Source: Candidatus Gottesmanbacteria bacterium RIFCSPHIGHO2_02_FULL_40_13
GTDB taxonomy: Bacteria; Patescibacteriota; Microgenomatia; 2-02-FULL-39-11
Assembly: GCA_001779235.1 (NCBI GenBank)
Contig: MFJN01000034.1
Span: 11,202-55,530, forward strand
Direction of reading: 5' to 3'
Length of the DNA: 44,329 nt
Part shown: positions 1 to 44,329 of the stretch, piece after piece
How the letters are laid out: each line of letters opens with the position of its first letter
How positions within the stretch are numbered: position 1 is the stretch's first letter
The notes under the pieces: model-generated
Told to the model about the DNA's origin: nothing
What the model saw: the letters and a program-made list of their open reading frames with translations, nothing else
The model's database searches: none
Position numbers and translations under genes: made by a program

Positions 1-123
1 CCGATCAACCCCAAATATGTTTATGTCCAGTATACGGTCAGCCAGGCAGGAGAAGGCACAGGCCCCAAGGATACTTCATCCCTGGACTACCAGACAACCA
101 TATCTTTGAGGAATTACCAGTGA
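1..123 (+). CDS. 3' end of an upstream gene entering the window (partial, 40 aa: ...PINPKYVYVQYTVSQAGEGTGPKDTSSLDYQTTISLRNYQ*)
   Basis: Frame 1 is open from base 1 to TGA at 121-123. Too short to assign a family. Confidence 0.3.
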   Translation, partial: PINPKYVYVQYTVSQAGEGTGPKDTSSLDYQTTISLRNYQ

Positions 124-170
124 ATATTCTAATTTGATTTAATAGTCAAAGTATAATATACTATAGGCTT

Positions 171-3100
171 ATGCCTATAGAAACTGATGCAAGTTTTGGG
201 TTAAAGTCACTGGAAAACCGTGAGCGGAGATCTGAATTGGCAGATGCTATTTTAGCTGAGAAAGACCGCCTTTTAAAAATAGCAGGGCTAAATCAAAATT
301 ATCTGAATGAAGTTCAAAATATCGGGGAACAATACTCATTTTCAGACCCTCAAAAAATTTTAAACGCTGCAAATGAATTAGTTTCTGCTGTTAAAGCCTA
401 TGCGACGATTCACAATCCGAATAATTCCGAAAAGTATTTAGTCGGATTAAATGCAGCAGTTGTTGCCCTGGCTGAGATTCGGATCCTGGGTCCTGAAACC
501 CTATACAAATCTCAGCGGCAACAGCAAGCAGGAGAAGTTAGAAGGGTAGGAATCCAGAAAGAACAGGTGGAAGCCGCATTGGCAATCGAATCCATGGACT
601 CAGCGAAAGTACCAAGTTCGCAGGGTAAAAGCAATACCGCTATACCCATTGCCTCCGTCGTGCGGGCATTATTTACAGGAGAACAGGTTCATATCATGGT
701 GCGGGATCCTCAAGCAAAAAAAAGAGATTCGCAAAATATGAAGCTTCTGACAGAATCTTTAGGTATGAATTTGGGTGTCATAGAGCGGGGTGGAAATCAG
801 GACGAAAAATTATTAAAAAAACAAATTTCTGACCTGATTTTCATCCGGGATATTATCGATTATGCTTCCGGCATATCAGATCATCGAAAAAAGAAATTTA
901 AGGAATTTATCGCAGGACAAATTGACGACTCCGTAAAAAAGTTACATTTTCCCATGATTATTGAGGACGATAAATCACCGGTTGAGAAGGCAGATTCATC
1001 AAAACCGGCAGATATTATTATCGGTGATGACAAAGATTTTGTATTTTCATCAATGACAAGAGATAAAAGATTTATCCGGGAGAAAAGTAATGCAAGTATT
1101 ATTTGTGATGAAGGTGACCTTCCCTGGACTAAAGGCAGCCCCTATGAACTGGAAAATAGAGGCCTGTCTACACTTTCATCATATCTTCCGGAGTGGATTA
1201 CAAACAGCGTTGTTGACGAGGTCTGCCGGGAAATGCAGGATCAGGGGCAAATAATATTAAATAATCACAACGAGTTGGAGTTTGTAGACAGCCGGGGAGA
1301 GGAAACCCATGACATTTACGAGAGACGGTTAAGAAAAAGGCTTGGAGAGGTGACTAAATATGGAAATTTATCCCCGTCCAGCTTAAATGCACTAATAAGC
1401 AGTATAACAACAGAGTACTCCCGTATCATACAAAAGTTAGACGGTATCCCCTTTCCAAATGAGTTCAGGCTAAAGCCCGATAACCTTTTTAAGGATTCTG
1501 CGATGCGAAAACTGGTCAGAAATTTTGCGTATCAGGATGTATCAGCACCTTCAGCCATGCCTGAAGACACTAGTCTGGAGTCTCAAGACCCAATTGCTTT
1601 TTATGATTATGCGTGGTTCACCGCACAGAAGCTTACGCCCGGTATAAACTATTCCCGGTCTGATCAGGAAGTAGTCCTTATCGATCCGGAGACGGGACAT
1701 CCATTGCCCACCCATCAGTATTCCGGTTTGGTCGATATGGCGGTAGATGTGAAGGAAGGCGTATGCAGTTTTAGAGCCAGAAGCGACGAAGTTCTTGATA
1801 GAACAGATTTTCAGATGTTCCTTCAAACCAATTACGGTAAAGGGCACATATCCCTTGTTTCAGCAACACTCGACCATATAAGAGGTGAAGTAGAGGAATT
1901 TACAGGCGGAAAAGTGGCGGAAATCGGTTATTGGATTGGCCGGGAAATGCCGGTTTCTCAAATTGAAATTTCCGGGGATTTTGAAAAAGCTAAAAATAGA
2001 CTTCTCGTATTAGTTCAGGAAGCATCAACATCAGGCAGGCCTGTGGAAATTGTCTGTGACGATGATGAGGAGCTGGGAATTTTAAAACAAATTTTTGATG
2101 AATGGCTTAAAGATAATCCCGAATACCAAGTAAATATGGTTACTTCCAAAAGCAGTTTGGAGTCTGAAGATGAAATATTCGCTCACGCAGGACAATTAAA
2201 CACGATCACTCTTACCAATCCCAGAGGTGGAAGAATGGTGGATATCAAAACATCCCGAGAAACTAACGACGCAGGCGGATTACTGCTGGTTGTCTGGGGA
2301 GCCCTGAAAAATAAGGCGGTTTTACAGCAGGTATTAGCCAGGACAGCCCGAACCGGATCTCCGGGAGAAACACGCTGGATGGTTTATAAACATGGTGGAA
2401 AAGCTGCTCTGGAAAATAATCCCATCGTGAAAAGATATAGGAAACATTTAGATGCATTACAAACACTGCAGGATGGTCAGATGCTTGATTATGATTACAG
2501 CCTGCTGGAGAGTGTTCATGAGCGGAACAATCAGGACGACCGGTCCTTGAGGCTTTTAACCTATGCTTATGACGAAATGAGACAAGCTTTGTATACTGAT
2601 GCCCGTAAAAGCCTGAGGCAGGATATCGGAAGACTTGTGACCCAGGGATATATTGAGGAGTATATTCAGATGAGATGGCACGAGGTAATTGATTTTATAG
2701 CAGACTATTATATCTCACAAGTATCACGGTACAGGATGGATACTCTCGGAGATCTATCTGTAGCCAGAGGAACGGTATTAAGTGATACATATTTCAGAAA
2801 AATGCTGGATAAATATGCCAATACCTTATTAGTTGATTCACATAATTATTATATAAGAGATCCTAAAAGCGGTAAATTACGACCGGGATTTTTAAAACAT
2901 AAAATGCGTCTGGCTCCGGATATAGATACTTATTTACAATTTAAAGAAGAAGAAGAATATAGAAGTATGCTGCAAACGCACCATTTGGGCTTTTTGCCTC
3001 CTGTAAATCTTTTGGAACCCTTACGGGCCGGTTTATATTTCCCCCAAAGTCCGAATAAACTATATATCCTGACAAGATCAATAAATCTTTCTGTTGGCAG

Positions 3101-3305
3101 TCGGGCTAAAACAAGTCCTCACACCAGATACAGTCTGAGAGTTATGTCTTTTGATGACGAAGACCGGTTTGACGGAGACAAGGTGATCACTGTTGCGGAG
3201 AAAGACATCGAAGAATTGTTAAGTCAGGTTTTTTATACACAAAACATAATAAAACAAAAAGCCCTATTTCATGAACTTAGGGAGGCTCACCTGCTGCCTG
3301 CTTGA
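171..3305 (+). CDS. Highly divergent SecA-family (preprotein translocase motor-like) protein, 1044 aa
   Basis: ATG at 171, with TATAAT at 152-157. Collinear matches to SecA motifs as I recall them from E. coli. SSQGKSNTAIPIASVVRALFTGEQVHIMVRDPQAKKRD...LGMNLGVI matches [36 protein letters not shown]...LGLTVGI. KLHFPMIIEDD matches KLHYALVDEVD. DQEVVLIDPETGHPLPTHQYSGLVDMAVDVKEGV matches [34 protein letters not shown] (PPXD). TLTNPRGGRMVDI matches IATNMAGRGTDI. GGLLLVV...LARTARTGSPGETRWMV matches GGLHIIGTERH...LRGRSGRQGDAGSSRFYL. Confidence 0.65.
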   Translation: MPIETDASFGLKSLENRERRSELADAILAEKDRLLKIAGLNQNYLNEVQNIGEQYSFSDPQKILNAANELVSAVKAYATIHNPNNSEKYLVGLNAAVVALAEIRILGPETLYKSQRQQQAGEVRRVGIQKEQVEAALAIESMDSAKVPSSQGKSNTAIPIASVVRALFTGEQVHIMVRDPQAKKRDSQNMKLLTESLGMNLGVIERGGNQDEKLLKKQISDLIFIRDIIDYASGISDHRKKKFKEFIAGQIDDSVKKLHFPMIIEDDKSPVEKADSSKPADIIIGDDKDFVFSSMTRDKRFIREKSNASIICDEGDLPWTKGSPYELENRGLSTLSSYLPEWITNSVVDEVCREMQDQGQIILNNHNELEFVDSRGEETHDIYERRLRKRLGEVTKYGNLSPSSLNALISSITTEYSRIIQKLDGIPFPNEFRLKPDNLFKDSAMRKLVRNFAYQDVSAPSAMPEDTSLESQDPIAFYDYAWFTAQKLTPGINYSRSDQEVVLIDPETGHPLPTHQYSGLVDMAVDVKEGVCSFRARSDEVLDRTDFQMFLQTNYGKGHISLVSATLDHIRGEVEEFTGGKVAEIGYWIGREMPVSQIEISGDFEKAKNRLLVLVQEASTSGRPVEIVCDDDEELGILKQIFDEWLKDNPEYQVNMVTSKSSLESEDEIFAHAGQLNTITLTNPRGGRMVDIKTSRETNDAGGLLLVVWGALKNKAVLQQVLARTARTGSPGETRWMVYKHGGKAALENNPIVKRYRKHLDALQTLQDGQMLDYDYSLLESVHERNNQDDRSLRLLTYAYDEMRQALYTDARKSLRQDIGRLVTQGYIEEYIQMRWHEVIDFIADYYISQVSRYRMDTLGDLSVARGTVLSDTYFRKMLDKYANTLLVDSHNYYIRDPKSGKLRPGFLKHKMRLAPDIDTYLQFKEEEEYRSMLQTHHLGFLPPVNLLEPLRAGLYFPQSPNKLYILTRSINLSVGSRAKTSPHTRYSLRVMSFDDEDRFDGDKVITVAEKDIEELLSQVFYTQNIIKQKALFHELREAHLLPA

Positions 3306-3557
3306 ACTTACGGAAAAGGGGACGGTTCTCTTTTTATACGAGGTGCAACCTCGTTAAAAACCTCGTTTAAAAAAGCCAGAGAGCTAAAGGAAGCGATTGA
3401 GATGTTGATAAAACCTTACCGGTCTTGACAAAACTATAGGCGATGTTACGACATTAAAATGATGTCAAATCTATCAAGGGTAAACCCTAAAAGCGGATGT
3501 TTCTATATTGCAATAATAGGAAGTTATCATTTTGCACTAACAGGGGAAGACTCAGTC

Positions 3558-3586
3558 TTTACGTAAGACCTATAGCATGATATAAT
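3558..3586 (+). promoter_or_regulatory. Sigma70-like promoter directly abutting the ORF start (leaderless-type)
   Basis: -35 TTTACG (3558-3563), 17-nt spacer containing TG at 3578-3579, -10 TATAAT (3581-3586), then 6 nt (aaatca) and ATG at 3593. No Shine-Dalgarno. A near-palindrome gtctt-tacgt-aagac (3555-3569) overlaps the -35. Confidence 0.5.
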
Positions 3587-3592
3587 AAATCA

Positions 3593-6187
3593 ATGGTAGC
3601 AATTAATGCTATTGAAAACGGTACTACTGCACCAGGGTCTATAATAACAGATATTGCACGTAGTCCTATTGTTGGTTTGGAGGCCTCACATTCTGCTCCA
3701 AATCTAGTAGTTAATTCACACGCATACAATAGAGGAGACGGGTTAAATTCTCCTTTAAACCCCCAGGGAATTGTATTTGAAGGCTTTCAAACCCCGTATC
3801 AAGAAATGAGAAATGCCGCATCCGAAGTCTTACGGGATATGGGTATCAAACATAAAATAGAAAGAGAAGAAATGCTTCGAAGTTTTGATAGATTGCGCGA
3901 GGGAGACGAGAAAGCTGTTGAGGATTTTCAGGCAACGCTTAGCGATTTTCAGGACGGGGTTGTGGATCCGATACTAAAGGGATTGCACGAGGCCGTCAAA
4001 TTTGTAGATGAACAGGCTTTAAATATATTGACTGGGACAGAAATAGGTATAGGAGCGGCAATGGCTGGTTATTTAGCGGTAGATTATCTAAGACGAAGAC
4101 ATGATTTTTCTAGAGTTAAACGTGTGCTAAAACATGATGGGAGTAGAACTGGTTCTTTTCTAAAAGCTTTAGGTATATTAGCAGGATTTAGTGGAATTTT
4201 AGCAGGGTGTACGGGTTTGGTATGGGCTACAACAACTCTAACAGCAGAAGCTCCTCCGACTGCCTCATCTACTCTTCCACCTCCGCAGATAAAAGTAACA
4301 CATAATGCGCCACCTTCCGCCCCGCCTTCGGAGACCCCTTCACCCGTCCCTCCGGAAGATACGCCAATGCCTGAGACAGTAAACGAAGCATCGTATAACG
4401 CTCATGCTCTTTTGGATACCATCCCTGAAGAAAATCATATAGGAAACATTATTTCTAAAGAAAGTATGTCTAGACTTGCAGATGGAAGGGATACACTTAC
4501 CGGCTGGTCTCAAGATGCAGCAAAAGCAAAACTGGCAGAAATGCAGAGTGTTTTAGATAATTTAAATCCAGAATTGGTAAAAGATGAAGCAATTTTTGCA
4601 AAAACTGTATATCTAGTATTGTCAAAAGATGGTAAATATAATTTTATAATTCTGGTAAACGATACAGTTCCAGAGGGAACTATTGCGGGAGATACGTTGT
4701 GGCATTCAGCAACCATGGATGATACTGGTAAAGTAATATTTAGTTTCCAACCAAATGCCAACATGGGTCTTGGTGTTAATAGATTTGGTAATTGGGTTGG
4801 GCCCGGGGGGATAGATGGTAAGGAAACATTTCTTAAGGCAGTTGATCTGACTCCTGTGGGAGGCATCCAAGGACTGCTTGATGGCCGCGGAAGGATTGTT
4901 TTCGATGGTAACGGAATCGCCTATATTGTGGCGCTAAATAAAGATGGACAGGTAACGCAGGTATTTGATGCAGCATCAGGCAGCTGGCTGCCGTCAGAGA
5001 TAGTATTTGTCCCTGAGCCGGTGGCAACTCTCACCAATGAGCAGATTGTTTCCATGGATGATGGGCAAATATTACAGCAAGCGCCACAATTAAATTCAAC
5101 GGAATATCAATTTGATACAGAATTTCCTCTGGTTGCGGATGAGGTGATAAGAGGCGGTGAAGGGGCAAATTACGTGGTTTATAAAGATGAAACAGGCAAT
5201 TACCACCTGGTCTGGAATATAGAGACAGGTGAGGTAAATCACGCGATTTATGCCCCAGCCTATGAAGGTGAAATTGGAGGGGAAGTCCATAAGGGAATAC
5301 CGCTTCTGGTGCTTACAGACAATTCAGTTCTTAAGCCGGAAAACGGCGGGGGCTGGTTTGGTTTAAATCCCGATTACACAGACGCGCAAGCCCGCATAGC
5401 CGAAGCATTTCAGATAGCCTTGGGCATGAGGTATTGGGATTCTAAAATAAAACCGGCCGATAATTTCCCATTTAGCCACGGATTACCGGATTTCAAAGAC
5501 GTCCCCGGTTATGAGACTTTAAAGCAGGAATTAGAGAGATATTTTTCTCCTCCAAATCATGCACCTATACCGCATGAAACTCCAAAATATTTGAGAGTCA
5601 AAATTGCAAATTATTTGAGAGATAAATTTTTGCTGGATTTAAAAACAGCCAAAGAAGAAGGTATGCCTTTTCTAGTCCGCATGAAGGATAAGGGCAGAAC
5701 ATACGCGGATCTGGCAGGTATAAATACCTTTATCATTGATTTTACCGACAGCGGGAAGATGACCTTTCTAGGCGATAACCAGAGAAGGTCTGAAAGTTTG
5801 CTTGCTTATAACAAAATAAGCTACTATTTTATTAGTGCACTAACAGCACCTGGCAGTTTCAGATTAACAGTTGATAATTGGAAATATGACTATAATACCA
5901 ACAGATGGTTTGGCGGTGAGTTTTTAGCTTTACTCAGGTATGCTTTCGCAGGTCAGTATTATGCTGCAGGTGGATATGAACTCGGTCGAAAGTGGGTTCA
6001 AGAATCAAGCAGTGATTTTACACATCAAATCGCAGCCGAAATGCTCTCGGATAAGGTCGTTGCAGATAATCCTGAATTAGCGGAAATATTAGATGATTAT
6101 GCCTTAAGTTACCCGTTTTTATGGTGGGTAGGATACCCGCCTGACTGGTTTACCAACAGCTCGGCAGTACAATTTGTGAAGCCGTAA
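3593..6187 (+). CDS. Large membrane-anchored protein of unknown family (864 aa): about 190-aa N-terminal cytoplasmic part, TM, Pro-rich stalk, about 600-aa ectodomain
   Basis: Long ORF. Strongly hydrophobic segment FLKALGILAGFSGILAGCTGLVWATTTL, followed by APPTASSTLPPPQIKVTHNAPPSAPPSETPSPVPPEDTPMPE. I recognise no catalytic motif. Confidence 0.8.
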   Translation: MVAINAIENGTTAPGSIITDIARSPIVGLEASHSAPNLVVNSHAYNRGDGLNSPLNPQGIVFEGFQTPYQEMRNAASEVLRDMGIKHKIEREEMLRSFDRLREGDEKAVEDFQATLSDFQDGVVDPILKGLHEAVKFVDEQALNILTGTEIGIGAAMAGYLAVDYLRRRHDFSRVKRVLKHDGSRTGSFLKALGILAGFSGILAGCTGLVWATTTLTAEAPPTASSTLPPPQIKVTHNAPPSAPPSETPSPVPPEDTPMPETVNEASYNAHALLDTIPEENHIGNIISKESMSRLADGRDTLTGWSQDAAKAKLAEMQSVLDNLNPELVKDEAIFAKTVYLVLSKDGKYNFIILVNDTVPEGTIAGDTLWHSATMDDTGKVIFSFQPNANMGLGVNRFGNWVGPGGIDGKETFLKAVDLTPVGGIQGLLDGRGRIVFDGNGIAYIVALNKDGQVTQVFDAASGSWLPSEIVFVPEPVATLTNEQIVSMDDGQILQQAPQLNSTEYQFDTEFPLVADEVIRGGEGANYVVYKDETGNYHLVWNIETGEVNHAIYAPAYEGEIGGEVHKGIPLLVLTDNSVLKPENGGGWFGLNPDYTDAQARIAEAFQIALGMRYWDSKIKPADNFPFSHGLPDFKDVPGYETLKQELERYFSPPNHAPIPHETPKYLRVKIANYLRDKFLLDLKTAKEEGMPFLVRMKDKGRTYADLAGINTFIIDFTDSGKMTFLGDNQRRSESLLAYNKISYYFISALTAPGSFRLTVDNWKYDYNTNRWFGGEFLALLRYAFAGQYYAAGGYELGRKWVQESSSDFTHQIAAEMLSDKVVADNPELAEILDDYALSYPFLWWVGYPPDWFTNSSAVQFVKP

Positions 6188-6254
6188 TCGTAAACAAGCT
6201 GGAAAAAGATCCCCCGAATTTAGCCCAAAAAATACTGTAACAGTCTAGCCTCAA

Positions 6255-6316
6255 GAAGTATTGTCATCGCGAGGGATGTACCGGAGAAGTATTGTCATCG
6301 CGAGGGATGTACCGGA
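6255..6316 (+). repeat. Perfect tandem duplication of a 31-bp unit (gaagtattgtcatcgcgagggatgtaccgga x2) ending in a hairpin-forming element
   Basis: Unit 1 at 6255-6285 is identical to unit 2 at 6286-6316. Copy 2 continues into the inverted repeat cgcgagggatgtaccg / cggtacgtcctgtggcg (to about 6334). It shares the motif tgtcatYgcgagg with the element at 34862-34880 on the opposite strand. Confidence 0.9.
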
Positions 6317-6359
6317 CGGTACGTCCTGTGGCGATCCCGTTGGATTTTACTCCTTCATC

Positions 6360-6388
6360 TTGACCTCACCTTTAAAATATGGTTTCAT
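6360..6388 (+). promoter_or_regulatory. Promoter abutting ORF 6395 (leaderless-type)
   Basis: -35 TTGACC (6360-6365), 17-nt spacer ending in TGg, weak -10 TTTCAT (6383-6388), 6 nt (agtaat), then ATG at 6395. Confidence 0.4.
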
Positions 6389-6394
6389 AGTAAT

Positions 6395-6922
6395 ATGAGA
6401 CGAAAATCGGCAATAATCTTTGCCTTCATGCTTCTGGTCACCTCAATACTTGCGTATTTTTATTTTAGGGGAACCTGGTCGAACTGTACTATATCAGTGA
6501 AGTCGGATAAAAATGCACCATATGTAAAGATTGCAGACCGGGATAAATGGCTGGATTTTATAGGCAAATTGGCAGAGTGCCAGGACGGATTTTATCAGGC
6601 ATACAGTGAAAAAGAGCACCTGTTTATTCCGGTCAGGCGTGTAGAGTTTGCGATAGTAAAAGATAGCCAGACAGTGACTTTGAAAGATGCTAGCGGAGCG
6701 CTGTACAGCCGGACTATCGCCATCGACAGGGCGAAAAAACAGGCTGTGGTTTACATCAATATACCTGCGTCTGACCTGGAAAAGTTTAAAAAATATCTGC
6801 ATACAGCCGTATTTCTGAATGCTTACCTGTTATTTCGGGGAAATCCCTATAATACCTACGAGCCTGCGTTAGCGCCATATAAGGATCTGGATGCGCTCGG
6901 CATCTCATATGAAAAGCCGTAA
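6395..6922 (+). CDS. Small N-terminally membrane-anchored/secreted protein, unknown family (175 aa)
   Basis: ATG start. N-terminal MRRKSAIIFAFMLLVTSILAYFYF hydrophobic segment. Its stop (6920-6922) overlaps the next gene's ATG (6909) by 14 nt, suggesting an operon. Confidence 0.7.
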   Translation: MRRKSAIIFAFMLLVTSILAYFYFRGTWSNCTISVKSDKNAPYVKIADRDKWLDFIGKLAECQDGFYQAYSEKEHLFIPVRRVEFAIVKDSQTVTLKDASGALYSRTIAIDRAKKQAVVYINIPASDLEKFKKYLHTAVFLNAYLLFRGNPYNTYEPALAPYKDLDALGISYEKP

Positions 6923-9900
6923 ACCGATACAGGTTTTATTGTTAATTTCAATTTTTATCAGTCTGGGTTTGATTTTTTTGCTAAATCCGCCAAAAACTTC
7001 TGCTCAATCCTGCGGAGGGTATTGGAACTGCTGTATTGGGGGGCTTTGCTGCGATCCGCCTCAATGTACAAGTTATACATGCCATAGTGATTTTCAAGAC
7101 TCCTGTTCAGGAACCACTCAATCCGCATGCGAAGATACCGGTAGCAACAGCTACCCTGACTGTTCTGAGAACGGATACAGTCGATGCGATAATGACCCTA
7201 GCTACGAGCCTGGCGGAGGGCCTGGGTGTACGTGGGATCCTGGTGGGGGTGGTGGCGCTACGAATACTCCAGCAGGCGCCTGGTGTACCGGCGGACATGA
7301 AGATTGTGTTGGCGGAGATCCTGGTGATTCTTGCGGGAACGGCGGCACCTGTCAGGACAATAACAGCGATCACAATTGCGGTTGTGCCGGTGAAACCGTC
7401 CCTACTGATACTCCCACCCCAACACCTACACCTATCTGCCCCTCTATTGGTTCTGTCTCTCCTTCTTCTATTACCAGTGGTACCACTGTTGATATTGCAG
7501 TTACTTACACCGATTTATCAGGCGGGTCAAATATAGATCGGGGTTACCTTGGTTTTAACGGCTGTACCCTGGACCCGGGGGAAGCCTACAACAGCAATTT
7601 TGAGCGGGAACTTGCTAATTATATGGGTATGTTCTATGCTGCCTCAGCAAACTGGGGTGGGGTGGGAACCAATGGAACTGGAGGAGCCTGTTCGCTAGGC
7701 AGCTATGGTGATGACCCCTGGGGATATTTCGGCGGAACAACTATTGGATTTGATAACGCAAATAGCAATTTAACTGTCAATACTGTTTCTACATCAGTTT
7801 CCGGTAATAATCGCACATTCACCTGGAATGTAACTTTGCAAAATAATTTTCCCGCAGGTTCTTATAGTTATTATGGTATGGTTCGGGATGCAGATAATAA
7901 CTACCAAGGTTGCGGTGGAGCCAGATGGACGAAACTTAACTCTCTTCAGGTTATTACTCCCACTCCTACCATTACCCCCACTCGTACACCTACCCCCACC
8001 CGTACCCCTACTCCAACCATTACTCTCACCCCTACTCCAACCATTACTCTCACCCCCACCCGTACGCCTACTCCTTATGTGAATGCTTACTTCAGAAATT
8101 CTGCGGGTTTAACTGTCACTGCCAATGCAGGAGCATATTTCTGGAATGGGGGAAATCGTGTAGATCCCCAATTTAACATATCCGAATATCTTCATCACGC
8201 GAACTATTCTTGGCATACAGAAAAAGGTGTTGGTGTGGATCCGGCAGGAAGTGATATAGTAATTGGTATTACTCCGTCACCTTTAACAGGTACATTGTCC
8301 AATTATACTAATGGAAGTGAATATTGGTGGAGATATCTGTGGCCGTCCTGGAATACCGCAGAACATTCTATTACCTTTATCATTGCATCCCCAACTCCTA
8401 CTCCTACCCCCACCCGTACCCCTACTCCAACCATTACTCCCACCCCTACTCCAACCATTACTCTAACCCCTACAGTTACTCCAACCGTTACTCCCACTCC
8501 CACCCTGACCCCGACCCCGACTTTTTATAATCTTTACGGCTGGATTTATACGGAAACAAACAACGCGGTCGTCAGAAGTGAGGAAGCTTCGGAAGGATTG
8601 CTTCCCGGTTATACCGTGGATCTGACAGGCGACGAAGAGCGTACAACTATCTCACAAGGCTCACCGATTGCCGGATTTCTGGCTAATTACATCTTTACTC
8701 CTCTTTATAATGGTACTTATGAGGTTCAGATGCCTATAACTCCAACCGATTCAGTGCTTTTCCCGAGATATACAAATCCTAAAATAGCGATTATAGCCGG
8801 TGGAGATGTTATTGCTGACTTTCCTTTTATCACGATTACGCCATACCTGAGTCCTACCTCCACGCCTACCGCCACGCCTACTTCTACTCCGCCTCCAATC
8901 ACCCCTACTCCTACTTCTTTATGGTCACCGACCCCGACTGTCGGGTCCGGAACCCCTACTCCTACTTCATATCCATGCCAGACACTGCCTACACCTATTC
9001 TGAACGCACCTTCGCATCTTTTATGTACCAATATCAAACCGGCTTTTTCAGCCTATGTATCAAATCCCAATAACGATAATGTCTGGGCACATTTCTACAG
9101 CAATTATTATGAAACATTCAGCAGAACAGGATCGGTAGTAAGCCCCTCCGGAGGAAATAGTATCTGGACGCCGGACGGATCTGTGCTGAACACTACCGGA
9201 GGCTACTGGTGGACGGCTTATACGGAAAGTTCTTCCTGTCCGCGCTCATTTGATGCCCCCGCCAACCTGCTGAATATGGATTATACTCCTCCGCCCAAGC
9301 CCCAGGCTCCCGTCTGTACTATTACTGACCCGAATTTATATTCCGGCCTATGCGCATTGCATTGTGAATGGGAGGCTGATCCGGAGCCGGTTCCTCCTAC
9401 ACCGACTCCTCCTTCCTGCAGTGATACCGGTGATTATCACCCTATTTTCAGATCTTACGGAGGTCCGGGAGTTGTAGATCCTCCAGGCTGGATCGGAAAT
9501 GTATTATTTGTGGATGTTGAGGCTGAGGCTGGGCAGGAATTGTATGCGAGTGTGGAGGCCAGGGACGGCCTTGGCAACACATCATTGCCTTCAGATGAGG
9601 CCGGCCCGTATACGTGTGAGGAAATCATCTTTCCCGTATCTCCTACTCCCGGCGGACCGACCCTGACCCCCACCGGTAGCCCTCCGCCGACAGCTACTCT
9701 CACACCGTCAATCACGCCTGTCCCGTCTCCGGAAATCTGGTCGCAGGTTTTCGGCGGAGACGTCTATGAACCATCACTTCTGCAAAGTAATCTTCCCTCA
9801 GGAAAATATTATTTAGATGACATATCACTTTTATTCCCTAATAGCGCCGGAGTGCTGTGGTCGGGTTCCGGCGCAGGTGATTTCGGATACGGTACCTCTT

Positions 9901-10454
9901 CGCCGACGAATTGGCAGGTAGCGTCCACTCTTTCCAACGCTTTCAACTTTTCCTATTACTGGGAATCTTTGAAAAACAATCCTGATGTTGTTACTGTACC
10001 AAATACAACCACTATTCCTTCTTCTGATATAGTCGCAGACAAATCTATATATTATTATAATCAGGCGTTGATATCTTTGAATTCAAATCTTACTTTAATG
10101 CCGTCGGGTAATGTGGCAATATTCTTAATCTCAGGTTCACTGAATATTAAAAATAATTTTACAGTTACCCCGGACGAGTCAGTAGTGTTTGTGGTGAACG
10201 GTAATATTGAGGTGGACAGCAATGTGACCCGTGTCGACGGACTTTTTATCGACAGCGGAACATTTTCAGTTGCAACCGGCCCGGATCCGCTTGTCATCAA
10301 CGGAATGGTTTATACCGGGGAGATGAGTTTAAACAGGACTTACAAAAGTTTTTCCGCACCAACCTATAAATTTATCTACCAGCCGAAATACGTGATAGCA
10401 TTATTGCCGTATCTTGGCAGGCCGCAGATTAATTGGCAGGAGGGAGGACCATGA
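6909..10454 (+). CDS. Giant secreted surface protein: signal peptide, 18-Cys N-terminal module, several domains separated by (T/P)n linkers, C-terminal about 330-aa domain
   Basis: MKSRKPIQVLLLISIFISLGLIFLLNPPKTSAQ looks like a signal peptide. An alternative ATG lies at 6891. There are 18 Cys within about 130 aa (SCGGYWNCCIGGLCCDPPQC...NCGCAGE). TPTPT-type linkers are encoded at about 7950-8080, 8390-8520, 8860-8960 and 9640-9730. The stop TGA (10452-10454) overlaps the ATG of the PilX-like gene (ATGA). Confidence 0.85.
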   Translation: MKSRKPIQVLLLISIFISLGLIFLLNPPKTSAQSCGGYWNCCIGGLCCDPPQCTSYTCHSDFQDSCSGTTQSACEDTGSNSYPDCSENGYSRCDNDPSYEPGGGPGCTWDPGGGGGATNTPAGAWCTGGHEDCVGGDPGDSCGNGGTCQDNNSDHNCGCAGETVPTDTPTPTPTPICPSIGSVSPSSITSGTTVDIAVTYTDLSGGSNIDRGYLGFNGCTLDPGEAYNSNFERELANYMGMFYAASANWGGVGTNGTGGACSLGSYGDDPWGYFGGTTIGFDNANSNLTVNTVSTSVSGNNRTFTWNVTLQNNFPAGSYSYYGMVRDADNNYQGCGGARWTKLNSLQVITPTPTITPTRTPTPTRTPTPTITLTPTPTITLTPTRTPTPYVNAYFRNSAGLTVTANAGAYFWNGGNRVDPQFNISEYLHHANYSWHTEKGVGVDPAGSDIVIGITPSPLTGTLSNYTNGSEYWWRYLWPSWNTAEHSITFIIASPTPTPTPTRTPTPTITPTPTPTITLTPTVTPTVTPTPTLTPTPTFYNLYGWIYTETNNAVVRSEEASEGLLPGYTVDLTGDEERTTISQGSPIAGFLANYIFTPLYNGTYEVQMPITPTDSVLFPRYTNPKIAIIAGGDVIADFPFITITPYLSPTSTPTATPTSTPPPITPTPTSLWSPTPTVGSGTPTPTSYPCQTLPTPILNAPSHLLCTNIKPAFSAYVSNPNNDNVWAHFYSNYYETFSRTGSVVSPSGGNSIWTPDGSVLNTTGGYWWTAYTESSSCPRSFDAPANLLNMDYTPPPKPQAPVCTITDPNLYSGLCALHCEWEADPEPVPPTPTPPSCSDTGDYHPIFRSYGGPGVVDPPGWIGNVLFVDVEAEAGQELYASVEARDGLGNTSLPSDEAGPYTCEEIIFPVSPTPGGPTLTPTGSPPPTATLTPSITPVPSPEIWSQVFGGDVYEPSLLQSNLPSGKYYLDDISLLFPNSAGVLWSGSGAGDFGYGTSSPTNWQVASTLSNAFNFSYYWESLKNNPDVVTVPNTTTIPSSDIVADKSIYYYNQALISLNSNLTLMPSGNVAIFLISGSLNIKNNFTVTPDESVVFVVNGNIEVDSNVTRVDGLFIDSGTFSVATGPDPLVINGMVYTGEMSLNRTYKSFSAPTYKFIYQPKYVIALLPYLGRPQINWQEGGP
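7993..8056 (+). repeat. 64-bp direct repeat, copy A (linker-coding), 62/64 identical to copy B
   Basis: cccccacccgtacccctactccaaccattactctcacccctactccaaccattactctcacccc. It contains an internal tandem of acccctactccaaccattactct. Confidence 0.9.
8407..8470 (+). repeat. 64-bp direct repeat, copy B
   Basis: Differs from copy A at two positions only. The offset of 414 bp (138 codons) keeps it in frame. Confidence 0.9.
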
Positions 10455-11365
10455 TTATGAAAATCCAAATTACTCCGCCAAAGGCGGATCAGCCTCTGGC
10501 TGAAAATTTCAAATTCCAAATAAACAGGAAGAATTATATAACCCGCGATAAATCAGCAGGTCAAATAGTATTGATACTGGTTCTAATTACCGTAGTTGGT
10601 TTGACTATCGGATTATCCCTGATTTCCAGGTCGGTGACCGACGTCAGAATATCATCGCAGATTGAAGAATCAAGCAGGGCCTTTTCAGCGGCAGAGGCAG
10701 GTGTGGAAAATGCCTTAAAGATCATTAATGTATTCCCGACTGACACGCCTCAATCCATCACCCTGGATAATGCTTCAGCAGAATACACAGTTTCCGATAT
10801 AGGAGGCAGCAACAGTCTTTACTCCTTCCCTGCGACCGAAGCCAATTCATCACAGATCCTCTGGCTGGTGAATCATGATTCTGACGGAGGCTTGGGTATA
10901 GCCTATTATTCTAAAACAGATTCACTGGATATTTGCTGGGGTATAGCCGGAAATAATGCAGCTATTGAGTTTAGCCTTTATTATAAAACCGGCTCAACAT
11001 ATAAAATCGCCAAGTCTGCTTATGATCCGGATATTTCCCGCGCCGGCAATAATAAATTTAACCCGGCTGATACAGATGGTAGTTACTGCGAAAGTATTTA
11101 TCCGTATAAACATACGATCAACTTTATTACTGATTTTGGAGTTTCGGAGGCTGATAATTTATTGGCTCTGCGAATGACACCGGTTTATGAGAATACTGCA
11201 ATAGGCGTCAAACCCACTGAGAATTTGCCCGTCCAGGGAAATCAAATAAATTCCGTGGGTAAAACCACTACGGGGGTAGTACGAAAAATTCAGGTGAACA
11301 AGACTTACAGTATCTTGCCGGGGTTATTGGACTTCGCTTTGTATTGCGAATCCAACTGCCAGTAA
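10451..11365 (+). CDS. PilX-like type IV pilus-associated protein (PilX_N-type N-terminus)
   Basis: GGAGG at 10444-10448. ATG at 10451 (ATGA overlap with the upstream stop) or at 10457; the ORF-track start 10433 is TTG. The TM helix GQIVLILVLITVVGLTIGLSLI followed by SRAFSAAEAGVENAL is typical of the PilX N-terminal domain. There is no G/FTLxE prepilin cleavage motif. Confidence 0.6.
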   Translation: MIMKIQITPPKADQPLAENFKFQINRKNYITRDKSAGQIVLILVLITVVGLTIGLSLISRSVTDVRISSQIEESSRAFSAAEAGVENALKIINVFPTDTPQSITLDNASAEYTVSDIGGSNSLYSFPATEANSSQILWLVNHDSDGGLGIAYYSKTDSLDICWGIAGNNAAIEFSLYYKTGSTYKIAKSAYDPDISRAGNNKFNPADTDGSYCESIYPYKHTINFITDFGVSEADNLLALRMTPVYENTAIGVKPTENLPVQGNQINSVGKTTTGVVRKIQVNKTYSILPGLLDFALYCESNCQ

Positions 11366-11455
11366 TATCATAAATATGAAACGTAAAAAACGCTTGACAA
11401 AAAGGCATAGATTTTCTAAGGTTAGTTATATGAATAAACCTCTTTATTAACCCCA

Positions 11456-11484
11456 TTGACAATTGTTTGCCGGATTAAGATACT
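11456..11484 (+). promoter_or_regulatory. Candidate pilM promoter
   Basis: TTGACA (11456-11461), 17 nt, GATACT (11479-11484). A second TTGACA (11394-11399) with 17 nt and TAAGGT (11417-11422) lies upstream. I cannot choose between them. Confidence 0.3.
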
Positions 11485-11512
11485 TAGTATATAAACTTAT
11501 TTTTACAATGGA

Positions 11513-12541
11513 ATGAGTAATATTTTAATTGGACTGGATATAGGGTCCAGTTCGATCAAAGCTGCCCAAATATCCAAAGACAAGGCCATTTCCACCCTGC
11601 TGGCGGCAGGTTATATTGCCACTCCGGTTAGGGACGTGACCAGTATGAATGAGCATGATGAGCAGGAACTGGCAAACAGCATCAACCATCTGGTTCATGA
11701 TATGAAAGTTTCCAACATTAATGTGTCTGCGTCGCTCCCCTCTTCCAAAGTTATCACCCGGATAGTGGAGATGCCCCTAATGGATGATAAGGAGCTTGCC
11801 TCAAGCATACAATGGGAAGCAGAGCAGTATATACCTTTTCCTTTAACCAAGGTGAAACTGGATTATGCCGTGGTAAGTGCTAATATTCAGACGAAAAAGA
11901 TGAATGTTCTGCTGGTTGCAGCTCAGATAAGCCTGATTGAGTCTTATATGCGTATTATTACGCTGGCAGGTCTAAATCCTATCGCGCTGGAAACTGAAAT
12001 CATGGCCATTGGCAGAAGCGTTGGTTTCAGTCTGCCTACCGTGTCTGATGTTTTGATTGTCTCTATAGGTGCAAATGCCACCGATATTGCTCTAATGCAT
12101 GACATGGTCTTAAGTTTTACAAAATCGTACCCGATTGGCGGAAATAATATGTCCCAGGCGATAGCTGAAGAGTTGGGGTTTGAGATTGCCCAGGCAGAAG
12201 AATATAAAAAAACTTACGGATTGGAGGAACATAAGCTTGAAGGAAAAATTGCCAAAATTATCTCGCCTTACATCAATAATCTTATTGAGGAGATGGAGAA
12301 AATAGTTGCCTTTTACAAAAAAACATTTGCGAGTTCGGAAATTTCGACGGTAGTCATCTCAGGAGCGGCCTCAAAACTGCCGGGATTGGTTCTGACAATC
12401 ACCAAAAATTTAGGCCTTGATTCCCAGTTGAGCAATCCTTTCATCAATTTAAGCGTTGATCCAAAAATTCTGCCTAAATTGACGGAAGAAGCGCCGTTAT
12501 ATACGACTTCCATCGGCCTTGCTTTAAAGGAAACAGATTAA
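11513..12541 (+). CDS. pilM: Type IV pilus assembly protein PilM (actin-like ATPase fold)
   Basis: GLDIGSSSIKAAQI N-terminus, SIGANATDIAL, ISGAASKLPGL. Size about 340 aa. Followed by PilN- and PilO-like genes. Confidence 0.9.
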   Translation: MSNILIGLDIGSSSIKAAQISKDKAISTLLAAGYIATPVRDVTSMNEHDEQELANSINHLVHDMKVSNINVSASLPSSKVITRIVEMPLMDDKELASSIQWEAEQYIPFPLTKVKLDYAVVSANIQTKKMNVLLVAAQISLIESYMRIITLAGLNPIALETEIMAIGRSVGFSLPTVSDVLIVSIGANATDIALMHDMVLSFTKSYPIGGNNMSQAIAEELGFEIAQAEEYKKTYGLEEHKLEGKIAKIISPYINNLIEEMEKIVAFYKKTFASSEISTVVISGAASKLPGLVLTITKNLGLDSQLSNPFINLSVDPKILPKLTEEAPLYTTSIGLALKETD

Positions 12542-12545
12542 TAAT

Positions 12546-13118
12546 ATGGTCAAAAAAAGTATCAATTTACTGATCGAGAAAGAATTGGATTCACTGCTGG
12601 TTGCCAAATTAAAACACTACCTGCCTGTTGCCGCAGCTGTCTGTTTTATACTTTTTATCATCCTTTTTATAGTATCGATCACCATTACGAAGAAAAATCT
12701 GGCCCAATATAATACTCTTAAAGAAGAGGTAAACAAAATCGAAAATAAAATAGATGAAAAGCAAAATCTTGAGGGAGTTTATACTCTCAGCTACAGCATT
12801 TTAAAAATCATAAATGAGATTACCGGTAATAAAGTAAATTTTACCCCGCTGCTCGCTTCGGTTATAAAAATAAACTCAGATGACCTGTCATTAACCAAGG
12901 CTATGTCTGATGACAAAGGCCTGGTAAATTTCAGCATCAGCGCTTCGTCATCGGCAGCCCTCAATAATTTGGTTTCTTTTCTTCATGAAAGGGAAGATAA
13001 GGATAAAATATTTTCCGCCATTTATGCCCACCGTGCCACCAGAAATACAGACGGAGGATATCAGATATCTGTTTCTTTCAAAGCAGACGAGTCGCTTTAT
13101 CATGAAAAAACCAATTAA
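12546..13118 (+). CDS. pilN: PilN-like pilus assembly protein
   Basis: N-terminal SINLL motif (the PilM-binding INLLP-like motif), a single TM, a coiled-coil region, and its position after pilM. Confidence 0.7.
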   Translation: MVKKSINLLIEKELDSLLVAKLKHYLPVAAAVCFILFIILFIVSITITKKNLAQYNTLKEEVNKIENKIDEKQNLEGVYTLSYSILKIINEITGNKVNFTPLLASVIKINSDDLSLTKAMSDDKGLVNFSISASSSAALNNLVSFLHEREDKDKIFSAIYAHRATRNTDGGYQISVSFKADESLYHEKTN

Positions 13119-13830
13119 TTATTATCTTTATAAGTTAAAAAAATATGAAATTATCGGAGTTTCATCTTTGGTTATTTTATCAGTTCTGGCTTTATCATAT
13201 TATTTTCTCCTGCCGAATCTCCGTAAAGCGCAGGAAATATTTTCCCAGCAAAAACAGTTGAGGGCGCGTTTGACCATTCTGCGGAAAAAAGATGAACTGC
13301 TGTCCACGATCGACAGTAAAGTTTATCAGGAAAATATCAATAAACTGACCGGTATTTTACCCGGATCGAAAGATTATGTTTCTTTATTTAATACATTTGA
13401 CAACCTGCAGATTGAGAGCGGTGTGACCATTCTGAAAACTGATCTTCAGCTGGGAAGCATATCCACGCAGTCTGGCAAGTTGAAGAAAGATACTCTATCA
13501 TCAGCCTTCATCATACCTGTAAAAATTGATATTATCGGAAATATTGACCAGATAAATAACTTTATCAATTCTCTGGCTGATTTAACAAACCGGATTATCA
13601 CCGTGAATAACATTTCCTGGGGCAGCAGTGCAGACGGCTTATATAAGGTATCACTTGACGGCAACAGTTATTTCTATCCCCTGCCGTCAAAAATCGGCGG
13701 TATCGATTCACCACTCGTGGAAATCAATGAAAAACAGCAAAAAATTCTGGATACAATCGCCGCAATACCGGCCCAAAGAGTTGATGAGAGTGAGTTTGTC
13801 CCGCTCGGCAAGCCAAATTTATTTAACTAA
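13102..13830 (+). CDS. pilO: PilO-like pilus assembly protein
   Basis: ATG at 13102 (MKKPINYY...). TM IIGVSSLVILSVLALSYYFLL plus a coiled coil. The ORF-track 5' extension to 12985 overlaps pilN and is unlikely. Overlaps the pilN stop by 17 nt. Confidence 0.6.
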   Translation: MKKPINYYLYKLKKYEIIGVSSLVILSVLALSYYFLLPNLRKAQEIFSQQKQLRARLTILRKKDELLSTIDSKVYQENINKLTGILPGSKDYVSLFNTFDNLQIESGVTILKTDLQLGSISTQSGKLKKDTLSSAFIIPVKIDIIGNIDQINNFINSLADLTNRIITVNNISWGSSADGLYKVSLDGNSYFYPLPSKIGGIDSPLVEINEKQQKILDTIAAIPAQRVDESEFVPLGKPNLFN

Positions 13831-14472
13831 TCGGTGCGCCTTTTTCCAAAGGTTAATCTCCTGATGATTGCCTGACAGGAGCACGGAAGGTACTTTATAT
13901 TTATTATAGACTTTTGGCCTGGTATATTGCGGATCTTCGAAAAAATTATCTTCAGAATAGGATTCGTTAATAAGCGAGTCTTTATTCAAAACTCCTTTTA
14001 CTAATCGGCAAACAGCATCGCAGACTACCATGGCAGGAATCTCTCCCCCTGTTAAAATATAATTGCCTATGGATAAAGATTCATCAACAAAATGTTTGAT
14101 GCGTTCGTCAAATCCTTCATAATGGCCGGAGATGAGAATCAGGTGATCAAGGCGTGTGTACTTGCGGGCAAGAGCTTGCGTAAATTGCTTGCCTTTGGGA
14201 TCCAGTAAGATTTTTTTTTCCCTGATTTTAAATTCCTTGTTCTTAAGACTGACAGCTTTGATAGCCCTGTGTAAAATATCCACTCTCATTAACATCCCGG
14301 CCCCGCCTCCGTACGGTTTTCCGTCTACTGATTTGTATTTATCCTCAGCAAAATTTCTGATATCGACATACCTGATGTCTATCAGTTTTTTATGCCTTGC
14401 CCGTCCGATAATGGAAAGATCAAATATGGGGTGAAATACCGGGGGAAATAAAGTCAAAATTGTTATTTTCAC
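13819..14472 (-). CDS. trmD: tRNA (guanine37-N1)-methyltransferase TrmD
   Basis: KITILTLFPPVF..., YGGGAGMLM, ISGHYEGFDERI, SIGNYILTGGE. The likely start is GTG at 14472; the track start 14523 is TTG with a non-homologous extension. The 3' end overlaps convergent pilO by 12 nt. Confidence 0.93.
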   Translation of the reverse strand: MKITILTLFPPVFHPIFDLSIIGRARHKKLIDIRYVDIRNFAEDKYKSVDGKPYGGGAGMLMRVDILHRAIKAVSLKNKEFKIREKKILLDPKGKQFTQALARKYTRLDHLILISGHYEGFDERIKHFVDESLSIGNYILTGGEIPAMVVCDAVCRLVKGVLNKDSLINESYSEDNFFEDPQYTRPKVYNKYKVPSVLLSGNHQEINLWKKAHRLVK

Positions 14473-14559
14473 AACTGTCAGGGCGAACTCAAAAATAATA
14501 TCTGCATTTTGGATTCGCCACAAAGGGCCGCAATCCCGATGTACATCGGGAGCGAGCCC

Positions 14560-14790
14560 CTAGGATACATCAATACGAATCTGCTTATTATTTTTTGCCG
14601 CCCATATTTTGGCAATATTCCTGATTGCCTGTATGATTTTCCCCTGCTTACCGATAATTTTGCCTACATCATCTTTGTTGGCAGTGATCAGGTATTGGAT
14701 ATTCAGGTCATCAATTATCGTCTCCGTAACGACCAGATCCTCAGGTTTTTGAATGATTAAAGTGAGAATATATTCGAGTACTTGTTTCAT
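14560..14790 (-). CDS. KH-domain RNA-binding protein (UPF0109/YlqC-like)
   Basis: VGKIIGKQGKIIQAIR, a GXXG KH motif. Classic position between rpsP and trmD. ATGA overlap with the rpsP stop. Confidence 0.88.
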   Translation of the reverse strand: MKQVLEYILTLIIQKPEDLVVTETIIDDLNIQYLITANKDDVGKIIGKQGKIIQAIRNIAKIWAAKNNKQIRIDVS

Positions 14791-15017
14791 GTGGTTAGTA
14801 ATTTTCGTACAGTCTCTGTCATTTGCGCTCCATTTTTAATCCATTTAGCAACCGCCTCTCTGTTTACTTTCAAGGTGAATGGCTGGGTTAAGGGATCATA
14901 ATATCCCAGATTTTCTAATGCTTTACCGGTCCTCTTTGTTTTTTGATCGGAAGCTACGATCCGGTAAAACGGCTTTGATATCCTACCCAGAAGCGTTAAT
15001 TTAATTTTTACTGCCAT
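14787..15017 (-). CDS. rpsP: 30S ribosomal protein S16
   Basis: MAVKIKLTLLGRISKPFYRIVASD...GYYDP. AAGGA lies 5-6 nt upstream of the ATG at 15017. The upstream ATG at 15056 would add 13 non-conserved residues. Confidence 0.93.
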   Translation of the reverse strand: MAVKIKLTLLGRISKPFYRIVASDQKTKRTGKALENLGYYDPLTQPFTLKVNREAVAKWIKNGAQMTETVRKLLTT

Positions 15018-15122
15018 AAATTTCCTTACATTCACGAGTTTCGCGTTATTCGTCATCCCGACCGAACCAGTCAGACTGGTGAGTGGAGGGATCTTCCACG
15101 AAATGACTAACTTACTATTATA

Positions 15123-15839
15123 TTATTTTTTGTTCCAATTCTCAAGTGCGCTTGTGGCAGCAGACTGTTCTGCCTCCTGTTTATTGTGTCCAGCGCCTGA
15201 CCCCCAAAGTTTGGAATTGACATATACTCCTATCGTAAACTCTTTGGCGTGGTCAGGCCCTGTTTCCTTAATTACCTGATAGAGAGGTGAATTTTTAGTA
15301 TTTTCCTGCACAATTTCCTGAAAGGTGCTTTTGGCATCCTTATAGGATTTGTCCTTAATAATTCCGGGTATCATGGGAAATATATGTTGTTCGATAATTT
15401 TTTTAGCTGCTTTAAGGCCCAAACCCAGGTATATTGCCCCGATTAAAGCTTCAAAAGTATCAGCCATAAGTGATGAGTTGTTTTTACCGCCGCTTTCTTC
15501 CTCGCCTTTGGACAGTTTCAGGAAATCTCCCAGGTGGAGTTTAGACGCGATTTTGGCTAGAGTGGAAGTCTTGACCAGCGATGAACGCAAATTGGTTAAA
15601 TATCCTTCACTGTACTGCGGATAAGAATTATAAAGAAAATCAGATACTACAAAAGATAAAACAGTATCCCCCAGAAATTCCAGACGCTCATTCGATTCTA
15701 TTTTATTTTTTGTTTCGTTTAAAAATGAACGGTGATTAAATGCCCTATCCAGGAGTTCTTCATGGGTAAATTTTATCTTGAGGATTTTTAAAAGATCATT
15801 GTACTTTACCATATCAAATTTCATCGCTGTACTGCTCAA
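15123..15839 (-). CDS. rnc: Ribonuclease III
   Basis: NERLEFLGDTVL signature, C-terminal dsRBD (GPDHAKEF...GSGAGHNKQEAEQSAA). Confidence 0.95.
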   Translation of the reverse strand: MSSTAMKFDMVKYNDLLKILKIKFTHEELLDRAFNHRSFLNETKNKIESNERLEFLGDTVLSFVVSDFLYNSYPQYSEGYLTNLRSSLVKTSTLAKIASKLHLGDFLKLSKGEEESGGKNNSSLMADTFEALIGAIYLGLGLKAAKKIIEQHIFPMIPGIIKDKSYKDAKSTFQEIVQENTKNSPLYQVIKETGPDHAKEFTIGVYVNSKLWGSGAGHNKQEAEQSAATSALENWNKK

Positions 15840-16059
15840 TAAAAATGATCAGATCGCCTACCGTCGTAATGGTGTGTATATCCAGATCATCAGGAATCTG
15901 AAAATTATATTCTTTTGAAAGAATTGATAAAGCGTCTATAACTTCGATGCTGGATAAATTCAGGTCGTCTGACAATTTCGATTCCAGGGTAATTGATTCC
16001 GGGTTAACTCCGAATTCATCGGATAATATTTTTTTTATGGCCTCAAAATTATCATGCAT
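15814..16059 (-). CDS. acpP: Acyl carrier protein-like (PP-binding) protein
   Basis: LSDDLNLSSIEVIDALSILSKEYNFQIPDD resembles the ACP helix II region (DSL replaced by SSI). About 80 aa. ATG at 16059 overlaps the nusB stop by 8 nt. Confidence 0.7.
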   Translation of the reverse strand: MHDNFEAIKKILSDEFGVNPESITLESKLSDDLNLSSIEVIDALSILSKEYNFQIPDDLDIHTITTVGDLIIFIEQYSDEI

Positions 16060-16435
16060 AATTTTTTTTAAGAAGATATCCCAAAACACCGTTTATAAAC
16101 ATGGGGCTAGCTTCACCCCCGTAAGCTTTTGCGAGCTCGACAGCTTCGTCTATGATAACTTTAACAGGCTCATGCCTTTCAATCAAGAGTTCATAAACTG
16201 ACAAACGCAATATAGCGAGGTCTATTTTGGCGATTTTATCCAGAGGAAACTGTTTGGCTGACCCCTGTATATTTTCGTCGATCCTGGCGAGATTATTTTG
16301 AATTTTAAGAAAATCTTTGTTGGCGGAAACAGCGGAACGCGATGAAAAACTTTCTGCAAAAAGCGCTTTCACAAGTTTTATTCTTTTACGGTGTCTGGGA
16401 TCGCTGGCTTTTTTCATAGATACGACTTCGCTCAC
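16052..16435 (-). CDS. nusB: Transcription antitermination factor NusB
   Basis: RHRKRIKLVKALF..., DLAILRLSVYELL, VIIDEAVELAKAYGGEASPMFINGVLG. Confidence 0.92.
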   Translation of the reverse strand: MSEVVSMKKASDPRHRKRIKLVKALFAESFSSRSAVSANKDFLKIQNNLARIDENIQGSAKQFPLDKIAKIDLAILRLSVYELLIERHEPVKVIIDEAVELAKAYGGEASPMFINGVLGYLLKKNYA

Positions 16436-16459
16436 TATGGCCCTGAGCTTGCTGAAGGG

Positions 16460-16618
16460 TCATTTATAAAAACCGCATTTCGGACAAATCCGGTGGGGCA
16501 CCTTAAGAGATTTGCATTTAGGACAGGTGTTAGGATTAGTCAATCGCACACGCATATTTTCATTCTCTCTCTTGCCTGATCTCCTGGTTGAGTGCCTTCT
16601 TTTGGGAAGCGGGGCCAT
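16460..16618 (-). CDS. rpmF: 50S ribosomal protein L32 (52 aa, below the ORF-track cutoff)
   Basis: Hand translation of the minus strand gives MAPLPKRRHSTRRSGKRENENMRVRLTNPNTCPKCKSLKVPHRICPKCGFYK*. This has the L32 N-terminal basic motif plus the CxxC...CxxC zinc ribbon. Confidence 0.9.
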   Translation of the reverse strand: MAPLPKRRHSTRRSGKRENENMRVRLTNPNTCPKCKSLKVPHRICPKCGFYK

Positions 16619-16638
16619 AATTATTTAGGTAAATATGA

Positions 16639-18687
16639 TTAATTCGGCGCGATATACATTATTTTAGCCTGTCTTAATTTATCCTGCAAGGGGGGAAAAT
16701 TTAAAAGGCTTTGGTCCTCAAAAACCGTTTCTACCGCGGTTTTAGAAGTCTTTATGAGATTTACATCTCCAAGATCGGCAATTTTAAACGGTACAAAACC
16801 GTGTTGCGCAGTACCGTACATTTCTCCGGGTCCCCGCAGGCGAAGATCATATTCAGCTAAAATTGGGCCTTTGTCAGATTTTTCCAGCAGTTTAAGCCGA
16901 TCTATTGTTTGAGAATTGGCATTATCCGAAAAAAGAAGGCAATATGACTGGTATCTTCCCCGCCCGACTCTTCCGCGCAGCTGATGAAGCTGAGCAAGGC
17001 CGAACCGTTCAGCTGCTTCAATCAGCATCACGACAGCATCAGGAAAATCAATGCCGACCTCTACGATAGGGGTGGCAACCAGGATATGTATTTGTTTATT
17101 CTCCATTTGAGACATGACCTTTTGGCGTTCTTTAGCGGAAAGTCTGGAGTGCAGGAGGCCCAGTTTCAACTGCGGGAACGCCTCCCGGGACAGCCTCTCA
17201 TATTCCTTTTTTACGGCCTTTACTGTTGTTAAAGTTTCAGATTCTTCGATAAAGGGGCAGATGATAAATGCCTGTTTTGTAATTTTGGCATAGTTTTCTT
17301 TAAATTTTAACAGCTCTTTAATCCAATTATAGGCAGAGGCTCTTTTATTTTCAGGTACAACCCAGGTTTTGATTTTTTTACGCCCGGTTGGCATTTCGTC
17401 GATAACTGATATATCCAGATCGGCAAAAACAGTGAGGGCAAGAGTTCTGGGTATAGGAGTGGCTGTCAGGCTCAAGAGGTGCGGTTTATCGCCTTTCTGA
17501 CGAAATTTCGTTCTCTGGGTTACCCCGAATCTCTGCTGTTCGTCGATGACAGCCAAAGCCAGATTTTTCAGCTCAATTTTATCGGCAATAAGCGCATGAG
17601 TACCTACATATATATCAGTATTCTCAGTGTCCGGGTGATTTTCGGCGGTTATCAGAGAAATTTTTATCTGATAAGGACTTAAAATATTTTTCATAGTCCG
17701 GAAGTGCTGTTTGGCAAGTATTTCGGTCGGGGCCATCAGAGCCGACTTAAATCCGTTTAAAAACACCACATACATAGCAATGGCTGCAACAACTGTCTTA
17801 CCCGATCCGACGTCTCCTTCCAATAGTCTATTCATCGGATACGGTTCAGCTATGTCTTCGAGAATCTCCTGCAGTGATTTTTCCTGGGAATGGGTTAAGG
17901 TAAAAGGAAGGCTGCTGATGAAGCCGTGAATTTTGGGGTTAAATTCTTCATTTCTGATTCTAAACTTAGTGAATTCTTTTTTATTTTTTAACTTATTTAG
18001 TTTGCTATGCATTTGGAACAAAAACATTTCATCAAAGGAAAGGCGTTTCCGCGCATCTTCTACATCAGTCAAATTCTTCGGGAAATGAATATTAAAAAGA
18101 GCAGATTTTAAAGGAGGCAAATGATAATCCGCCAAAAGGCGCGCAGGCAAATAGTCCCTGATTTCAGATAAGAAATTCGTCAGAAGAGAATAGGTCCTTG
18201 ATCTTATCCATTTTGATGACAGCCCCCGTGTTTCAGGGTAAATCGGAGCCAGACGGCCGGTATGTATCAAGGACTTTTGAGATGTAACAAGTTCATATTC
18301 AGGCGACTCCAGCATCAATTTGAAGCCGTAGATACTGGTATTCCCGGCAAGGCTGACTGCCGAGCCGGCCTTTAATATCCGGGTCAGAAAGGGTTGGTTG
18401 TACCAGATGACATCTATGGAATCTGTCTCATCGGAAAGCCGTGCTTTTTGAATTTTCTTGCCGGATTTGGTAAAGGAATTGGAAATTTTAGTTATGGTTC
18501 CGATGACCGTAACTCTCTCCCCGGGTTGAAGCCGGTTGATTTTGGAAATTACAGTGTAATTTTCGTAGCGTGAAGGAAGATGATATATCAGGTCTTCAAT
18601 GGTATAGATTGAGAGTTTATTTAATTTGGCGGCGTAAACATTGCCTATCATCCTTAAGGATGAGATGTTTGATGTGAGAGTGAGCAT
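16639..18687 (-). CDS. recG: ATP-dependent DNA helicase RecG
   Basis: Wedge/OB N-terminus, GDVGSGKTVVA, DEQQRFGV, TATPIPRT, QLHQLRGRVGRG. Confidence 0.95.
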   Translation of the reverse strand: MLTLTSNISSLRMIGNVYAAKLNKLSIYTIEDLIYHLPSRYENYTVISKINRLQPGERVTVIGTITKISNSFTKSGKKIQKARLSDETDSIDVIWYNQPFLTRILKAGSAVSLAGNTSIYGFKLMLESPEYELVTSQKSLIHTGRLAPIYPETRGLSSKWIRSRTYSLLTNFLSEIRDYLPARLLADYHLPPLKSALFNIHFPKNLTDVEDARKRLSFDEMFLFQMHSKLNKLKNKKEFTKFRIRNEEFNPKIHGFISSLPFTLTHSQEKSLQEILEDIAEPYPMNRLLEGDVGSGKTVVAAIAMYVVFLNGFKSALMAPTEILAKQHFRTMKNILSPYQIKISLITAENHPDTENTDIYVGTHALIADKIELKNLALAVIDEQQRFGVTQRTKFRQKGDKPHLLSLTATPIPRTLALTVFADLDISVIDEMPTGRKKIKTWVVPENKRASAYNWIKELLKFKENYAKITKQAFIICPFIEESETLTTVKAVKKEYERLSREAFPQLKLGLLHSRLSAKERQKVMSQMENKQIHILVATPIVEVGIDFPDAVVMLIEAAERFGLAQLHQLRGRVGRGRYQSYCLLFSDNANSQTIDRLKLLEKSDKGPILAEYDLRLRGPGEMYGTAQHGFVPFKIADLGDVNLIKTSKTAVETVFEDQSLLNFPPLQDKLRQAKIMYIAPN

Positions 18688-18804
18688 ATTAACTTATAGG
18701 AAAAACAGGGGAAGCAGTGATGATGCTATTAAAGATAGACTGGAGATGATAATGACAACCGTCCAAAGTTTTTTATGTTTGCGAAAAAAATTCATATGTT
18801 TATC

Positions 18805-18841
18805 CGATCCTGGATCGAATTAGCTTCACGATCCAGGATCG
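18805..18841 (-). terminator. 13-bp perfect hairpin at the tyrS 3' end, with the stop codon in the loop
   Basis: cgatcctggatcg (18805-18817) and cgatccaggatcg (18829-18841) are perfect inverted repeats with an 11-nt loop. On the minus strand a T7 run follows only after about 15 nt, so this is an atypical terminator. Confidence 0.45.
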
Positions 18842-20049
18842 ATCGCTTTGTTCGCTACTAGTAATTTAACAAACTTGTGCTTCCCTGCTTTCACAATCAT
18901 GCCGTTTTTTAAGGAAATTTTCTGCTGCGGATCCGTATATTTTTTTCCGTCAATTTCAACCGCTCCTGCATTTATCAACCGTTTTATTTCACTAGCGCTA
19001 TCTGAGACATTTATTTTCATTAAAGTATCTTTTACCGTTAGATTTTCAGAAACATTAATATTTATTGTGGGAATATCACCTGTCATATCTTTTTTCTGAA
19101 AAGTTGCCTCAAAATAATCCTCTGCTTTTTGGGCATCATCTTCGCTATTTAACATTTTAGTCAATGTAAAAGCCAGAAGTTTTTTGTACTGCATCGGATT
19201 TTTCCCGGACGAAAGATCGTCGCGAAATCTTTTTATATCTTCCATAGGAACATCGGTTATATACTCGAAAGATTTGACGATTACATCGTCGGGTAAACTC
19301 ATTACCATGCCGTAAAGATCATTGGGTAAGGCCGTAAGTGCAATCACATTTCCTTCGGTTTTGCCTATTTTCTTACCGGACGAATCTGTCAGGAGTGGTG
19401 TAGTCATGACAAATTTTTCTTTTTTTAACATGGCGCGGACTAATTTCCTTCCGGCAAGCATATTAAAGGTTTGATCACTTCCTCCCAATTCCAGATCTAC
19501 TTTCATTGCAACTGAATCATACCCCTGCAGTAAAGGGTACATGAATTCCCGGAAATTAATTTCGCTGCCGGATTTCTTTCTTTCCACATACATATCTCTT
19601 TCTTCCAAATATTGCAGTGAAAAATTTTCAGAAATATTTAAAATATCCATTAAACTCAACTTATTTAACCAGTCGCCGTTGTAAAGAATTTCAGCGGCAT
19701 TCTTACCCGAAAACTTCACGATTTTGCCGGCTTGTATCACATAATTCTTAGCATTTCTTCGCAGTTGTCGGTTCGTAAGAAATTTTTCGCGGGTTCTCGT
19801 TTTTCCCGATGGATCCCCGGCTTGCCCGGTACCGTCCCCTATTAAAAATATTACATGATGACCAAGTTCTTGAAACTGGCGAAGTTTCATAAGACCTGTC
19901 ATATGGCCTATGTGGAGTTGTATTCCAGACGGATCAAAGCCTTGGTAAAGACGAAGTTTTTTGCCGCTTCGAAGTAATTTTTCCAATGCTTCTTTAGAAG
20001 GATAAATTTTGTCTACACCCCGGGTAAGCAATTCATCTATCTCGTCCAT
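18826..20049 (-). CDS. tyrS: Tyrosyl-tRNA synthetase
   Basis: LHIGH (HIGH motif), KIGKT (KMSKS-like), C-terminal S4-like domain. Two in-frame ATGs (20055, 20049). 20049 sits 6 nt after an extended -10. Confidence 0.93.
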   Translation of the reverse strand: MDEIDELLTRGVDKIYPSKEALEKLLRSGKKLRLYQGFDPSGIQLHIGHMTGLMKLRQFQELGHHVIFLIGDGTGQAGDPSGKTRTREKFLTNRQLRRNAKNYVIQAGKIVKFSGKNAAEILYNGDWLNKLSLMDILNISENFSLQYLEERDMYVERKKSGSEINFREFMYPLLQGYDSVAMKVDLELGGSDQTFNMLAGRKLVRAMLKKEKFVMTTPLLTDSSGKKIGKTEGNVIALTALPNDLYGMVMSLPDDVIVKSFEYITDVPMEDIKRFRDDLSSGKNPMQYKKLLAFTLTKMLNSEDDAQKAEDYFEATFQKKDMTGDIPTININVSENLTVKDTLMKINVSDSASEIKRLINAGAVEIDGKKYTDPQQKISLKNGMIVKAGKHKFVKLLVANKAIDPGS

Positions 20050-20055
20050 ATGCAT

Positions 20056-20121
20056 AATATACCATATTTAGATGTTTTACGTTTAGTCTTGTTTGCCTGG
20101 AATCTATCTTTTTGCTAAACT
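20056..20121. promoter_or_regulatory. Divergent promoter region tyrS <-> PBP, both leaderless-type
   Basis: Minus strand: TGgTATATT (20064-20056), 6 nt, then ATG at 20049. Plus strand: TTGCCT (20093-20098), 17 nt including TGc, TAAACT (20116-20121), 6 nt, then ATG at 20128. Confidence 0.45.
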
Positions 20122-20127
20122 AGCGTT

Positions 20128-22758
20128 ATGGCTCATAATTTCCGCAGCCGGCACAGGAACAGATTGAAATACGGTAAACTAATAAAATTTAACTCCTACT
20201 CCTTGAGGTTGCTGAAAGTAAAACTGGGCAGTCACCTTACGGCTATTACTCTTGTGATATTAGGAGTTTTGGCATTAATCTTTGTCTTGTTGTTTTTTTG
20301 GTATTCCCGGGATTTACCCGCTCCCGATAAAGTTAAAAGAAAAACAGGTTTTTCGACAGTGCTTCTGGACAGGAAAGGAAAACCCATCTATGACATTTAC
20401 TCCGACCAGAATAGAATTCCGATTGCGTTTGCAGAGATTCCGGAAAGTCTGAAAAAAGCCACTATTGCCATCGAAGACAAAAGTTTTTATTCCCATCAGG
20501 GTTTTGATCCGAAAGGAATTCTCCGCTCTCTTTTCAATATCATAACATTTAGAGGTTTGCAAGGCGGTTCAACTCTGACCCAGCAGCTGGTAAAAAATGT
20601 ATTACTATCCAGCGAGCGGACTTTACCCCGAAAAATTAAAGAATTTATCCTGTCTATACAGATTGAAAGAAAATATTCCAAAGATGATATTCTGCAGATG
20701 TATATGAATGAAGCTCCATACGGAGGTACAATGTGGGGAATCGAGTCAGCCGCCGAAGGTTATTTTGGCAAGCATGCCAAAGATTTAGATTTTCTGGAAA
20801 GCATAATTCTTGCAGGGCTTCCGCAAAGGCCTTCATATTATACCCCGTACGGTCCCAATCCTAAGGCATATCTTATTCGTGCCGAAGAAGTGCTCAGGCG
20901 TCTCCGTGAAGATAATATTATTACTTCAAGTCAGGAAGCGGAGTATAAAAGAAATTTACCTGATGTCAAATTTATTTCCAATACCGATCAATCCCGCGCC
21001 TGGCATTTTGTGGAATACGTTAAAAAACAGCTGTCCGAACAGTTTGGCGATGCCCTGATAGAAAAATCAGGTTTGCGGGTGACAACCACTCTTGATTCTG
21101 ATTTACAATCAAATGTCGAAAAAATTATTGTTGAAGAGCTTGAAAAACTGAAAGGCATGAGCGTCAGTAACGGTGCTGCACTGGTAATTGATCCGCGAAG
21201 CGGTGAAATCTTATCTTATGTGGGCAGTAAAGAATACAATTCCCAGGATGAAAATTTTCAGGGTAAATTTGACGTTGTAAGCATGGGTTTCCGACAGCCC
21301 GGTAGCGCTCTTAAGCCAATTACTTATGCTGCAGCCTTCAATAAGGGTTATACCCCGTCATATCTTCTGATGGATGTGGAAACGAAATTTCATGGAGGTG
21401 CCGATAATAAGGATTATATTCCCAAAAATTATGACAATAAATTCCGCGGTCCCGTACAGCTAAGATATGCTCTGGCCAATTCTGTCAATATTCCTGCGGT
21501 CAAACTGACAGCCCTTACGGGCATAATAGATATTCTAAAAACTGCTTCAGATATGGGTATCACTACACTTACTCCGACTGATGATAATGTGCAAAGACTC
21601 GGGCTTTCATTGACTCTTGGAGGAGGTGAAGTAAGGCTTTTGGATTTAACCAGCGCCTATGGAGTATTTGCAACAGGCGGTATAAAGTACGATCCGATCG
21701 TTATTTTAAAAATTACAGACTCCAACGGCAAAACTCTTTATGAGTATAAACCAGGTGCCGGCAAAAGAGTAATAAACGAAGATGTAAGTTTTTTAATATC
21801 CGATATACTGTCCGACAATGACAGCCGAAAGGAAATTTTTGGCCTCAACAGTTACCTGTATATACCTGCACATGATGTTGCAGTCAAAACAGGAACGACC
21901 GACGATAAGCGGGATAACTGGACGGTAGGTTATACTACGTCGTCAGTGGTAGGTGTCTGGGTAGGTAATAACGATAATTCACCCATGAATCCTAAAATTG
22001 CTTCGGGTGTGACAGGAGCTGCTCCCATCTGGAATCGGATTATTAAAAAAGCGATTGAAAAATATCCGGGGAAAACTTTTCATAAACCGGGTAATGTGAT
22101 GAGTCTGGACATTGATGGTTTTGGAGGAGGACTTCCCCGCGAAGGTAGGCCGACACGAAAAGAGTATTTCATCAAAGGTACGGATCCTACCTCCGTAGCT
22201 TCCATTTACCAGAAATTAAAATTATCAAAGGCTGACAATAATAAACTGGCAAATTCTGTTGAGATTGCCAGCGGTTCTTATGACGAAAAAGAATTTATCG
22301 TTTTCCGTGAAGATGATCCGACTTCCCTGAAAGGAAGCGAGAATATGTGGCAAAAGGGTATTGATGCATGGCTTGCAACTCAAAATGATCCTTCTTACCA
22401 TCCTCCGACTGACTCTTCAACCAATAATGAGAACCAGGTCATAGTCAGGATAAAAAATCCACAGGATAAACAGGAAATTAATGATGAAAATGTTAATATA
22501 GATGCCGATGCTAAAGCGGTTAAGAGTATTACCAAAATTGAAGTCTACGTGGATGATGTTTTAAAAACAACCGTCAATAACAGTTATTTTAACGATACCC
22601 TTCATTTAGATAAGGGTGTTCATTCTTTGAAAATTAAAGCTTACGACAGTGATAATCACAGCGGGGAATCTTCTATCACGATTGGAGTCAAAGTCTCCCC
22701 CGACCCCCCCACCTCAACTCCTGTTCCTACAATTCCTACTCCATCCCCTACGCCGTAA
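20128..22758 (+). CDS. ponA: Class A penicillin-binding protein (GT51 glycosyltransferase + transpeptidase) with C-terminal Ig-like domain and Pro/Thr tail
   Basis: EDKSFYSHQGFD, GGSTLTQQL, RKIKE (GT51). SALKP (SxxK), SVN, KTGTT (transpeptidase). N-terminal TM. Confidence 0.95.
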   Translation: MAHNFRSRHRNRLKYGKLIKFNSYSLRLLKVKLGSHLTAITLVILGVLALIFVLLFFWYSRDLPAPDKVKRKTGFSTVLLDRKGKPIYDIYSDQNRIPIAFAEIPESLKKATIAIEDKSFYSHQGFDPKGILRSLFNIITFRGLQGGSTLTQQLVKNVLLSSERTLPRKIKEFILSIQIERKYSKDDILQMYMNEAPYGGTMWGIESAAEGYFGKHAKDLDFLESIILAGLPQRPSYYTPYGPNPKAYLIRAEEVLRRLREDNIITSSQEAEYKRNLPDVKFISNTDQSRAWHFVEYVKKQLSEQFGDALIEKSGLRVTTTLDSDLQSNVEKIIVEELEKLKGMSVSNGAALVIDPRSGEILSYVGSKEYNSQDENFQGKFDVVSMGFRQPGSALKPITYAAAFNKGYTPSYLLMDVETKFHGGADNKDYIPKNYDNKFRGPVQLRYALANSVNIPAVKLTALTGIIDILKTASDMGITTLTPTDDNVQRLGLSLTLGGGEVRLLDLTSAYGVFATGGIKYDPIVILKITDSNGKTLYEYKPGAGKRVINEDVSFLISDILSDNDSRKEIFGLNSYLYIPAHDVAVKTGTTDDKRDNWTVGYTTSSVVGVWVGNNDNSPMNPKIASGVTGAAPIWNRIIKKAIEKYPGKTFHKPGNVMSLDIDGFGGGLPREGRPTRKEYFIKGTDPTSVASIYQKLKLSKADNNKLANSVEIASGSYDEKEFIVFREDDPTSLKGSENMWQKGIDAWLATQNDPSYHPPTDSSTNNENQVIVRIKNPQDKQEINDENVNIDADAKAVKSITKIEVYVDDVLKTTVNNSYFNDTLHLDKGVHSLKIKAYDSDNHSGESSITIGVKVSPDPPTSTPVPTIPTPSPTP

Positions 22759-22793
22759 TTTTTATTTTATCCAAATAATGAACCGAGCGGCGA

Positions 22794-24830
22794 TTATTGT
22801 TTAAAAGTAATTTTGTACTTTGAGGTGAGAGTTTGGAGAATTTTATCTCTTACATTTTTTACATCTTCACTTTTCAAATTTTTCTTTTCATCCTGGTAGG
22901 TAATTCTTAATGTCGTTGAGTTATGGTAATGATCGACCATCTCAACTTTTTTTACTATCTTATTAATCTTGTAGATTTCAGAAATTAGAGGTCCGATGTA
23001 TGTTTTGGGAGGGTATTGGATAGTGAGGTCTTCAATGACAGCAGGATATAAGGGAATCGGTATATAACTTTTGGCGGGATTGGAAAGATCAACTAATATT
23101 TCTACATTCAGTACCGCCAAATAAAGAGCATTCTTTATTTGAAAGTTTTGAGAAATTGCTGGGTGGATTTTGCCAATATATGCTATTATTTTCCCACTCT
23201 TAACTAATGATACTGTTTGTTTCGGATGCCAGAAATGGCTCCATGTACCGGCAAAATCATTTTGATTTGATGGAATATTTTCTTTGACGCCCGCTATTCC
23301 CACCTCTTTAAGTAATAATTCAACAAATCCCTTGATCTTATAAAAATTGTTCTGGTTGCTGAGTGCGAGTATTGGAACTTCATCGGGTAAATCGTTCTTT
23401 TTAGGAAGATAAACGTTTGCCAATTCAAATAGTTGCAAATTATCAGAATAAAATTGATTTCTTGCCACAGTATCCAACATAGATGGAATCAGTGAAATCC
23501 GCATGTATTCAATATCAGAGGTAAGAGGATTAGCGACTTTGAGATGAGCAGAAGTTTTTAAGTTTGCTTTAGCGATCAATTCGCCGGAGATAAAAGAGTA
23601 ATTATAGACTTCGGTATGACCCCAATACTTTAGAATTTGTTTTATTTTTTCCTCAATGTCTAAAATTTTGGGTCTATTTGTAACTGGTATTTCTCCGGAC
23701 ATTAGTTTACTTGGCAGATTATGGTATCCATAGATGCGGGCAACTTCCTCAGCAATGTCTTCAGGGATGGTTACGTCAAATTGGCGAAACGTTGGTGGAG
23801 TAATTTCGAGTGAAGTGTTTTGCTCACTTATATGAAACGATAGAGATTCTAAGATACTAACTATTTCTGATTTCTTTAATACAATCCCCAATCTATCATT
23901 AATAAATTCGATAGTAGTCTTTATAGTTGTTGGTTTTGATTTTCTTGGATATATATCGATAAGTTCACCTGCAACTTTTCCTCCGGCAAGCTCCTGATAT
24001 AATTCTATTCCTCGCAGTAATGCTGTTTTTACCAATTCCGAGTCAGGATGTTTTTCATTGATAGTTGCTGCCATGGTGCGGATTCCATAACGCATAGAGG
24101 TTTTTCTTATTAATACCGGATTATTTGATTCAATAAAGAAAAATATTCTCCGTGTGTTTTTATTAACTACGCTATTTTCCGTACCCATGATGCCAGGCAG
24201 ATCAATAACTCTACCTGTTCCGTCATCTATAATGACATCCTCCGAATTTAATAAATATTTTTTATTATCCAAAGTTTCGATTGGTTCATTCTTTTTTGCA
24301 AAACGGATGAGGAATTTATGTGTTTTTATGCGATCGTAATCAAAGACATGGGAAGGGTGTCCGAGTTCAAGCATGACATAATTGGTGATATCAACCAGAT
24401 TATTCAGAGATCGAATACCAGACTTTTCAATGCGGTCTTTGATATAAGCGGGAGATGGTTTCATGAAGTCAACTTCCATCACAACACCCATAATGCGGTT
24501 ACAAATGATTTCAGGATCAGAAACTTCCATAGGGAGATGATTTGATTCCTTCACCCGAAAGGATTCCATACGGCCACCTTTCAGTTGTTTTAAGGCAGCT
24601 TTTATACCGAACCTGGGAAGTATTGCCACAGCTTCTCTGGCAATGCCATATACGGAAGCACAATCTGCCCGGTTTGAAGTAATCTCGATTTCATAGATAT
24701 AATCGTTATTTACTTTATTAATTCTCTCTACAGAAGGGCCACACAGAGATAAGCAGTCTTTCAACTGCTGTGGTGTAGCGTCAGTTTCCAGATATTCTCG
24801 TAGCCAGGAATCGGTAACAAGGATATTCAT
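22794..24830 (-). CDS. pheT: Phenylalanyl-tRNA synthetase beta subunit
   Basis: MNILVTDSWLREYL... B3/4, B5 and FDX-ACB-like C-terminus. ATG at 24830. The track extension to 24866 translates the intergenic repeat. Confidence 0.92.
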   Translation of the reverse strand: MNILVTDSWLREYLETDATPQQLKDCLSLCGPSVERINKVNNDYIYEIEITSNRADCASVYGIAREAVAILPRFGIKAALKQLKGGRMESFRVKESNHLPMEVSDPEIICNRIMGVVMEVDFMKPSPAYIKDRIEKSGIRSLNNLVDITNYVMLELGHPSHVFDYDRIKTHKFLIRFAKKNEPIETLDNKKYLLNSEDVIIDDGTGRVIDLPGIMGTENSVVNKNTRRIFFFIESNNPVLIRKTSMRYGIRTMAATINEKHPDSELVKTALLRGIELYQELAGGKVAGELIDIYPRKSKPTTIKTTIEFINDRLGIVLKKSEIVSILESLSFHISEQNTSLEITPPTFRQFDVTIPEDIAEEVARIYGYHNLPSKLMSGEIPVTNRPKILDIEEKIKQILKYWGHTEVYNYSFISGELIAKANLKTSAHLKVANPLTSDIEYMRISLIPSMLDTVARNQFYSDNLQLFELANVYLPKKNDLPDEVPILALSNQNNFYKIKGFVELLLKEVGIAGVKENIPSNQNDFAGTWSHFWHPKQTVSLVKSGKIIAYIGKIHPAISQNFQIKNALYLAVLNVEILVDLSNPAKSYIPIPLYPAVIEDLTIQYPPKTYIGPLISEIYKINKIVKKVEMVDHYHNSTTLRITYQDEKKNLKSEDVKNVRDKILQTLTSKYKITFKQ

Positions 24831-24928
24831 AGCGTTAAGCGTTAAGCGTGAAGGGAAAAGTAACAAATAACAATAATCTTTACGCTTTACCCTTTCTGCT
24901 TTACGCTTTACCCTTTCTGCTTTACGCT
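24831..24928. repeat. pheS-pheT intergenic spacer built from 7-nt units: 21-bp tandem repeat (2.4 copies) plus an imperfect inverted copy
   Basis: ctttacgctttaccctttctg at 24878-24898 and 24899-24919, plus ctttacgct at 24920-24928. The left arm agcgttaagcgttaagcgtgaagggaaaag (24831-24860) matches the reverse complement of the right unit at 18/23 positions. A 17-nt AT-rich spacer lies between them. Confidence 0.85.
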
Positions 24929-24930
24929 AG

Positions 24931-25959
24931 TTAAAATTGTTCTAAAAATCTAATATCATTACTATATAAAAGTCTCAAATCATCAATTTTAAGTCCCTGT
25001 TTCATCATGTAGGTACGTTCAACCCCCCAGCCGAAAGCGTACCCGGTATATTTCATGGGATCAATTTTACCGGCCTTTAAAACATTGGGATGAACCATGC
25101 CGGAACCACATAGTTCCATCCAACCTTCTTTACAAAGCCTGCAACCTCTGCCTTTGCAGAATCCACAAGTAATGTCCACTTCAAATGATGGTTCAGTAAA
25201 TTGAAAGTGGAATGGGCGTAACCGTATTTTTCTATCTTTTCCGAAAAATTCTTTAGCAAAATACTCAAAAGTTCCCTTAAGATGTGTGATATTTATGCCT
25301 TTATCTATTACTAATCCTTCGAATTGATGGAACATCGGAGTATGAGAGATATCCCAATTGGGGCGATAACATTTGGCGATGTTGATCATTCTTATAGGTG
25401 GCTTTCCCGCTCTTTCCATTTCTCTTACCTGGCCTGATGATGTATGAGGAGACAAAACCACTTTTCCCATTTTAAGATTTGGGGGTAAATCGATAAAAAA
25501 AGTTTCAAAATCGTCACGCGCAGGGTGATTTACTGGCATATTTAATGAATCGAAAGAATACCATTCCCATTCGATTTCAGGGTATCTTCTGCGTGTAAAA
25601 CCGATTCTCTCAAATATACGGGTAACCTCTGAAATAGTTTGACTGACTATATGTAGATGGCCTAATTTGGGTGGCGTGCCGGGAGCAGTCACATCGAGCC
25701 AGTCGGAGAGCTGATTGTTTGCAACTAATTTTTTTTGCTTACTGATTTTTTCCTCTAAATTCTTTTTTATTTTATTAGCCAAAATCCCAATTATTGGTCT
25801 TTCACTTTGAGGGATTTCTTTAAGTTTCTTAAGTAACTTAGTGAAGTTACCATTTTGCCCAAATAATTTCAGATACAATGCATTTACGTCTTTATCACTT
25901 TTCAACTTCGCCAATTCTACTAGAGACATATTTTCTAATTCGTTTAGTTCTTTTTCCAT
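24931..25959 (-). CDS. pheS: Phenylalanyl-tRNA synthetase alpha subunit
   Basis: Class II motifs (HPARD, FRPNWDISHTPMFHQFEG, GWGVERT). The first ATG is at 25959 (MEKELNEL...). The track start 26001 is TTG. Confidence 0.93.
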   Translation of the reverse strand: MEKELNELENMSLVELAKLKSDKDVNALYLKLFGQNGNFTKLLKKLKEIPQSERPIIGILANKIKKNLEEKISKQKKLVANNQLSDWLDVTAPGTPPKLGHLHIVSQTISEVTRIFERIGFTRRRYPEIEWEWYSFDSLNMPVNHPARDDFETFFIDLPPNLKMGKVVLSPHTSSGQVREMERAGKPPIRMINIAKCYRPNWDISHTPMFHQFEGLVIDKGINITHLKGTFEYFAKEFFGKDRKIRLRPFHFQFTEPSFEVDITCGFCKGRGCRLCKEGWMELCGSGMVHPNVLKAGKIDPMKYTGYAFGWGVERTYMMKQGLKIDDLRLLYSNDIRFLEQF

Positions 25960-26022
25960 ATTTGTTGCTTTTTCCACCACGTAATAAATTTTGTCAAACA
26001 AAATTTAAACGTGGTAGGAACG

Positions 26023-27264
26023 TTAAAAGCTTCGCTTTTTTACGTTCCACCATAACTCTATTCTATCAAAAGATTTATTAATTGCATCTTCCGGCGATCC
26101 GAAGGAAAGTCTCAGGTGGTACTCTCCTTCAGGCCCGAAACCGATACCCGGAACGGTGACGACAGCAGCTTCATAGAGTAATTTTTTAGCGAATTCAATA
26201 CTGCTTATCGGCAGGTTGTAGCGTGGAAAAACATAATAGGTACCACAGGGCTTTACATAAGAAAAAAGATCAGGCAGGTTGTCCAGTCGTTTACAGATAA
26301 TATCGCGGTTGCGTTTTAGCCATTTTCTATGATTATTAACTACTCCCTGCGGACCGGTCAACGCGGCGATCGCTGCCTCCTGGGATATATGCGGTGCGCA
26401 AACGATGTTGGCGTCATGAATTTTTAAGATATGCATCAGCAATTTTTTATTAGTATGAAGGAATCCTATTCGCCATCCCATCATACCGTATTTTTTTGAC
26501 AGGGAACAGCATCTGATGACCCTGGGCCAGAGTTTTTTTATCGAAGCAATATTAAAATATGAAGTATCATCATAAATGAGAAAATCATAGACTTCATCGG
26601 TAATGACATATATTTTAGTCTCGTATAAGATCTCTGCGAGACTTCTAAGGTCTTCTTCCAAAAAAACGGCGCCTGTCGGATTCTGGGGATTATTTATCAC
26701 GACTGCTTTAGTTTTTTTAGTGATGGCCTTTTTAATATTGACAACATCTAAACGGTAACCTGTTTTTTTATCTTCAATCATGGGAACAGGAACCGCGATA
26801 CCTCCGGCGATTGATACCTGCTCGCCGTAGGATGAAAAATAAGGAGAGGGTAAAATAACCTCATCACCGGGATTAACCAAAGTCAGCATTGAATAGAGTA
26901 GTCCTGCCATACTGCCGGGAGTTATCAGAATGTCATCGGAGGAGGTTTCAATTCCCAGTAATTTTTGTGAAAGCGCAGCAGTTATGGTGCGAAGTTCAGG
27001 CAATCCTGTCAGAAGTGTGTATTTATCAATATCTTTTTTATTTTTTATTGCCTTGATAGCATGCTGGTGAATAAAGTCTGGTGCGGGATAAAAAGGAAGT
27101 CCTACCCCGAGCGATACTATGTCTTTACCTTTATTCTGTTCCAGTGCGCCAAGATATGTCATTTCCTTAATGACGGAAACACTGGTATTTTTAAGCCTTA
27201 CTGCGAGCTCCGGCAAATCGACGGTGTCGCCTGTTGAAGTTAGAACCGATCTGTTGTTGTTCAT
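26023..27264 (-). CDS. Class I/II PLP-dependent aminotransferase (likely the aromatic/phenylpyruvate aminotransferase of the operon)
   Basis: NPQNPTG, SLSKKYGMMGWRIGF (PLP lysine). 4-nt overlap with the aroC stop. The substrate assignment comes from context only. Confidence 0.8.
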   Translation of the reverse strand: MNNNRSVLTSTGDTVDLPELAVRLKNTSVSVIKEMTYLGALEQNKGKDIVSLGVGLPFYPAPDFIHQHAIKAIKNKKDIDKYTLLTGLPELRTITAALSQKLLGIETSSDDILITPGSMAGLLYSMLTLVNPGDEVILPSPYFSSYGEQVSIAGGIAVPVPMIEDKKTGYRLDVVNIKKAITKKTKAVVINNPQNPTGAVFLEEDLRSLAEILYETKIYVITDEVYDFLIYDDTSYFNIASIKKLWPRVIRCCSLSKKYGMMGWRIGFLHTNKKLLMHILKIHDANIVCAPHISQEAAIAALTGPQGVVNNHRKWLKRNRDIICKRLDNLPDLFSYVKPCGTYYVFPRYNLPISSIEFAKKLLYEAAVVTVPGIGFGPEGEYHLRLSFGSPEDAINKSFDRIELWWNVKKRSF

Positions 27265-28427
27265 AAGTTTCTTAGGTTACCTAGGTAACTTAAGTAATTC
27301 CCATTAATTTCTGCCATCGAGTCACCGCCAAACTTTTCCAAAAAAGAATTGGCCAAAACAAACGACAGCATCGCCTCAGAAATAACTCCGGCGCGTGGAA
27401 TGACGCATATGTCAGACCGTTCAAGCAAGGCTTTGGCGGCTTTCTTTGTTTTTAAGTCAATTGTATTCAGAGGACTTCCGAGTGATGATAGAGGTTTATG
27501 ATACACTCTGACGACTACATTTTCTCCATTGGTAACCCCCCCTTCCAGACCTCCGGCACGGTTTGTTTTTCTCCTGATATTATGACCGTCAGAAATTATT
27601 TCATCATGAACATCAGAGCCAAGATCAGAAGCGTTGGCAACTCCTGTCCCTATTTCGACTGCCTTGACTGAAGGAATGCTCATCAATGCTCCGGCAATCA
27701 ATCCGTCGAGTTTCCGGTCATAATGTACATAACTTCCAAGTCCGGCAGGTACCCGGGATGCGATAACTTCAATGACCCCTCCTAAAGTATCTTTACTCAT
27801 CGTAGCATCAATAATCGCTTGTTTCATCCTTTTAGAAGTGTTCATCTCAATGCATCTGATGTCTGGATCTGTCTGATCGACGCTGACGATTTTGTGAAAA
27901 TCCCGCTCTTCTGCTTCCAGTATAACTTTGCCGATTTGTACCGTGTGGCTAGCAATCAGCATTTTAAATTCAGCCAGCAGTTTTTTGCATATTGCCCCGA
28001 CAGCCACCCGCATTACCGTTTCCCGTGCGCTGGCTCTTTCCAAGACGCTGCGCACATCGTCAAAGTGATATTTGATTACTCCTGCCAGATCGGCATGACC
28101 CGGCCTGGGGTTGGTTAAGTGTTTTAGCTTTACACCCTCGGATGTTAAGGGTTCAATACTCATTTTTTCATTCCAATTATCATGATCCATATTATCCACC
28201 AGAAGCGCAATCGGACTTCCCAAAGTTTTACCATTCCTTACTCCGGAGAGGATTTTTACTGTATCAGACTCTATTTTTCCACGCCCCCCCCGTCCTGCTC
28301 CGGATTTACGTTTCTCTAGCTCTTTTTGTATATCGTGGTGAACAAGTGATAATCCAGCGGGTATCCCCTCTAAAATAGCAACTTCAGCCGGTCCATGTGA
28401 TTCTCCTGCAGTTAAAAACCTAATCAT
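27261..28427 (-). CDS. aroC: Chorismate synthase
   Basis: MIRFLTAGESHGP..., GRGGRGKIES..., RSDICVIPRAG. Confidence 0.95.
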   Translation of the reverse strand: MIRFLTAGESHGPAEVAILEGIPAGLSLVHHDIQKELEKRKSGAGRGGRGKIESDTVKILSGVRNGKTLGSPIALLVDNMDHDNWNEKMSIEPLTSEGVKLKHLTNPRPGHADLAGVIKYHFDDVRSVLERASARETVMRVAVGAICKKLLAEFKMLIASHTVQIGKVILEAEERDFHKIVSVDQTDPDIRCIEMNTSKRMKQAIIDATMSKDTLGGVIEVIASRVPAGLGSYVHYDRKLDGLIAGALMSIPSVKAVEIGTGVANASDLGSDVHDEIISDGHNIRRKTNRAGGLEGGVTNGENVVVRVYHKPLSSLGSPLNTIDLKTKKAAKALLERSDICVIPRAGVISEAMLSFVLANSFLEKFGGDSMAEINGNYLSYLGNLRNL

Positions 28428-28442
28428 ATGATTATTAGAAGT

Positions 28443-29273
28443 TTAAGGAATTGATTCATTAATGTTTTTTAAAGCTTGTTCCATTATTCTAACCGGAGGG
28501 TCGATTCCGGTGAACATTTTAAATTTTAACACAGCCTGCCAAAAAAGCATTCTTTCTCCATATACTAATTTACTTTGCATTTCTTTAGCGTTTACTAATA
28601 ATTTAGTTTCTTTAGGATTAGTAACAAGATCCATGACAGTTAAGTCTGAGCGCAATAAACCTTTTGGAACAAGTGATTGATTTTCATTCGGCTTCATTCC
28701 GACTGATGTAGCATTGATTAAAATTTCTGCTTGTTCAATTTCTTGAGCAAGAGATTGTATAGAATTACTTCTGGCATTTATTTTTCTGGTAATTTGTTTG
28801 GCGAGGTCTGCATTTCTATTTAGAATAATTAAATTTCCGCCTTCATCCGTCACCGCAATGGCGATTGCCCGGGCTGCCCCGCCGGCACCCAGTAATAATA
28901 CATTTTTATTTTTTATAACGGTTACTTCGTTTAACGCTTTGACACAACCTAATCCGTCGGTATTGCCACCGCTTAATTTACCGTTGTCATTAACTATGAC
29001 GTTTACCGCACCAATTATTTGAGCATTTTCGTCAAGTTCATCAAGATATTTTATTGCCTCGATTTTATACGGAATAGTGACACCCACCCCTTTTATTCCC
29101 AGTTGGCGAATTCCCTCAATTGCCTTTTTCAGATCTTTTACCGCAAAAGGAACATAGACATAATTGAGTTGTAAAGCTTTAAAAGCAGCATTGTATAAAG
29201 TAAACATTTTGCTTGTTTTGTATGTTGAACCGAAAAACCCGATTATTTTTGTTTCTCCGTTTATTTTCATCAT
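28443..29273 (-). CDS. aroE: Shikimate dehydrogenase
   Basis: GVTIPYK, NTDGLG, LLGAGGAARAIA (NADP Rossmann). Confidence 0.92.
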   Translation of the reverse strand: MMKINGETKIIGFFGSTYKTSKMFTLYNAAFKALQLNYVYVPFAVKDLKKAIEGIRQLGIKGVGVTIPYKIEAIKYLDELDENAQIIGAVNVIVNDNGKLSGGNTDGLGCVKALNEVTVIKNKNVLLLGAGGAARAIAIAVTDEGGNLIILNRNADLAKQITRKINARSNSIQSLAQEIEQAEILINATSVGMKPNENQSLVPKGLLRSDLTVMDLVTNPKETKLLVNAKEMQSKLVYGERMLFWQAVLKFKMFTGIDPPVRIMEQALKNINESIP

Positions 29274-29311
29274 TATAATTTTACTTCATTACTATATATT
29301 AATGTAGTAAA

Positions 29312-29848
29312 TTAAATCTGTAATTGAATCATTTTAACTATTTGTTCAGGATCCATGGTTTTACATTTCAGAGTAATGTCAGCCAGTTTTTCATAGACAG
29401 GATTTCGGTATTTTAATACTGCATTAAATGAAGATATTGGATTATTCGGATTAGCAAAAAAAGCAGGAATTCCGCCGGAAATTATTCTTTTGTATAATGC
29501 GTCACGATCAGGTTTAAGATAAATAACTTTACCTAATTGCTTAAGTATTTTCTGATTTATCAAATTTAACGGTGTACCCCCGCCGCAGGCTAAGATATAA
29601 TTATTATTATCAGCACGTTTTACTAATCCTTTTAACACTGAAGACTCTAATTTTCGAAAATACTCCTGCCCGTATTTCCGGTAAATTTCACGGAAATTTA
29701 ATTTCTTTTTTTTTGCCTGAAAATGTTCTTTTTCCAGTTCATCGTCAAGTTCAATAAATTGAATATTGAGCTTTTCAGCCAAAAGTTTTCCCACAGTTGA
29801 TTTGCCGCAACCTTTCATTCCGATAAGAATTATTTTTAAATAAGTCAT
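29312..29848 (-). CDS. aroK: Shikimate kinase
   Basis: IGMKGCGKSTVGKLLAEKL P-loop. About 178 aa. ATG at 29848; the track start 29860 is TTG. Confidence 0.88.
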   Translation of the reverse strand: MTYLKIILIGMKGCGKSTVGKLLAEKLNIQFIELDDELEKEHFQAKKKKLNFREIYRKYGQEYFRKLESSVLKGLVKRADNNNYILACGGGTPLNLINQKILKQLGKVIYLKPDRDALYKRIISGGIPAFFANPNNPISSFNAVLKYRNPVYEKLADITLKCKTMDPEQIVKMIQLQI

Positions 29849-29856
29849 ATTTCTAA

Positions 29857-31152
29857 TCAACTTTGGATAACCATATCAGCCCCTGCTTTTATCATTTCAG
29901 GAATAAATGTCTCAAATGATTTTTCAAGCATTTCTGCATCGGAAATAATAGTCTCTCTTTCACTATTCAATCCGGCAACAGCCAGAGATAACACCATCCG
30001 GTGATCTTTATATCCATTCAGTTTTGCGCCCTTCATTTTCCAACTGCCGTCCTGATCAATAATTATACCGTCTTTTCTTTCTATCACCTTTGCACCCATC
30101 TTATGAAGTTCTTTACATATTGCCGAAATTCTGTCACATTCCTTCCAGCGGGCAGTCAAGGCATTTTTTATGATCGTCTTACCGCTGGCAAAACAGGCAG
30201 CGACAGCAATGGTTGGAACCTGATCAGGCATTAAGTTCATGTCGATTTCGATACCGTTTAATTTGCTTGTTCTGGCGGTTAAAGTACTATCATTATTTGT
30301 AATATCGGCCCCCATTTTATGCAGGGTGTCGATAACAAATTTGTCTCCATAAGGATCACTGTGATCCATTCCTTTAACAGTCACTTTTGAGTTCTGCGTA
30401 ATTACGGCAGCCAAAAGAGGATACGGCGGAGCCGACCATTCCAAGGGAATGGTTGCGTCAAATTTCTCGGGAGGATTATTGCCGGGAAAATGATAATGAA
30501 GATATTTATCATTAGTAAATTGTAATCCTGTTTTTTTAAACCAGCGAAGGAGTAAATCGATGTAGGCTGTTTCTCCTGAATTTTTTACGTAAATATCTAC
30601 AGGTTTTTTTGATAATACAGAGGCAATCAGAACACTGAATACCGGCTGACAGCCTGTTCCGTCCATATGAGCCGTTCCTCCGTTAACTTTCCCTTTTATA
30701 AGAAGAGGAGCCATTCCGTCATTTTTACTGGATATAATTTCGACACCCAGTTCTTTAAAAGGTTGAAATAAATTTTTGGAAACGGTTCTTAATTTTCTGA
30801 TCGATTCATCTCCGGTAATGACAGTCCATCCGCGGCCTGCCGCAGCAACTCCGGCAATGAAAAAAAGCATGGTACCGGAATTACCAACGTTAATTATGTC
30901 ACCGGGAGTTTGTAATTTTCCGGCTACACCCTTCACCTGAAATACATTATAAGGTTTTTCTTCAATCTCTGCTCCATACATTTTCATCGCTTTGACAGCC
31001 TCATCCCAATCATTGCTTCGCTTTGGACTGCGGATTACAGATATCCCACCCGCAAGCGACGCCATAATTAAAGCACGATATGAATGGGTCTTACTTTTCG
31101 GTATGGTAATTTCCCCCTGTAAATTTTTGCTTTTTGTGACTTTTAAAAACAT
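29857..31152 (-). CDS. aroA: 3-phosphoshikimate 1-carboxyvinyltransferase (EPSP synthase)
   Basis: PKSKTHSYRALIMASLA, NVGNSGTMLFF, DHRMVLSLAVAGL. Confidence 0.95.
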   Translation of the reverse strand: MFLKVTKSKNLQGEITIPKSKTHSYRALIMASLAGGISVIRSPKRSNDWDEAVKAMKMYGAEIEEKPYNVFQVKGVAGKLQTPGDIINVGNSGTMLFFIAGVAAAGRGWTVITGDESIRKLRTVSKNLFQPFKELGVEIISSKNDGMAPLLIKGKVNGGTAHMDGTGCQPVFSVLIASVLSKKPVDIYVKNSGETAYIDLLLRWFKKTGLQFTNDKYLHYHFPGNNPPEKFDATIPLEWSAPPYPLLAAVITQNSKVTVKGMDHSDPYGDKFVIDTLHKMGADITNNDSTLTARTSKLNGIEIDMNLMPDQVPTIAVAACFASGKTIIKNALTARWKECDRISAICKELHKMGAKVIERKDGIIIDQDGSWKMKGAKLNGYKDHRMVLSLAVAGLNSERETIISDAEMLEKSFETFIPEMIKAGADMVIQS

Positions 31153-31153
31153 A

Positions 31154-31609
31154 TTACTTTTTTAAGTTACCAATTTTATTTAGGTGGCTTACCAGCTTTT
31201 CTAAAGCATTATAATAGCTTTTTTCTCTTAACCCGGACGTTTGACCGGTGCGAATATCCTCCAGAACATTAACAGATATATTGACACCGGTTTTATTGAT
31301 ATCAGTCATATGAACTTCTATAAATGGTTTATCAAAATCAATTAAAGCCTGCCTGAGAGAATATCCGTATCTCACTAAGGCCCCGGGATTAATCAGAACC
31401 CCGTTCGCCTTCCGCGATGATTCTTTCTGCAGAAAATCAATAATAGCACCTTCATGATTGGATTGAAAAAAATCCAGTTCGCAGAAAGATTTTTTGGCAA
31501 TCTTCATCAATTGTAAATTAATTTCCTGCATGGTGATATTCCCGTATTTTACAGGGTCCCTTTTTCCCAGCATACTTAAGTTCGGGCCGTGAATTATTAA
31601 TATTTTCAT
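31154..31609 (-). CDS. aroQ: Type II 3-dehydroquinate dehydratase
   Basis: MKILIIHGPNLSMLGKRDP..., FQSNHEGAIID, INPGA..., EVHMTDI. Confidence 0.95.
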   Translation of the reverse strand: MKILIIHGPNLSMLGKRDPVKYGNITMQEINLQLMKIAKKSFCELDFFQSNHEGAIIDFLQKESSRKANGVLINPGALVRYGYSLRQALIDFDKPFIEVHMTDINKTGVNISVNVLEDIRTGQTSGLREKSYYNALEKLVSHLNKIGNLKK

Positions 31610-32682
31610 ATAATTATTTCGTCTAATGCCTGTTTTATAATATGTTGTTCGACATCAATTTGGGCAATTATTTTACCGATATCTTTGATCAGAATAAATG
31701 TACCGTCTTTTTTGTCAAATTTTAATGCATTTAAAACTGCATTTTTATTAATATTAGATACAGATACGGGCAATCCCAGCTGTAGAATCGTATTTCTGAT
31801 CTCCGCAAATTTATTCTCAGGCAATAGTCCTTTTAAAAGGCTAATTTTGGCCGCGGCAATCAAACCGATGCCCACGGCCTGACCGTGTGATAATTCGCCG
31901 TTTGCTACAGCTTCTACAGCATGTCCGATTGTGTGGCCCAGATTTAATTTTTGACGAATACCCGACTGTTCAAATGGGTCACTTAATGTTATAGCCGTTT
32001 TAATTTTTTGACAATGATGTATAATATTGCCGGCTCCTTTCCAATTATTACTTTTTATTAAATCCCTAAATCCCATTAATTCTTCTTTTGATGGCGTTCC
32101 CCATCCGAGATAATATTTCGCCATTTCTCCTAATCCGCTGATAATCTCGTGTTCAGGAAGCGTTTTCAGAAATTTAACATCGCATATTACCAGATCCGGT
32201 TGTTTGAATGTTCCCAGCATGTTTTTCAGCATATTTCCATTTTCAATAAATAAATCAACTCCGTTTTTTCCTCCGATGGCCGCATCGATTTGAGCAAGAA
32301 GAGTAGTCGGCATAAAAATACTGCTGATTCCGCGAAGCATGATGCTGGATAAGAACCCGCCGATGTCACTGACGACTCCTCCTCCGATTGAGACGAGGCA
32401 GGATTTTCTATCAAAAGCTTGAGCAAAAAATGGCTTAATGATATTTGGAATTTTCAGTATATCTTTTTGCCTTTCGCCAGCTTCTATAATTGATAACGTT
32501 AAGGGTTTGTCCAATCGGGAGAGAGATTTTAATATTTTATCTTTATATAAATCACTGATTGTTTTATCTATTAAAATTAAAAAACTGCCCGGATTTATAT
32601 CAGCGTTTGCTATTATTTTATCAAGGGATGTCAGAAGGTCATATCCGGTCACAGTAATATTTGTTTTTACTAATATGCTCAT
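31606..32682 (-). CDS. aroB: 3-dehydroquinate synthase
   Basis: GGGVVSDIGGFLSS, LNLGHTIGHAVE. 4-nt overlaps on both sides. Confidence 0.93.
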   Translation of the reverse strand: MSILVKTNITVTGYDLLTSLDKIIANADINPGSFLILIDKTISDLYKDKILKSLSRLDKPLTLSIIEAGERQKDILKIPNIIKPFFAQAFDRKSCLVSIGGGVVSDIGGFLSSIMLRGISSIFMPTTLLAQIDAAIGGKNGVDLFIENGNMLKNMLGTFKQPDLVICDVKFLKTLPEHEIISGLGEMAKYYLGWGTPSKEELMGFRDLIKSNNWKGAGNIIHHCQKIKTAITLSDPFEQSGIRQKLNLGHTIGHAVEAVANGELSHGQAVGIGLIAAAKISLLKGLLPENKFAEIRNTILQLGLPVSVSNINKNAVLNALKFDKKDGTFILIKDIGKIIAQIDVEQHIIKQALDEIII

Positions 32683-32942
32683 ATCAACTCCTGCTTATCT
32701 CTGGATATCAGAATAATTAATTTAAAGATTTTCAAAATTATTCCATTATTTAAATTCAATAATTTGCATCTATCTTTAACTTTTATTAAAATTTCTTTTT
32801 CTCTTTTTAAGTCGATCAGTCTCAGGTTGTTATTTATTTTATTATTTCCTGCCAGTACTGCCAGATCCAGCCTTTTTTTAATAAGCTGAATAATATCTTT
32901 ATCGATCTTGTCTATTTCTCTTCTAATTTCTTCAAGATTCAT
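32679..32942 (-). CDS. Chorismate mutase (AroQ class, monofunctional)
   Basis: LEEIRREIDKIDKDIIQLIKKRLDL is typical of the CM_2 helix 1. About 87-93 aa, with ATG at 32942 or 32960. Confidence 0.85.
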   Translation of the reverse strand: MNLEEIRREIDKIDKDIIQLIKKRLDLAVLAGNNKINNNLRLIDLKREKEILIKVKDRCKLLNLNNGIILKIFKLIILISRDKQELI

Positions 32943-33756
32943 ATATCTTTCCAGGATCATAAAGTCCCAGTAATTTTAAATAATTAGTGCTTTTTTTCAT
33001 TTTTTTTAAGACATTATTTATTTGAGCATTATCTTTTTGCAAAATAAAATCAACTATAAATATATATTCCCACGGTTTACCGATGATCGGCCGCGACTCA
33101 ATTTTTGTCAGATTTAATCCGGCTTCAGCATATGGTTTTAACGCCTTTAACAGGCTCCCCGGTTCATGTACCACTGAAAATATGATTGACGCTTTATTTC
33201 CGTTTTTATTAGGACGGCGTGAAATAACGGCGAACCGTGTATAATTATTATCATCATTTTGTACTTTTATATCCAGCATCTTTAATTTATTTATTTCAGC
33301 AGCCTGACGGCTGGCTATAGCACAATATATATTTGATCTATTTTTACGCAGTAATATAGCAGCCGAAGCCGAATCTTCTGCAAAAACAGGCTTAATATTT
33401 TTATTTAGCAAAAAAAAGTCATGACACTGTTTTAGTGATTCAGAATGAGTATAACAATATAGTAAATTATTTAGGTTACTTATTGTATCTCTATTAACCA
33501 GTAAATGATGTTTAATCTTTAATAAAATTTCTCCGACTATAAAAATGTCTTCTTTCATCAATAAATCATAGTTTTGCGTAATACTGCCGGTTAAGGAATT
33601 TTCTACCGGAATAATTCCATAATCACTCTTTTGTTTCTTTAATTTGCTGAATATCTTATAAAATGAATCGCTGCCGGCCAGATTATTACCATTTTTAAAA
33701 TATTTCAAAGCGGCCAGAAAACTGTACGAACCGGGCTGGCCAAGGTAATGAATCAT
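32932..33756 (-). CDS. pheA: Prephenate dehydratase with C-terminal ACT domain
   Basis: NYTRFAVIS (TRF motif), TKIESRP (ESRP motif), PWEYIFIVDF. Confidence 0.93.
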   Translation of the reverse strand: MIHYLGQPGSYSFLAALKYFKNGNNLAGSDSFYKIFSKLKKQKSDYGIIPVENSLTGSITQNYDLLMKEDIFIVGEILLKIKHHLLVNRDTISNLNNLLYCYTHSESLKQCHDFFLLNKNIKPVFAEDSASAAILLRKNRSNIYCAIASRQAAEINKLKMLDIKVQNDDNNYTRFAVISRRPNKNGNKASIIFSVVHEPGSLLKALKPYAEAGLNLTKIESRPIIGKPWEYIFIVDFILQKDNAQINNVLKKMKKSTNYLKLLGLYDPGKIYES

Positions 33757-34763
33757 GACCTGCCAACCGCTCTGGCAACTTTTTTAACCTCTAAAACAAG
33801 TTTGGCCAATTCAATCGTGGAAATTGCCTGATCGGCATCAGAGACAGAACGTCTTGGATCATGATGGGCTTCGATAAGGAGTCCATCAGCTCCTGCTGCA
33901 ATTGCCGCTTTACTCATCGACCGGACAAGGGACGCCCGTCCCACACCATGACTGGGGTCCACCACGATCGGCAGGTGCGTTTCCTGCTTTAAATAAGCAA
34001 CCGCATTCAGATCCAGAGTAAATCTGGTTTCCGGAACGTGGGTGCGGATTCCTCTTTCACAAAGTATGACTTTATCATTTCCGCCCACCAGAATATATTC
34101 CGCTGCCAGTAAAAATTCTTTATAGGTAGCCCACATGCCTCTTTTTAAAAGAACCGGTTTACGGCAATGGCCCAATTCTTTGAGAAGCGGATAATTTTGC
34201 ATATTGCGTGATCCTACCTGAAATATATCCGTATATTTTTCAATAAGTTCGATGGCCCGTACATCAAGAACTTCGGTAATCACACCCAGATGGTGCATCT
34301 TAGCGGCATTTTTTAGAAAATGCAGCCCGATTTTACCCAGGCCCTGAAAATCGTATGGGCCGGTACGCGGTTTGAATGCTCCACCGCGGAGAATATGACA
34401 GCCGGATGATTTTACCTCTTGTGCAATCGTTTCCATCTGAAATTTGCTTTCGACAGAACACGGCCCTGCCATAATGACGATTTCTTTATCCCCGATATTA
34501 CAGCCGTTAACCCTAATTTTTGAAGATTCGAGTTTATAATTTTTACTGGCAAGTTTATAAGGCTTGGTAATATCCAAAATGGTTTCAACCTGGACATGTT
34601 TTTGTACTTCTTTTTTTGCTGAATCACCGAATTTACCGACAACTACCAAAAGGCTTTGGTTATTTCGCACGAGAGATACAACTTCGATATGTTTTTCCAG
34701 CAGAAGTTTTCTGAATTCTTTTTCCTCTGCTAAAGTCGTCTCTTTTTTTAGAAAAATTATCAT
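33753..34763 (-). CDS. aroF: DAHP synthase, type I-beta, with N-terminal ferredoxin-like regulatory domain
   Basis: MAGPCSVES, LRGGAFKPRTGPYDFQGLG, VVDPSHG. The about 75-aa N-terminal extension resembles the Thermotoga-type enzyme. Confidence 0.92.
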   Translation of the reverse strand: MIIFLKKETTLAEEKEFRKLLLEKHIEVVSLVRNNQSLLVVVGKFGDSAKKEVQKHVQVETILDITKPYKLASKNYKLESSKIRVNGCNIGDKEIVIMAGPCSVESKFQMETIAQEVKSSGCHILRGGAFKPRTGPYDFQGLGKIGLHFLKNAAKMHHLGVITEVLDVRAIELIEKYTDIFQVGSRNMQNYPLLKELGHCRKPVLLKRGMWATYKEFLLAAEYILVGGNDKVILCERGIRTHVPETRFTLDLNAVAYLKQETHLPIVVDPSHGVGRASLVRSMSKAAIAAGADGLLIEAHHDPRRSVSDADQAISTIELAKLVLEVKKVARAVGRS

Positions 34764-34799
34764 AATTAGATTATTACGCGTTTCGTACCTCTATCATTC

Positions 34800-34880
34800 C
34801 GAGCGACTCCGATGACCATCGGAGGAGCGTGGGAATCTTTCATCAGATTGCCACGTCGCTACGTTCCTCGCAATGACAGC
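34800..34880. repeat. REP-like hairpin elements upstream of the aro operon
   Basis: ctccgatg-ac-catcggag (8-bp stem) inside gagcgactccgatgaccatcggaggagcg. attgccacgtcgctacgttcctcgcaatgac is an imperfect palindrome, and on the minus strand it carries gctgtcattgcgaggaa, the same motif as at 6261 and 6292. Confidence 0.7.
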
Positions 34881-34932
34881 TTTGTAATTCATCATCTCTT
34901 CATATCCGCCTGCGCTAAAGCTTCGGCGGATT

Positions 34933-34972
34933 ATGCAGCTGTAATCCCGATTTAATCGGGAAACAGCTGCAT
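34933..34972. other. 40-nt nested hairpin with perfectly paired stems
   Basis: atgcagctgt (34933-34942) pairs perfectly with acagctgcat (34963-34972). The inner stem is cccga/tcggg (34946-34960). There is no U-run on the appropriate side on either strand. Confidence 0.8.
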
Positions 34973-34997
34973 AAAAAAACCTCCCTTTCAGGAGGTT
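34973..34997 (-). terminator. Rho-independent terminator after thrS-infC-rpmI-rplT
   Basis: The minus strand reads aacctcc-tgaaag-ggaggtt followed by tttttt. It lies about 120 nt downstream of the rplT stop. Confidence 0.65.
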
Positions 34998-35116
34998 AGT
35001 TTGTGCTCTTTTTATTTAAAAACTATTTACAGCCAGACAAACCCGCCTCCTTTTTGGAAGGAGTAAAGTAAAAATAATACCATTGGGTTTGTATGCTCAT
35101 ACTGTAGGAAAGTTTA

Positions 35117-35464
35117 TCAGACATTTTTTACCTTGTCAACTAAAGCCTGAAAAGTATCACTATCCGAAATGATCATATCAGACAGTATTTTACGATTAAT
35201 ATTTATTTTCGCTTTTTTAAGTTTATTGATAAACACACTATATGAAATATTATTCCTGATAACAGCATTGGATATTCTGTGGATCCATAATTTCCTCATA
35301 TCACTTTTTTTCTTTCTCCGCCCTGCATATGCGTATTGTCCGGCGTGGAGATACGCTTCTTTTGCAACTTTGATCAGTCTCCGTTTAGTCATGCGAAAAC
35401 CTTTGACGGCTTTCAGCACTTTTTTATGTTTTCGATGTGATACTACGCCTCTTTTTACTCTCAT
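35117..35464 (-). CDS. rplT: 50S ribosomal protein L20
   Basis: MRVKRGVVSHRKHKKVLKAVKGFR...AYAGRRKKK. Confidence 0.96.
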   Translation of the reverse strand: MRVKRGVVSHRKHKKVLKAVKGFRMTKRRLIKVAKEAYLHAGQYAYAGRRKKKSDMRKLWIHRISNAVIRNNISYSVFINKLKKAKININRKILSDMIISDSDTFQALVDKVKNV

Positions 35465-35472
35465 ATTTTAAT

Positions 35473-35667
35473 TTATGATGTTATTAATGTCCTGATAATT
35501 TTGGCGTTTTTACCAGTTAATTGCCGCGGTTCCTTGAATCTTCTTCTGCGGCTGCCTGATTTGGTTATTCTTTTATGGCGTGACAGGTGATGACCACGCA
35601 TGATCTTGCCTGTTTTGGTAATTTTAAATCTTTTCATAACCGTTTTTCTGGTTTTTTGTTTATACAT
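35473..35667 (-). CDS. rpmI: 50S ribosomal protein L35
   Basis: MYKQKTRKTVMKRFKITKTGKIMRGHHLSRHKR. AAGGAG lies 9 nt upstream of the ATG at 35667. The track start 35724 is inside infC. Confidence 0.92.
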   Translation of the reverse strand: MYKQKTRKTVMKRFKITKTGKIMRGHHLSRHKRITKSGSRRRRFKEPRQLTGKNAKIIRTLITS

Positions 35668-36205
35668 TTTTATCTGCTCCTTTTTTGTACGGCGATAATA
35701 TTGACGCCAATACTTTTCCTTCAAAATACGGGCTTTTAATCACCTTGGACTGCTCCTTTAAAGCCTCAACGACCTTGTTCATGATGTCAAAACCAAAGTT
35801 TTTGTGAATAATCTGTCTTCCTTTAAAGGCCACCATTATTTTCAGTTGATTTCCGTCTTCCAGAAATGATTTACCCTGATTAATTCTAACCTGCAAATCG
35901 TGGGTACCTATAAAAGGAGATAATCTGATTCCCTTTATGCCGACATTTTTTACTGATTTACCCGACTCCCTTTTTTTCTTCTCCTCCAGATATTTAAATT
36001 TCTTATAATCAATAAGCTTTACTACGGGAGGCTTGGCATTTGGTGCAATTTCTACCAGGTCTTTTTCTTCAGTTTTAGCGCGCCTCAATGCTTCATTTTT
36101 ATCAATAATACCAATCTGTTTCCCCTTATCGTCCAAAAGTCTTATCTGCGGAGCGCTGATCTGGTAATTCAAACGGTAATATTTAGTTCTTATTATCGAT
36201 TTCAA
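35660..36205 (-). CDS. infC: Translation initiation factor IF-3 (non-ATG start)
   Basis: ISAPQIRLLDDKGKQIGI..., VEIAPNAKPPVVKLIDYKKFKY, IRLSPFIGTHDLQ. There is no in-frame ATG in the first about 120 codons. Candidate starts are TTG 36205, ATA codons, or TTG 36172. Confidence 0.9.
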   Translation of the reverse strand: MKSIIRTKYYRLNYQISAPQIRLLDDKGKQIGIIDKNEALRRAKTEEKDLVEIAPNAKPPVVKLIDYKKFKYLEEKKKRESGKSVKNVGIKGIRLSPFIGTHDLQVRINQGKSFLEDGNQLKIMVAFKGRQIIHKNFGFDIMNKVVEALKEQSKVIKSPYFEGKVLASILSPYKKGADKNV

Positions 36206-37943
36206 GTTTTAAAAAACTCAATAATTTATCAAAATTATAAACTCCTAAATTCTTACCGTCTCTTGACCTTAGGTTCACATTTATATTTTTATAATTTAAA
36301 TTGTCCAGTGTAATTTCTTTATCTCCGATTATACCTAAGAATGGCACCTTTTGTAAAGTTGCCTGGCGGATTTTAGATTGCATTGATTCCTGCCGGTCAT
36401 CCACATCCACTCTGATTCGCTGTGTTTTCAGTTCATCTCTTAAGATATTTGCAGCTTTTTGATGTCTGTCGGCGATGGGTATCAGAGTTAATTGGACAGG
36501 AGCAAGCCAGACGGGAAAGGCTCCGGCAAAATGTTCAATCAAAATTCCAAAGAATCTGTCGACCGATCCAAGGATAGCCACATGTAGTACGGCAGGTCGT
36601 TCTTCTTTGCCATTCTCGTTTATGTACTTCATGTCGAAGTTCTCAGGTTGTACAAAGTCGAGTTGAACTGTGGTTAATTGCCACTCACGACCCAAGGAGT
36701 CTTTAACCATGACATCTATTTTTGGGCCATAGAACGCTGCTTCGCCTTCGGCAACAAAGTATTCAACATCTTGTGACTTCATTGCATCAACCAGTGCTTT
36801 TTCAGCACGATCCCAATTTTTTACTTCACCTAAATACTTGTCTGGATTTTTGGGATCGCGAACAGATATGCGCGCTTTATAATTCTTAAACCCAAAAGTT
36901 TCATATACGTGGAACGTGAGGTCTATAACCTTTTGAATTTCAGCTGATATGTCTTGGTCTCTGACGAATGCATGAGTATCGTCTTGAGTGAGCGCTCGTA
37001 CTCGAAAGAGTCCGTTGAGTTCACCTGCCTTTTCGTATCGATAGACCGTGGCATTTTCAGCCAAATATAATGGTAATTCACGATAACTGCGGGGACGGAC
37101 ATTGAAAATCTGGAAGTGGTGTGGACAATTCATAGGTTTGAGAACGTATTCATCGTCATCAACTTTCATGGGGTTGAACATTGCGTCGAATTTTTGCCAA
37201 TGACCCGATTGTTTGTACAAATCGCTTTTTCCGATATGTGGTGTCCACACAAATTGAAACCCGCGTTTTTCTTTTTCCTCGATAAGCCAATTTTCCAATA
37301 ATCTTTTTAGCAAAGCGCCTTTTGGCATATACAATGGGAATCCAGAACCAACCGATGGACTGATCAAAAATAGTTCGAGTTCTTTACTTATTTTTTTATG
37401 ATCCCTTTTTTTAGCTTCATCCTGGCGAAGGAGAAAATCTTCAAGTTCTTTAGCGGTTGGAAAACAAGTTCCGTATATTCTGGTTAACATTTTATTTTTT
37501 TCGCTGCCGCGCCAGTACGCACCGGCAACGGAAAGAAGTTTGAAATGGGTAAGTTCTTTATCCGGGTGCTCTACATGACCCATTTTGCAAAGGTCAAGGA
37601 AATTACCGGGATTATTAGTCATGAGCTTTTTGCCGCCTTTGGCAAATTCTTCTGCCATCTCGATCTTATAAGGGTTCTCTTTAAAAAGCTTTTTTGCCTC
37701 TGCCAAAGTCACTTCATTGTATGTGAAACTTTTCCACATCGGAAGGATTTGCCTCATTTTTTCTTCAATTTTCGGTAAATCTGATTCGGAAATTTTCGTC
37801 TCACCGAAATCAAAATCCTGGTAGAAGCCGTTTTCGATAGACGGTCCTATGCCGTTATGTGTGCCCGGCCATAAATCTTTTACTGATTTAGCCAGTAAAT
37901 GTGCGCATGAATGGCGGAGGTTATCCAACAGTTTATTATCCAT
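36183..37943 (-). CDS. thrS: Threonyl-tRNA synthetase lacking the N-terminal TGS domain
   Basis: Starts at ...LRHSCAHLLAKSV (editing-domain His motif). Class II catalytic core and anticodon-binding domain. 586 aa. Confidence 0.95.
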   Translation of the reverse strand: MDNKLLDNLRHSCAHLLAKSVKDLWPGTHNGIGPSIENGFYQDFDFGETKISESDLPKIEEKMRQILPMWKSFTYNEVTLAEAKKLFKENPYKIEMAEEFAKGGKKLMTNNPGNFLDLCKMGHVEHPDKELTHFKLLSVAGAYWRGSEKNKMLTRIYGTCFPTAKELEDFLLRQDEAKKRDHKKISKELELFLISPSVGSGFPLYMPKGALLKRLLENWLIEEKEKRGFQFVWTPHIGKSDLYKQSGHWQKFDAMFNPMKVDDDEYVLKPMNCPHHFQIFNVRPRSYRELPLYLAENATVYRYEKAGELNGLFRVRALTQDDTHAFVRDQDISAEIQKVIDLTFHVYETFGFKNYKARISVRDPKNPDKYLGEVKNWDRAEKALVDAMKSQDVEYFVAEGEAAFYGPKIDVMVKDSLGREWQLTTVQLDFVQPENFDMKYINENGKEERPAVLHVAILGSVDRFFGILIEHFAGAFPVWLAPVQLTLIPIADRHQKAANILRDELKTQRIRVDVDDRQESMQSKIRQATLQKVPFLGIIGDKEITLDNLNYKNINVNLRSRDGKNLGVYNFDKLLSFLKLEIDNKN

Positions 37944-38100
37944 ACAGATTTTTTTTCAATAAAAAATCCGCCCTGCTTGCGATCCTGTACCTGCTGGTAC
38001 CGGAGGTTCCATCGCAATTTTTGCGGATTACTTAATTATGCTTTGTTACGTAAAGCTGCCGGTTACACTTTGAGGTTGGTAATCTCATGCAAACGTGTAT
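37944..38100 (-). promoter_or_regulatory. Structured thrS 5' leader with intrinsic-terminator-like helix (attenuator; possible minimal T-box)
   Basis: On the minus strand, a 5' hairpin (38064-38099) displays UUACCAACC in its loop. A long helix spans 37961-38029: aauccgc/gcggauu, uugcgau/aucgcaa and ccgguacc/gguacagg stems. It is followed by U6 and ends about 20 nt before the ATG. No promoter-like hexamer lies between the helix and the ATG. Confidence 0.55.
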
Positions 38101-38106
38101 ACATTT

Positions 38107-38136
38107 ATTTTACTCTATAGGAGTCTATTTCGTCAA
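38107..38136 (-). promoter_or_regulatory. thrS promoter
   Basis: Minus strand: TTGACG (38136-38131), 18-nt spacer, TAAAAT (38112-38107). Confidence 0.5.
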
Positions 38137-38188
38137 GCTAGTAAAAATTAAACTCTTATCTTATATGCGGTCGCTTTTTTATAAGATG

Positions 38189-38356
38189 TTAATTATTCTG
38201 TTGGAAGTGACGAAATTGGTAGGCAGAAGGACAGATCTTGTTTAATAAACATTCATTGCATTTCGGTTTTTTGGCATCGCAAATGAGTCGTCCGTGTTCA
38301 ATCAAAAAATAAGTCAGTTTGAACCAATGTTTTTTATCAAATAATTTACCGGTGGA
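38189..38356 (-). pseudogene. nth: C-terminal remnant of endonuclease III (nth), N-terminal about 3/4 missing
   Basis: Minus-strand translation gives STGKLFDKKHWFKLTYFLIEHGRLICDAKKPKCNECLLNKICPSAYQFRHFQQNN*. It contains the Nth/MutY 4Fe-4S cluster loop C-x6-C-x2-C-x5-C. The frame is closed by TAG immediately upstream, with no ATG. A REP-like element and tRNA-Val occupy the place of the N-terminus. Confidence 0.75.
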
Positions 38357-38360
38357 CTAA

Positions 38361-38414
38361 AGAGGATTCCCCGCCTGCCAGCGCTGTGCGTTAGCATTGC
38401 GGGCAGTGAACTCC
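38361..38414. repeat. REP-like palindromic element, copy 1 (GAGGAWTCCCCGCCTGC...GCGGGCAG.GAAC.TC)
   Basis: agaggattccccgcctgc-[20 nt]-gcgggcagtgaactcc. It lies 7 nt 3' of tRNA-Val on the minus strand. The ends are homologous to the copy at 41555-41611. Confidence 0.7.
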
Positions 38415-38421
38415 GTCGTTG

Positions 38422-38493
38422 TGCGCGCATATGGATTTGAACCATAGGCCTCTTCGATGTCAACGAAGCGCTCTACCGCTGAGCTATGCGCGC
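38422..38493 (-). tRNA. tRNA-Val (anticodon GAC)
   Basis: Reverse complement is GCGCGCATAGCTCAGCGGTAGAGCGCTTCGTTGACATCGAAGAGGCCTATGGTTCAAATCCATATGCGCGCA. 7-bp acceptor stem, GCTC/GAGC D stem, CTTCG/CGAAG anticodon stem with loop TTGACAT, TATGG/CCATA T stem, TTCAAAT loop. CCA is not encoded. Confidence 0.95.
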
Positions 38494-38543
38494 GTCTTAC
38501 CAGCTCATTTCACAGTTTATCATTATAAGGCGATTTGTTCCAA

Positions 38544-38572
38544 TTTACAATAAATTATCAGATTGCTATACT
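38544..38572 (+). promoter_or_regulatory. Near-consensus promoter for the ATP-grasp gene
   Basis: TTTACA (38544-38549), 17 nt, TATACT (38567-38572). The about 50-nt leader contains a 9-bp perfect hairpin, cctaaataa/ttatttagg (38584-38610). Confidence 0.55.
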
Positions 38573-38626
38573 AAGAGCTCGCTCCTAAATAACGTTTACG
38601 ATTATTTAGGATTGCAGCTCTGTTTA

Positions 38627-40003
38627 ATGAATTCCAAAAAAAGTACTGCCGTTATTTATATTTCAAACATGTCGGAAGATGTATGGCCATTTATCTCTGC
38701 CATGTCTTCTTCGTATGAAAGAGAGAGTGAAATTCAGGAGAACGCCAGATTATCGGAACACGATTTATACAACTTTTTTGGATGTGATGATTGCCTGATA
38801 ATTCTTCCGATGCCGCCCGATCCCCATTTTTACCAGTATTTTAGGTCATTGTCAAAAAATCAAAACTTTACGGTCATGCCGACTAAAATTCATACAGGTG
38901 AGATCAGTAAAGATATTTTAAATGATATCGAGATCATGGACGAAATAGAACGATTTGCCTCAAATTACAGCAAAGTTAAACTTATCAGCTACACTGCTTC
39001 CGAACAATTTATAAAATTATCTTCATATATCCAAAATAAATATAAGAATATTGTTTTAGCTGAATCGCCAAGTGAGGCAGATTCCTGGGTAGTAGATTTC
39101 TATGGCAGTAAATCAGGGATCAGGCAATTATCCCAGCAATTCAAAGCCGATGAGCCTGATTTTAAAATGGCAGGCGGCCTGATTACGGTGGGAATAGTAA
39201 ACTCGGCTAAAATTGCAGCTAACATGTATATTAAAAACGGCGGAATTGTCCTAAAAACTAACAAAGGCCATTCAGGAGCTGGAATTATAATATATAAACC
39301 CGGTGACTTGTCCCGCAATTATAATGATTGTGAAAAATCAATACTCCAAAGTTTAGACGGAGAGAAATACTGGCAGGAATTTCCAATTATTCTCGAAAAA
39401 TATATCGAACCAAATAATCATATAGGCTGGGCGTATCCCAATATCGAATTTAAAATCCATCAAAAAGGCCGTATTGAAATGTTATATTACTGTACTTGCA
39501 GAATAACCGATAAAGGTGTTTTTAAAGGAATTGAAATTCATGAAAACGTCCTGCCGGACAAAATATCGGCTCAACTTATAGATACAGGCTATTTTATTGG
39601 AGAAAAGTATGCAGAAGAAGGTTATAGAGGATATTTCGATGTAGATTTTATTACGGCCAAAAATAATCACCTATTTGTAACAGAATCTAATATCAGGCGT
39701 ACAGGGGGGACTCACGTTTATTATTTAGCTAAAGCCTTGTATGGTGATAATTTCATGCATGATATTTATTCTCTTTCCAATAATCTGTACAACCTTAAAA
39801 CAATAAACAGCATTAAAAGCGAAAATCTTTTTACTATTTTGGAGCCGGTCATGTTTAGCAGTAGAAAAATGGAAGGATGCATCATCACCGGTACTTCTCT
39901 TTTGGCACAAAAAGCTTACGGTTATGTGATTTTTGGGAGAACAGCATTACGGGCTCGTAAAATTGAAGTGGAAATGGAAACCTTGCTTACCCGGTTTGGG
40001 TAG
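38627..40003 (+). CDS. ATP-grasp fold protein (PGM1-like peptide/amide ligase family?), function unknown
   Basis: VLKTNKGHSGAGIIIYKPGD and GYRGYFDVDFITAKNNHLFVTESNIRRTGGTHVY resemble ATP-grasp nucleotide-binding and catalytic segments. ATG at 38627 was chosen because the track's 5' extension (38486) overlaps tRNA-Val. Confidence 0.55.
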   Translation: MNSKKSTAVIYISNMSEDVWPFISAMSSSYERESEIQENARLSEHDLYNFFGCDDCLIILPMPPDPHFYQYFRSLSKNQNFTVMPTKIHTGEISKDILNDIEIMDEIERFASNYSKVKLISYTASEQFIKLSSYIQNKYKNIVLAESPSEADSWVVDFYGSKSGIRQLSQQFKADEPDFKMAGGLITVGIVNSAKIAANMYIKNGGIVLKTNKGHSGAGIIIYKPGDLSRNYNDCEKSILQSLDGEKYWQEFPIILEKYIEPNNHIGWAYPNIEFKIHQKGRIEMLYYCTCRITDKGVFKGIEIHENVLPDKISAQLIDTGYFIGEKYAEEGYRGYFDVDFITAKNNHLFVTESNIRRTGGTHVYYLAKALYGDNFMHDIYSLSNNLYNLKTINSIKSENLFTILEPVMFSSRKMEGCIITGTSLLAQKAYGYVIFGRTALRARKIEVEMETLLTRFG

Positions 40004-40574
40004 ACAGCCCTCTTTCCTGAGACATGCCAAACGAAGTTCCGTGTTTTTTATACATTTTCCAATATCCTAATCTCTTTTTCTTTTTTTGATTAAAAGTCTG
40101 CAGCCATATTCTTCCTTCGTTAACTTTCATTCTTAGTTGTTTTACGAGTCCTATCATCCATTCGAAAAATCTGATGTAATATATTCCGCCTTCACTCGGA
40201 ATTTGAGCCACCTTAATCTTGGCAATTTCACCGCTTAGGGCTTTTTCAGATTGTTCAAGAAGTGAAACCTGTTCTTTCAACTGCTTTAGAAGTTGGGATG
40301 TTTCATGTTTTATCATCTGGTCTGCATGGCGTTCACCATGGGTAAAGATTAAAGTTTCTGATTTAGAGTTGCGGGGGGTTTGCTTTTCCTGATAAGGTGA
40401 ATACTCGGATGATGTTTTTTTACCGAAAAGCTGATCAATCATGCTGCCGGGGTTGACAAGATTTTTTACCTGTTGAGACAGCGTATTATTGTATGAGGCT
40501 TGCTGTTTGTATTTTTCAGGATTATCATCCCCCCACGGGCTTATATTCGCTTTTTGTTTATGCGTTTGAGTCAT
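39987..40574 (-). CDS. Hypothetical protein (195 aa; coiled-coil middle, basic C-terminus)
   Basis: ATG at 40574, with TATAAT 14 nt upstream. No family recognised. The 3' end overlaps the convergent ATP-grasp gene by 17 nt. Confidence 0.6.
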   Translation of the reverse strand: MTQTHKQKANISPWGDDNPEKYKQQASYNNTLSQQVKNLVNPGSMIDQLFGKKTSSEYSPYQEKQTPRNSKSETLIFTHGERHADQMIKHETSQLLKQLKEQVSLLEQSEKALSGEIAKIKVAQIPSEGGIYYIRFFEWMIGLVKQLRMKVNEGRIWLQTFNQKKKKRLGYWKMYKKHGTSFGMSQERGLSTQTG

Positions 40575-40628
40575 GATTTTCGAGCAGAATTATAGTTTAT
40601 GGTTTCACCGAAAATTCCCACTATTATA

Positions 40629-41477
40629 CTATAGGTTCTTAAGAAAATCAAGGGTTTTTTGCTGTCTGATAAGGTGAGCCAGGTAATAACTGTCCTTTTT
40701 CAGTTTCTCCCGTTCTTCTTCTTTCTCGACCTTGGCAATAATATCATCTATATCTTTCTGGTTGACCTGTATTTTTTCCTGATCGGCTATTTCATTCAGG
40801 GCAAATTCCAAACTTAAATTTTTTCGGGCTTGAATTTGATATTCCTGCCTTAACTGGCCGGAAGTTTTTCCTTTTGCCATCAGGTATTGTTCAACAGTCA
40901 TCCCTAACTTTTTAGTTTGATCTATAAGATCAGACAGGAGACGGTTCACTTCCTGTTCTAGAAGTATGTCTGACATGTCTACTTCCGCTTCGTCCGTAAT
41001 TGTTTTCACCAGTTCATCAAGGGAAGGTATCGGAGGTTTTTCCTCTTTCTTGTCTTTACCGGGAACCCATATTTTAACCTTAGATTTTTTCAGATCCTGT
41101 ATTTTTTTCTTATATTCCTTCAGGTTGACTTTGGGAAAAAGGGCGATGGTGGTTTTAATAACCCAATCTTCATTTTCTTTGGCCTTTGTTATTTCCAATT
41201 TAGGATTAGATATGGGCTTTAAGTTATGTTCTTTAACGGCTTCAGCATACGCTTTAGGAAGAATTTTCTGTACTACCTGTTCGTAAACTTTAGTTTTATC
41301 GATATGTTTTTCAGCAATAGTTTTTGGCGCTTTACCCTTGCGGAAACCTGATATTTCCAGTTGACTGACGGAATCAGTGAATATCTCATCGAAGGTTGTT
41401 TTAATATCTGTCCAGGGAATTTGGATCTCAATTTCAGCTGTCTGAGTAGGCAAATTTATTACTTTTGATGTAATCAT
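40629..41477 (-). CDS. tig: Trigger factor lacking the PPIase (FKBP) domain
   Basis: ISGFRKGKAPKTI is the GFRxGxxP ribosome-binding signature. The C-terminal arm region (DMSDILLEQEVNRLLSDLIDQ...) follows the N domain directly. 282 aa. Confidence 0.85.
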   Translation of the reverse strand: MITSKVINLPTQTAEIEIQIPWTDIKTTFDEIFTDSVSQLEISGFRKGKAPKTIAEKHIDKTKVYEQVVQKILPKAYAEAVKEHNLKPISNPKLEITKAKENEDWVIKTTIALFPKVNLKEYKKKIQDLKKSKVKIWVPGKDKKEEKPPIPSLDELVKTITDEAEVDMSDILLEQEVNRLLSDLIDQTKKLGMTVEQYLMAKGKTSGQLRQEYQIQARKNLSLEFALNEIADQEKIQVNQKDIDDIIAKVEKEEEREKLKKDSYYLAHLIRQQKTLDFLKNL

Positions 41478-41483
41478 AAAAAT

Positions 41484-41494
41484 ATATTATACCA
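41484..41494 (-). promoter_or_regulatory. Extended -10 promoter abutting the tig ATG
   Basis: Minus strand: TGgTATAATAT. TATAAT is followed by 8 nt, or the overlapping TAATAT by 6 nt, before the ATG at 41477. No SD. Confidence 0.45.
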
Positions 41495-41554
41495 TAAATA
41501 TAGATTAAGTGTAGCCTGCCCGCCCGCCCGCCTGCCGATCAATTTAGTGCCGGA

Positions 41555-41611
41555 GAGAGGAATCCCCGCCTGCAATGCCTTCGGCATAGCCGATGGCGGG
41601 CAGGGAACCTC
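41555..41611. repeat. REP-like palindromic element, copy 2
   Basis: gagaggaatccccgcctgc-[22 nt incl. atgcc-ttc-ggcat]-gcgggcagggaacctc. It lies 3' of tRNA-Leu on the minus strand. It is flanked by further hairpins (tcccgc-taa-gcggga at 41626-41640) and a (CCCG)n-like tract at 41516-41535. Confidence 0.7.
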
Positions 41612-41668
41612 GAGAGGTTTCCCCATCCCGCTAAGCGGGACGCGTCCGCATAACATAGTTTTTTTCTG

Positions 41669-41750
41669 TGCCAGGGGGGAGAATTGAACTCCCACGTCTT
41701 ACGACACACGCTCCTAAAGCGTGCCTGTCTACCGATTTCAGCACCCTGGC
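41669..41750 (-). tRNA. tRNA-Leu (anticodon TAG), long variable arm
   Basis: Reverse complement is GCCAGGGTGCTGAAATCGGTAGACAGGCACGCTTTAGGAGCGTGTGTCGTAAGACGTGGGAGTTCAATTCTCCCCCCTGGCA. Acceptor GCCAGGG/CCCTGGC, anticodon stem CACGC/GCGTG with loop TTTAGGA, T arm TGGGA/TCTCC. TATAAT (41766-41761) lies 10 nt upstream. Confidence 0.93.
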
Positions 41751-41853
41751 TATTAAATAAATTATACGAGATTTCAGCCGAATTTAGAAGCTAAGGCTTT
41801 AAAATTAATATATTTAATTTATAATTATAAGGCTTATAATAAATTGATGAGAA

Positions 41854-41900
41854 TAAAAAAATCCTAAAGCCATCTGACAAAAGTCCGACAACCTTAGGAT
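41854..41900 (-). terminator. Candidate terminator after the 197-aa gene
   Basis: Minus strand: atcctaa.g...c.ttaggat stem (41861-41900) followed by T7 (41854-41860). The loop is large (about 22 nt). Confidence 0.4.
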
Positions 41901-41935
41901 CTAAACAGGCATTATAATATATTATTATAGGATAG

Positions 41936-42529
41936 TCAAGGGGCAGATATATTGACTTCTATTTCTTTGATTTTACTGATAAAAAAATTTACTCCGTACG
42001 ACCACTGTCCTGTGCTGTTGGGATTCCACTTATCTTCAAGCAGTGTAATATTTGTCAACCCATTTTTAAAGTAGGATTGTTTGATGGTTTTGGCTACCTG
42101 TGAAATGGCTTCCTGATATGAATTAAAAGATAGAGAATTTTTACCGTAGATTCCCAAACCCCAGCAGTTAAATGAATTTAAAGGTATATTTTTACACCCT
42201 CCTGATTCCTGCATGGAAATAGCGGGTATTATTTTATAATCCAAACCCCAGCTGTCTGAGGCATTAACAATAAAATCTGCTTCATTTTCCAGGTCGGAAT
42301 GATAAGTGCTGAAAAATTTCTGAAGAACTGAAATTCTGATATCTTTTTGAGGATCTTTACCGGTCATATCACTTAATTGATTTTGACTTTCAGGTGATTT
42401 AGCCAGGACAATCGAATTTGTCTGAGGTAACGCTGATTTTTGAAGCGGATCAAGGAGTAATCCGAAAGAAAGTATCAGTAAAATTAGGGAAAGGTTAAAC
42501 CAGATTGGGGTATAAATAAGCAGTTTCAT
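41936..42529 (-). CDS. Membrane-anchored/secreted hypothetical protein; weak resemblance to a glucosaminidase/muramidase-type cell-wall hydrolase domain
   Basis: N-terminal TM LLIYTPIWFNLSLILLILSFGLLL. ISMQESGGCKN...FNCWGLGIYG...SYQEAI loosely resembles glucosaminidase-domain motifs. The resemblance is not strong. Confidence 0.35.
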   Translation of the reverse strand: MKLLIYTPIWFNLSLILLILSFGLLLDPLQKSALPQTNSIVLAKSPESQNQLSDMTGKDPQKDIRISVLQKFFSTYHSDLENEADFIVNASDSWGLDYKIIPAISMQESGGCKNIPLNSFNCWGLGIYGKNSLSFNSYQEAISQVAKTIKQSYFKNGLTNITLLEDKWNPNSTGQWSYGVNFFISKIKEIEVNISAP

Positions 42530-42583
42530 TTAAATTACAAGAATGACATAAGAACACCTTAATGTCAAGTTTTTTGGGGAAAA

Positions 42584-43153
42584 TTATTTACCGGATCTTT
42601 CCAGGTAATTTCCGCTTTCCGGATCAATGGCGATGATATCTCCTTTTTTGATAAAGAGAGGGACCGTAACTTTTGCTCCTGTTTCAATCACGACGACCTT
42701 TTTAGCTCCGGTAACGGTATTGCCTCTCGCTCCGTCATCGGCTTCGATAACTTCCAAATTCACTTTTTTCGGATAACGCATACCAACAGCCAGGTCATTA
42801 TGGATGAGAATCTGATATATCTGGCCTTCTTTAATGTAATTTTTAAAATTTCCGACAATTATTTCCGGAAGATTCAGCTGTTCGTAAGTTTTATTATTCA
42901 TAAACGTAAAACCTTCTTTATCCTTATATAGGTATTGCATTTCCTTTACAAAGATGGGAATTTCTTCAACTGTTTCTCCTGATTTATAGGTAAACTCAAG
43001 CACTTTATCGCTTTTAAGGGCTTTTAATTTAGTTCTGACAAATGCCGAACCCTTACCGGGATTGACGTGTTTAAATTCCACAATCTGGTAGGGTTCTTCC
43101 CTGAACTTGATAAACATGCCTTTTTGAAAATCGCTCGTTGATATTTTACTCAT
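42584..43153 (-). CDS. efp: Elongation factor P
   Basis: FKHVNPGKGSAFVRTKLK (PGKG loop with the modifiable Lys). 189 aa, three OB-like domains. Confidence 0.95.
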   Translation of the reverse strand: MSKISTSDFQKGMFIKFREEPYQIVEFKHVNPGKGSAFVRTKLKALKSDKVLEFTYKSGETVEEIPIFVKEMQYLYKDKEGFTFMNNKTYEQLNLPEIIVGNFKNYIKEGQIYQILIHNDLAVGMRYPKKVNLEVIEADDGARGNTVTGAKKVVVIETGAKVTVPLFIKKGDIIAIDPESGNYLERSGK

Positions 43154-43158
43154 AGATA

Positions 43159-44229
43159 TTATTTCTTATTATCCAACATTTCACTAAATGGAAATAGAAG
43201 TACTTCGTCAATACTGACACTGTCAGTAAACAGCATCACTAATCTATCTATGCCCAATGCTGCTCCTGAACACACAGGAAGTCCATATTGTAAAGCATCA
43301 AGAAATTCATTGTCAATTGTGCGGGTTGTTATTTTTTTATTCTTAATCAATTGAAATTCGTTCCGGAAACGCTTTTTCTGTTCAGAATAATCTGTCAATT
43401 CGCTGTAGCAATCAACCAGTTCCAAACCTGCAATATAGATTTCAAAACGTTCCGACACAAGAGGATTTGATTTTTTAAGTGTAGCCAGAGCCGCTAAGAC
43501 ACTTGGATATTCATAGATAATAGTAGGCCGGTCATTTCCTAAATATTGTTCAATTTCGTTTAAAAAAAACTGGTTGAATATCTCCTCCCAGGTATTAGTA
43601 ATACTGGTTTGATAGCCTTTTTTCCTGGCTACATGCCGTATTTTATCTGCAGTAAGATAAGGTTTGTCCTCATCGTCGATCAATTCTTTTAAACTTATTT
43701 GGGCGTATTTTTGTAGAGCATGATCGACAGTCAATCTTTCCCATGGTAAATATATATCAATTTTTTTATTTTGGTAGACAAGATTATGTTTTTTATTATC
43801 AATTGTTTTATAAATAAAGCGGAATAGTCTTTCACAATCTGTCATCAAATCATAATAATTAGCATTTATCCGGTACCATTCCAGAATTGTAAATTCCGGA
43901 TTATGCAAATCAGATCCGGTTTCTCCGTTACGGAAACTTTTCGTGATTTCAAAACAATTACCGATGCCTCCTGCCAATAGTTTTTTTAAAGAGGCTTCCG
44001 GTGAAGTGGTAAGAAAGAGAGAGGTTTTTCGGCCTGATCTGGTACTAAATTCAGTTTTAAAAACATTAAGGTAGGATTCAGGTATTAAAGCCGGGACCAG
44101 AAGCGGTGTTTCAACTTCGTGGAACTTTTCCTGATAAAAATACTCTCTAATGGCTTTTATTATTTTTTCCCTCAGGAAATATTTTTGTAAAAACTCCGGA
44201 TTTTCTTTAAGCTTACGCCAAATTTTCAT
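43159..44229 (-). CDS. epmA: EF-P lysine-34 lysyltransferase (EpmA/PoxA/GenX; LysRS-like class II core without anticodon domain)
   Basis: FHEVETPLL, TSPEASLKKLL, SFRNGETGSDLHNPEFTILEWY, ERFEIYIAGLELVDCYSELTD, CSGAALGIDRLVML. Lies 5 nt upstream of efp. GATAAT (44241-44236) is followed by 6 nt and the ATG. Confidence 0.85.
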   Translation of the reverse strand: MKIWRKLKENPEFLQKYFLREKIIKAIREYFYQEKFHEVETPLLVPALIPESYLNVFKTEFSTRSGRKTSLFLTTSPEASLKKLLAGGIGNCFEITKSFRNGETGSDLHNPEFTILEWYRINANYYDLMTDCERLFRFIYKTIDNKKHNLVYQNKKIDIYLPWERLTVDHALQKYAQISLKELIDDEDKPYLTADKIRHVARKKGYQTSITNTWEEIFNQFFLNEIEQYLGNDRPTIIYEYPSVLAALATLKKSNPLVSERFEIYIAGLELVDCYSELTDYSEQKKRFRNEFQLIKNKKITTRTIDNEFLDALQYGLPVCSGAALGIDRLVMLFTDSVSIDEVLLFPFSEMLDNKK

Positions 44230-44329
44230 AAATATATTATCGTTTGTTCTTACAGTTATTTAAGAAATATATATATACCCATCTTACTCCGGTTTGCAAC
44301 CCGAAGGGGCAGCAAAGCGGATTAGAGGG

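Follow-up and report, generated by a model that had tools for sequence, protein, structure and literature searches.

The window, by which we mean the whole 44,329-nucleotide stretch of DNA analysed here, carries near its start a 1044-aa ORF that runs from ATG to stop on the forward strand, as described in the first-pass annotation. The sole annotation of its product is the automatic UniProt entry 'SecA family profile domain-containing protein', and our literature search found no described family with this motif set, in line with what the first-pass annotation had supposed. The gene is followed by a spacer with a promoter-like site, a conserved partner gene, a small membrane protein, a large secreted protein and a run of type IV pilus genes (Table 1). 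On longer contigs PilD (A24) and seven prepilin genes of the GFTL(L/V/M/I)E type lie upstream of the window start, so that prepilin peptidase, pilins with class III signals and PilM/N/O are found together. PilB, PilC and PilT were not found among the operon genes of the window and locus L001; their genes may lie at another site, as in TM7x, whose pilus loci are split (PMC12206443).

Table 1. Coordinates of the features discussed in the text (nucleotide positions in the window; aa, residues of the encoded protein)
Feature	Position	Strand	Remarks
SecA-like ATPase gene	171..3305	+	1044 aa; ATG-to-stop ORF; SecA homology; NCBI OGG20808.1, UniProt A0A1F6A7T3, Candidatus Gottesmanbacteria
Walker A / motif I, SSQGKS	615..632	+	aa 149-154; family consensus SGQGKS vs SecA TGEGKT; G152, K153 invariant
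NBD1 helical insertion	783..1010	+	~aa 205-280; poorly conserved; between motif Ia and motif Ib, ahead of Walker B
Walker B / motif II, CDEGD	1104..1118	+	aa 312-316; D313, E314 invariant in family, align to SecA DEVD
Preprotein cross-linking domain position	1173..1748	+	aa 335-526; 192 aa vs 108 in canonical SecA; no PF01043 match
Motif III, LVSATL	1854..1871	+	aa 562-567; T566 invariant in 56/56 aligned sequences
NBD2	1938..2468	+	aa 590-766; R688, D691, Q720, R724, R727, G729 align with SecA
Motif V, GGRMVDI	2226-2246	+	aa 686-692; within NBD2
Motif VI, QVLARTARTGSPG	2328-2366	+	aa 720-732; within NBD2
Long helical-scaffold helix	2502..2627	+	aa 778-819; aligned to SecA HSD helix
C-terminal domain	2898..3302	+	aa 910-1044; helix, beta-sheet, helices; varies between family clades; stands in for C-terminal tail and zinc finger
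Motor-partner spacer	3306..3592	+	288 bp; 82-95 bp in relatives
Promoter-like site, TTTACG-17-TATAAT with upstream TG	3558-3586	+	ends 6 nt before next ATG
Conserved partner gene	3593..6187	+	864 aa; N-terminal extension aa 1-185, then lipoprotein-type signal
Lipobox-like motif of partner, LAG|C206	4199-4210	+	end of h-region ALGILAGFSGILAG; K/R n-region before
Small protein	6395..6922	+	175 aa (164 aa in other calls); one N-terminal TM segment
Secreted protein	6891..10454	+	1187 aa; Cys-rich, then P/T-rich; C-terminal domain aa 950-1187 at 9738-10451
PilX_N-like	10433-11365	+	310 aa; pilus operon
PilM	11513-12541	+	pilus operon
PilN-like	12546-13118	+	190 aa; pilus operon
PilO	12985-13830	+	pilus operon, whose part after the secreted protein spans 10433..13830

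The partner gene and the surroundings of the pair

An ORF of 600-860 aa with no Pfam match adjoins the motor gene in the window and in loci L007, L008, L011, L012, L014, L016, L017, L018 and L019. These are all the loci whose flanks reach far enough, and they span SecA-like identities of 24-100%. The spacer that separates the two genes in the window matches no Rfam family at threshold. In the window's partner, KHDGSRTGSFLK, ALGILAGFSGILAG and C206 follow one another, giving a lipobox of the form [LVI][ASTVI][GAS]C behind a positively charged n-region and an h-region. C206 is the only cysteine of the protein. Past it, a P/T/S/A-rich tether (aa 207 to ~265) leads into a predicted extracellular domain of ~600 aa that belongs to no known family. 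A lipobox-like motif closes the main hydrophobic segment in seven of the nine partners; the L014 partner (607 aa) has neither hydrophobic segment nor lipobox, and the motif is weak in the L018 partner.

The signal is displaced. Under a rule of the PROSITE PS51257 type, the lipoprotein cysteine is expected within about the first 35 residues, whereas in these partners it stands at residues 173-217 and the signal starts ~160-200 residues from the N-terminus, not at the extreme N-terminus. The extension in front of the signal is translated: it is conserved as protein sequence, the L019 partner offers no internal in-frame start in the span 12-50 codons ahead of the cysteine, and in four loci the annotated partner ATG is preceded, at 6-13 nt, by a TATAAT box. 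The lipobox cysteine is the sole cysteine in four proteins of 657-864 aa drawn from two sequence-unrelated clades, for which the chance expectation is ~1e-3 per protein. Comparison of the two partner clades gave no hmmsearch match and an hhalign E-value of 1.3e-3 at 19% probability, which does not establish homology. By sequence, seven of the nine partners resemble lipoprotein precursors, which would probably be lipidated and cleaved at the cysteine. In the window's clade the residues past the cysteine are moderately hydrophobic (CTGLVWATTT), so that the segment could also be an ordinary uncleaved membrane anchor.

The position of the pair within a pilus operon raises the question of whether the motor serves the pilus, exporting or loading the 1187-aa DUF7305-type protein or minor pilins and not the adjacent lipoprotein-like protein. 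In the window's clade the motor gene comes after PilD and the seven prepilins and before PilX-like, PilM, PilN and PilO, in the operon from which PilB, PilC and PilT are missing. Pilins lie upstream of the motor in L006, L007, L008, L010 and L019, and the C-terminal domain of the 1187-aa protein is homologous to a DUF7305 protein in the same position in L011 (E=1e-14). Proteins of the size of the 175-aa product with an N-terminal TM segment also follow the partner in L011, L014 and L017, with homology shown only between those of L011 and L017. Against such a pilus role, the flanks fetched for the clade-B loci L011, L014, L016 and L017 contain glycan-synthesis genes beside the pair and no pilin genes. 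In L008 and L019, which were viewed as ORF lists with a Pfam scan of two L019 ORFs and one L008 ORF, the 175-aa, 1187-aa and PilMNO genes do not come after the pair, and the only constant neighbour across loci is the 600-860 aa protein. Prepilins, moreover, are small proteins handled by the general Sec/SRP route. We consider a pilus-dedicated motor unlikely.

Homology, fold and domain arrangement of the motor

The relationship to SecA claimed in the first-pass annotation is real. In a phmmer search of the PDB the window protein matched SecA2 (6t4h) with E=1.4e-12 over two collinear stretches (124-220 and 489-833), and the family profile found Thermotoga maritima SecA as its best sequence match (E=1e-24). 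Foldseek searches with an AlphaFold model of the protein (pLDDT 87.8) returned SecA or SecA2 for all of the top 36 PDB matches, with E-values of 2e-22 to 4e-8 over 900-1000 aligned columns; the alignment behind this confident model included canonical SecAs and may bias it towards the SecA fold, and a model built from a family-only alignment was poor (pLDDT 53). Scores against curated models were low throughout. The NCBIfam SecA and SecA2 models gave 33-58 bits vs cut-offs of 725-1493, with 38.6 vs 800 for TIGR00963 and 58.3 vs 862 for PRK09200 among the housekeeping models, and 53.5, 41.9, 42.0 and 36.8 bits vs 930, 1100, 1085 and 725 for the SecA2 models TIGR03714, NF012136, TIGR04397 and TIGR04221. 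SecA_DEAD (PF07517) scored 22.8 bits for the window protein, under its gathering cut-off of 24.6, and matched 10 of the 13 family members at E<=0.01 (best 1.3e-9). The preprotein cross-linking (PF01043) and wing/scaffold (PF07516) models had no match in any of the 13, vs E=5e-40 and E=1e-60 for a canonical SecA used as positive control. The SEC-C zinc finger, already reported missing from the window protein, was absent from all 13 members, none of which had a Pfam match to it. Taking sequence and predicted structure together, the ORF is a SecA homologue whose sequence signal is weak, under every curated family cut-off, and whose fold signal is strong.

Both Foldseek and the collinear alignments give the SecA order of domains. 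NBD1, interrupted by the cross-linking domain, comes first and NBD2 second, and they are followed by the long scaffold helix, where the stretch LLESVHERNN...QALY (778-808) aligns as had been proposed. An insertion was also proposed, after Walker B; it precedes that motif, and T. maritima SecA has a 50-aa insert at the same NBD1 site between motifs Ia and Ib (PMC7023208). The first part of the cross-linking-domain region is new and mostly helical, and its last part holds the best-conserved SecA-like stretch, ETGHPLPTHQYSGLVDMAVDVKEGVC (aa 507-532). With the domain boundaries of C. difficile SecA2 (PMC7503281) for comparison, three helices (aa 825-890) after the scaffold helix occupy the position of the helical wing domain. 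The C-terminal domain has no SecA counterpart detectable by sequence.

A SecA-derived SF2 motor might instead have a role outside export, for example in DNA uptake with the pilus, or in signalling or as a scaffold with the cytoplasmic domain of the partner. The DEAD-box-like ComFA, for one, works with competence pseudopili. The two-helix-finger region of our protein is not assignable and, from the order of secondary structure in the model, may be interrupted by a beta domain of ~80 residues; the next structural matches past SecA are the DNA helicases DinG, XPD and UvrB. Type IV pili of the CPR have also been proposed to take up DNA (PMC7143001). The helicase matches, however, are ~16 orders of magnitude weaker than those to SecA. 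Outside the motor, conservation is highest in a strand pair specific to SecA, at the base of the preprotein clamp; the scaffold helix also persists, and no pilus genes occur in the fetched flanks of the clade-B loci. A non-export role is thus quite improbable.

Family, phylogeny and catalytic motifs

The family is rare and so far confined to a few ultra-small bacteria of the CPR. Among 1.84 billion proteins it comprises 11 clusters at 50% identity, which score at least 222 bits in a profile search before the next scores fall to ~87 bits, and a pattern scan of limited sensitivity over 185,579 species genomes found one locus. The named members are Candidatus Gottesmanbacteria, and the free-standing motors are 925-1126 aa long. 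A neighbour-joining tree with 41 SecA-type comparison sequences places the family in a clade of its own (monophyly 100/100). The family is internally as diverse (mean p-distance 0.68) as the 41 comparison sequences are among themselves (0.69), which points to an old separate lineage.

These results bear on whether the protein could be the organism's only, fast-evolving housekeeping SecA. No canonical secA lies within the window or the fetched flanks, the analysis having covered ~58 kb of this genome, and CPR proteins are often highly divergent. Nevertheless, a family of so few clusters and a single scanned locus is far too small for the housekeeping gene of a widespread lineage, its internal divergence is that of an old separate lineage, the gene is placed in an operon for surface structures together with a private partner, and a closed Microgenomates genome has the ordinary secA/secYEG set (PMC7143001). 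Together with the low scores against curated models and the missing Pfam domains, this agrees with the first-pass annotation, which had set the protein apart from housekeeping SecA, and leaves the housekeeping reading very improbable. The motor presumably coexists with a normal SecA and would hence be accessory.

We aligned the 13 family members one-to-one with the 41 SecA-type sequences and also compared them with T. maritima SecA. The peptides on which the first-pass annotation relied are all present (SSQGKS, IEDD at 264-267, LVSATL, GGRMVDI and ARTARTGSP at 723-731), but one had been mis-assigned. IEDD (nt 960-971) is not the counterpart of DEVD; it lies inside the NBD1 insertion, in a block without conservation in the family, and the true Walker B is CDEGD, which reads DEVD in one family member. 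In at least 90% of the 56 aligned family and SecA sequences Q132, G152, K153, R185, D186, D313, E314, D316, T566, R688, D691, Q720, R724, R727 and G729 are conserved, and the SF2/SecA motif set is present: Q, I (GK[ST]), Ia (RD), II (DExD), III ([ST][AG]T), V (GR..D) and VI (Q..R..R.G). The statement that nearly every catalytic motif is altered was therefore overstated, although positions in these motifs do differ. By alignment, the differences sit at non-catalytic positions and the core catalytic residues are all kept, and the motor is probably an active ATPase. The least probable reading is that of a catalytically dead pseudo-ATPase derived from SecA, which had been offered as an option. It could draw on several replacements (S150 in place of G within the window's clade, GRMVDI in place of GRGTDI, ARTARTG in place of GRSGRQG) and on P0016 and P0017, which diverge most within the family and have a DE-E Walker B and a degraded motif VI. 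It is not supported, because the residues for ATP binding and hydrolysis (Walker A GK[ST], Walker B DE, motif III T, motif V R and D, both motif VI arginines) are kept family-wide once Walker B is correctly assigned, its seeming loss being an artefact of mis-alignment.

Relation to known accessory systems and a proposed mechanism

The first-pass annotation had also suggested a specialised SecA2-like motor, which fits the probable way of working although the protein does not belong to a known SecA2 family. The closest parallel is the accessory Sec system (SecA2/SecY2) of streptococci, staphylococci and lactobacilli, where a second SecA-type motor likewise stands beside one dedicated large surface protein. 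There, too, the N-terminal targeting region of the client is abnormally long, the SRR adhesins carrying a signal peptide of ~90 aa and an AST targeting domain (PMC6973325), glycosyltransferase genes occur at the locus and the motor is without a C-terminal tail (PMC7503281). In contrast, the SecA2 model score here is 53.5 vs 930 bits, and neither the window ORFs that were scanned nor the Pfam-tagged genes of L001, L011, L014, L016 and L017 include a SecY2 or Asp1-5 gene. The client here is of the lipobox type and not LPXTG-anchored, and its extension is about twice as long and stands in front of the n-region. The motor, for its part, ends in a new domain, gives no Pfam match for PPXD or wing/scaffold and groups in a clade of its own. 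The linked surface client with an extended N-terminal region would thus match accessory Sec by functional analogy, not by common descent.

SecA2-only systems offer a second comparison. Two lipoproteins of M. smegmatis are SecA2-dependent. The accessory paralogs of Mycobacterium, Clostridioides difficile and Listeria work without a second SecY and have no C-terminal tail, and SecA2 wing domains are often shortened (PMC7503281). The Pfam and NCBIfam models for SecA, however, catch them readily, and most of their clients are encoded at unlinked sites and have ordinary signal peptides or none, whereas here similarity is sub-threshold and the client is a fixed neighbour. The SecA_DEAD/PPXD modules of giant proteins in Omnitrophota and Actinobacteria are also long-branch motors with no recognisable wing/scaffold; they occur alongside a normal SecA, have type II secretion or type IV pilus-like genes in their neighbourhood and are proposed exporters of the large surface protein attached to them (bioRxiv 10.1101/2023.11.21.568195). 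Their motor is fused in cis, whereas the CPR Microgenomates motor is free-standing, keeps the scaffold helix and sits beside its presumed client. Housekeeping SecA, above all that of T. maritima (PDB 3DIN, 3JUX, 4YS0), shares the domain order, the catalytic motifs and the site of the NBD1 surface-loop insertion (PMC7023208). Identity to our protein is 13-17%, and our protein differs in that it lacks SEC-C, has a remodelled PPXD region and a helical C-terminal region of roughly half the length, and carries an extra alpha/beta domain at its C-terminus.

Overall, we favour, with moderate confidence, an active SecA-derived accessory export motor, independently evolved and distinct from housekeeping SecA, that serves the adjoining lipoprotein-like protein. 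The constant pairing and the long-leader lipoprotein suggest a private export system for one protein. The assignment of this client draws on gene adjacency, and use of SecYEG by the motor is likewise conjectural. The protein retains the two-lobed SecA core with its full set of catalytic residues, the long scaffold helix and the conserved strands from which the preprotein clamp rises. The cross-linking-domain region, by comparison, is remodelled, the helical C-terminal part is shortened, and a new alpha/beta domain replaces the zinc-finger tail. Its client would be the adjoining large surface protein, whose lipoprotein signal peptide, classical in other respects, stands behind an acidic, partly helical cytoplasmic extension. 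The motor would recognise this extension, plausibly through its clade-specific C-terminal domain, and drive the ~450-650-residue C-terminal part of the client across the membrane, presumably via SecYEG. The lipobox cysteine would then be lipidated and cleaved, and the mature client would remain surface-bound through a P/T-rich tether that may be glycosylated. The gene pair belongs, in the window's clade, to a type IV pilus operon.

A more far-reaching version of the export reading is doubtful as a whole. It holds that this is a third, independently evolved accessory SecA system, so far confined to the CPR Microgenomates, in which a paralog with a new C-terminal domain reads a cytoplasmic pro-region of ~200 residues and exports a single tethered, probably glycosylated client linked to the type IV pilus, with signal peptidase II freeing the pro-region inside the cell. 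If this is true, the locus would represent two new classes at once, one of SecA motors and one of lipoprotein precursors with giant leaders.

A partner protein with a displaced lipoprotein-type signal

The most economical reading of the 1044-aa SecA-like protein encoded in the window, to which we give somewhat better than an even chance, is that of an accessory SecA: an active SecA-type motor beside a housekeeping SecA, with the long-leader surface lipoprotein encoded next to it as its dedicated client. This reading draws on homology, conservation, predicted structure and gene linkage. The motor would hydrolyse ATP and serve the adjacent partner as its client, which would pass through SecYEG and be lipidated and cleaved at its lipobox cysteine; the tether of the client may be glycosylated, and a canonical SecA would coexist in the same genome. 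Whatever goes further than homology, conservation and gene linkage we infer from the sequences of uncultivated organisms.

In all loci with enough flank, an ORF of 600-860 aa lacking a Pfam match adjoins the SecA-like gene, lying directly downstream or divergently upstream, and partial copies are found in loci L006, L007, L012, L013 and L018. Searches of the partner against Pfam and PDB gave no match. The partners fall into two sequence clades, with homology at E 1e-8 to 1e-119 within a clade; between clades BLAST and hmmsearch detected nothing significant, and hhalign paired equivalent N-terminal positions at E=1.3e-3 and 19% probability. Both clades have the same layout. The first ~50-60 residues are acidic, K/R-poor and of low complexity; then come a helical stretch in which a '..lG(I/V)-D...' motif recurs (around residues 80-115), a single hydrophobic segment (around residues 160-215), a linker rich in P/T/S/A and, last, a large domain at the C-terminus. 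The hydrophobic segment is built like a lipoprotein signal that begins some 160-200 residues into the protein: K/R residues, 12-15 hydrophobic residues and a lipobox. A lipobox-type motif is present in seven of nine partners (LAG/C in the window, with the cysteine at C206, and LAG/C, GLA/C, TTA/C, VAS/C, IAA/C and LAA/C in the others). The L014 partner has neither hydrophobic segment nor lipobox, and in that of L018 the motif is weak. Four of the proteins (657-864 aa, both clades represented) have the lipobox cysteine as their sole cysteine; a lone cysteine would fall at exactly this position by chance at ~1e-3 per protein. As the residues following the cysteine are moderately hydrophobic in the window's clade, the signal there could conceivably be an uncleaved membrane anchor.

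The N-terminal extension is conserved at the protein level (61% identity between the window and L007; 26% over ~500 residues to L019), no locus has a stop codon between it and the rest of the ORF, and in L019 the stretch 12-50 codons upstream of the cysteine contains none of ATG, GTG and TTG in frame. We therefore regard the extension as part of the protein. In four loci of both clades (window, L008, L019 and L011) the annotated partner ATG has a TATAAT box 6-13 nt ahead of it and no Shine-Dalgarno sequence, and the top match of a promoter scan falls just ahead of the ATG in the window, which would fit a promoter dedicated to the partner and a leaderless or near-leaderless transcript. The spacer between the two genes is 288 bp in the window compared with 82-95 bp in relatives, and a small hairpin (ACGAGGT-GCA-ACCTCGT) lies in it just past the SecA-like stop codon. 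An Rfam scan of the spacer gave only sub-threshold matches (SAM_alpha, 19.9 versus 36 bits), taken as chance. Standard lipoprotein predictors demand a lipobox close to the N-terminus, and long-leader partners would escape them.

Coordinates of the SecA-like gene, its protein domains, its partners and neighbouring features
Feature	Sequence	Position	Strand	Remarks
SecA-like ATPase gene	window	171-3305	+	ATG-to-stop ORF, 1044 codons
NBD1	motor protein	aa 3-334		holds insertion at ~205-280
Cross-linking-domain position	motor protein	aa 335-526		192 aa vs 108 in canonical SecA
Remainder of NBD1	motor protein	aa 527-575
NBD2	motor protein	aa 590-766
Scaffold helix	motor protein	aa 778-819		aligned to SecA HSD helix
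Spacer	window	3306-3592
Hairpin	window	~3339-3355
Top promoter match	window	3558-3586
Partner	window	3593-6187	+	864 aa
Partner lipobox	window	4199-4210
Partner	L008	13217-15514		765 aa
Partner	L019	13308-15623		771 aa
Partner	L011	6309-8387	-	692 aa
Partner	L016	44-2017	-	657 aa
Partner	L017	354-2318	-	654 aa
Partner	L014			607 aa
PilD and prepilin-like genes (n=7)	L001	5670-9953		upstream of window start
1187-aa secreted protein	window	6891-10454		Cys-rich N-terminal region, several TPTPTP-type linkers, DUF7305-related C-terminal domain
GC rise, negative GC skew	window	8001-10000
PilX_N-like, PilM, PilN-like, PilO	window	10433-13830
Bac_transf	L011	11957-12559	-
Bac_transf	L014	3-539	-
Bac_transf	L017	5715-6137	-
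Wzm/Wzt-type ABC exporter	L011	13573-15083
Wzm/Wzt-type ABC exporter	L016	5566-6333
AbiEii-type toxin gene	L008	8914-9576	-
Shikimate-to-phenylalanine array	window	26023-34763	-	DAHP synthase, dehydroquinate synthase, type II dehydroquinase, shikimate dehydrogenase, shikimate kinase, EPSP synthase, chorismate synthase, prephenate dehydratase, aminotransferase
tRNA-Val	window	38421-38493	-
505-aa ORF	window	38486-40003	+
tRNA-Leu(TAG)	window	41668-41750	-	ARAGORN

Pilus and glycan islands

Longer contigs with the identical gene hold one same-strand array, in which a prepilin peptidase gene is followed by seven prepilin genes with GFTL(L/V/M/I)E-type N-termini, the SecA-like gene, the 864-aa partner gene, genes for a 175-aa protein with one N-terminal TM segment and for a 1187-aa protein, and then PilX_N-like, PilM, PilN-like and PilO genes. 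Relatives at 60%, 39% and 32% identity (L006, L007, L008, L019 and L010) likewise have pilin genes upstream of their SecA-like gene. A pilus-directed motor, to be weighed beside these arrays, seems to us unlikely. There are no pilins in the fetched flanks of the second clade (L011, L014, L016 and L017; 25-29% identity). The pilus cluster of the window and the longer contigs contains no PilB, PilC or PilT. A closed Microgenomates genome has PilB, PilC and PilT within its pilus locus, plus a normal Sec set (PMC7143001), and pilus genes of Saccharibacteria are divided among several loci (PMC12206443).

The neighbours in the second clade are a Bac_transf initiating sugar transferase, a Wzm/Wzt-type ABC exporter, and teichoic-acid-type and nucleotide-sugar enzymes. 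Bac_transf abuts the SecA-like gene in three loci, among which it is 52-75% identical, and the exporter follows in L011 and L016. Glycosyltransferases are also found in L008 and L019, the latter with a Wzy_C/O-antigen-ligase-type protein after the pilins. The glycan genes of these loci hint that the P/T-rich surface proteins or the pilins are glycosylated.

The C-terminal domain of the 1187-aa protein resembles a 575-aa DUF7305 protein of L011 (E=1e-14) that passes the Pfam cut-off, and the P/T-coding stretch of its gene accounts for the local GC rise and negative GC skew. A PDB match of this protein (8zvk, E=7e-10, residues 501-570) was put aside as low-complexity P/T-linker, as judged without inspection of the alignment. 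Similarity between the 175-aa protein of the window and the ~200-aa proteins of L011 and L014 was undetectable. In L008 an AbiEii-type toxin gene (nucleotidyltransferase, type IV toxin-antitoxin) separates the last pilin gene from the SecA-like gene and is oriented against them; it is absent from the equivalent position of the window's contig. PADLOC models gave no match for the motor and its three downstream neighbours, and a defence-system reading was dropped.

Elsewhere in the window, an apparently complete shikimate-to-phenylalanine gene set forms one array, a notable feature given the usual description of CPR genomes as biosynthesis-poor. The tRNA-Leu(TAG) gene is missing from the whole-window Rfam gathering scan through a filter effect, since a scan of the small region scored 52 bits, above the cut-off. 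The first codons of a 505-aa ORF without a Pfam match overlap tRNA-Val, so that its true start, if it is a gene, is probably further downstream.

Kinship of the motor with SecA

An identical sequence, which comes from a metagenome bin of Candidatus Gottesmanbacteria (CPR, Microgenomates), is deposited as OGG20808.1 / A0A1F6A7T3, annotated as 'hypothetical' at NCBI and automatically labelled 'SecA family profile domain-containing protein' by UniProt. The peptides quoted in the first-pass annotation were all found where expected (SSQGKS 149-154, IEDD 264-267, LVSATL 562-567, GGRMVDI 686-692, ARTARTGSP 723-731 and the LLESVHERNN... helix 778-808), and no membrane segment was predicted in the protein. 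Its proposal of SecA kinship is borne out, with a weak sequence signal. Among Pfam models, SecA_DEAD scored 22.8 bits against a cut-off of 24.6 and P-loop_SecA 18.2 against 27; phmmer against PDB sequences matched C. difficile SecA2 (E=1.4e-12, collinear stretches 124-220 and 489-833), and a profile of the 13-member family matched T. maritima SecA in PDB at E=1e-24. An AlphaFold2 model on an alignment of five close relatives was poor (mean pLDDT 53) and not usable past NBD1; one on 56 sequences (15 from the family and 41 SecA-type proteins) reached pLDDT 87.8 and pTM 0.87. All 36 top PDB structural matches of the latter are SecA or SecA2 (E 2e-22 to 4e-8, 900-1000 columns aligned), with a possible bias to the SecA fold from the canonical SecAs in its alignment; the sequence-only results are independent of the model. 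DinG, XPD and UvrB come next, at E 1e-6 or worse, and an SF2 role outside export appears improbable.

When the motor was mapped onto a canonical SecA of known Pfam boundaries, the cross-linking-domain region was SecA-like in sequence only in its last part, ETGHPLPTHQYSGLVDMAVDVKEGVC (507-532), the best-conserved stretch of the family outside the motor motifs. After the scaffold helix the model has three helices (825-890), resembling the three-helix wing domain of C. difficile SecA2 (PMC7503281), then a helix (910-930), a beta-sheet domain (938-1009) and two helices (1010-1038). The order of secondary structure suggests that the two-helix finger may be absent or split by ~80 residues of beta structure. 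Pfam detected SecA_DEAD in 10 of the 13 members and P-loop_SecA in 6, and the cross-linking, wing/scaffold and SEC-C domains in none. The C-terminal zinc finger (SEC-C motif), reported missing from the motor, is lacking in every member. SecA2 proteins typically also lack the C-terminal tail (PMC7503281).

A family-profile hmmsearch of 1.84 billion representatives recovered 11 proteins (222-2158 bits, lengths 925-1126) plus a few fragments, below which scores fall to ~87 bits, where ordinary SecA and other SF2 proteins start. The protein P0006 proved to be a Bacteriovoracaceae SecA. A further indexed protein search with the profile returned close relatives only. Both named members are Gottesmanbacteria. 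Pattern-based scans with a 5-sequence alignment, which are blind to distant members and so give lower bounds, found at least one locus in 185,579 species genomes and at least one in JGI metagenomes. Five weaker profile matches (P0022, P0025, P0055, P0126 and P0152), of 1472-4930 aa with the SecA-like motor region deep inside, resemble the giant SecA-module proteins of bioRxiv 10.1101/2023.11.21.568195.

In a neighbour-joining tree (701 shared columns, p-distances, 13 members and 41 comparison sequences) the family formed a single clade in 100 of 100 bootstrap replicates. Mean p-distance between the two groups was 0.83, compared with 0.68 inside the family and 0.69 inside the comparison set. 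On these distances the family is a separate lineage, old or fast-evolving, and no recent oddity. That the motor is instead the sole, fast-evolving housekeeping SecA we consider highly improbable: its separation from housekeeping SecA, suggested earlier, is upheld by NCBIfam SecA and SecA2 scores of 33-58 bits against cut-offs of 725-1493 (neither model being favoured), by the missing Pfam domains and by its own clade.

The 13 members align with identity down to 24%. Q132, G152-K153, Q172, H174, R185-D186, G285, D313-E314, T566, N683, R688 and R724 are invariant and S154 almost so, and no conservation was found around the IEDD block. Columns at least 90% conserved across all 56 sequences include Q132, G152, K153, R185, D186, D313, E314, D316, T566, R688, D691, Q720, R724, R727 and G729. 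Motif I (Walker A) reads SGQGKS in the family and TGEGKT in SecA; the corresponding pairs are VRDPQAKxRD and VNDYLAKRD for motif Ia, IGDDKDFVF and YGTNNEFAFDY for Ib, DEGD (DEVD in the member P0012) and DEVD for II (Walker B), S[AG]T and [ST]GT for III, GRMxDI and GRGTDI for V, and QVLARTxRxGxPG and QLRGRSGRQGDPG for VI. An independent profile-to-PDB alignment pairs the family's 'iiDEgdlpw..ekgSpyii' with 'IVDEADSVLIDEARTPLII' of T. maritima. This identifies CDEGD (312-316) as the real Walker B, whose D313-E314 align to SecA DEVD, and the earlier view that DEVD becomes IEDD does not hold. The NBD1 insertion noted at the same time is present, only it precedes Walker B rather than following it; it is helical in the model and occupies the same surface loop as the 50-aa insert of Thermotogales and Aquificales SecA (PMC7023208). 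Motifs II and VI are weakened in P0016 and P0017, the most divergent members. Since the ATP-binding and hydrolysing residues are all retained in the alignments, the pseudo-ATPase option of the first-pass annotation is without support and barely credible.

Parallels with accessory export systems

Accessory SecA systems have been described in Gram-positive pathogens, which use them for the export of specific adhesins and virulence factors; client choice by a second SecA is still under debate. In accessory Sec, SRR adhesins with a ~90-aa signal peptide and an AST targeting domain are encoded with SecA2 and glycosyltransferases (PMC6973325), which parallels the motor and its proposed long-leader client. 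SecA2-only systems (PMC7503281) offer a parallel to the accessory reading of the motor, as do the divergent SecA modules that Omnitrophota carry as fusions within giant surface proteins; these modules occur in addition to a normal SecA, and export of the carrier protein has been proposed as their role (bioRxiv 10.1101/2023.11.21.568195). The description 'SecA2-like motor' therefore stands for functional resemblance and falls for membership of the known SecA2 families, from which both the model scores and the lack of linked SecY2/Asp genes in the loci scanned set the motor apart; the likeness is one of function, and the origin appears independent.

Accessory SecAs as a concept were already known, and UniProt had automatically flagged the SecA homology of the motor. 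A literature search for a prior description of the family found none. As far as searches show, what is new is a distinct SecA-derived family that is so far limited to CPR Microgenomates, has an altered domain make-up, lies in pilus and glycan islands and is in fixed pairing with a protein in which the lipoprotein-type signal sits ~200 residues from the N-terminus.

The result is of interest to secretion specialists and directly testable. The family is a natural case of fixed one-to-one motor-client pairing, in which the clade-specific C-terminal domain of the motor and the clade-specific N-terminal extension of the client likely form the recognition pair. Because both vary between clades, a recognition code could be readable by covariation and testable via domain swaps. 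The client would also widen the range of known lipoprotein signal forms. In the ultra-small CPR bacteria, surface appendages are thought to mediate host attachment; lying in pilus and surface-glycan islands of these organisms, the system may therefore mark a surface protein important for that lifestyle.

Follow-up and report, generated by a model that had tools for sequence, protein, structure and literature searches.

In Clostridioides difficile, a SecA2 paralog exports surface S-layer and Cwp proteins including SlpA (PMC7503281), and in M. smegmatis lipoproteins are exported by a SecA2 paralog, according to the account given in PMC7503281 and its reference 16. SecA2-only systems are found in Mycobacterium, Listeria, C. 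difficile, and Bacillus anthracis, while the accessory Sec (aSec) systems of streptococci and staphylococci combine SecA2, SecY2, and Asp1-3 with serine-rich-repeat adhesins. The locus described here lies in a window of 44,329 nucleotides (the whole stretch of DNA that was analysed) from Candidatus Gottesmanbacteria (CPR) and encodes a SecA-like ATPase, SecAL. The reading that we prefer, whose chances we put at about even, is that SecAL acts as a motor resembling the "SecA2-only" type and serves specifically the N-extended lipoprotein ORF2 encoded next to it, with the link to the pilus being one of synteny and not of the core. All eight of the eight ORFs are present in the ORF listing of the window, co-directional on the + strand, and the coordinates and overlaps given for them in the initial annotation are correct.

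SecAL, a Divergent SecA Paralog

SecAL (ORF1, 171..3305, + strand, 1044 aa) has remote matches to SecA, with E=4e-16 against the NCBIfam SecA profile, a best PDB sequence match to C. difficile SecA2 (6t4h, E=1.4e-12), PDB SecA2 and SecA matches at E=1e-12 to 1e-9, and an hhalign probability of 96.6% against SecA. Its identity to any SecA or SecA2 is about 15%, and it scores far under all curated SecA cutoffs (58 bits vs 862) and under the SecA2 HMMs (53.5 vs 930, 36.8 vs 725, and 41.9 vs 1100 bits). A Pfam search of ORF1 returns none of PPXD (PF01043), SecA_SW (PF07516), and SEC-C (PF02810), which are carried by P0006 and P0007, canonical SecAs found by the same search. The ATPase motifs are nevertheless conserved, including Walker A (G152-K153-S), Walker B (D313-E314-G-D), T566 of motif III, R688 of motif V, and Q720/R724 of motif VI, and the GK of Walker A, the DE of Walker B, the T of motif III, the R of motif V, and the Q/R of motif VI show no variation within the SecAL family or in 22 canonical SecAs. 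Catalytic motifs stay invariant between SecAL sequences down to 24% identity, and SecAL shows strong purifying conservation within its clade.

Outside the motor, the PPXD-equivalent region (about aa 329-540) is remodelled and enlarged, aa 778-819 form a long scaffold helix, a novel beta-rich C-terminal domain occupies about aa 890-1044, and the canonical two-helix-finger motif, which contacts SecY, is not recognisable in the SecAL sequence. The AF2 model (pLDDT 86.1, pTM 0.85), whose alignment contained canonical SecAs that may bias it towards the SecA fold, has only SecA or SecA2 structures among its 36 best Foldseek matches (E down to 4e-22), with XPD/DinG as the next fold class at about 1e-7. 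The initial annotation of ORF1 as SecA-like is thus borne out by ATPase motifs, remote SecA matches, and a SecA fold, and, judged from sequence and model, ORF1 is a genuine but extremely divergent SecA-derived ATPase, the activity of which is presumed.

Clustering at 50% identity gives about 12 SecAL clusters in a set of 1.84 billion proteins, and 11 proteins in 1.84 billion representatives match at E<=1e-30. Full-length members score at least 222 bits and canonical SecAs at most 87 bits, and every member whose organism is named at lineage level (P0001, P0008, and P0158; three of three) is from Candidatus Gottesmanbacteria. By these sequence measures, SecAL is a small, rare, previously unnamed SecA paralog family, distinct from canonical SecAs. 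The 44-kb window contains no other SecA-like gene and CPR proteins are often divergent, as would be expected if ORF1 were the organism's own divergent housekeeping SecA, but canonical SecA is well conserved across bacteria, an essential gene of a lineage this widespread should form many more than about 12 clusters, and the three Pfam domains absent from ORF1 are present in P0006 and P0007, so that we consider this identity extremely improbable.

ORF2, a Candidate N-Extended Lipoprotein-Like Partner

ORF2 (3593..6187, + strand, 864 aa) encodes an envelope protein with one strong hydrophobic segment (aa 189-210) behind an N-terminal region of roughly 188 aa, of which aa 1-166 constitute a conserved extension, predicted to be cytoplasmic. 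The extension is followed in order by a basic loop RRRHDFSRVKRVLKHDGSR, an h-region FLKALGILAGFSGI, and a lipobox LAGC, which contains the sole Cys of ORF2 (Cys206, codon 4208-4210). Past Cys206, a T/P-rich linker leads into an ectodomain of roughly 600 aa with no known domains. The ectodomain diverges in the related loci L006, L007, and L008, in which the N-terminal domain retains 55-60% identity. In ORF2-like proteins, the Cys that closes the hydrophobic segment is aligned in seven lineages, and five of the seven (window, L006, L019, L015, and the partial L013) have no other Cys in the available sequence; lipobox-like motifs are non-canonical in three of the seven. The N-terminal extension of these partners measures 65-200 aa across lineages, and in each the membrane segment follows it in the same frame.

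Conservation of this kind could also reflect a stable trans-membrane SecAL-ORF2 complex, in which the ORF2 N-terminal domain would dock the ATPase and either ATP hydrolysis would act on the ectodomain or SecAL would handle other cargo such as ORF4, with ORF2 as membrane receptor. No part of ORF2 is better conserved than the extension, the PPXD and C-terminus of SecAL are remodelled, and the two-helix-finger goes undetected, all of which favor such a complex. However, ORF2 has a single clear membrane-spanning segment, a lone Cys that closes the h-region ahead of a T/P linker marks a signal peptide that is cleaved and lipidated, as opposed to a permanent anchor, and the known SecA relatives are all translocation motors; we therefore regard the stable complex as rather unlikely.

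ORF2 has a possible alternative start at an internal ATG (M157) preceded by AGGAG, and initiation there could equip the protein with a lipoprotein signal peptide that is long but otherwise normal. The gap of 287 nt between ORF1 and ORF2 contains a promoter-like site (3558..3586, + strand; TTTACG-17-TATAAT with TG), a consensus match only, which is the best sigma-70-like match in positions 1-14000 and ends 7 nt ahead of the ORF2 ATG. No Shine-Dalgarno motif is seen before this ATG, and the ORF2 mRNA may be leaderless.

Conserved Adjacency in Relatives

In a comparison of 11 distinct SecAL loci spanning 25-72% identity, the gene adjoining SecAL encodes a large envelope protein, which in nine of the 11 is an ORF2 homologue or has an ORF2-like architecture. 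An ORF2 homologue comes after SecAL in the window, L006, L007 (where the two genes overlap by 4 nt), L008, and L019, and in L010, L011, L015, and L013 an architecture-equivalent gene is either divergently oriented to SecAL or located downstream of it. The distant-clade proteins are BLAST negative against ORF2 (hhalign probability 1.4%) and resemble it in architecture without demonstrable homology in sequence, and the SecAL partner in L016 has no hydrophobic segment. With the pairing kept in nine of 11 loci at 25-72% identity, the adjacency of the SecA-like gene to the gene for the 864-aa protein is non-random. The adjoining N-extended partner suggests a private export route for SecAL.

If SecAL were a decaying or neofunctionalised SF2 ATPase merely located beside surface-protein genes, wide misses of curated SecA cutoffs (58 bits vs 862) and a promoter-like site in the gap before ORF2 would be unsurprising. 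Invariant catalytic motifs, purifying conservation, a fold match specific to SecA, and the same kind of neighbour across deep divergence, once with a 4-nt overlap, make such a lack of functional linkage highly improbable.

ORF3, ORF4, and ORF5

The region between ORF2 and ORF3 contains a 31-nt perfect tandem duplication (6254..6315, + strand), which is found in three independent assemblies (L001-L003) and is followed by the near-palindrome GGATGTACCG-GA-CGGTACGTCC. ORF3 (6395..6922, + strand) encodes a small N-terminally anchored membrane protein of 175 aa, or 164 aa from the gene callers' start, and has positional counterparts in L010 (209 aa) and L016 (208 aa), to which it has no detectable sequence similarity. 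ORF4 (6891..10454, + strand) encodes a Cys/TP-rich secreted giant of 1187 aa (ATG 6891) or 1181 aa (ATG 6909), and with the latter start it shares 14 nt with ORF3, whose stop lies at 6920-6922. A classical Sec signal peptide (...PKTSA|QS) is followed by a Cys-rich N-terminal module and several domains on TP-repeat linkers, which are repeats also at the coding-sequence level, and a DUF7305-type domain finishes the protein (...INWQEGGP). The DUF7305 score is 18.9 bits in ORF4 and 28 bits in a 575-aa protein of L010, to which the ORF4 C-terminus is homologous (E=1e-15). The ORF4 C-terminal domain family has at least 97 clusters vs about 12 for the SecAL family and is thus far commoner, so that most such proteins need no SecAL.

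ORF3-like and Cys-rich DUF7305-type genes recur with SecAL in three deep lineages (window, L010, and L016, the last as L016-18), in agreement with the placement of a small membrane protein and a Cys-rich giant in this neighbourhood by the initial annotation. The same annotation had named standard Sec signal peptides on the large proteins, together with their independent export, as evidence against coupling; ORF4 carries such a signal peptide, whereas the ORF2 signal is preceded by a long extension. ORF5 (10451..11365, + strand, 304 aa) starts at an ATG that overlaps the ORF4 TGA as ATGA and is preceded by a GGAGGGAGG motif, an arrangement consistent with translational coupling. Its product has a hydrophobic helix at the N-terminus and a weak PilX_N match (PF14341, 19.7 bits vs cutoff 25.5, E=8e-4).

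Type IV Pilus Genes

Downstream lie pilM (11513..12541, + strand; TIGR01175 195.6 bits vs cutoff 133, PF11104 E=8e-56), encoding a type IV pilus assembly ATPase-fold protein; a pilN-like gene (12546..13118, + strand), assigned by position between pilM and pilO and by architecture only, with a bitopic product containing a coiled-coil region and no match to the PilN HMM; and pilO (13102..13830, + strand; PF04350 32 bits vs cutoff 22), which encodes 242 aa from the gene callers' start and has its longest ORF start at 12985. Among the earlier assignments, pilM and pilO therefore stand by HMM, but PilX_N falls below its cutoff and PilN has no HMM match. No pilin, PilB/C/T/D, SecY2, or Asp genes are present within the window, as first noted, but longer contigs of the same strain show, directly upstream of its 5' end, pilD together with seven prepilin genes whose products carry G|FTL(I/V)E motifs.

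The module thus sits between pilD with prepilins and PilX-like with pilMNO genes in this strain, SecAL is likewise preceded by pilD and pilins in L006, L007, L008, and L019, and ORF4 and ORF5 appear translationally coupled, in line with SecAL belonging or being coupled to a type IV pilus apparatus and exporting ORF2 and ORF4 as giant adhesins displayed via PilX and PilMNO. However, the pilD/prepilin block near SecAL is limited to the Gottesmanbacteria clade, where an AbiEii gene (L006) or a 6.5-kb Wzy/GT cluster (L019) splits the pilins from SecAL, and in L006 and L019 glycosyltransferases come after SecAL and the ORF2-like gene in place of ORF4, PilX, and pilMNO. Pil genes are absent from the fetched ~8.5 kb upstream and 10 kb downstream in L010 and from the few kb present on the short contigs of L015 and L016, the PilX_N match is under cutoff, and no paper in the literature searched assigns a SecA-like ATPase to the type IV pilus. 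We consider pilus coupling, as put forward in the initial annotation, improbable; of the gene order it emphasized, SecAL with an ORF2-type gene is kept, but PilX/PilMNO does not recur, and the pilus genes look like lineage-specific synteny neighbours outside the conserved core.

Proposed Export Route

With SecAL as a dedicated motor, a reading built on homology, motif conservation, fold, and conserved adjacency, the ATPase would recognise the ORF2 N-terminal extension or its atypical internal signal and, if active, would power post-translational export of the ectodomain via the housekeeping SecYEG, as in SecA2-only systems. The ORF2 Cys would then be lipidated, with the N-terminal part cleaved off or retained as an anchor, and ORF3 and the Cys-rich DUF7305-type ORF4 may be frequent accessory cargo or partners. 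Counted against this reading are the undetected two-helix-finger, the L016 partner, the lack of demonstrable homology between ORF2 and its distant-clade counterparts, the non-canonical lipoboxes, the M157 start, the ORF4 signal peptide, the occurrence of most of the ORF4 domain family apart from SecAL, and the canonical SecAs in the AF2 alignment.

Comparison with Known Systems

SecAL matches canonical SecA (TIGR00963; PF07517, PF01043, and PF07516) in its global fold, in its long scaffold helix, in a DEAD motor whose NBD1 and NBD2 retain every catalytic motif, and in the PPXD stem, where the conserved motif INYS..VVLID.ETGHPL...Y.GL..A..VKEG is present. It differs in a 45-aa N-terminal extension, a helical insertion of roughly 60 aa in NBD1, replacement of the PPXD bulk, an HWD and two-helix-finger region not recognisable by sequence, lack of the zinc-binding C-terminal tail, scores far under cutoffs, and a rare instead of universal distribution. 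The window resembles CPR/monoderm type IV pilus clusters in its PilM, PilO, PilN-like, and PilX_N-like genes and in pilD with seven prepilins upstream, but in distant lineages the SecAL module occurs without pil genes.

As in aSec, a SecA paralog lies beside a very large repeat-/linker-rich surface protein, and the N-terminal targeting region of the cargo is atypically extended. In contrast to aSec, neither the window nor flanks of about 10 kb in relatives show SecY2, Asp1-3, or GtfA/B, the linkers are Thr/Pro-rich and not Ser-rich, and the LPXTG motif is absent; the analogy with Firmicute accessory Sec drawn at first fails on the defining features (SecY2, Asp, and serine-rich adhesins), which are missing in the stretches examined. 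From SecA2-only systems, SecAL differs in its about 15% identity, its failure of SecA2 HMMs, an enlarged, unrecognisable PPXD, a novel beta-rich C-terminus, the lack of a detected two-helix-finger motif, its occurrence in CPR bacteria, and a partner with a 65-200-aa extension before the lipoprotein-type signal. These systems are nevertheless a closer analogue of SecAL than aSec, sharing with it a SecA paralog that has no dedicated SecY2 nearby and presumably uses the housekeeping channel, and a narrow set of surface-protein/lipoprotein substrates, a predicted one in the case of SecAL.

Gene Content of the Window

Eight co-directional genes on the + strand, confirmed by ORF listing, make up the locus. 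ORF1 (171-3305, 1044 aa) encodes a divergent SecA-like protein, which together with its small family is here called SecAL, and is followed by ORF2 (3593-6187, 864 aa), an N-extended envelope protein, ORF3 (6395-6922, 175 aa), a small N-anchored membrane protein, ORF4 (6891 or 6909 to 10454, 1187 or 1181 aa), a Cys/TP-rich giant, ORF5 (10451-11365, 304 aa), with a weak PilX_N match, pilM (11513-12541), a pilN-like gene (12546-13118), and pilO (end at 13830). The 14-nt overlap of ORF3 with ORF4 and the ATGA overlap of ORF4 with ORF5 are both as previously described. PilM (TIGR01175, 195.6 bits, cutoff 133) and PilO (PF04350, 32 bits, cutoff 22) score above curated cutoffs, and the pilN-like gene is assigned by position and architecture only. 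A perfect 31-nt tandem duplication (AGAAGTATTGTCATCGCGAGGGATGTACCGG x2), with a near-palindrome after it, lies between ORF2 and ORF3 at 6254-6315 and is found in three independent assemblies.

Elsewhere the window carries housekeeping genes, among them those for tRNA synthetases, RecG, PBP, the shikimate operon, IF3, and trigger factor. The shikimate/phenylalanine biosynthesis operon (26023-34763, - strand) is apparently near-complete, with DAHP synthase, DHQ synthase, shikimate dehydrogenase, EPSP synthase, chorismate synthase, prephenate dehydratase, and an aminotransferase, and is notable because biosynthetic capacity is usually low in CPR bacteria. A 505-aa ORF without a Pfam match (38486-40003, +) adjoins the gene of a DUF5660 protein (39987-40574, -), and its 5' end overlaps a tRNA-Val gene (38421-38493, - strand).

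Relationship of SecAL to SecA

The earlier description of ORF1 as SecA-like holds: the homology, real though remote in sequence, shows in HMMs, PDB sequences, hhalign, and fold. ORF1 matches the NCBIfam SecA model PRK09200 with E=4e-16, yet at 58.3 bits against a cutoff of 862, and is below threshold for TIGR00963 (38.6 bits, cutoff 800) and Pfam SecA_DEAD PF07517 (22.8 bits, gathering score 24.6). The SecA2 models TIGR03714 (53.5/930), TIGR04221 (36.8/725), TIGR04397 (42/1085), and NF012136 (41.9/1100) are similarly all below cutoff, and at the sequence level SecAL is outside these known SecA2 clades. Among PDB sequences, C. difficile SecA2 matches best (E=1.4e-12), and hhalign aligns ORF1 with canonical SecA at 96.6% probability over the C-terminal part of NBD1 and over NBD2. 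A Pfam search of ORF1 returned none of PF01043, PF07516, or PF02810; the C-terminal PPXD/stem motif of SecA aligns to aa 489-535, and the two-helix-finger motif LRxGIxLRxYxQxDPLxEY is unrecognisable by sequence, the MAFFT alignment being unreliable in the C-terminal third.

The motor motifs are conserved. Walker A is formed by G152-K153-S154, with the first P-loop Gly replaced (VPSSQGKS; canonical GxGKT), and Walker B by D313-E314-G-D316 (canonical DEVD). Across 13 SecAL members, among which identity is as low as 24%, G152-K153, D313-E314, T566 (motif III), R688 (motif V), and Q720/R724 (motif VI) are invariant, and they stay so after the addition of 22 canonical SecAs, so that the SecAL motor looks catalytically competent and is probably an active ATPase.

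HMMER, run exhaustively against 1.84 billion representatives, returned 11 proteins at E<=1e-30; full-length members (925-1126 aa) score at least 222 bits and canonical SecAs at most 87 bits in the same scan, a separation that shows SecAL, as judged from sequence scores, to be a distinct small family. Homologue searching with the 13-member alignment found nothing new, a locus search with a narrower alignment found only a duplicate of the Gottesmanbacteria locus L019 from JGI metagenomes, and a GTDB genome scan gave a single SecAL locus. All members with a lineage-level organism name are Gottesmanbacteria; one MAG is labelled Gammaproteobacteria, and it is syntenic with the others and carries a SecAL that is 60% identical. 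The reading of ORF1 as the housekeeping SecA is strongly disfavoured because of the rarity of the family, which argues instead for a probable accessory SecA paralog. Within the ~58 kb of this genome covered, no canonical secA was seen. Candidatus Gottesmanbacteria RIFCSPHIGHO2_02_FULL_4x has a 'hypothetical protein' whose sequence is the same as that of ORF1. Databases label the family members 'hypothetical' or 'SecA family profile domain-containing', and the assignment to SecAL corrects this.

Predicted Structure of SecAL

AF2 modeling from five close homologues only was unusable (pLDDT 53, pTM 0.35), and a 35-sequence alignment gave a model with pLDDT 86.1 and pTM 0.85. In a Foldseek search of this model against the PDB, with alignments covering about 950 columns, the top 36 matches were all SecA or SecA2 (E 4e-22 to 1e-8), and the next fold class was XPD/DinG at ~1e-7. 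Among full-length SecA chains the best target-normalised TM-score was 0.62, to the substrate-engaged SecA-SecY complex 5eul, and the isolated motor-domain entries 3bxz were slightly higher at 0.65. The predicted overall fold of SecAL is therefore that of SecA, with the caveat that the AF2 alignment itself included canonical SecAs. Compared with canonical SecA, SecAL is predicted to add an N-terminal extension and a helical insertion in NBD1, its PPXD-equivalent is enlarged and unrecognisable by sequence except for the conserved stem motif, the bulk of it (about aa 329-488) being mostly helical in the model, and its C-terminal domain is beta-rich and novel. A long scaffold helix is modeled at aa 778-819.

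Conservation of the SecAL Neighbourhood

The initial annotation had noted that no pilin or PilD gene is present, which is correct inside the window. In other assemblies of the same strain (L001, 5670-9953; also L002), pilD (peptidase A24) sits immediately upstream with an unbroken run of seven prepilin-like genes, whose class III signals have the form G↓FTL(I/V)E (e.g., RGFTLLELILV and NGFTLVELLVV); the last of the seven ends 48 nt before ORF1, and the absence is therefore a window-edge effect.

In the loci of the Gottesmanbacteria clade (L006, L007, L008, and L019), the counterparts of ORF2 are homologous to it in sequence. L006 (SecAL 60% identical) carries pilD, seven pilins, an AbiEii toxin gene (8914-9630, -), SecAL, a 765-aa ORF2 homologue, and glycosyltransferases, with ORF3-5 and pilMNO absent from this locus. 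L007 and L008 carry pilins, SecAL, and a partial ORF2 homologue, with a 4-nt SecAL/ORF2 overlap in L007. L019 (SecAL 38% identical) has pilD, seven pilins, a 6.5-kb insertion (3455-9908; a Wzy/glycosyltransferase cluster and a PBECR2-like gene), SecAL, a 771-aa ORF2 homologue, and glycosyltransferases. The pilin-SecAL junction is an insertion hotspot in these relatives (L006 and L019).

In the more distant loci (L010, L011, L013, and L015), ORF2 counterparts were matched by architecture. L010 (SecAL 29% identical) has a divergent operon encoding a 692-aa ORF2-like protein, a 209-aa N-anchored protein, and a 575-aa Cys-rich/TP-linker/DUF7305 protein whose C-terminus is homologous to ORF4 (E=1e-15). 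The ORF2-like gene is divergent in L011 and L015 and follows SecAL in L013. In L016-18 (25% identical), the order of SecAL, a 607-aa protein lacking a hydrophobic segment, a 208-aa N-anchored protein, and a Cys-rich protein with a signal peptide is that of the four genes in the window. L014 is too short to judge, and L009 and L012 are without usable flank.

Gene order across relatives bears out a partner beside SecAL: an ORF2-type neighbour is supported at 9 of 11 distinct loci, with one deviating and one giving no call, and ORF3-like plus ORF4-like genes accompany it at three of the five loci of sufficient length. The conserved partner of SecAL is the ORF2-type gene, and this conserved adjacency speaks against the rival reading of SecAL and ORF2 as neighbours by chance. 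Another rival is pilus-coupled adhesin display, in which the SecA-like motor acts with the giant proteins and PilX/PilMNO, as the initial annotation had proposed. That coupling was not supported by the comparison: pil genes occur near SecAL only in the Gottesmanbacteria clade, PilX and pilMNO adjoin it only in the window's strain, and no pil genes were found in the L010 flanks fetched (~8.5 kb upstream and 10 kb downstream). The association of SecAL with type IV pilus genes is thus shown to be synteny within one clade, outside the conserved system. In the literature search, no paper placed a SecA-like gene in a pilus locus or cluster of CPR.

Architecture of ORF2

The N-terminal region of ORF2 (~166 aa) is 55-60% identical among clade members, and the ectodomain only 25-39%. 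Behind the N-terminal region come, in this order, a stretch of weak hydrophobicity, the strongly basic loop RRRHDFSRVKRVLKHDGSR, the h-region FLKALGILAGFSGI, the lipobox LAGC206, and a linker rich in Thr and Pro; Cys206 is the sole Cys in the 864-aa protein. All the elements expected of a lipoprotein signal are present: a basic n-region, an h-region, and a lipobox of the form [LVI][ASTVI][GAS]C. The signal-like segment begins at about aa 167, after the conserved in-frame extension, and not within the first 20-30 or so residues. The hydrophobic segment of relatives ends in a canonical lipobox in L006 (LAGC), L011 (LAAC), and L015 (VASC) and in a non-canonical near-lipobox (n=3) in L010 (TTAC), L019 (GLAC), and L013 (MFAC). 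The Cys columns of the ORF2-like proteins align, and the Cys is also the sole one in L006, L019, L015, and the partial L013 protein. A sole Cys falling by chance into a ~6-residue slot in several unrelated-looking proteins of 650-860 aa is very unlikely, and this improbability argues for a putative lipoprotein-type signal that is internal owing to a long cytoplasmic N-terminal extension, with the Cys as the presumptive lipidation site.

A start at an internal ATG (4061, M157), with AGGAG 6 nt upstream, could instead give a long signal peptide of conventional type. Of the sigma-70-like promoter matches in the 14-kb region, the strongest (3558-3586) stops 7 nt short of the ORF2 ATG, and no Shine-Dalgarno motif was seen before that ATG, which suggests that the ORF2 transcript may be leaderless. 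ORF2 has no Pfam or NCBIfam match, and its PDB sequence matches are low-complexity or insignificant. Between clades, BLAST of ORF2-like proteins was negative and hhalign gave E=0.037 with a probability of 1.4%; cross-clade homology is thus not demonstrable, and the claim is confined to common architecture and position.

ORF3 and ORF4

ORF3 shows no BLAST similarity to its positional counterparts and no Pfam or NCBIfam match. ORF4 begins, after its signal peptide, with a Cys-rich module and closes with a DUF7305-type domain, and its linkers are TP repeats; over most of its length Pfam and NCBIfam gave nothing, and PDB sequence matches were low-complexity or insignificant. Standard Sec signal peptides on the large proteins had been named as grounds against a dedicated motor, and ORF4 does have an ordinary Sec-type signal (…PKTSA↓QS); the putative ORF2 signal is internal instead. 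The DUF7305-type domain, of which the literature search returned no mention, accounts for at least 97 clusters (90% identity) from Gottesmanbacteria, Microgenomates, and Chloroflexi, with homologues mostly of 230-460 aa. A usual fusion of this domain to PilX_N was considered and rejected (PF14341 in 0 of 97 homologues). The domain is far commoner than SecAL, and ORF4-type proteins therefore generally have no need of SecAL, although in three lineages the two are found at one locus.

The window and L003 both encode an ORF4 of 1187 aa, and in L001 (16721-20320), the same strain from another sample, it is 1199 aa; repeat-length polymorphism of the TP linkers is one possible explanation. Of the full-length DUF7305-type sequences inspected, which came from ORF4 (10431-10454), L010 (3905-3930), and proteins P0161-P0254, most end in a conserved W-(Q/E)-E-x-x-P (e.g., INWQEGGP, VSWQEVAP, and SEWEELAP), and this end may serve as a tag for sorting or processing. 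A terminal Pro also occurs in ORF2 (…VQFVKP) and ORF3 (…SYEKP).

Proposed Function of SecAL

CPR bacteria are thought to need surface structures for host attachment. On the most economical reading of the locus, SecAL would be an accessory paralog of SecA whose dedicated cargo is the N-extended lipoprotein encoded beside it. The remodelled PPXD or C-terminal parts of SecAL would recognise the N-terminal extension of ORF2, and the motor would feed the ORF2 ectodomain into the housekeeping SecYEG, with ORF3 and ORF4 as frequent co-cargo or helpers. The same conserved pairing is read differently if SecAL and ORF2 form a stable ATPase-receptor complex and not a motor and its substrate.

A bolder extension of the dedicated-paralog reading, which we regard as tentative and rather doubtful, is that SecAL represents a third, independently evolved substrate-dedicated SecA class ('SecA3' of CPR) with cargo specificity in an N-terminal pro-domain. 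Specificity would be encoded by the long cytoplasmic pro-domain fused before the lipoprotein signal peptide, the motor would bind this pro-domain through its remodelled PPXD or C-terminal beta domain, and the ~600-aa ectodomain would be threaded through SecYEG, leaving the pro-domain behind after Lsp cleavage. If true, this would be a new targeting principle for large surface lipoproteins, possibly equipping the episymbiont cell surface beside its pili. The architecture of ORF2 offers a concrete, testable hypothesis on substrate choice by a paralogous Sec motor.

Comparison with Known Sec Systems

To our knowledge, the cargo-dedicated SecA paralogs described so far all come from a few pathogens, either Gram-positive or mycobacterial. 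The cargo of the accessory Sec system (SecA2-SecY2-Asp) is a serine-rich-repeat, glycosylated, LPXTG-anchored adhesin, whereas ORF2 and ORF4 have Thr/Pro linkers and lack LPXTG, and ORF2 bears a lipobox-like signal. The analogy first drawn with that system thus fails in its linkers and anchor as well as in its partners, no SecY2 or Asp1-3 having been found in the window or in the flanks of L001, L006, L010, and L019. Because SecY2 and Asp are absent from the examined flanks, SecAL resembles SecA2-only systems more than SecA2-SecY2-Asp. In C. difficile, SecA2 exports surface or S-layer proteins, and in M. smegmatis its cargo includes lipoproteins (PMC7503281 and its reference 16). SecAL is best classified as a candidate substrate-dedicated SecA paralog; the architecture of its presumed cargo is unusual, and its association with type IV pilus genes is lineage-specific. 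It adds to these systems a separate, much more divergent SecA-derived family in uncultivated CPR whose cognate partner is conserved in position.

Follow-up and report, generated by a model that had tools for sequence, protein, structure and literature searches.

The large gene and its pilin-like neighbour

The window, a 44,329-nucleotide stretch of DNA from an uncultured Gottesmanbacteria-type (CPR/Patescibacteria) bacterium, carries one very large gene directly ahead of a minor-pilin-type gene and the pilM-N-O genes. The open reading frame of the large gene spans 6891..10454 on the forward strand; the ATG at 6909 (MKSRKP...), which gives a product of 1,181 residues, is more probable as the start, since a signal peptide begins with it. 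Upstream lies an ORF of 175 residues that matched no known family and whose 3' end runs 14 nt into the large gene. No PilI/PilJ-type partners were identified within the window.

6395..6922, + strand: 175-aa ORF preceding the large gene; single membrane helix at the N-terminus
6909..10454, + strand: large gene, 1,181 aa, stop TGA at 10452-10454
10435..10448, + strand: purine tract GGCAGGAGGGAGGA, whose Trp-Gln-Glu-Gly-Gly codons double as the Shine-Dalgarno site of the next gene
10451..11365, + strand: PilX-like minor-pilin-type gene, 304 aa
11513..12541, + strand: pilM (PilM_2, E 7.9e-56)
12546..13118, + strand: pilN-like gene, assigned by position and a single membrane helix
12985..13830, + strand: pilO (PilO, E 1.6e-7); coordinates are those of the listed ORF, the true start probably lying further downstream

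The product of the gene downstream of the large gene is pilin-like by sequence and predicted fold, and is a candidate PilX/PilK-type minor pilin. It has a 37-aa leader ending in Gly, followed at a G|Q site by a hydrophobic helix (QIVLILVLITVVGL...), and lacks Glu5 (QIVLIL after the Gly), as do GspK/PilK/PilX-type tip subunits. The AF2 model combines a 57-residue N-terminal helix with a beta head (pLDDT 87.6). A match to PilX_N is weak (E 8e-4; at 19.8 bits it falls short of the 25.5 cut-off), and a Foldseek search with the model gave no convincing bacterial minor-pilin (GspK/PilX) match. Among its 353 homologs, those that are named belong to Gottesmanbacteria or Patescibacteria; two were named PilX by JGI and one has a precomputed PF14341 match.

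The two genes meet at ...TGG CAG GAG GGA GGA CCA TGA, where the ATG occupies 10451-10453 and the TGA 10452-10454. This is exactly the overlap of stop and start that the original prediction had described, and ATGA or GTGA overlaps occur at 7/10 junctions among the Gottesmanbacteria-type loci compared below. These overlaps, together with the Trp-Gln-Glu codons that form the Shine-Dalgarno site, suggest that the large protein and the PilX-like protein are co-translated. The overlap of that site with the codons confounds the signal of Trp-Gln-Glu conservation that the Gottesmanbacteria loci show.

Architecture of the large protein

The large protein is divided as follows (all on the + strand).

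6909..7004: Sec-type signal peptide, aa 1-32, read from sequence; cleavage probably between TSA and QS
7005..7388: Cys-rich head, aa 33-160, 18 Cys, 37.5% G+D+N
7389..7442: T/P linker 1, aa 161-178, from sequence
7443..7946: module A, aa 179-346, variable; one family match (P0086) and a weak MBG_3 match
7947..8075: T/P linker 2, aa 347-389; imperfect 6-24-nt DNA tandem repeats
8076..8387: module B, aa 390-493, variable; four family matches besides the window's own fragment P0001
8388..8522: T/P linker 3, aa 494-538, from sequence; DNA tandem repeats
8523..8846: module C, aa 539-646, where the conserved base starts; weakly SdrD_B-like (E 0.098)
8847..8966: T/P linker 4, aa 647-686, from sequence; DNA tandem repeats
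8967..9374: module D, aa 687-822, best conserved module
9375..9416: P-rich linker 5, aa 823-836, from sequence
9417..9638: module E, aa 837-910, belongs to the conserved base
9639..9728: T/P linker 6, aa 911-940, from sequence
9729..10451: C-terminal beta-solenoid domain, aa 941-1181 (AF2); family signature
10416..10451: terminal peptide ...LGRPQINWQEGGP, the most conserved and least confidently modelled block; proposed docking strand

Type IV pilins carry a class III signal, a short leader that ends in Gly and precedes a hydrophobic helix, usually with Glu5. The large protein begins MKSRKPIQVLLL..., an n-region (MKSRK) followed by 19 hydrophobic residues and the A-x-A type cleavage site at TSA, QS; with no Gly ahead of the hydrophobic stretch, it was rejected as a type IV pilin. 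A bacterial lipoprotein was also rejected, since a lipobox was defined as [LVI][ASTVI][GAS]C directly after the hydrophobic region and ...NPPKTSAQSC has Lys at -6 and its Cys 9 residues past that region. Other N-termini of the protein family described below carry A-x-A followed by Cys at a varying distance (0-3 residues later, also given as 1-4 after A-x-A), and such close spacing fits signal peptidase I rather than a lipobox. These features support a large protein that is modular, non-pilin and probably secreted by a Sec-type route.

The head contains exactly 18 Cys, at residues 35-159 and thus right after the signal peptide as had been claimed; residue 177 is a 19th Cys, and the protein in full has 30. 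Against a background of 0.61% Cys in 25 other ORFs of the window, the probability of at least 18 in 125 residues is ~1.6e-19. The further idea of a disulfide-knotted head survives as regards Cys richness, and disulfides may well hold this region together; a conserved 'knot' does not, for the head has no Pfam match and no BLAST homolog (E <= 1e-3) among 153 family proteins compared. The three closest relatives bear N-terminal modules unlike those of the window protein. Judged by these comparisons, the head is one of many interchangeable heads. Earlier work had already described large Cys-rich exported proteins from CPR genomes (PMC4736985).

At least five globular modules split by T/P linkers had been noted, and six modules follow the head, with six linkers; the T/P linkers are encoded by imperfect 6/12/18/24-nt tandem repeats. 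Family matches grow more frequent toward the C-terminus, with 0 for the head and 1 to 4 for modules A and B, while the conserved part is made up of modules C, D and E together with the C-terminal domain. Module D is 50-76% identical to its full-length matches among family representatives.

The last ~330 residues had been described as beta-rich, which is correct in character and too generous in length: a confident beta-solenoid (AF2 pLDDT 91.6, pTM 0.88) occupies the C-terminal ~240 residues, from EIWSQ at aa 942. In the model the only helices are short ones at domain residues 79-86 and 224-228, and there is no Cys in the last 241 residues. The suggested comparison with PilY1 turned out negative. 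A PilY1-type propeller was rejected, as the model is a beta-solenoid and Foldseek returned no PilY1, and no Pfam or NCBIfam match to PilY1/Neisseria_PilC was found in the large protein. The only Pfam signal of the domain was DUF7305 (PF23981; E 7.5e-4). Membership was rejected at 19.9 bits, under the gathering cut-off of 27, with only profile positions 50-110 of 185 covered; still, 4/56 family members match DUF7305 at E <= 1e-3 (best 1.8e-6), which suggests that the domain is a distant relative.

Structural matches are weak overall (TM 0.33-0.47). The best are DUF3494 (IBP-1) beta-helices (prob 0.87-0.99, E 7e-3 to 0.1, TM 0.34-0.47), a fold that consists of a right-handed triangular beta-helix and a long flanking alpha-helix; no Pfam sequence match to DUF3494 was found in the domain. 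Among PDB matches linked to pili, ComZ (6qvi) is weak (E 0.07-0.3, TMq 0.33-0.47) and the tapirin C-terminal domains far weaker. Tapirins are Caldicellulosiruptor proteins encoded by a type IV pilus locus; their beta-helix (4wa0, 6n2b) was rejected as a match at E 1.7-3.4, prob <= 0.06 and TM <= 0.2. The original prediction had named an unrelated enzyme as the finding that would speak against it, and no catalytic family was matched by sequence for this domain.

The domain ends in W-Q/K/R-E-x-x-P. These last six residues are its most conserved block (3.26 bits per position versus 1.0-2.5 elsewhere) and also have its lowest model confidence (pLDDT 63-72), as would be expected if the peptide folds only on a partner. 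Neither DUF3494 nor DUF7305 accounts for the terminal W-x-E-x-x-P peptide.

Gene order and the wider family

The C-terminal domain marks out a family, as yet uncurated, that comprises at least 1,447 representative protein clusters (E <= 1e-3) and is apparently centred on Microgenomates/CPR; its named members are Gottesmanbacteria or Microgenomates. In nearly all listed matches the domain lies at, or a few residues from, the C-terminus. Members span ~100-2,720 aa and share an architecture that starts with a signal peptide, in many cases followed by a Cys-rich head, continues with variable modules of adhesin type (CARDB, fn3, Laminin_G_3, CBMs, VWA, dockerin) and closes with the domain at the extreme C-terminus.

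The large gene lies directly 5' of a PilX-like gene in 10/10 distinct Gottesmanbacteria-type loci (the window, L001, also fetched as L006, L002, L007, L008, L009, L010, L013, L014 and L015). The pilM-N-O genes follow in nine; the L008 contig ends after the PilX-like gene. Across the loci with coupling the identity of the C-terminal domain drops to 31-38%. In the reverse direction, all three PilX-like homologs examined (43-46% identity) have a family member immediately upstream. More distant family members (L003, L004, L005, L011, L012 and L016) keep the W-x-E-x-x-P tail, and 0/6 have adjacent pilin or pilM genes. Homologs consistently unlinked to pilus genes had been named as counter-evidence to the original prediction, and the outcome is divided in this way between the two groups.

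The Gottesmanbacteria region is syntenic throughout, down to trmD-rpsP-rnc, so part of the pilus linkage may reflect inherited order rather than selection. The gene 5' of the large gene varies, being Wzy_C in relatives and a SecA-like cluster in the window. Among the distant loci, a MerR/HTH_17 gene neighbours the family member in three, with rplJ/rplL also close by in two of the three, and in two loci the family member is clustered with LPxTG proteins. Small membrane-anchored ORFs occur directly 5' of the family member in L003, L011 and L012, overlapping its start in L003 and L012; no sequence homology was detected between them and the 175-aa ORF of the window.

Possible role and relation to known systems

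We put at roughly 0.5 the probability that the large protein is an adhesin, not itself a pilin, whose C-terminal peptide docks on the PilX-like minor pilin, and that it works in the manner of PilY1/PilC or MshQ with an unrelated fold. The protein would be a Sec-exported modular surface protein made together with the PilX/PilK-type minor pilin. After export, its conserved base (modules C, D and E and the beta-solenoid) would stay bound to the minor pilin, probably by the invariant C-terminal peptide (...NWQExxP) adding a beta-strand to the pilin head, and the resulting complex would occupy the tip of a type IV pilus assembled on the PilM-N-O platform. The 18-Cys head, presumably disulfide-held, and modules A and B would form the distal end. 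There the T/P linkers may act as stiff, possibly O-glycosylated stalks that hold out the variable N-terminal modules as the ligand- or host-binding end.

The main alternative, which we consider possible and somewhat unlikely, is that the solenoid and its W-x-E-x-x-P tail form a lineage-wide module for envelope retention or sorting (to the wall, an S-layer or another anchor) with diverse passengers, and that adjacency to pilus genes is inherited synteny with no physical link. The 1,447 representative clusters with highly diverse passengers and lengths of ~100-2,720 aa would suit such a module, as would the six unlinked non-Gottesmanbacteria loci, the broad synteny of the Gottesmanbacteria region and the status of large Cys-rich exported proteins as a known general CPR feature (PMC4736985). 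It fits less well that lineages with only 31-45% identity between their C-terminal domains have retained the overlap with the PilX-like gene while the upstream gene changes, and that no SLH, LysM, LPxTG or CWB wall-binding domain was detected in the large protein. The polarity might also be reversed, with an uncleaved N-terminal anchor and a distal solenoid that binds a glycan or surface, or cleaves polysaccharide, like tapirin or DUF3494-type beta-helices. The 19-residue hydrophobic segment is long enough to span a membrane, and the closest structural matches of the solenoid, DUF3494 ice-binding proteins (prob 0.99) and, weakly, the tapirin C-terminal domains, are beta-helices that bind surfaces. 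We nevertheless judge this arrangement improbable: family N-termini have classic A-x-A cleavage sites with the first Cys close behind, a hypervariable N-terminus is to be expected only where that end meets the target, and the TM-scores are 0.38-0.47 with no catalytic family matched by sequence. It would be very surprising if the protein were cargo, released by the type IV filament machine working as a T2SS-like secretion piston. The gene for a secretion substrate often lies next to those of its machine, and no obvious anchor accompanies the Sec signal of the protein; however, CPR cells are generally considered to have no outer membrane to cross, and both translational coupling specifically to a tip-type pilin and the conserved terminal peptide fit docking better.

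A broader version of the docking hypothesis covers the whole family, including members far from pilus genes: interchangeable, hypervariable and often disulfide-rich heads would all be mounted on type IV pilus tips by one shared kind of solenoid and W-x-E-x-x-P strand. We regard this extension as doubtful. Were it true, the C-terminal domain would be a general pilus-docking adaptor of CPR bacteria, and host or substrate recognition in CPR episymbionts would depend on the variable heads, determinants that have long been sought.

As a pilus-tip adhesin analogous to PilY1/PilC, the role first proposed, the protein retains its secreted, non-pilin, modular nature and its conserved coupling to a pilin-like gene, and its C-terminal domain is not of the propeller type. 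It resembles PilY1/PilC in being a large (~1,000-1,200 aa) non-pilin with a Sec signal, beside a gene for a PilX/PilK-type minor pilin, here a candidate one (the PilX-like gene is adjacent in all ten Gottesmanbacteria-type loci), and in the polarity of a variable N-terminal and a conserved C-terminal part. The last ~10 residues of PilC/PilY1 dock by beta-strand complementation of a pilin (10.64898/2026.02.14.705861), and the extreme C-terminus that serves as docking strand there is the most conserved segment of the window protein. The systems differ in fold (seven-bladed propeller versus beta-solenoid), in gene order, which in the window is adhesin then pilX-like, and in host, here a CPR bacterium presumably lacking an outer membrane.

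In the Vibrio MSHA pilus, MshQ, ~1,200 residues long and not a PilY1 homolog, is encoded beside a PilK homolog that its C-terminus is so far only predicted to strand-complement (bioRxiv 10.64898/2026.02.14.705861), which implies that unrelated large proteins can fill a PilY1-type role; its likeness to the window protein is one of description, with no sequence relationship detected and no direct comparison made. ComZ of Thermus thermophilus is a pilus-tip-associated protein that contains a large beta-solenoid (PMC6561018). Unlike the window protein, which has no pilin N-terminus, ComZ is a pilin whose fold carries the solenoid as an insertion, and its function is in DNA uptake. The DUF3494 (IBP-1) likeness is a structural match only (prob up to 0.99, E 7e-3; TM 0.38-0.47), with no sequence match. 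Large, signal-peptide-bearing, very Cys-rich and strain-variable proteins of Peregrinibacteria and other CPR were proposed to act in attachment, with no shared C-terminal domain or pilus linkage reported (PMC4736985); their description there is by composition only. In Saccharibacteria, PilX1 and PilX2, which mediate host binding, are candidate tip adhesins of CPR type IV pili (PMC11623550). These are large minor pilins with accessory lectin-like domains that unite pilin helix and adhesive domain in a single protein, whereas the window splits the pilin part and the presumed adhesive part between two genes that are translationally coupled.

Modular layout of the large secreted protein

The large gene (6909..10454, + strand) is a single open reading frame encoding 1,181 aa. 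An alternative in-frame ATG lies at 6891, but the ATG at 6909 is the likelier start because it opens a typical signal peptide. Judged by its sequence (MKSRK, 19 hydrophobic residues, then ...TSA/QS), the N-terminus is a Sec-type signal peptide and not a prepilin signal, which was rejected on that account; a lipoprotein N-terminus was likewise considered and rejected. The original prediction of a head with 18 Cys after the signal peptide holds precisely: exactly 18 lie in residues 35-159 (P ~1.6e-19 by chance, against a 0.61% Cys background from 25 other window ORFs). Gly, Asp and Asn together make up 37.5% of this head, and the last 241 residues of the protein are free of Cys. The predicted modular arrangement on T/P stalks is also found, with six T/P-rich linkers and, after the head, six globular modules (A-E and the C-terminal domain). 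Linker DNA consists of imperfect tandem repeats of 6-24 nt.

Modules of the large protein, with matches among 153 proteins sharing its C-terminal domain (window protein and its fragment P0001 left out of the counts)
Head: 0 matches
Module A, residues 179-346: 1 match
Module B, residues 390-493: 4 matches
Module C, residues 539-646: 13 matches
Module D, residues 687-822: 15 matches, identity 50-76%
Module E, residues 837-910: 16 matches
C-terminal domain, residues 941-1181
T/P linkers, residues 161-178, 347-389, 494-538, 647-686, 823-836 and 911-940

The full protein has no match in Pfam, NCBIfam or PHROGs, and module-by-module Pfam searches gave only sub-threshold matches to MBG_3, SdrD_B and DUF7305. 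The sole match in a PDB sequence search is to a T/P linker (8zvk), and a PDB profile search found nothing better than E 0.35. With the linker-free protein as query, a word-indexed homolog search returned three close relatives, including P0001, and its profile version returned 12; the family becomes visible only with exhaustive HMMER searching. Two relatives, P0002 and P0003, have modules C, D, E and the C-terminal domain in common with the window protein, but their N-terminal modules, which contain Cys and are fn3-like by sequence inspection, are entirely different. Together with the module match counts, these differing N-termini indicate a conserved C-terminal base carrying a swappable N-terminal business end. 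As its sequence features are confirmed, the original description is correct apart from two adjustments: the C-terminal region, put at about 330 aa, is 240 aa when counted from EIWSQ, and the Cys-rich head is not a conserved element, having no homolog among the 153 family proteins compared.

A family defined by its C-terminal domain

An exhaustive HMMER search with a three-sequence profile of residues 941-1181 yielded 1,447 representative clusters at E <= 1e-3, 254 of them at <= 1e-10. In nearly all of the 150 matches listed, the domain lies at the C-terminus or a few residues from it, in proteins of about 100 to 2,720 aa. The signal peptide of a typical member contains an A-x-A site and very often leads straight into a Cys-rich stretch; 33 of 73 full-length members have at least 12 Cys within the first 150 mature residues, and the median Cys count of the C-terminal domain is 0. 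Passenger domains include CARDB, fn3, Laminin_G_3, CBMs, VWA, dockerin and HINT. A second family copy inside the window was considered and rejected.

The AF2 model of the C-terminal domain (43-sequence alignment; pLDDT 91.6, pTM 0.88) confidently predicts a beta-solenoid with two short helices. Foldseek against the PDB gave only weak matches, the best to DUF3494 ice-binding-type beta-helices (E 7e-3, probability 0.99, TM 0.38-0.47), followed by ComZ of Thermus (E 0.07-0.3), a tip-associated pilin with a beta-solenoid inside; tapirin C-terminal domains scored far weaker than both. The PilY1 propeller is absent from these PDB matches, the sole Pfam signal is DUF7305, below threshold, and a viral fold library gave nothing significant. 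Across 43 diverse sequences, the most conserved block is formed by the last six residues, W-Q-E-x-x-P, at 3.26 bits per position compared with 1.0-2.5 elsewhere, and its Trp is invariant. The last 20 residues of the domain have the lowest model confidence (pLDDT 72 and 63).

In many members, including P0024, P0025 and P0052, the domain is represented by its last ~115 residues alone. At one relative locus (L007), the domain is divided between two consecutive ORFs (2-1720 and 1713-4523): the first covers profile positions 1-98 and continues into unrelated sequence with an assembly gap, while the second has a signal peptide of its own and covers positions 101-239. On this sequence evidence, the split and the short members define a half-domain subtype.

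The family is large, lacks Pfam and NCBIfam coverage and has a signature that is easy to search for. In the literature we found no published description of it or of DUF7305, nor of the terminal motif or its fixed coupling to a PilX-like gene. Large Cys-rich exported proteins have already been noted in CPR (PMC4736985), and in Saccharibacteria large minor pilins have been put forward as tip adhesins of CPR pili (PMC11623550).

The PilX-like gene and its neighbourhood

Window genes discussed here
171..3305, + strand: SecA-like ATPase, 1,044 aa, very divergent (SecA_DEAD E 6e-5)
3593..6187, + strand: 864-aa membrane protein (helices in the central part, one P/T-rich stretch) with no relatives and no family match
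6395..6922, + strand: 175-aa protein with a single membrane helix, its stop overlapping the large-gene start by 14 nt; no family match
10451..11365, + strand: PilX-like gene, 304 aa (PilX_N E 8e-4, weak and below the Pfam cut-off)
26023..34763, - strand: shikimate and aromatic amino-acid biosynthesis run

The PilX-like leader ends in Gly, followed by QIVLILVLITVVGL..., and position 5 is not Glu. Of its 353 homologs, those with names belong to Candidatus Gottesmanbacteria or the Patescibacteria group; JGI calls two of the homologs PilX. In the confident AF2 model (pLDDT 87.6), a disordered leader precedes a 57-residue N-terminal helix and an all-beta head, the predicted 'lollipop' shape of a pilin. 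A Foldseek search gave the head no place among minor pilins of known structure (TM <0.2); the most probable matches are archaellins, at very low TM-scores. The leader before G/Q(I/V)(V/I)LILVL varies from 6 to at least 37 aa (window 10451..10564; L001, L007-L010, L013), and the protein has a conserved C-terminal tail of its own, LPxLLDFxLFxEN, modelled with low confidence (pLDDT 44-57).

As predicted, the TGA of the large gene (10452-10454) overlaps the ATG of the PilX-like gene (10451-10453). The last codons of the large gene, TGG CAG GAG GGA GGA, form the Shine-Dalgarno site of the next, and this role and the stop/start overlap place the stretch under two constraints. The Trp-Gln-Glu codons TGGCAGGAG serve doubly in the same way at relative loci (window 10434..10454; L001, L007-L010, L013). 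Because they do so in Gottesmanbacteria, a caveat for the tip-adhesin reading, the independent evidence for selection on the peptide itself comes from distant members with no gene downstream. An ATGA or GTGA overlap occurs at 7 of 10 junctions, and spacers separate the two genes at L014 (31 nt) and L015 (17 nt). At L002 the junction is apparently frameshifted, with CCATCATAA in place of CCATGA (7600-7664), and the large-gene ortholog is broken by an assembly gap, seen as a stretch of N (4514-5721).

Downstream of the PilX-like gene follow pilM (E 8e-56), a pilN-like gene and pilO, and then trmD, rpsP, rnc, nusB, recG and other housekeeping genes. The large gene is followed by the PilX-like and pilM-N-O genes in the window and at L001 (the same locus as L006), L002, L007, L009, L010, L013, L014 and L015; at L008 the contig ends past the PilX-like gene. 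As read from sequence, the linkage is exceptionless among these Gottesmanbacteria-type loci, across which C-domain identity to the window falls to 31-38%. A narrow-alignment genome scan returned four loci; since L013-L015 were found starting from PilX-like homologs, the linkage test is reciprocal. At L001, L002 and L013, the PilX-like gene and pilM have between them a gene for a single-helix protein of 134-152 aa (14250-14654, 8431-8889 and 7928-8335, respectively); the window has none, the gap being just 147 nt.

The gene upstream of the large gene varies, being Wzy_C in seven distinct relative loci and a SecA-like cluster in the window.

Wzy_C genes immediately upstream of the large gene
L001, 8224-9957
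L002, 2954-4483
L009, 5900-7639
L010, 6568-7932
L013, 1036-2826
L015, 2647-4524
L014, 2939-4645, - strand

Wzy_C, which the window lacks at that position, is a membrane protein of O-antigen-ligase or PglL-TfpO type and could serve as an O-oligosaccharyltransferase acting on the T/P linkers or the pilins. Two genes ahead of the large gene sits the SecA-like ATPase, with accessory SecA2 among its best matches in NCBIfam and the PDB (E 1e-12 to 1e-16, far under family cut-offs). By analogy with the accessory SecA2 systems of Gram-positive bacteria, which export glycosylated serine-rich adhesins, it could conceivably have a dedicated role in export. Small membrane-anchored ORFs also directly precede family members at the distant loci L003, L011 and L012; in a test for conserved partners, neither the small ORF nor the large upstream protein of the window showed homology to those loci. 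Elsewhere in the window, the aromatic run encodes DAHP synthase, DHQ synthase, shikimate dehydrogenase, EPSP synthase, chorismate synthase, prephenate dehydratase and an aminotransferase, above the usual biosynthetic capacity for a CPR genome.

Six distant loci (L003, L004, L005, L011, L012, L016) contain no pilin or pilM genes within the available DNA. L003 (Microgenomates group), L005 and L016 adjoin a MerR/HTH_17 gene just downstream on the opposite strand, L003 and L016 additionally have rplL or rplJ-rplL close by, L011 and L012 sit within secreted-protein clusters including LPxTG-type proteins, and the neighbours of L004 are uninformative. Downstream of the family member, L011 (10261-12083) and L012 (10906-12686) encode a secreted protein rich in Cys that ends ...IAP, along with one that has a sortase signal of LPxTG type (LPRTG or LPPTG) ahead of a membrane helix. 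Two record labels look wrong: the L001/L006 contig CAYIFB010000001.1 is titled 'uncultured Gammaproteobacteria' yet is syntenic with Gottesmanbacteria loci, and a P0137-cluster member is annotated Candidatus Bathyarchaeia, yet L016 has a bacterial secE-nusG-rplK-rplA-rplJ-rplL cluster.

A candidate pilus-tip adhesin

By analogy, we give roughly even odds (about 0.5) that the large protein is a pilus-tip adhesin working like PilY1, PilC and MshQ and built on a beta-solenoid. The original prediction of a tip adhesin functionally analogous to PilY1/PilC and of a new type is retained at these odds; its dependence on linkage to pilus genes is borne out in the orthologous group and fails in the wider family. 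That failure, in the six unlinked distant members, together with the breadth of passengers, lends some weight to a rival reading, in which the domain is a surface-protein module general to CPR and lies beside pilus genes through inherited synteny, a possible but clearly less probable account given that the overlap with the PilX-like gene persists while the upstream gene varies. A reversed polarity, in which the N-terminus would stay uncleaved as an anchor and the solenoid would be the distal binding or lytic domain, is improbable in view of the A-x-A sites and N-terminal hypervariability, and we would be surprised if the large protein were cargo of the filament machine. In a tip adhesin, the presumably disulfide-bonded head would be held out by the T/P stalks, whose O-glycosylation is possible, as the adjacent Wzy_C gene of relatives hints.

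Attachment to other cells is the way of life of cultivated CPR/Patescibacteria, in which type IV pili are implicated in host finding. Saccharibacteria excepted, few specificity-conferring molecules of CPR are known. The locus offers a concrete candidate for host specificity, a non-pilin with swappable Cys-rich heads tied genetically to a tip-type pilin.

Work from 2026 demonstrated that in PilC/PilY1 the last ~10 residues add a beta-strand to a PilK/PilX-type minor pilin, which licenses assembly of the tip complex and keeps the adhesin on the tip; it predicts the same docking for the unrelated MshQ, of ~1,200 residues and encoded beside its PilK homolog (10.64898/2026.02.14.705861). Should such docking apply here, the strand-complementation rule of PilC/PilY1, MshQ and CpaL would reach a third, unrelated fold and CPR bacteria, and likely host-recognition proteins of uncultured bacteria could be listed by genome survey; if not, the domain would still be a new C-terminal module common to many CPR surface proteins. 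The tip adhesin is favoured because the pair follows the same logic as PilC/PilY1/MshQ: a large Sec-exported non-pilin with a variable N-terminus and conserved C-terminus, an invariant peptide at its very end, ill-defined in the isolated model, and translational coupling to a Glu5-less pilin-like protein heading a pilM-N-O operon. Unlike PilY1, the large protein has no propeller, its C-terminal domain being a predicted beta-solenoid, and the likeness is one of working mode and not of PilY1 membership.

Follow-up and report, generated by a model that had tools for sequence, protein, structure and literature searches.

A leader-peptide attenuator appears to control a phenylalanine pathway operon joined to pheST in a CPR bacterium

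The aromatic supraoperon of Bacillus subtilis (aroFBH-trpEDCFBA-hisC-tyrA-aroE) is transcribed as a single long unit, with an aminotransferase and the trp genes among its members; it is regulated by the TRAP protein and T-boxes rather than by a leader peptide, and is not joined to pheST or rplT. In Escherichia coli, the thrS-infC-rpmI-rplT-pheM-pheS-pheT(-ihfA) cluster contains the pheM leader-peptide attenuator (Springer et al., 1985, as summarized in PMC11802643). According to the same summary, the Corynebacterium glutamicum aroR-aroF attenuator works by ribosome stalling on a Phe/Tyr leader peptide (Neshat et al., 2014). In Firmicutes, pheST and aromatic genes are controlled by T-boxes (PMC1262725).

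The locus described here lies in a 44,329-nt stretch of DNA (the window, whose positions are used throughout) from a 1.29-Mb genome of a CPR bacterium of the class Microgenomatia, in a Gottesmanbacteria-type family. Ten biosynthetic genes interrupt the otherwise contiguous thrS-infC-rpmI-rplT-pheS-pheT cluster, and a leader-peptide attenuator with a Trp/Tyr/Phe-rich peptide appears, from sequence comparison, to control the whole gene set. A preliminary description had called the pathway striking if the host were a reduced-genome organism; the host is one, and aroC occurs in few of its relatives (20 of 301 genomes of its class, 32 of 401 of its phylum). The mechanism is of a known, textbook kind (E. 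coli pheM/pheL, Corynebacterium aroR); the arrangement and the lineage are unusual, and we found no account of the fused operon and its CPR setting in the searchable literature. The genes are as follows.

36183 to 37943, minus strand: thrS, threonine--tRNA ligase (TIGR00418, 645 bits)
35660 to 36205, minus strand: infC, IF-3 (TIGR00168, 169 bits)
about 35473 to 35664, minus strand: rpmI, L35 (TIGR00001 covers residues 21-81 of the 83-aa ORF 35473-35724)
35117 to 35464, minus strand: rplT, L20 (TIGR01032, 133 bits)
33753 to 34763, minus strand: DAHP synthase (DAHPS), class I-beta, with N-terminal regulatory domain (NF006421, 422 bits, cut-off 335)
32932 to 33756, minus strand: prephenate dehydratase (PDT) with ACT domain (PF00800, 170 bits, and PF01842)
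32679 to 32960, minus strand: chorismate mutase (CM), AroQ type, CM_2 (PF01817, 58 bits)
31606 to 32682, minus strand: aroB, 3-dehydroquinate synthase (TIGR01357, 282 bits)
31154 to 31609, minus strand: aroQ (NCBIfam)
29857 to 31152, minus strand: aroA (NCBIfam)
29312 to 29860, minus strand: aroK (NCBIfam)
28443 to 29273, minus strand: aroE, shikimate dehydrogenase, final gene of a swapped cassette (NF001319, 267 bits, cut-off 252)
27261 to 28427, minus strand: aroC, chorismate synthase (NF003793, 410 bits)
26023 to 27264, minus strand: class I-beta aminotransferase, candidate aromatic or prephenate aminotransferase (PF00155, 190 bits)
24931 to 26001, minus strand: pheS (TIGR00468, 257 bits)
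22794 to 24866, minus strand: pheT, 690 aa, without the N-terminal tRNA-binding domain (TIGR00472, 481 bits, match from profile position 157; Pfam domains)

All 16 genes are intact in the ORF list and in NCBIfam and Pfam profile searches, and they stand in the minus-strand order previously given. Scores for PDT (200.7 against 219), aroB (282 against 305), aroQ (135 against 146) and aroK (94 against 186) fall somewhat below the NCBIfam equivalog cut-offs, and all four are full-length matches to the correct families. DAHPS aligns with the Thermotoga maritima enzyme 1RZM over residues 5-334. The nearest solved structure to the aminotransferase is the Pyrococcus horikoshii aromatic aminotransferase 1DJU, and the prephenate aminotransferases 6F77 and 5WMH belong to its family, so that its substrate may be aromatic or prephenate. 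The DAHPS N-terminal domain and the ACT domain of PDT would provide for feedback at the enzyme level.

Within the aro block, the 4-nt overlaps reported earlier occur at five of nine junctions, that between CM and aroB among them; of the other four, one is an overlap of 29 nt and three are gaps, of 1, 15 and 38 nt. The claim that pheS-pheT directly follow the block also holds, with pheS beginning 21 nt past the aminotransferase gene; a terminator scan found none between the two, and a weak candidate internal promoter lies at 26361-26332. The gene arrangement thus bears out the proposed physical coupling of Phe synthesis with Phe-tRNA charging. G+C content of the block is similar to that of its flanks.

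The preliminary description placed the pathway in the slot that holds pheM in E. coli, as though in its stead. We find instead that a pheM-like leader-peptide attenuator remains in the rplT-DAHPS spacer. Leader and pathway coexist, since the spacer retains a putative promoter, a leader ORF, a terminator, and protector and antiterminator elements that covary:

35111 to 35139, minus strand: promoter-like site, TTGACA-17-TGaTAAACT (10/12 match, with TG)
35023 to 35100, minus strand: leader ORF MSIQTQWYYFYFTPSKKEAGLSGCK (homologous ORF in relatives)
35065 to 35082, minus strand: six regulatory codons in a row, Trp-Tyr-Tyr-Phe-Tyr-Phe
35038 to 35091, minus strand: protector, or anti-antiterminator (MFE folds, covariation)
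34990 to 35052, minus strand: antiterminator (duplex energy, RNAalifold, covariation)
34973 to 34997, minus strand: intrinsic terminator AACCTCCT-GAAA-GGGAGGTT followed by U7 (terminator scan)
34764 to 34972, minus strand: insert of 209 nt, made up of dispersed palindromic repeat elements, separating the attenuator from the DAHPS start

The promoter-like site has its -35 element within the final codons of rplT and its extended -10 overlapping the stop codon of that gene. Of 16 family members, 14-15 share this layout, their leader ATG falling 10-14 nt past the -10, and we infer that the site functions as a promoter. The leader is a 25-codon ORF (MSIQTQWYYFYFT...) without a Shine-Dalgarno sequence, probably translated from a near-leaderless mRNA. 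All 14 block-bearing relatives with an assembled spacer carry a homologue of this ORF that includes W[F/Y]YFYF.

In the protector, P1 pairs CAAACCC (35091-35085) with GGGTTTG (35044-35038) and encloses hairpin P2, in which CTCCTT (35063-35058) pairs with AAGGAG (35052-35047). Across 19 sequences its pairs are formed in 73% of cases, with a covariation of 0.299 against 0.191 when shuffled (none of 500 shuffles as high). The antiterminator joins region 2 (AAGGAGG..GGGTTTG, 35052-35038) to region 3 (CAAACTAA-CCTCCT, 35003-34990), a pairing chosen unprompted by RNAalifold. Its twelve pairs are formed in 75% of cases, seven with compensatory changes, and covariation (0.267 against 0.152; 0/500) is best at slide 0. 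Covariation thus backs both the terminated fold and the antiterminator. The 2:3 duplex reaches -18.5 kcal/mol here (z = -3.0) and -15 to -21 kcal/mol in most genomes; it is weak in some (e.g., -10.5, z about -1, in G010), and automatic arm picking failed in 5 of 16 genomes. When a ribosome footprint was simulated in equilibrium folds, clean switching was not seen in every genome.

The terminator hairpin (34997-34978, then the U-tract) was correctly located downstream of rplT in the earlier account, where it was taken as following that gene; its role is more probably that of the attenuator's terminator. Where relatives lack the repeat insert, the GGAGG of the terminator's 3' arm lies 7 nt ahead of the DAHPS ATG, a position from which it can act as the Shine-Dalgarno sequence of that gene. 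Since arm and ribosome-binding site would coincide, DAHPS translation may be gated too in these relatives. In this genome, the insertion parts the arm from the DAHPS start, and no good Shine-Dalgarno sequence was found upstream of DAHPS. The same-genus relative G001 lacks the 209-nt insert, a core 33-nt piece of which occurs in about 20 copies genome-wide.

The locus is thus quite probably a 12-gene operon controlled by classical ribosome-mediated attenuation. It would extend from the promoter in the rplT 3' end through leader peptide, attenuator, and DAHPS to the aminotransferase, pheS and pheT, and would supply Phe from E4P and PEP, chorismate for a separate trp operon, and Phe-tRNA ligase. 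If charged tRNA-Trp, -Tyr or -Phe runs short, a ribosome would stall at the six aromatic codons of MSIQTQ-WYYFYF-T... and the protector helices P1 and P2 would open; freed region 2 (GGAGG..GGGTTTG) could then pair with region 3 (CAAAC..CCTCC), blocking the terminator and letting RNA polymerase continue into the pathway genes and pheST. With plentiful charged tRNAs, protector and terminator would form and transcription would end at about 34973. Because pheST is essential, its place behind a terminator would require basal readthrough or an internal promoter.

The E. coli pheM cluster shares with this locus the flanking gene order and leader slot, a Phe-rich leader with a Tyr (...WYYFYFT in the CPR leader) and a GCCUCC/GGAGGC-type terminator after the leader. 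It differs in that the ten biosynthetic genes stand between leader and pheS only in the CPR operon, whose leader adds Trp and several Tyr codons and is probably near-leaderless. A CPR-derived model run on a 9-kb E. coli region had the pheM attenuator as its top match at 24 bits, a likeness too weak to claim homology over convergence. Rfam at its gathering threshold gave no match in the spacer; the top match, over the full model length, was Phe_leader RF01859 (32.2 bits, E = 0.001), which at a gathering score of 55 does not make the attenuator a Phe_leader member by the Rfam criterion. That family, the E. coli pheL-pheA attenuator, likewise places a leader peptide before a Phe-biosynthesis gene, but controls one gene, whereas the CPR element would control a whole pathway and an aminoacyl-tRNA synthetase. 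C. glutamicum aroR-aroF, as far as PMC11802643 describes it, also sets mixed Phe and Tyr codons before a DAHP-synthase operon, but belongs to another phylum, has a much shorter run (Phe-Tyr-Phe) and has no tie to pheST or a ribosomal-protein cluster. The T-boxes of Firmicutes resemble the CPR element in sensing tRNA charging and in a terminator/antiterminator choice before aminoacyl-tRNA synthetase and biosynthesis genes, but sense by direct tRNA-RNA binding without translation (PMC1262725); a T-box search here found none. The likeness to the B. subtilis supraoperon lies in many aromatic-pathway genes sharing one unit.

A search model built solely from the family leaders found matches of 40-72 bits preceding family f10 aro operons and, in other families, pheS, tyrS and aro genes; many other Microgenomatia families thus have related attenuators upstream of pheS, tyrS or aro operons. 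The operon would have arisen by a single event in the family ancestor, inside the rplT-[Phe leader]-pheST slot common to other Microgenomatia and E. coli, and we lean modestly toward the aro genes having been placed behind the native promoter and leader of pheST, which were retained. A less favored but substantial possibility is that the aro operon brought its own aromatic leader, which displaced or fused with the native one. Aro operons of f10, f28, f36 and f7 elsewhere do carry leaders of their own, in which F/Y and W alternate (e.g., NFFFYFYFT, SWFYFFFYFT), and the family W[F/Y]YFYF is nearer these than the F-only pheS leaders. However, a -35 within the last rplT codons is also seen at pheS-type sites in other families (e.g., G095), and a single leader is present. 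Model scores are alike for aro-type and pheS-type leaders and so do not tell a native from an aro-borne one.

Codon content also appears to change quickly. Of the aromatic codons, Tyr and Trp account for 52% in the leaders of this family, against 38% in other aro leaders, 13% in those of pheS and 12% in two post-deletion leaders, which are Phe-rich, degraded forms preceding pheS in G004 and G005, genomes from which the block is absent. Leader codon make-up thus tracks the downstream genes, imperfectly, since this genome lacks tyrA and its leader still has three Tyr codons.

That the pathway simply replaced a pheM-type attenuator, leaving an rplT or ribosomal-operon terminator and an ordinary promoter with no leader-peptide sensing, is improbable. 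A terminator right behind rplT is plausible by itself, Rfam is silent at its gathering threshold, and the hairpin here is 209 nt from DAHPS. Against this, the six-aromatic-codon ORF is kept in 16 family genomes despite differing nucleotides, the terminator arms show covariation with those of the protector and antiterminator, the device recurs ahead of aro, pheS and tyrS genes in other families, and the conserved promoter precedes the leader, downstream of the rplT coding end.

It is equally doubtful that the pathway serves chiefly other products, such as chorismate for folate and quinones, or tryptophan only. No tyrA or trp gene lies in the window, as had been claimed, but a complete trpEGDCFBA operon is present on the separate contig C68, so the genome is not devoid of other amino-acid pathways. 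True trpB occurs in 13 of 21 family genomes, all block-bearing, and in none of the four empty ones; with only three independent contrasts, a link between Trp codon and trp operon has no statistical power. Four relatives lack the aminotransferase. Yet CM, PDT with its ACT domain and an aromatic-type aminotransferase are retained in nearly all relatives, Phe and Tyr codons dominate the leader, and the block is joined to pheST. The label "Phe-only" fits this operon; by comparison with relatives, the state is derived. Between CM and aroB, tyrA (PDH_N and PDH_C) is present in nine of 21 family members, G010 keeps a 108-aa remnant, and genomes without tyrA in the block have none elsewhere. The gene would have been lost in the host's clade and two further times.

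The block occupies the same site in 17 of 21 family species. Its gene order is identical on independent assemblies of the 16 others, so the synteny sought in related genomes is present and the arrangement is neither chance nor misassembly. The cluster is contiguous without it in E. coli, in four family members (G004, G005, G006 and G019) and, in other Microgenomatia families, in at least 11 genomes. In the rpoB tree, the block is at the family base and the four empty genomes are nested in separate block-bearing clades; grouping them together was rejected (AU test, p = 3.5e-55), and parsimony gives four changes. On this evidence, the block is ancestral to the family and was deleted independently four times, in two cases probably leaving the leader to control pheST alone. 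The scar in G019 comprises 21 of 22 nt of the terminator 3' arm, U-tract and DAHPS start.

The horizontal transfer of the block raised earlier is not upheld as a recent event: that the block is a new arrival, or a product of faulty binning or assembly, is most improbable, for although the block is patchy within genera (G006 vs G017, G019 vs G012), the aroQ-aroE cassette has clearly moved laterally and the nearest DAHPS outside the family include one from a DPANN archaeon (59% identity), position and order are the same on 17 independent assemblies (one a 1.1-Mb contig), G+C matches the flanks, the deepest branches bear the block, and empty sites still show scars of deletion and remnants of the leader. 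Identities across the family are 58-87% for DAHPS, aroC and the aminotransferase, comparable to those of the flanking genes. Cassette identities and the tree indicate that the aroQ-aroA-aroK-aroE cassette (A1) was replaced in situ in four lineages.

All six genes of the conserved thrS-infC-rpmI-rplT-pheS-pheT cluster are present in the source genome, in the same order and on one strand, and rplT and pheS are separated by 9.1 kb. The minus-strand order is thrS, infC, rpmI, rplT, a block of ten aromatic-pathway genes, pheS and pheT, and all genes are intact. ORF calls together with NCBIfam and Pfam matches confirmed the gene content, order, strand and coordinates of the preliminary description, as well as its statement that the window lacks tyrA and trp genes; the 4-nt overlaps it placed at most junctions occur at five of the nine within the block. 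Only 21 nt, with no terminator-like site, lie between the aminotransferase gene and pheS, and the G+C content of the block resembles that of its flanks. The slot that accommodates the pheM attenuator in E. coli does hold the whole aromatic pathway here, but the attenuator has not given way to it: a pheM-like element is kept ahead of the block.

The block encodes all seven shikimate steps (DAHPS, aroB, aroQ, aroE, aroK, aroA, and aroC), each with a full-length NCBIfam match. Scores for DAHPS, aroA, aroE, and aroC exceed the equivalog cut-offs, and those for aroB, aroQ, and aroK fall below them. The steps from chorismate to phenylalanine are represented by CM_2, PDT plus ACT, and Aminotran_1_2 domains. 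The DAHP synthase can be aligned over its whole length with the Thermotoga enzyme, N-terminal regulatory domain included, and the prephenate dehydratase has an ACT domain; both domains would provide for control at the enzyme level. The aminotransferase, whose gene is absent in four relatives, is a member of the I-beta family, as are aromatic and prephenate aminotransferases; from family membership we infer its probable substrate, and hence the choice between the phenylpyruvate and arogenate routes. In one relative (G007; locus L020, 14618-14698) a copy of 27 residues of the aminotransferase C-terminus is found between this gene and pheS, a small rearrangement scar at the block/pheS junction.

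The spacer between rplT and the DAHP synthase gene contains the elements of a leader-peptide attenuator, as follows.

35139-35111, minus strand: promoter-like site, TTGACA-17-TGaTAAACT, whose extended -10 element overlaps the rplT stop codon
35100-35023, minus strand: leader ORF MSIQTQWYYFYFTPSKKEAGLSGCK, 25 codons including WYYFYF; its ATG lies ten nt after the promoter-like site, with no Shine-Dalgarno sequence
Two parts, minus strand: protector, in which CAAACCC (before the aromatic codons) pairs with GGGTTTG, enclosing a CTCCTT/AAGGAG hairpin
3' of the protector, minus strand: region 3, CAAACTAA-CCTCCT
34997-34973, minus strand: terminator, CCTCCT-GAAA-GGGAGG followed by U7, with an 8-bp G+C-rich stem

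In the source genome the CTCCTT/AAGGAG hairpin begins 1 nt past the last Phe codon. Regions 2 (AAGGAGG..GGGTTTG) and 3 are complementary, and the resulting duplex (-18.5 kcal/mol, z = -3) is an antiterminator that uses the 5' arm of the terminator, so that the two structures are mutually exclusive. Use of the promoter, translation of the leader, ribosome stalling, and co-transcription of pheST with the block are all predicted from sequence.

Conservation of this layout is extensive. A leader ORF with an aromatic run is kept in 16 genomes of the Gottesmanbacteria-type family and in more than 20 genomes of other families, and the promoter layout is kept in 14-15 of the 16. The W[F/Y]YFYF ORF, the hairpins, and the terminator occur in all 14 block-bearing relatives with an assembled spacer. 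Stem sequences vary among these relatives (CCTCC, CCCGC, and CCCC types), and the protector arms match the terminator arms in each genome. P2, the second part of the protector, begins 0-3 nt past the last aromatic codon in 11 genomes; automatic picking of hairpin arms covered 11 of the 16 leaders, and the remaining five were read by eye.

Without prompting, RNAalifold selected the antiterminator pairing, with compensatory changes in four of five pairs. Covariation was computed on an Infernal alignment of 19 leaders. A MAFFT alignment of the leaders was one column off in some stems and gave lower paired percentages. The terminated fold, protector included, scored 0.299 against 0.191 in shuffles, and the antiterminator scored 0.267 against 0.152, with double changes in seven of 12 pairs. 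None of 500 shuffles reached the observed value in either case, and both folds exceeded every slid control. When ribosome stalling was simulated by equilibrium folding, alternative folds arose, with a clean switch not obtained in all genomes.

In most relatives the DAHP synthase ATG directly follows the U-tract, which makes the GGAGG arm of the terminator the only Shine-Dalgarno-like sequence there. In the source genome this arm is separated from the ATG by a 209-nt insert of palindromic dispersed repeats (34764-34972), with a 33-nt core present in about 20 copies genome-wide. Related repeat inserts occur at the same spot, right after TTTTTTTATG, in five other genomes (G018, G016, G003, G013, and G002), suggesting a preference of such inserts for terminator/start junctions.

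Among known RNA families, the best Rfam match to the spacer was Phe_leader (RF01859), full length, at 32.2 bits (E = 0.0011 in a 361-nt search), which is below the gathering threshold of 55 bits for that family. A T-box or other known riboswitch was rejected, as this sub-threshold hit was the only Rfam match and the T-box model (RF00230) gave none in the spacer at its gathering threshold or at E<=1. In the reverse direction, our CPR leader model, run against the E. coli thrS-pheT region, had the pheM attenuator as its top match (24 bits). Attenuation by leader peptides is established for E. coli pheA and pheST and for the Corynebacterium aroF operon (PMC11802643, PMC1262725). Unlike in these E. 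coli and Corynebacterium systems, the whole pathway and pheST here stand behind one leader, inside a ribosomal-protein/synthetase cluster, in a CPR lineage. The leader is probably near-leaderless, and its regulatory run mixes Trp, Tyr, and Phe, whereas that of Corynebacterium aroR is Phe-Tyr-Phe. Literature searches, from which subscription journals were mostly absent, returned no relevant paper on leader-peptide attenuation in CPR or on shikimate/aromatic synthesis in Gottesmanbacteria/Microgenomates.

The preliminary description had raised the case of a reduced-genome host, and the source is indeed a CPR (Patescibacteria) bacterium of the class Microgenomatia with a genome of 1.29 Mb (70 contigs, 85.6% complete; the window lies on a 55.5-kb contig). 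Genomes in this class range from 0.7 to 1.8 Mb. The usual view of CPR bacteria is that they have few known regulators. Searches detected chorismate synthase in 20 of the 301 class genomes sampled (15 from the family) and in 32 of the 401 sampled for the phylum; the pathway is thus rare in CPR, yet not unique to the family. According to surveys, amino-acid synthesis is nearly absent in CPR (PMC13707452, PMC7567580). Yet an entire CPR family has retained the costliest of the amino-acid pathways and has it linked to the tRNA-Phe-charging enzyme. The predicted placement of this pathway under a translation-coupled RNA switch offers a concrete example of metabolic regulation in uncultured ultra-small bacteria.

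We then considered the history of the block. The genomes compared are metagenome-assembled (75-100% complete), and absence from them means "not found". Synteny in related genomes bears out the arrangement: aro genes occur in 17 of the 21 family species, and wherever the block is assembled it occupies the rplT-pheS interval with an unchanged gene order; pheT, a convergent PBP1A gene, and tyrS come next. The four others (G004, G005, G006, and G019) have an uninterrupted thrS-infC-rpmI-rplT-pheS-pheT-PBP1A-tyrS array and no aroC anywhere in the genome. In two other families of the class (f10 and f7) the aro genes form a separate operon and the thrS...pheST cluster is contiguous. The E. coli cluster is also contiguous, with rplT and pheS adjacent.

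The species tree, a quick search on one gene (rpoB), recovers the family as monophyletic (support 99). The block is present on the deepest branches of the family (G007/G009, then the G010/G011/G013/G008/G018 group), and the four empty genomes nest in four separate block-bearing clades: G006 with G017, G019 with G012, and G004 with G015 and G020 (support 99-100), G005 standing alone. Forcing the four together is rejected by the AU test (p = 3.5e-55), and parsimony requires four changes in block presence. Traces also persist at the empty sites. In G019, 21 of the 22 nt that make up the terminator 3' arm, U-tract, and DAHPS start codon of its sister are still present, and G004 and G005 retain the leader. 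Together, these lines of evidence indicate that the ancestor of the family already had the block, which has since been lost by deletion on at least four occasions. Recent horizontal transfer or contamination as the origin of the block is ruled out by the synteny in 17 assemblies and the rpoB tree. Outside the family, the most similar DAHP synthase (59% identity) is encoded on a contig labeled as from a DPANN archaeon (L033; DUKR01000100, Woesearchaeota), and could reflect transfer between ultra-small lineages or a mislabeled bin.

The possibility of lateral transfer raised by the preliminary description fails for the whole block as a recent event, but holds for one part of it. The aroQ-aroA-aroK-aroE cassette (window 28443-31609; loci L013-L028) exists in two forms, A1 and A2, a split not seen in DAHPS, aroC, or the aminotransferase. 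Form A1 is found in seven genomes including the source. AroA identity is 69-77% among A1 carriers and about 30% between A1 and A2. The A1 carriers fall in four separate rpoB clades (monophyly rejected, p = 4.6e-61), and the A1 part of the aroA tree combines a long stem (1.4) with short tips. This scatter, set against the aroA tree, indicates that the cassette moved laterally between lineages and took the place of its resident counterpart. The A2 EPSP synthase is a typical class I enzyme (247 bits to 1G6S). That of A1 is divergent from every solved enzyme, with weak similarity to classes I and II (best 163 bits), and may be of interest to enzymologists.

The block was initially described as a phenylalanine-only operon. 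This holds for the source genome, where a PF02153 search of the 85.6%-complete assembly found no tyrA at E<=0.01, but it is not the original state. Nine relatives encode tyrA (about 290 aa, PDH_N plus PDH_C) between the chorismate mutase gene and aroB, and G010 has a 108-aa tyrA remnant at that position. No tyrA was found elsewhere in genomes without an in-block copy, including the 96%-complete same-genus relative (G001) and the rest of the seven-genome clade. As all seven members of this clade lack tyrA, one loss in their ancestor, with two further losses, accounts for the pattern, and the Phe-only block is a derived state of a Phe plus Tyr operon. The genome-wide picture differs for tryptophan: a trpE-G-D-C-F-B-A operon is present on another contig of the source genome (C68). 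True trpB occurs in 13 of the 21 family genomes, all with the block, and in none of the four empty genomes. This co-occurrence fits a block that would also supply chorismate for tryptophan, and argues that C68 belongs to the source genome. The stretch of roughly 380 nt upstream of trpE (C68:~6432-6810, minus strand) is G+C-rich and structured, contains AAGGTGGCACCGTG, recalling a T-box motif, and ends in a terminator; Rfam did not confirm a T-box there (no match at E<=0.1), and inspection showed no leader ORF rich in Trp.

Attenuators of this kind extend beyond the family. A model built from family leaders only matches upstream of the separate aro operons in f10, where the leaders read ...NFFFYFYFT..., ...KKFYFYFYPT..., and ...SWFYFFFYFT.... 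Scanning the class gave matches in 45 of 151 genomes, and we inspected 43 match sites outside the family. Eleven genomes from at least seven families have the element between rplT and pheS, with Phe-dominated leaders (YFFFFS, FSFFFFS, LFFFFFFT, and KFFFFFFN). Several further matches are upstream of DAHPS or PDT, and four or five are upstream of tyrS (one leader TYYYINHW). Same-architecture attenuators lie between PBP1A and tyrS at four loci of other Microgenomatia families (L152, L155, L217, and L222; leaders include FWFYYTF and TYYYINHW), and on this basis tyrS also appears to be under attenuation in the class.

Given the rplT-pheS leaders in many families, a pheM-like attenuator in that slot is probably ancestral in the class; in the family, the aro genes stand between it and pheS. 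Leaders associated with aro, pheS, and tyrS all score 40-72 bits with the covariance model and do not separate by type. The -35 box lies within the coding end of rplT, a feature common to pheS-type sites, and we therefore lean toward a family leader that is native rather than one that arrived with the aro genes. The share of Tyr plus Trp among aromatic codons rises from 13% (pheS leaders) through 38% (other aro leaders) to 52% (family leaders), and is 12% in two leaders that outlived the block (NFFSFYFT and NFNIFTFNT). Ten family leaders, nine of them from trpB genomes, contain a Trp codon, and five leaders from genomes lacking intact trpB are without one. The three supported independent contrasts (two in the same direction, one unchanged) give no statistical power, and a link between the Trp codon and the trp operon is no more than a suggestion.

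We put forward, as a tentative synthesis that we judge to fall just short of an even chance, that the promoter, near-leaderless leader, and attenuator form one portable module that would be the main amino-acid sensor across Microgenomatia, serving pheS, tyrS, aro operons, and probably other pathways, with its codon make-up an evolving read-out of the downstream genes. In the family it would sense Trp, Tyr, and Phe for a fused pathway-plus-synthetase operon, relaxing to a Phe-only pheST sensor after each block deletion. The terminator 3' arm would double as the ribosome-binding site of the first gene, so that transcription and translation would both be gated. The findings suggest that classical attenuation reaches far beyond the Proteobacteria and Actinobacteria in which it has been studied. 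The family is a natural series for the co-evolution of operon and sensor: some members have the complete block and others one that lacks tyrA, some have lost the block but retain the leader or have lost both, and a four-gene cassette has been swapped.

Other observations concern the flanking synthetases and contig C68. PheT (22794-24866) is 690 aa long, matches the bacterial profile only from position 157, and lacks the N-terminal tRNA-binding (B1/OB) domain; alignments with PheT of relatives begin at residue 7-13, and the truncation thus seems to be shared across the family. Identity between the source genome and G001 is only 60% for thrS and 52% for pheT, compared with 86-91% for infC, rplT, and DAHPS; the distance between the two genomes in the rpoB tree is small (about 0.09 substitutions per site). 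The thrS (36183-37943) and pheT genes, compared at L013/L138, look recombined or very fast-evolving. On C68 (L210), a minus-strand stretch at ~10410-10691 (L210 311-592) matches the Rfam group I intron family RF00028 at 58 bits, which exceeds the gathering score (50). A second attenuator-like element (11600-11748, plus strand; 45 bits with model R2) has the leader MNPRVNFYNNYSPSSRLFKEAGGIFMTIN followed by a hairpin and terminator, and sits just before a 318-aa ORF; Asn, Ser, or Tyr are candidates for the sensed amino acid. Model R2 also matches at five loci (L225, L227, L220, L231, and L215) with leaders rich in other residues (such as LLINVINVLLIGG, ISLSIILK, and KFSWWRH), a hint that attenuators in the class may also respond to branched-chain and further amino acids.
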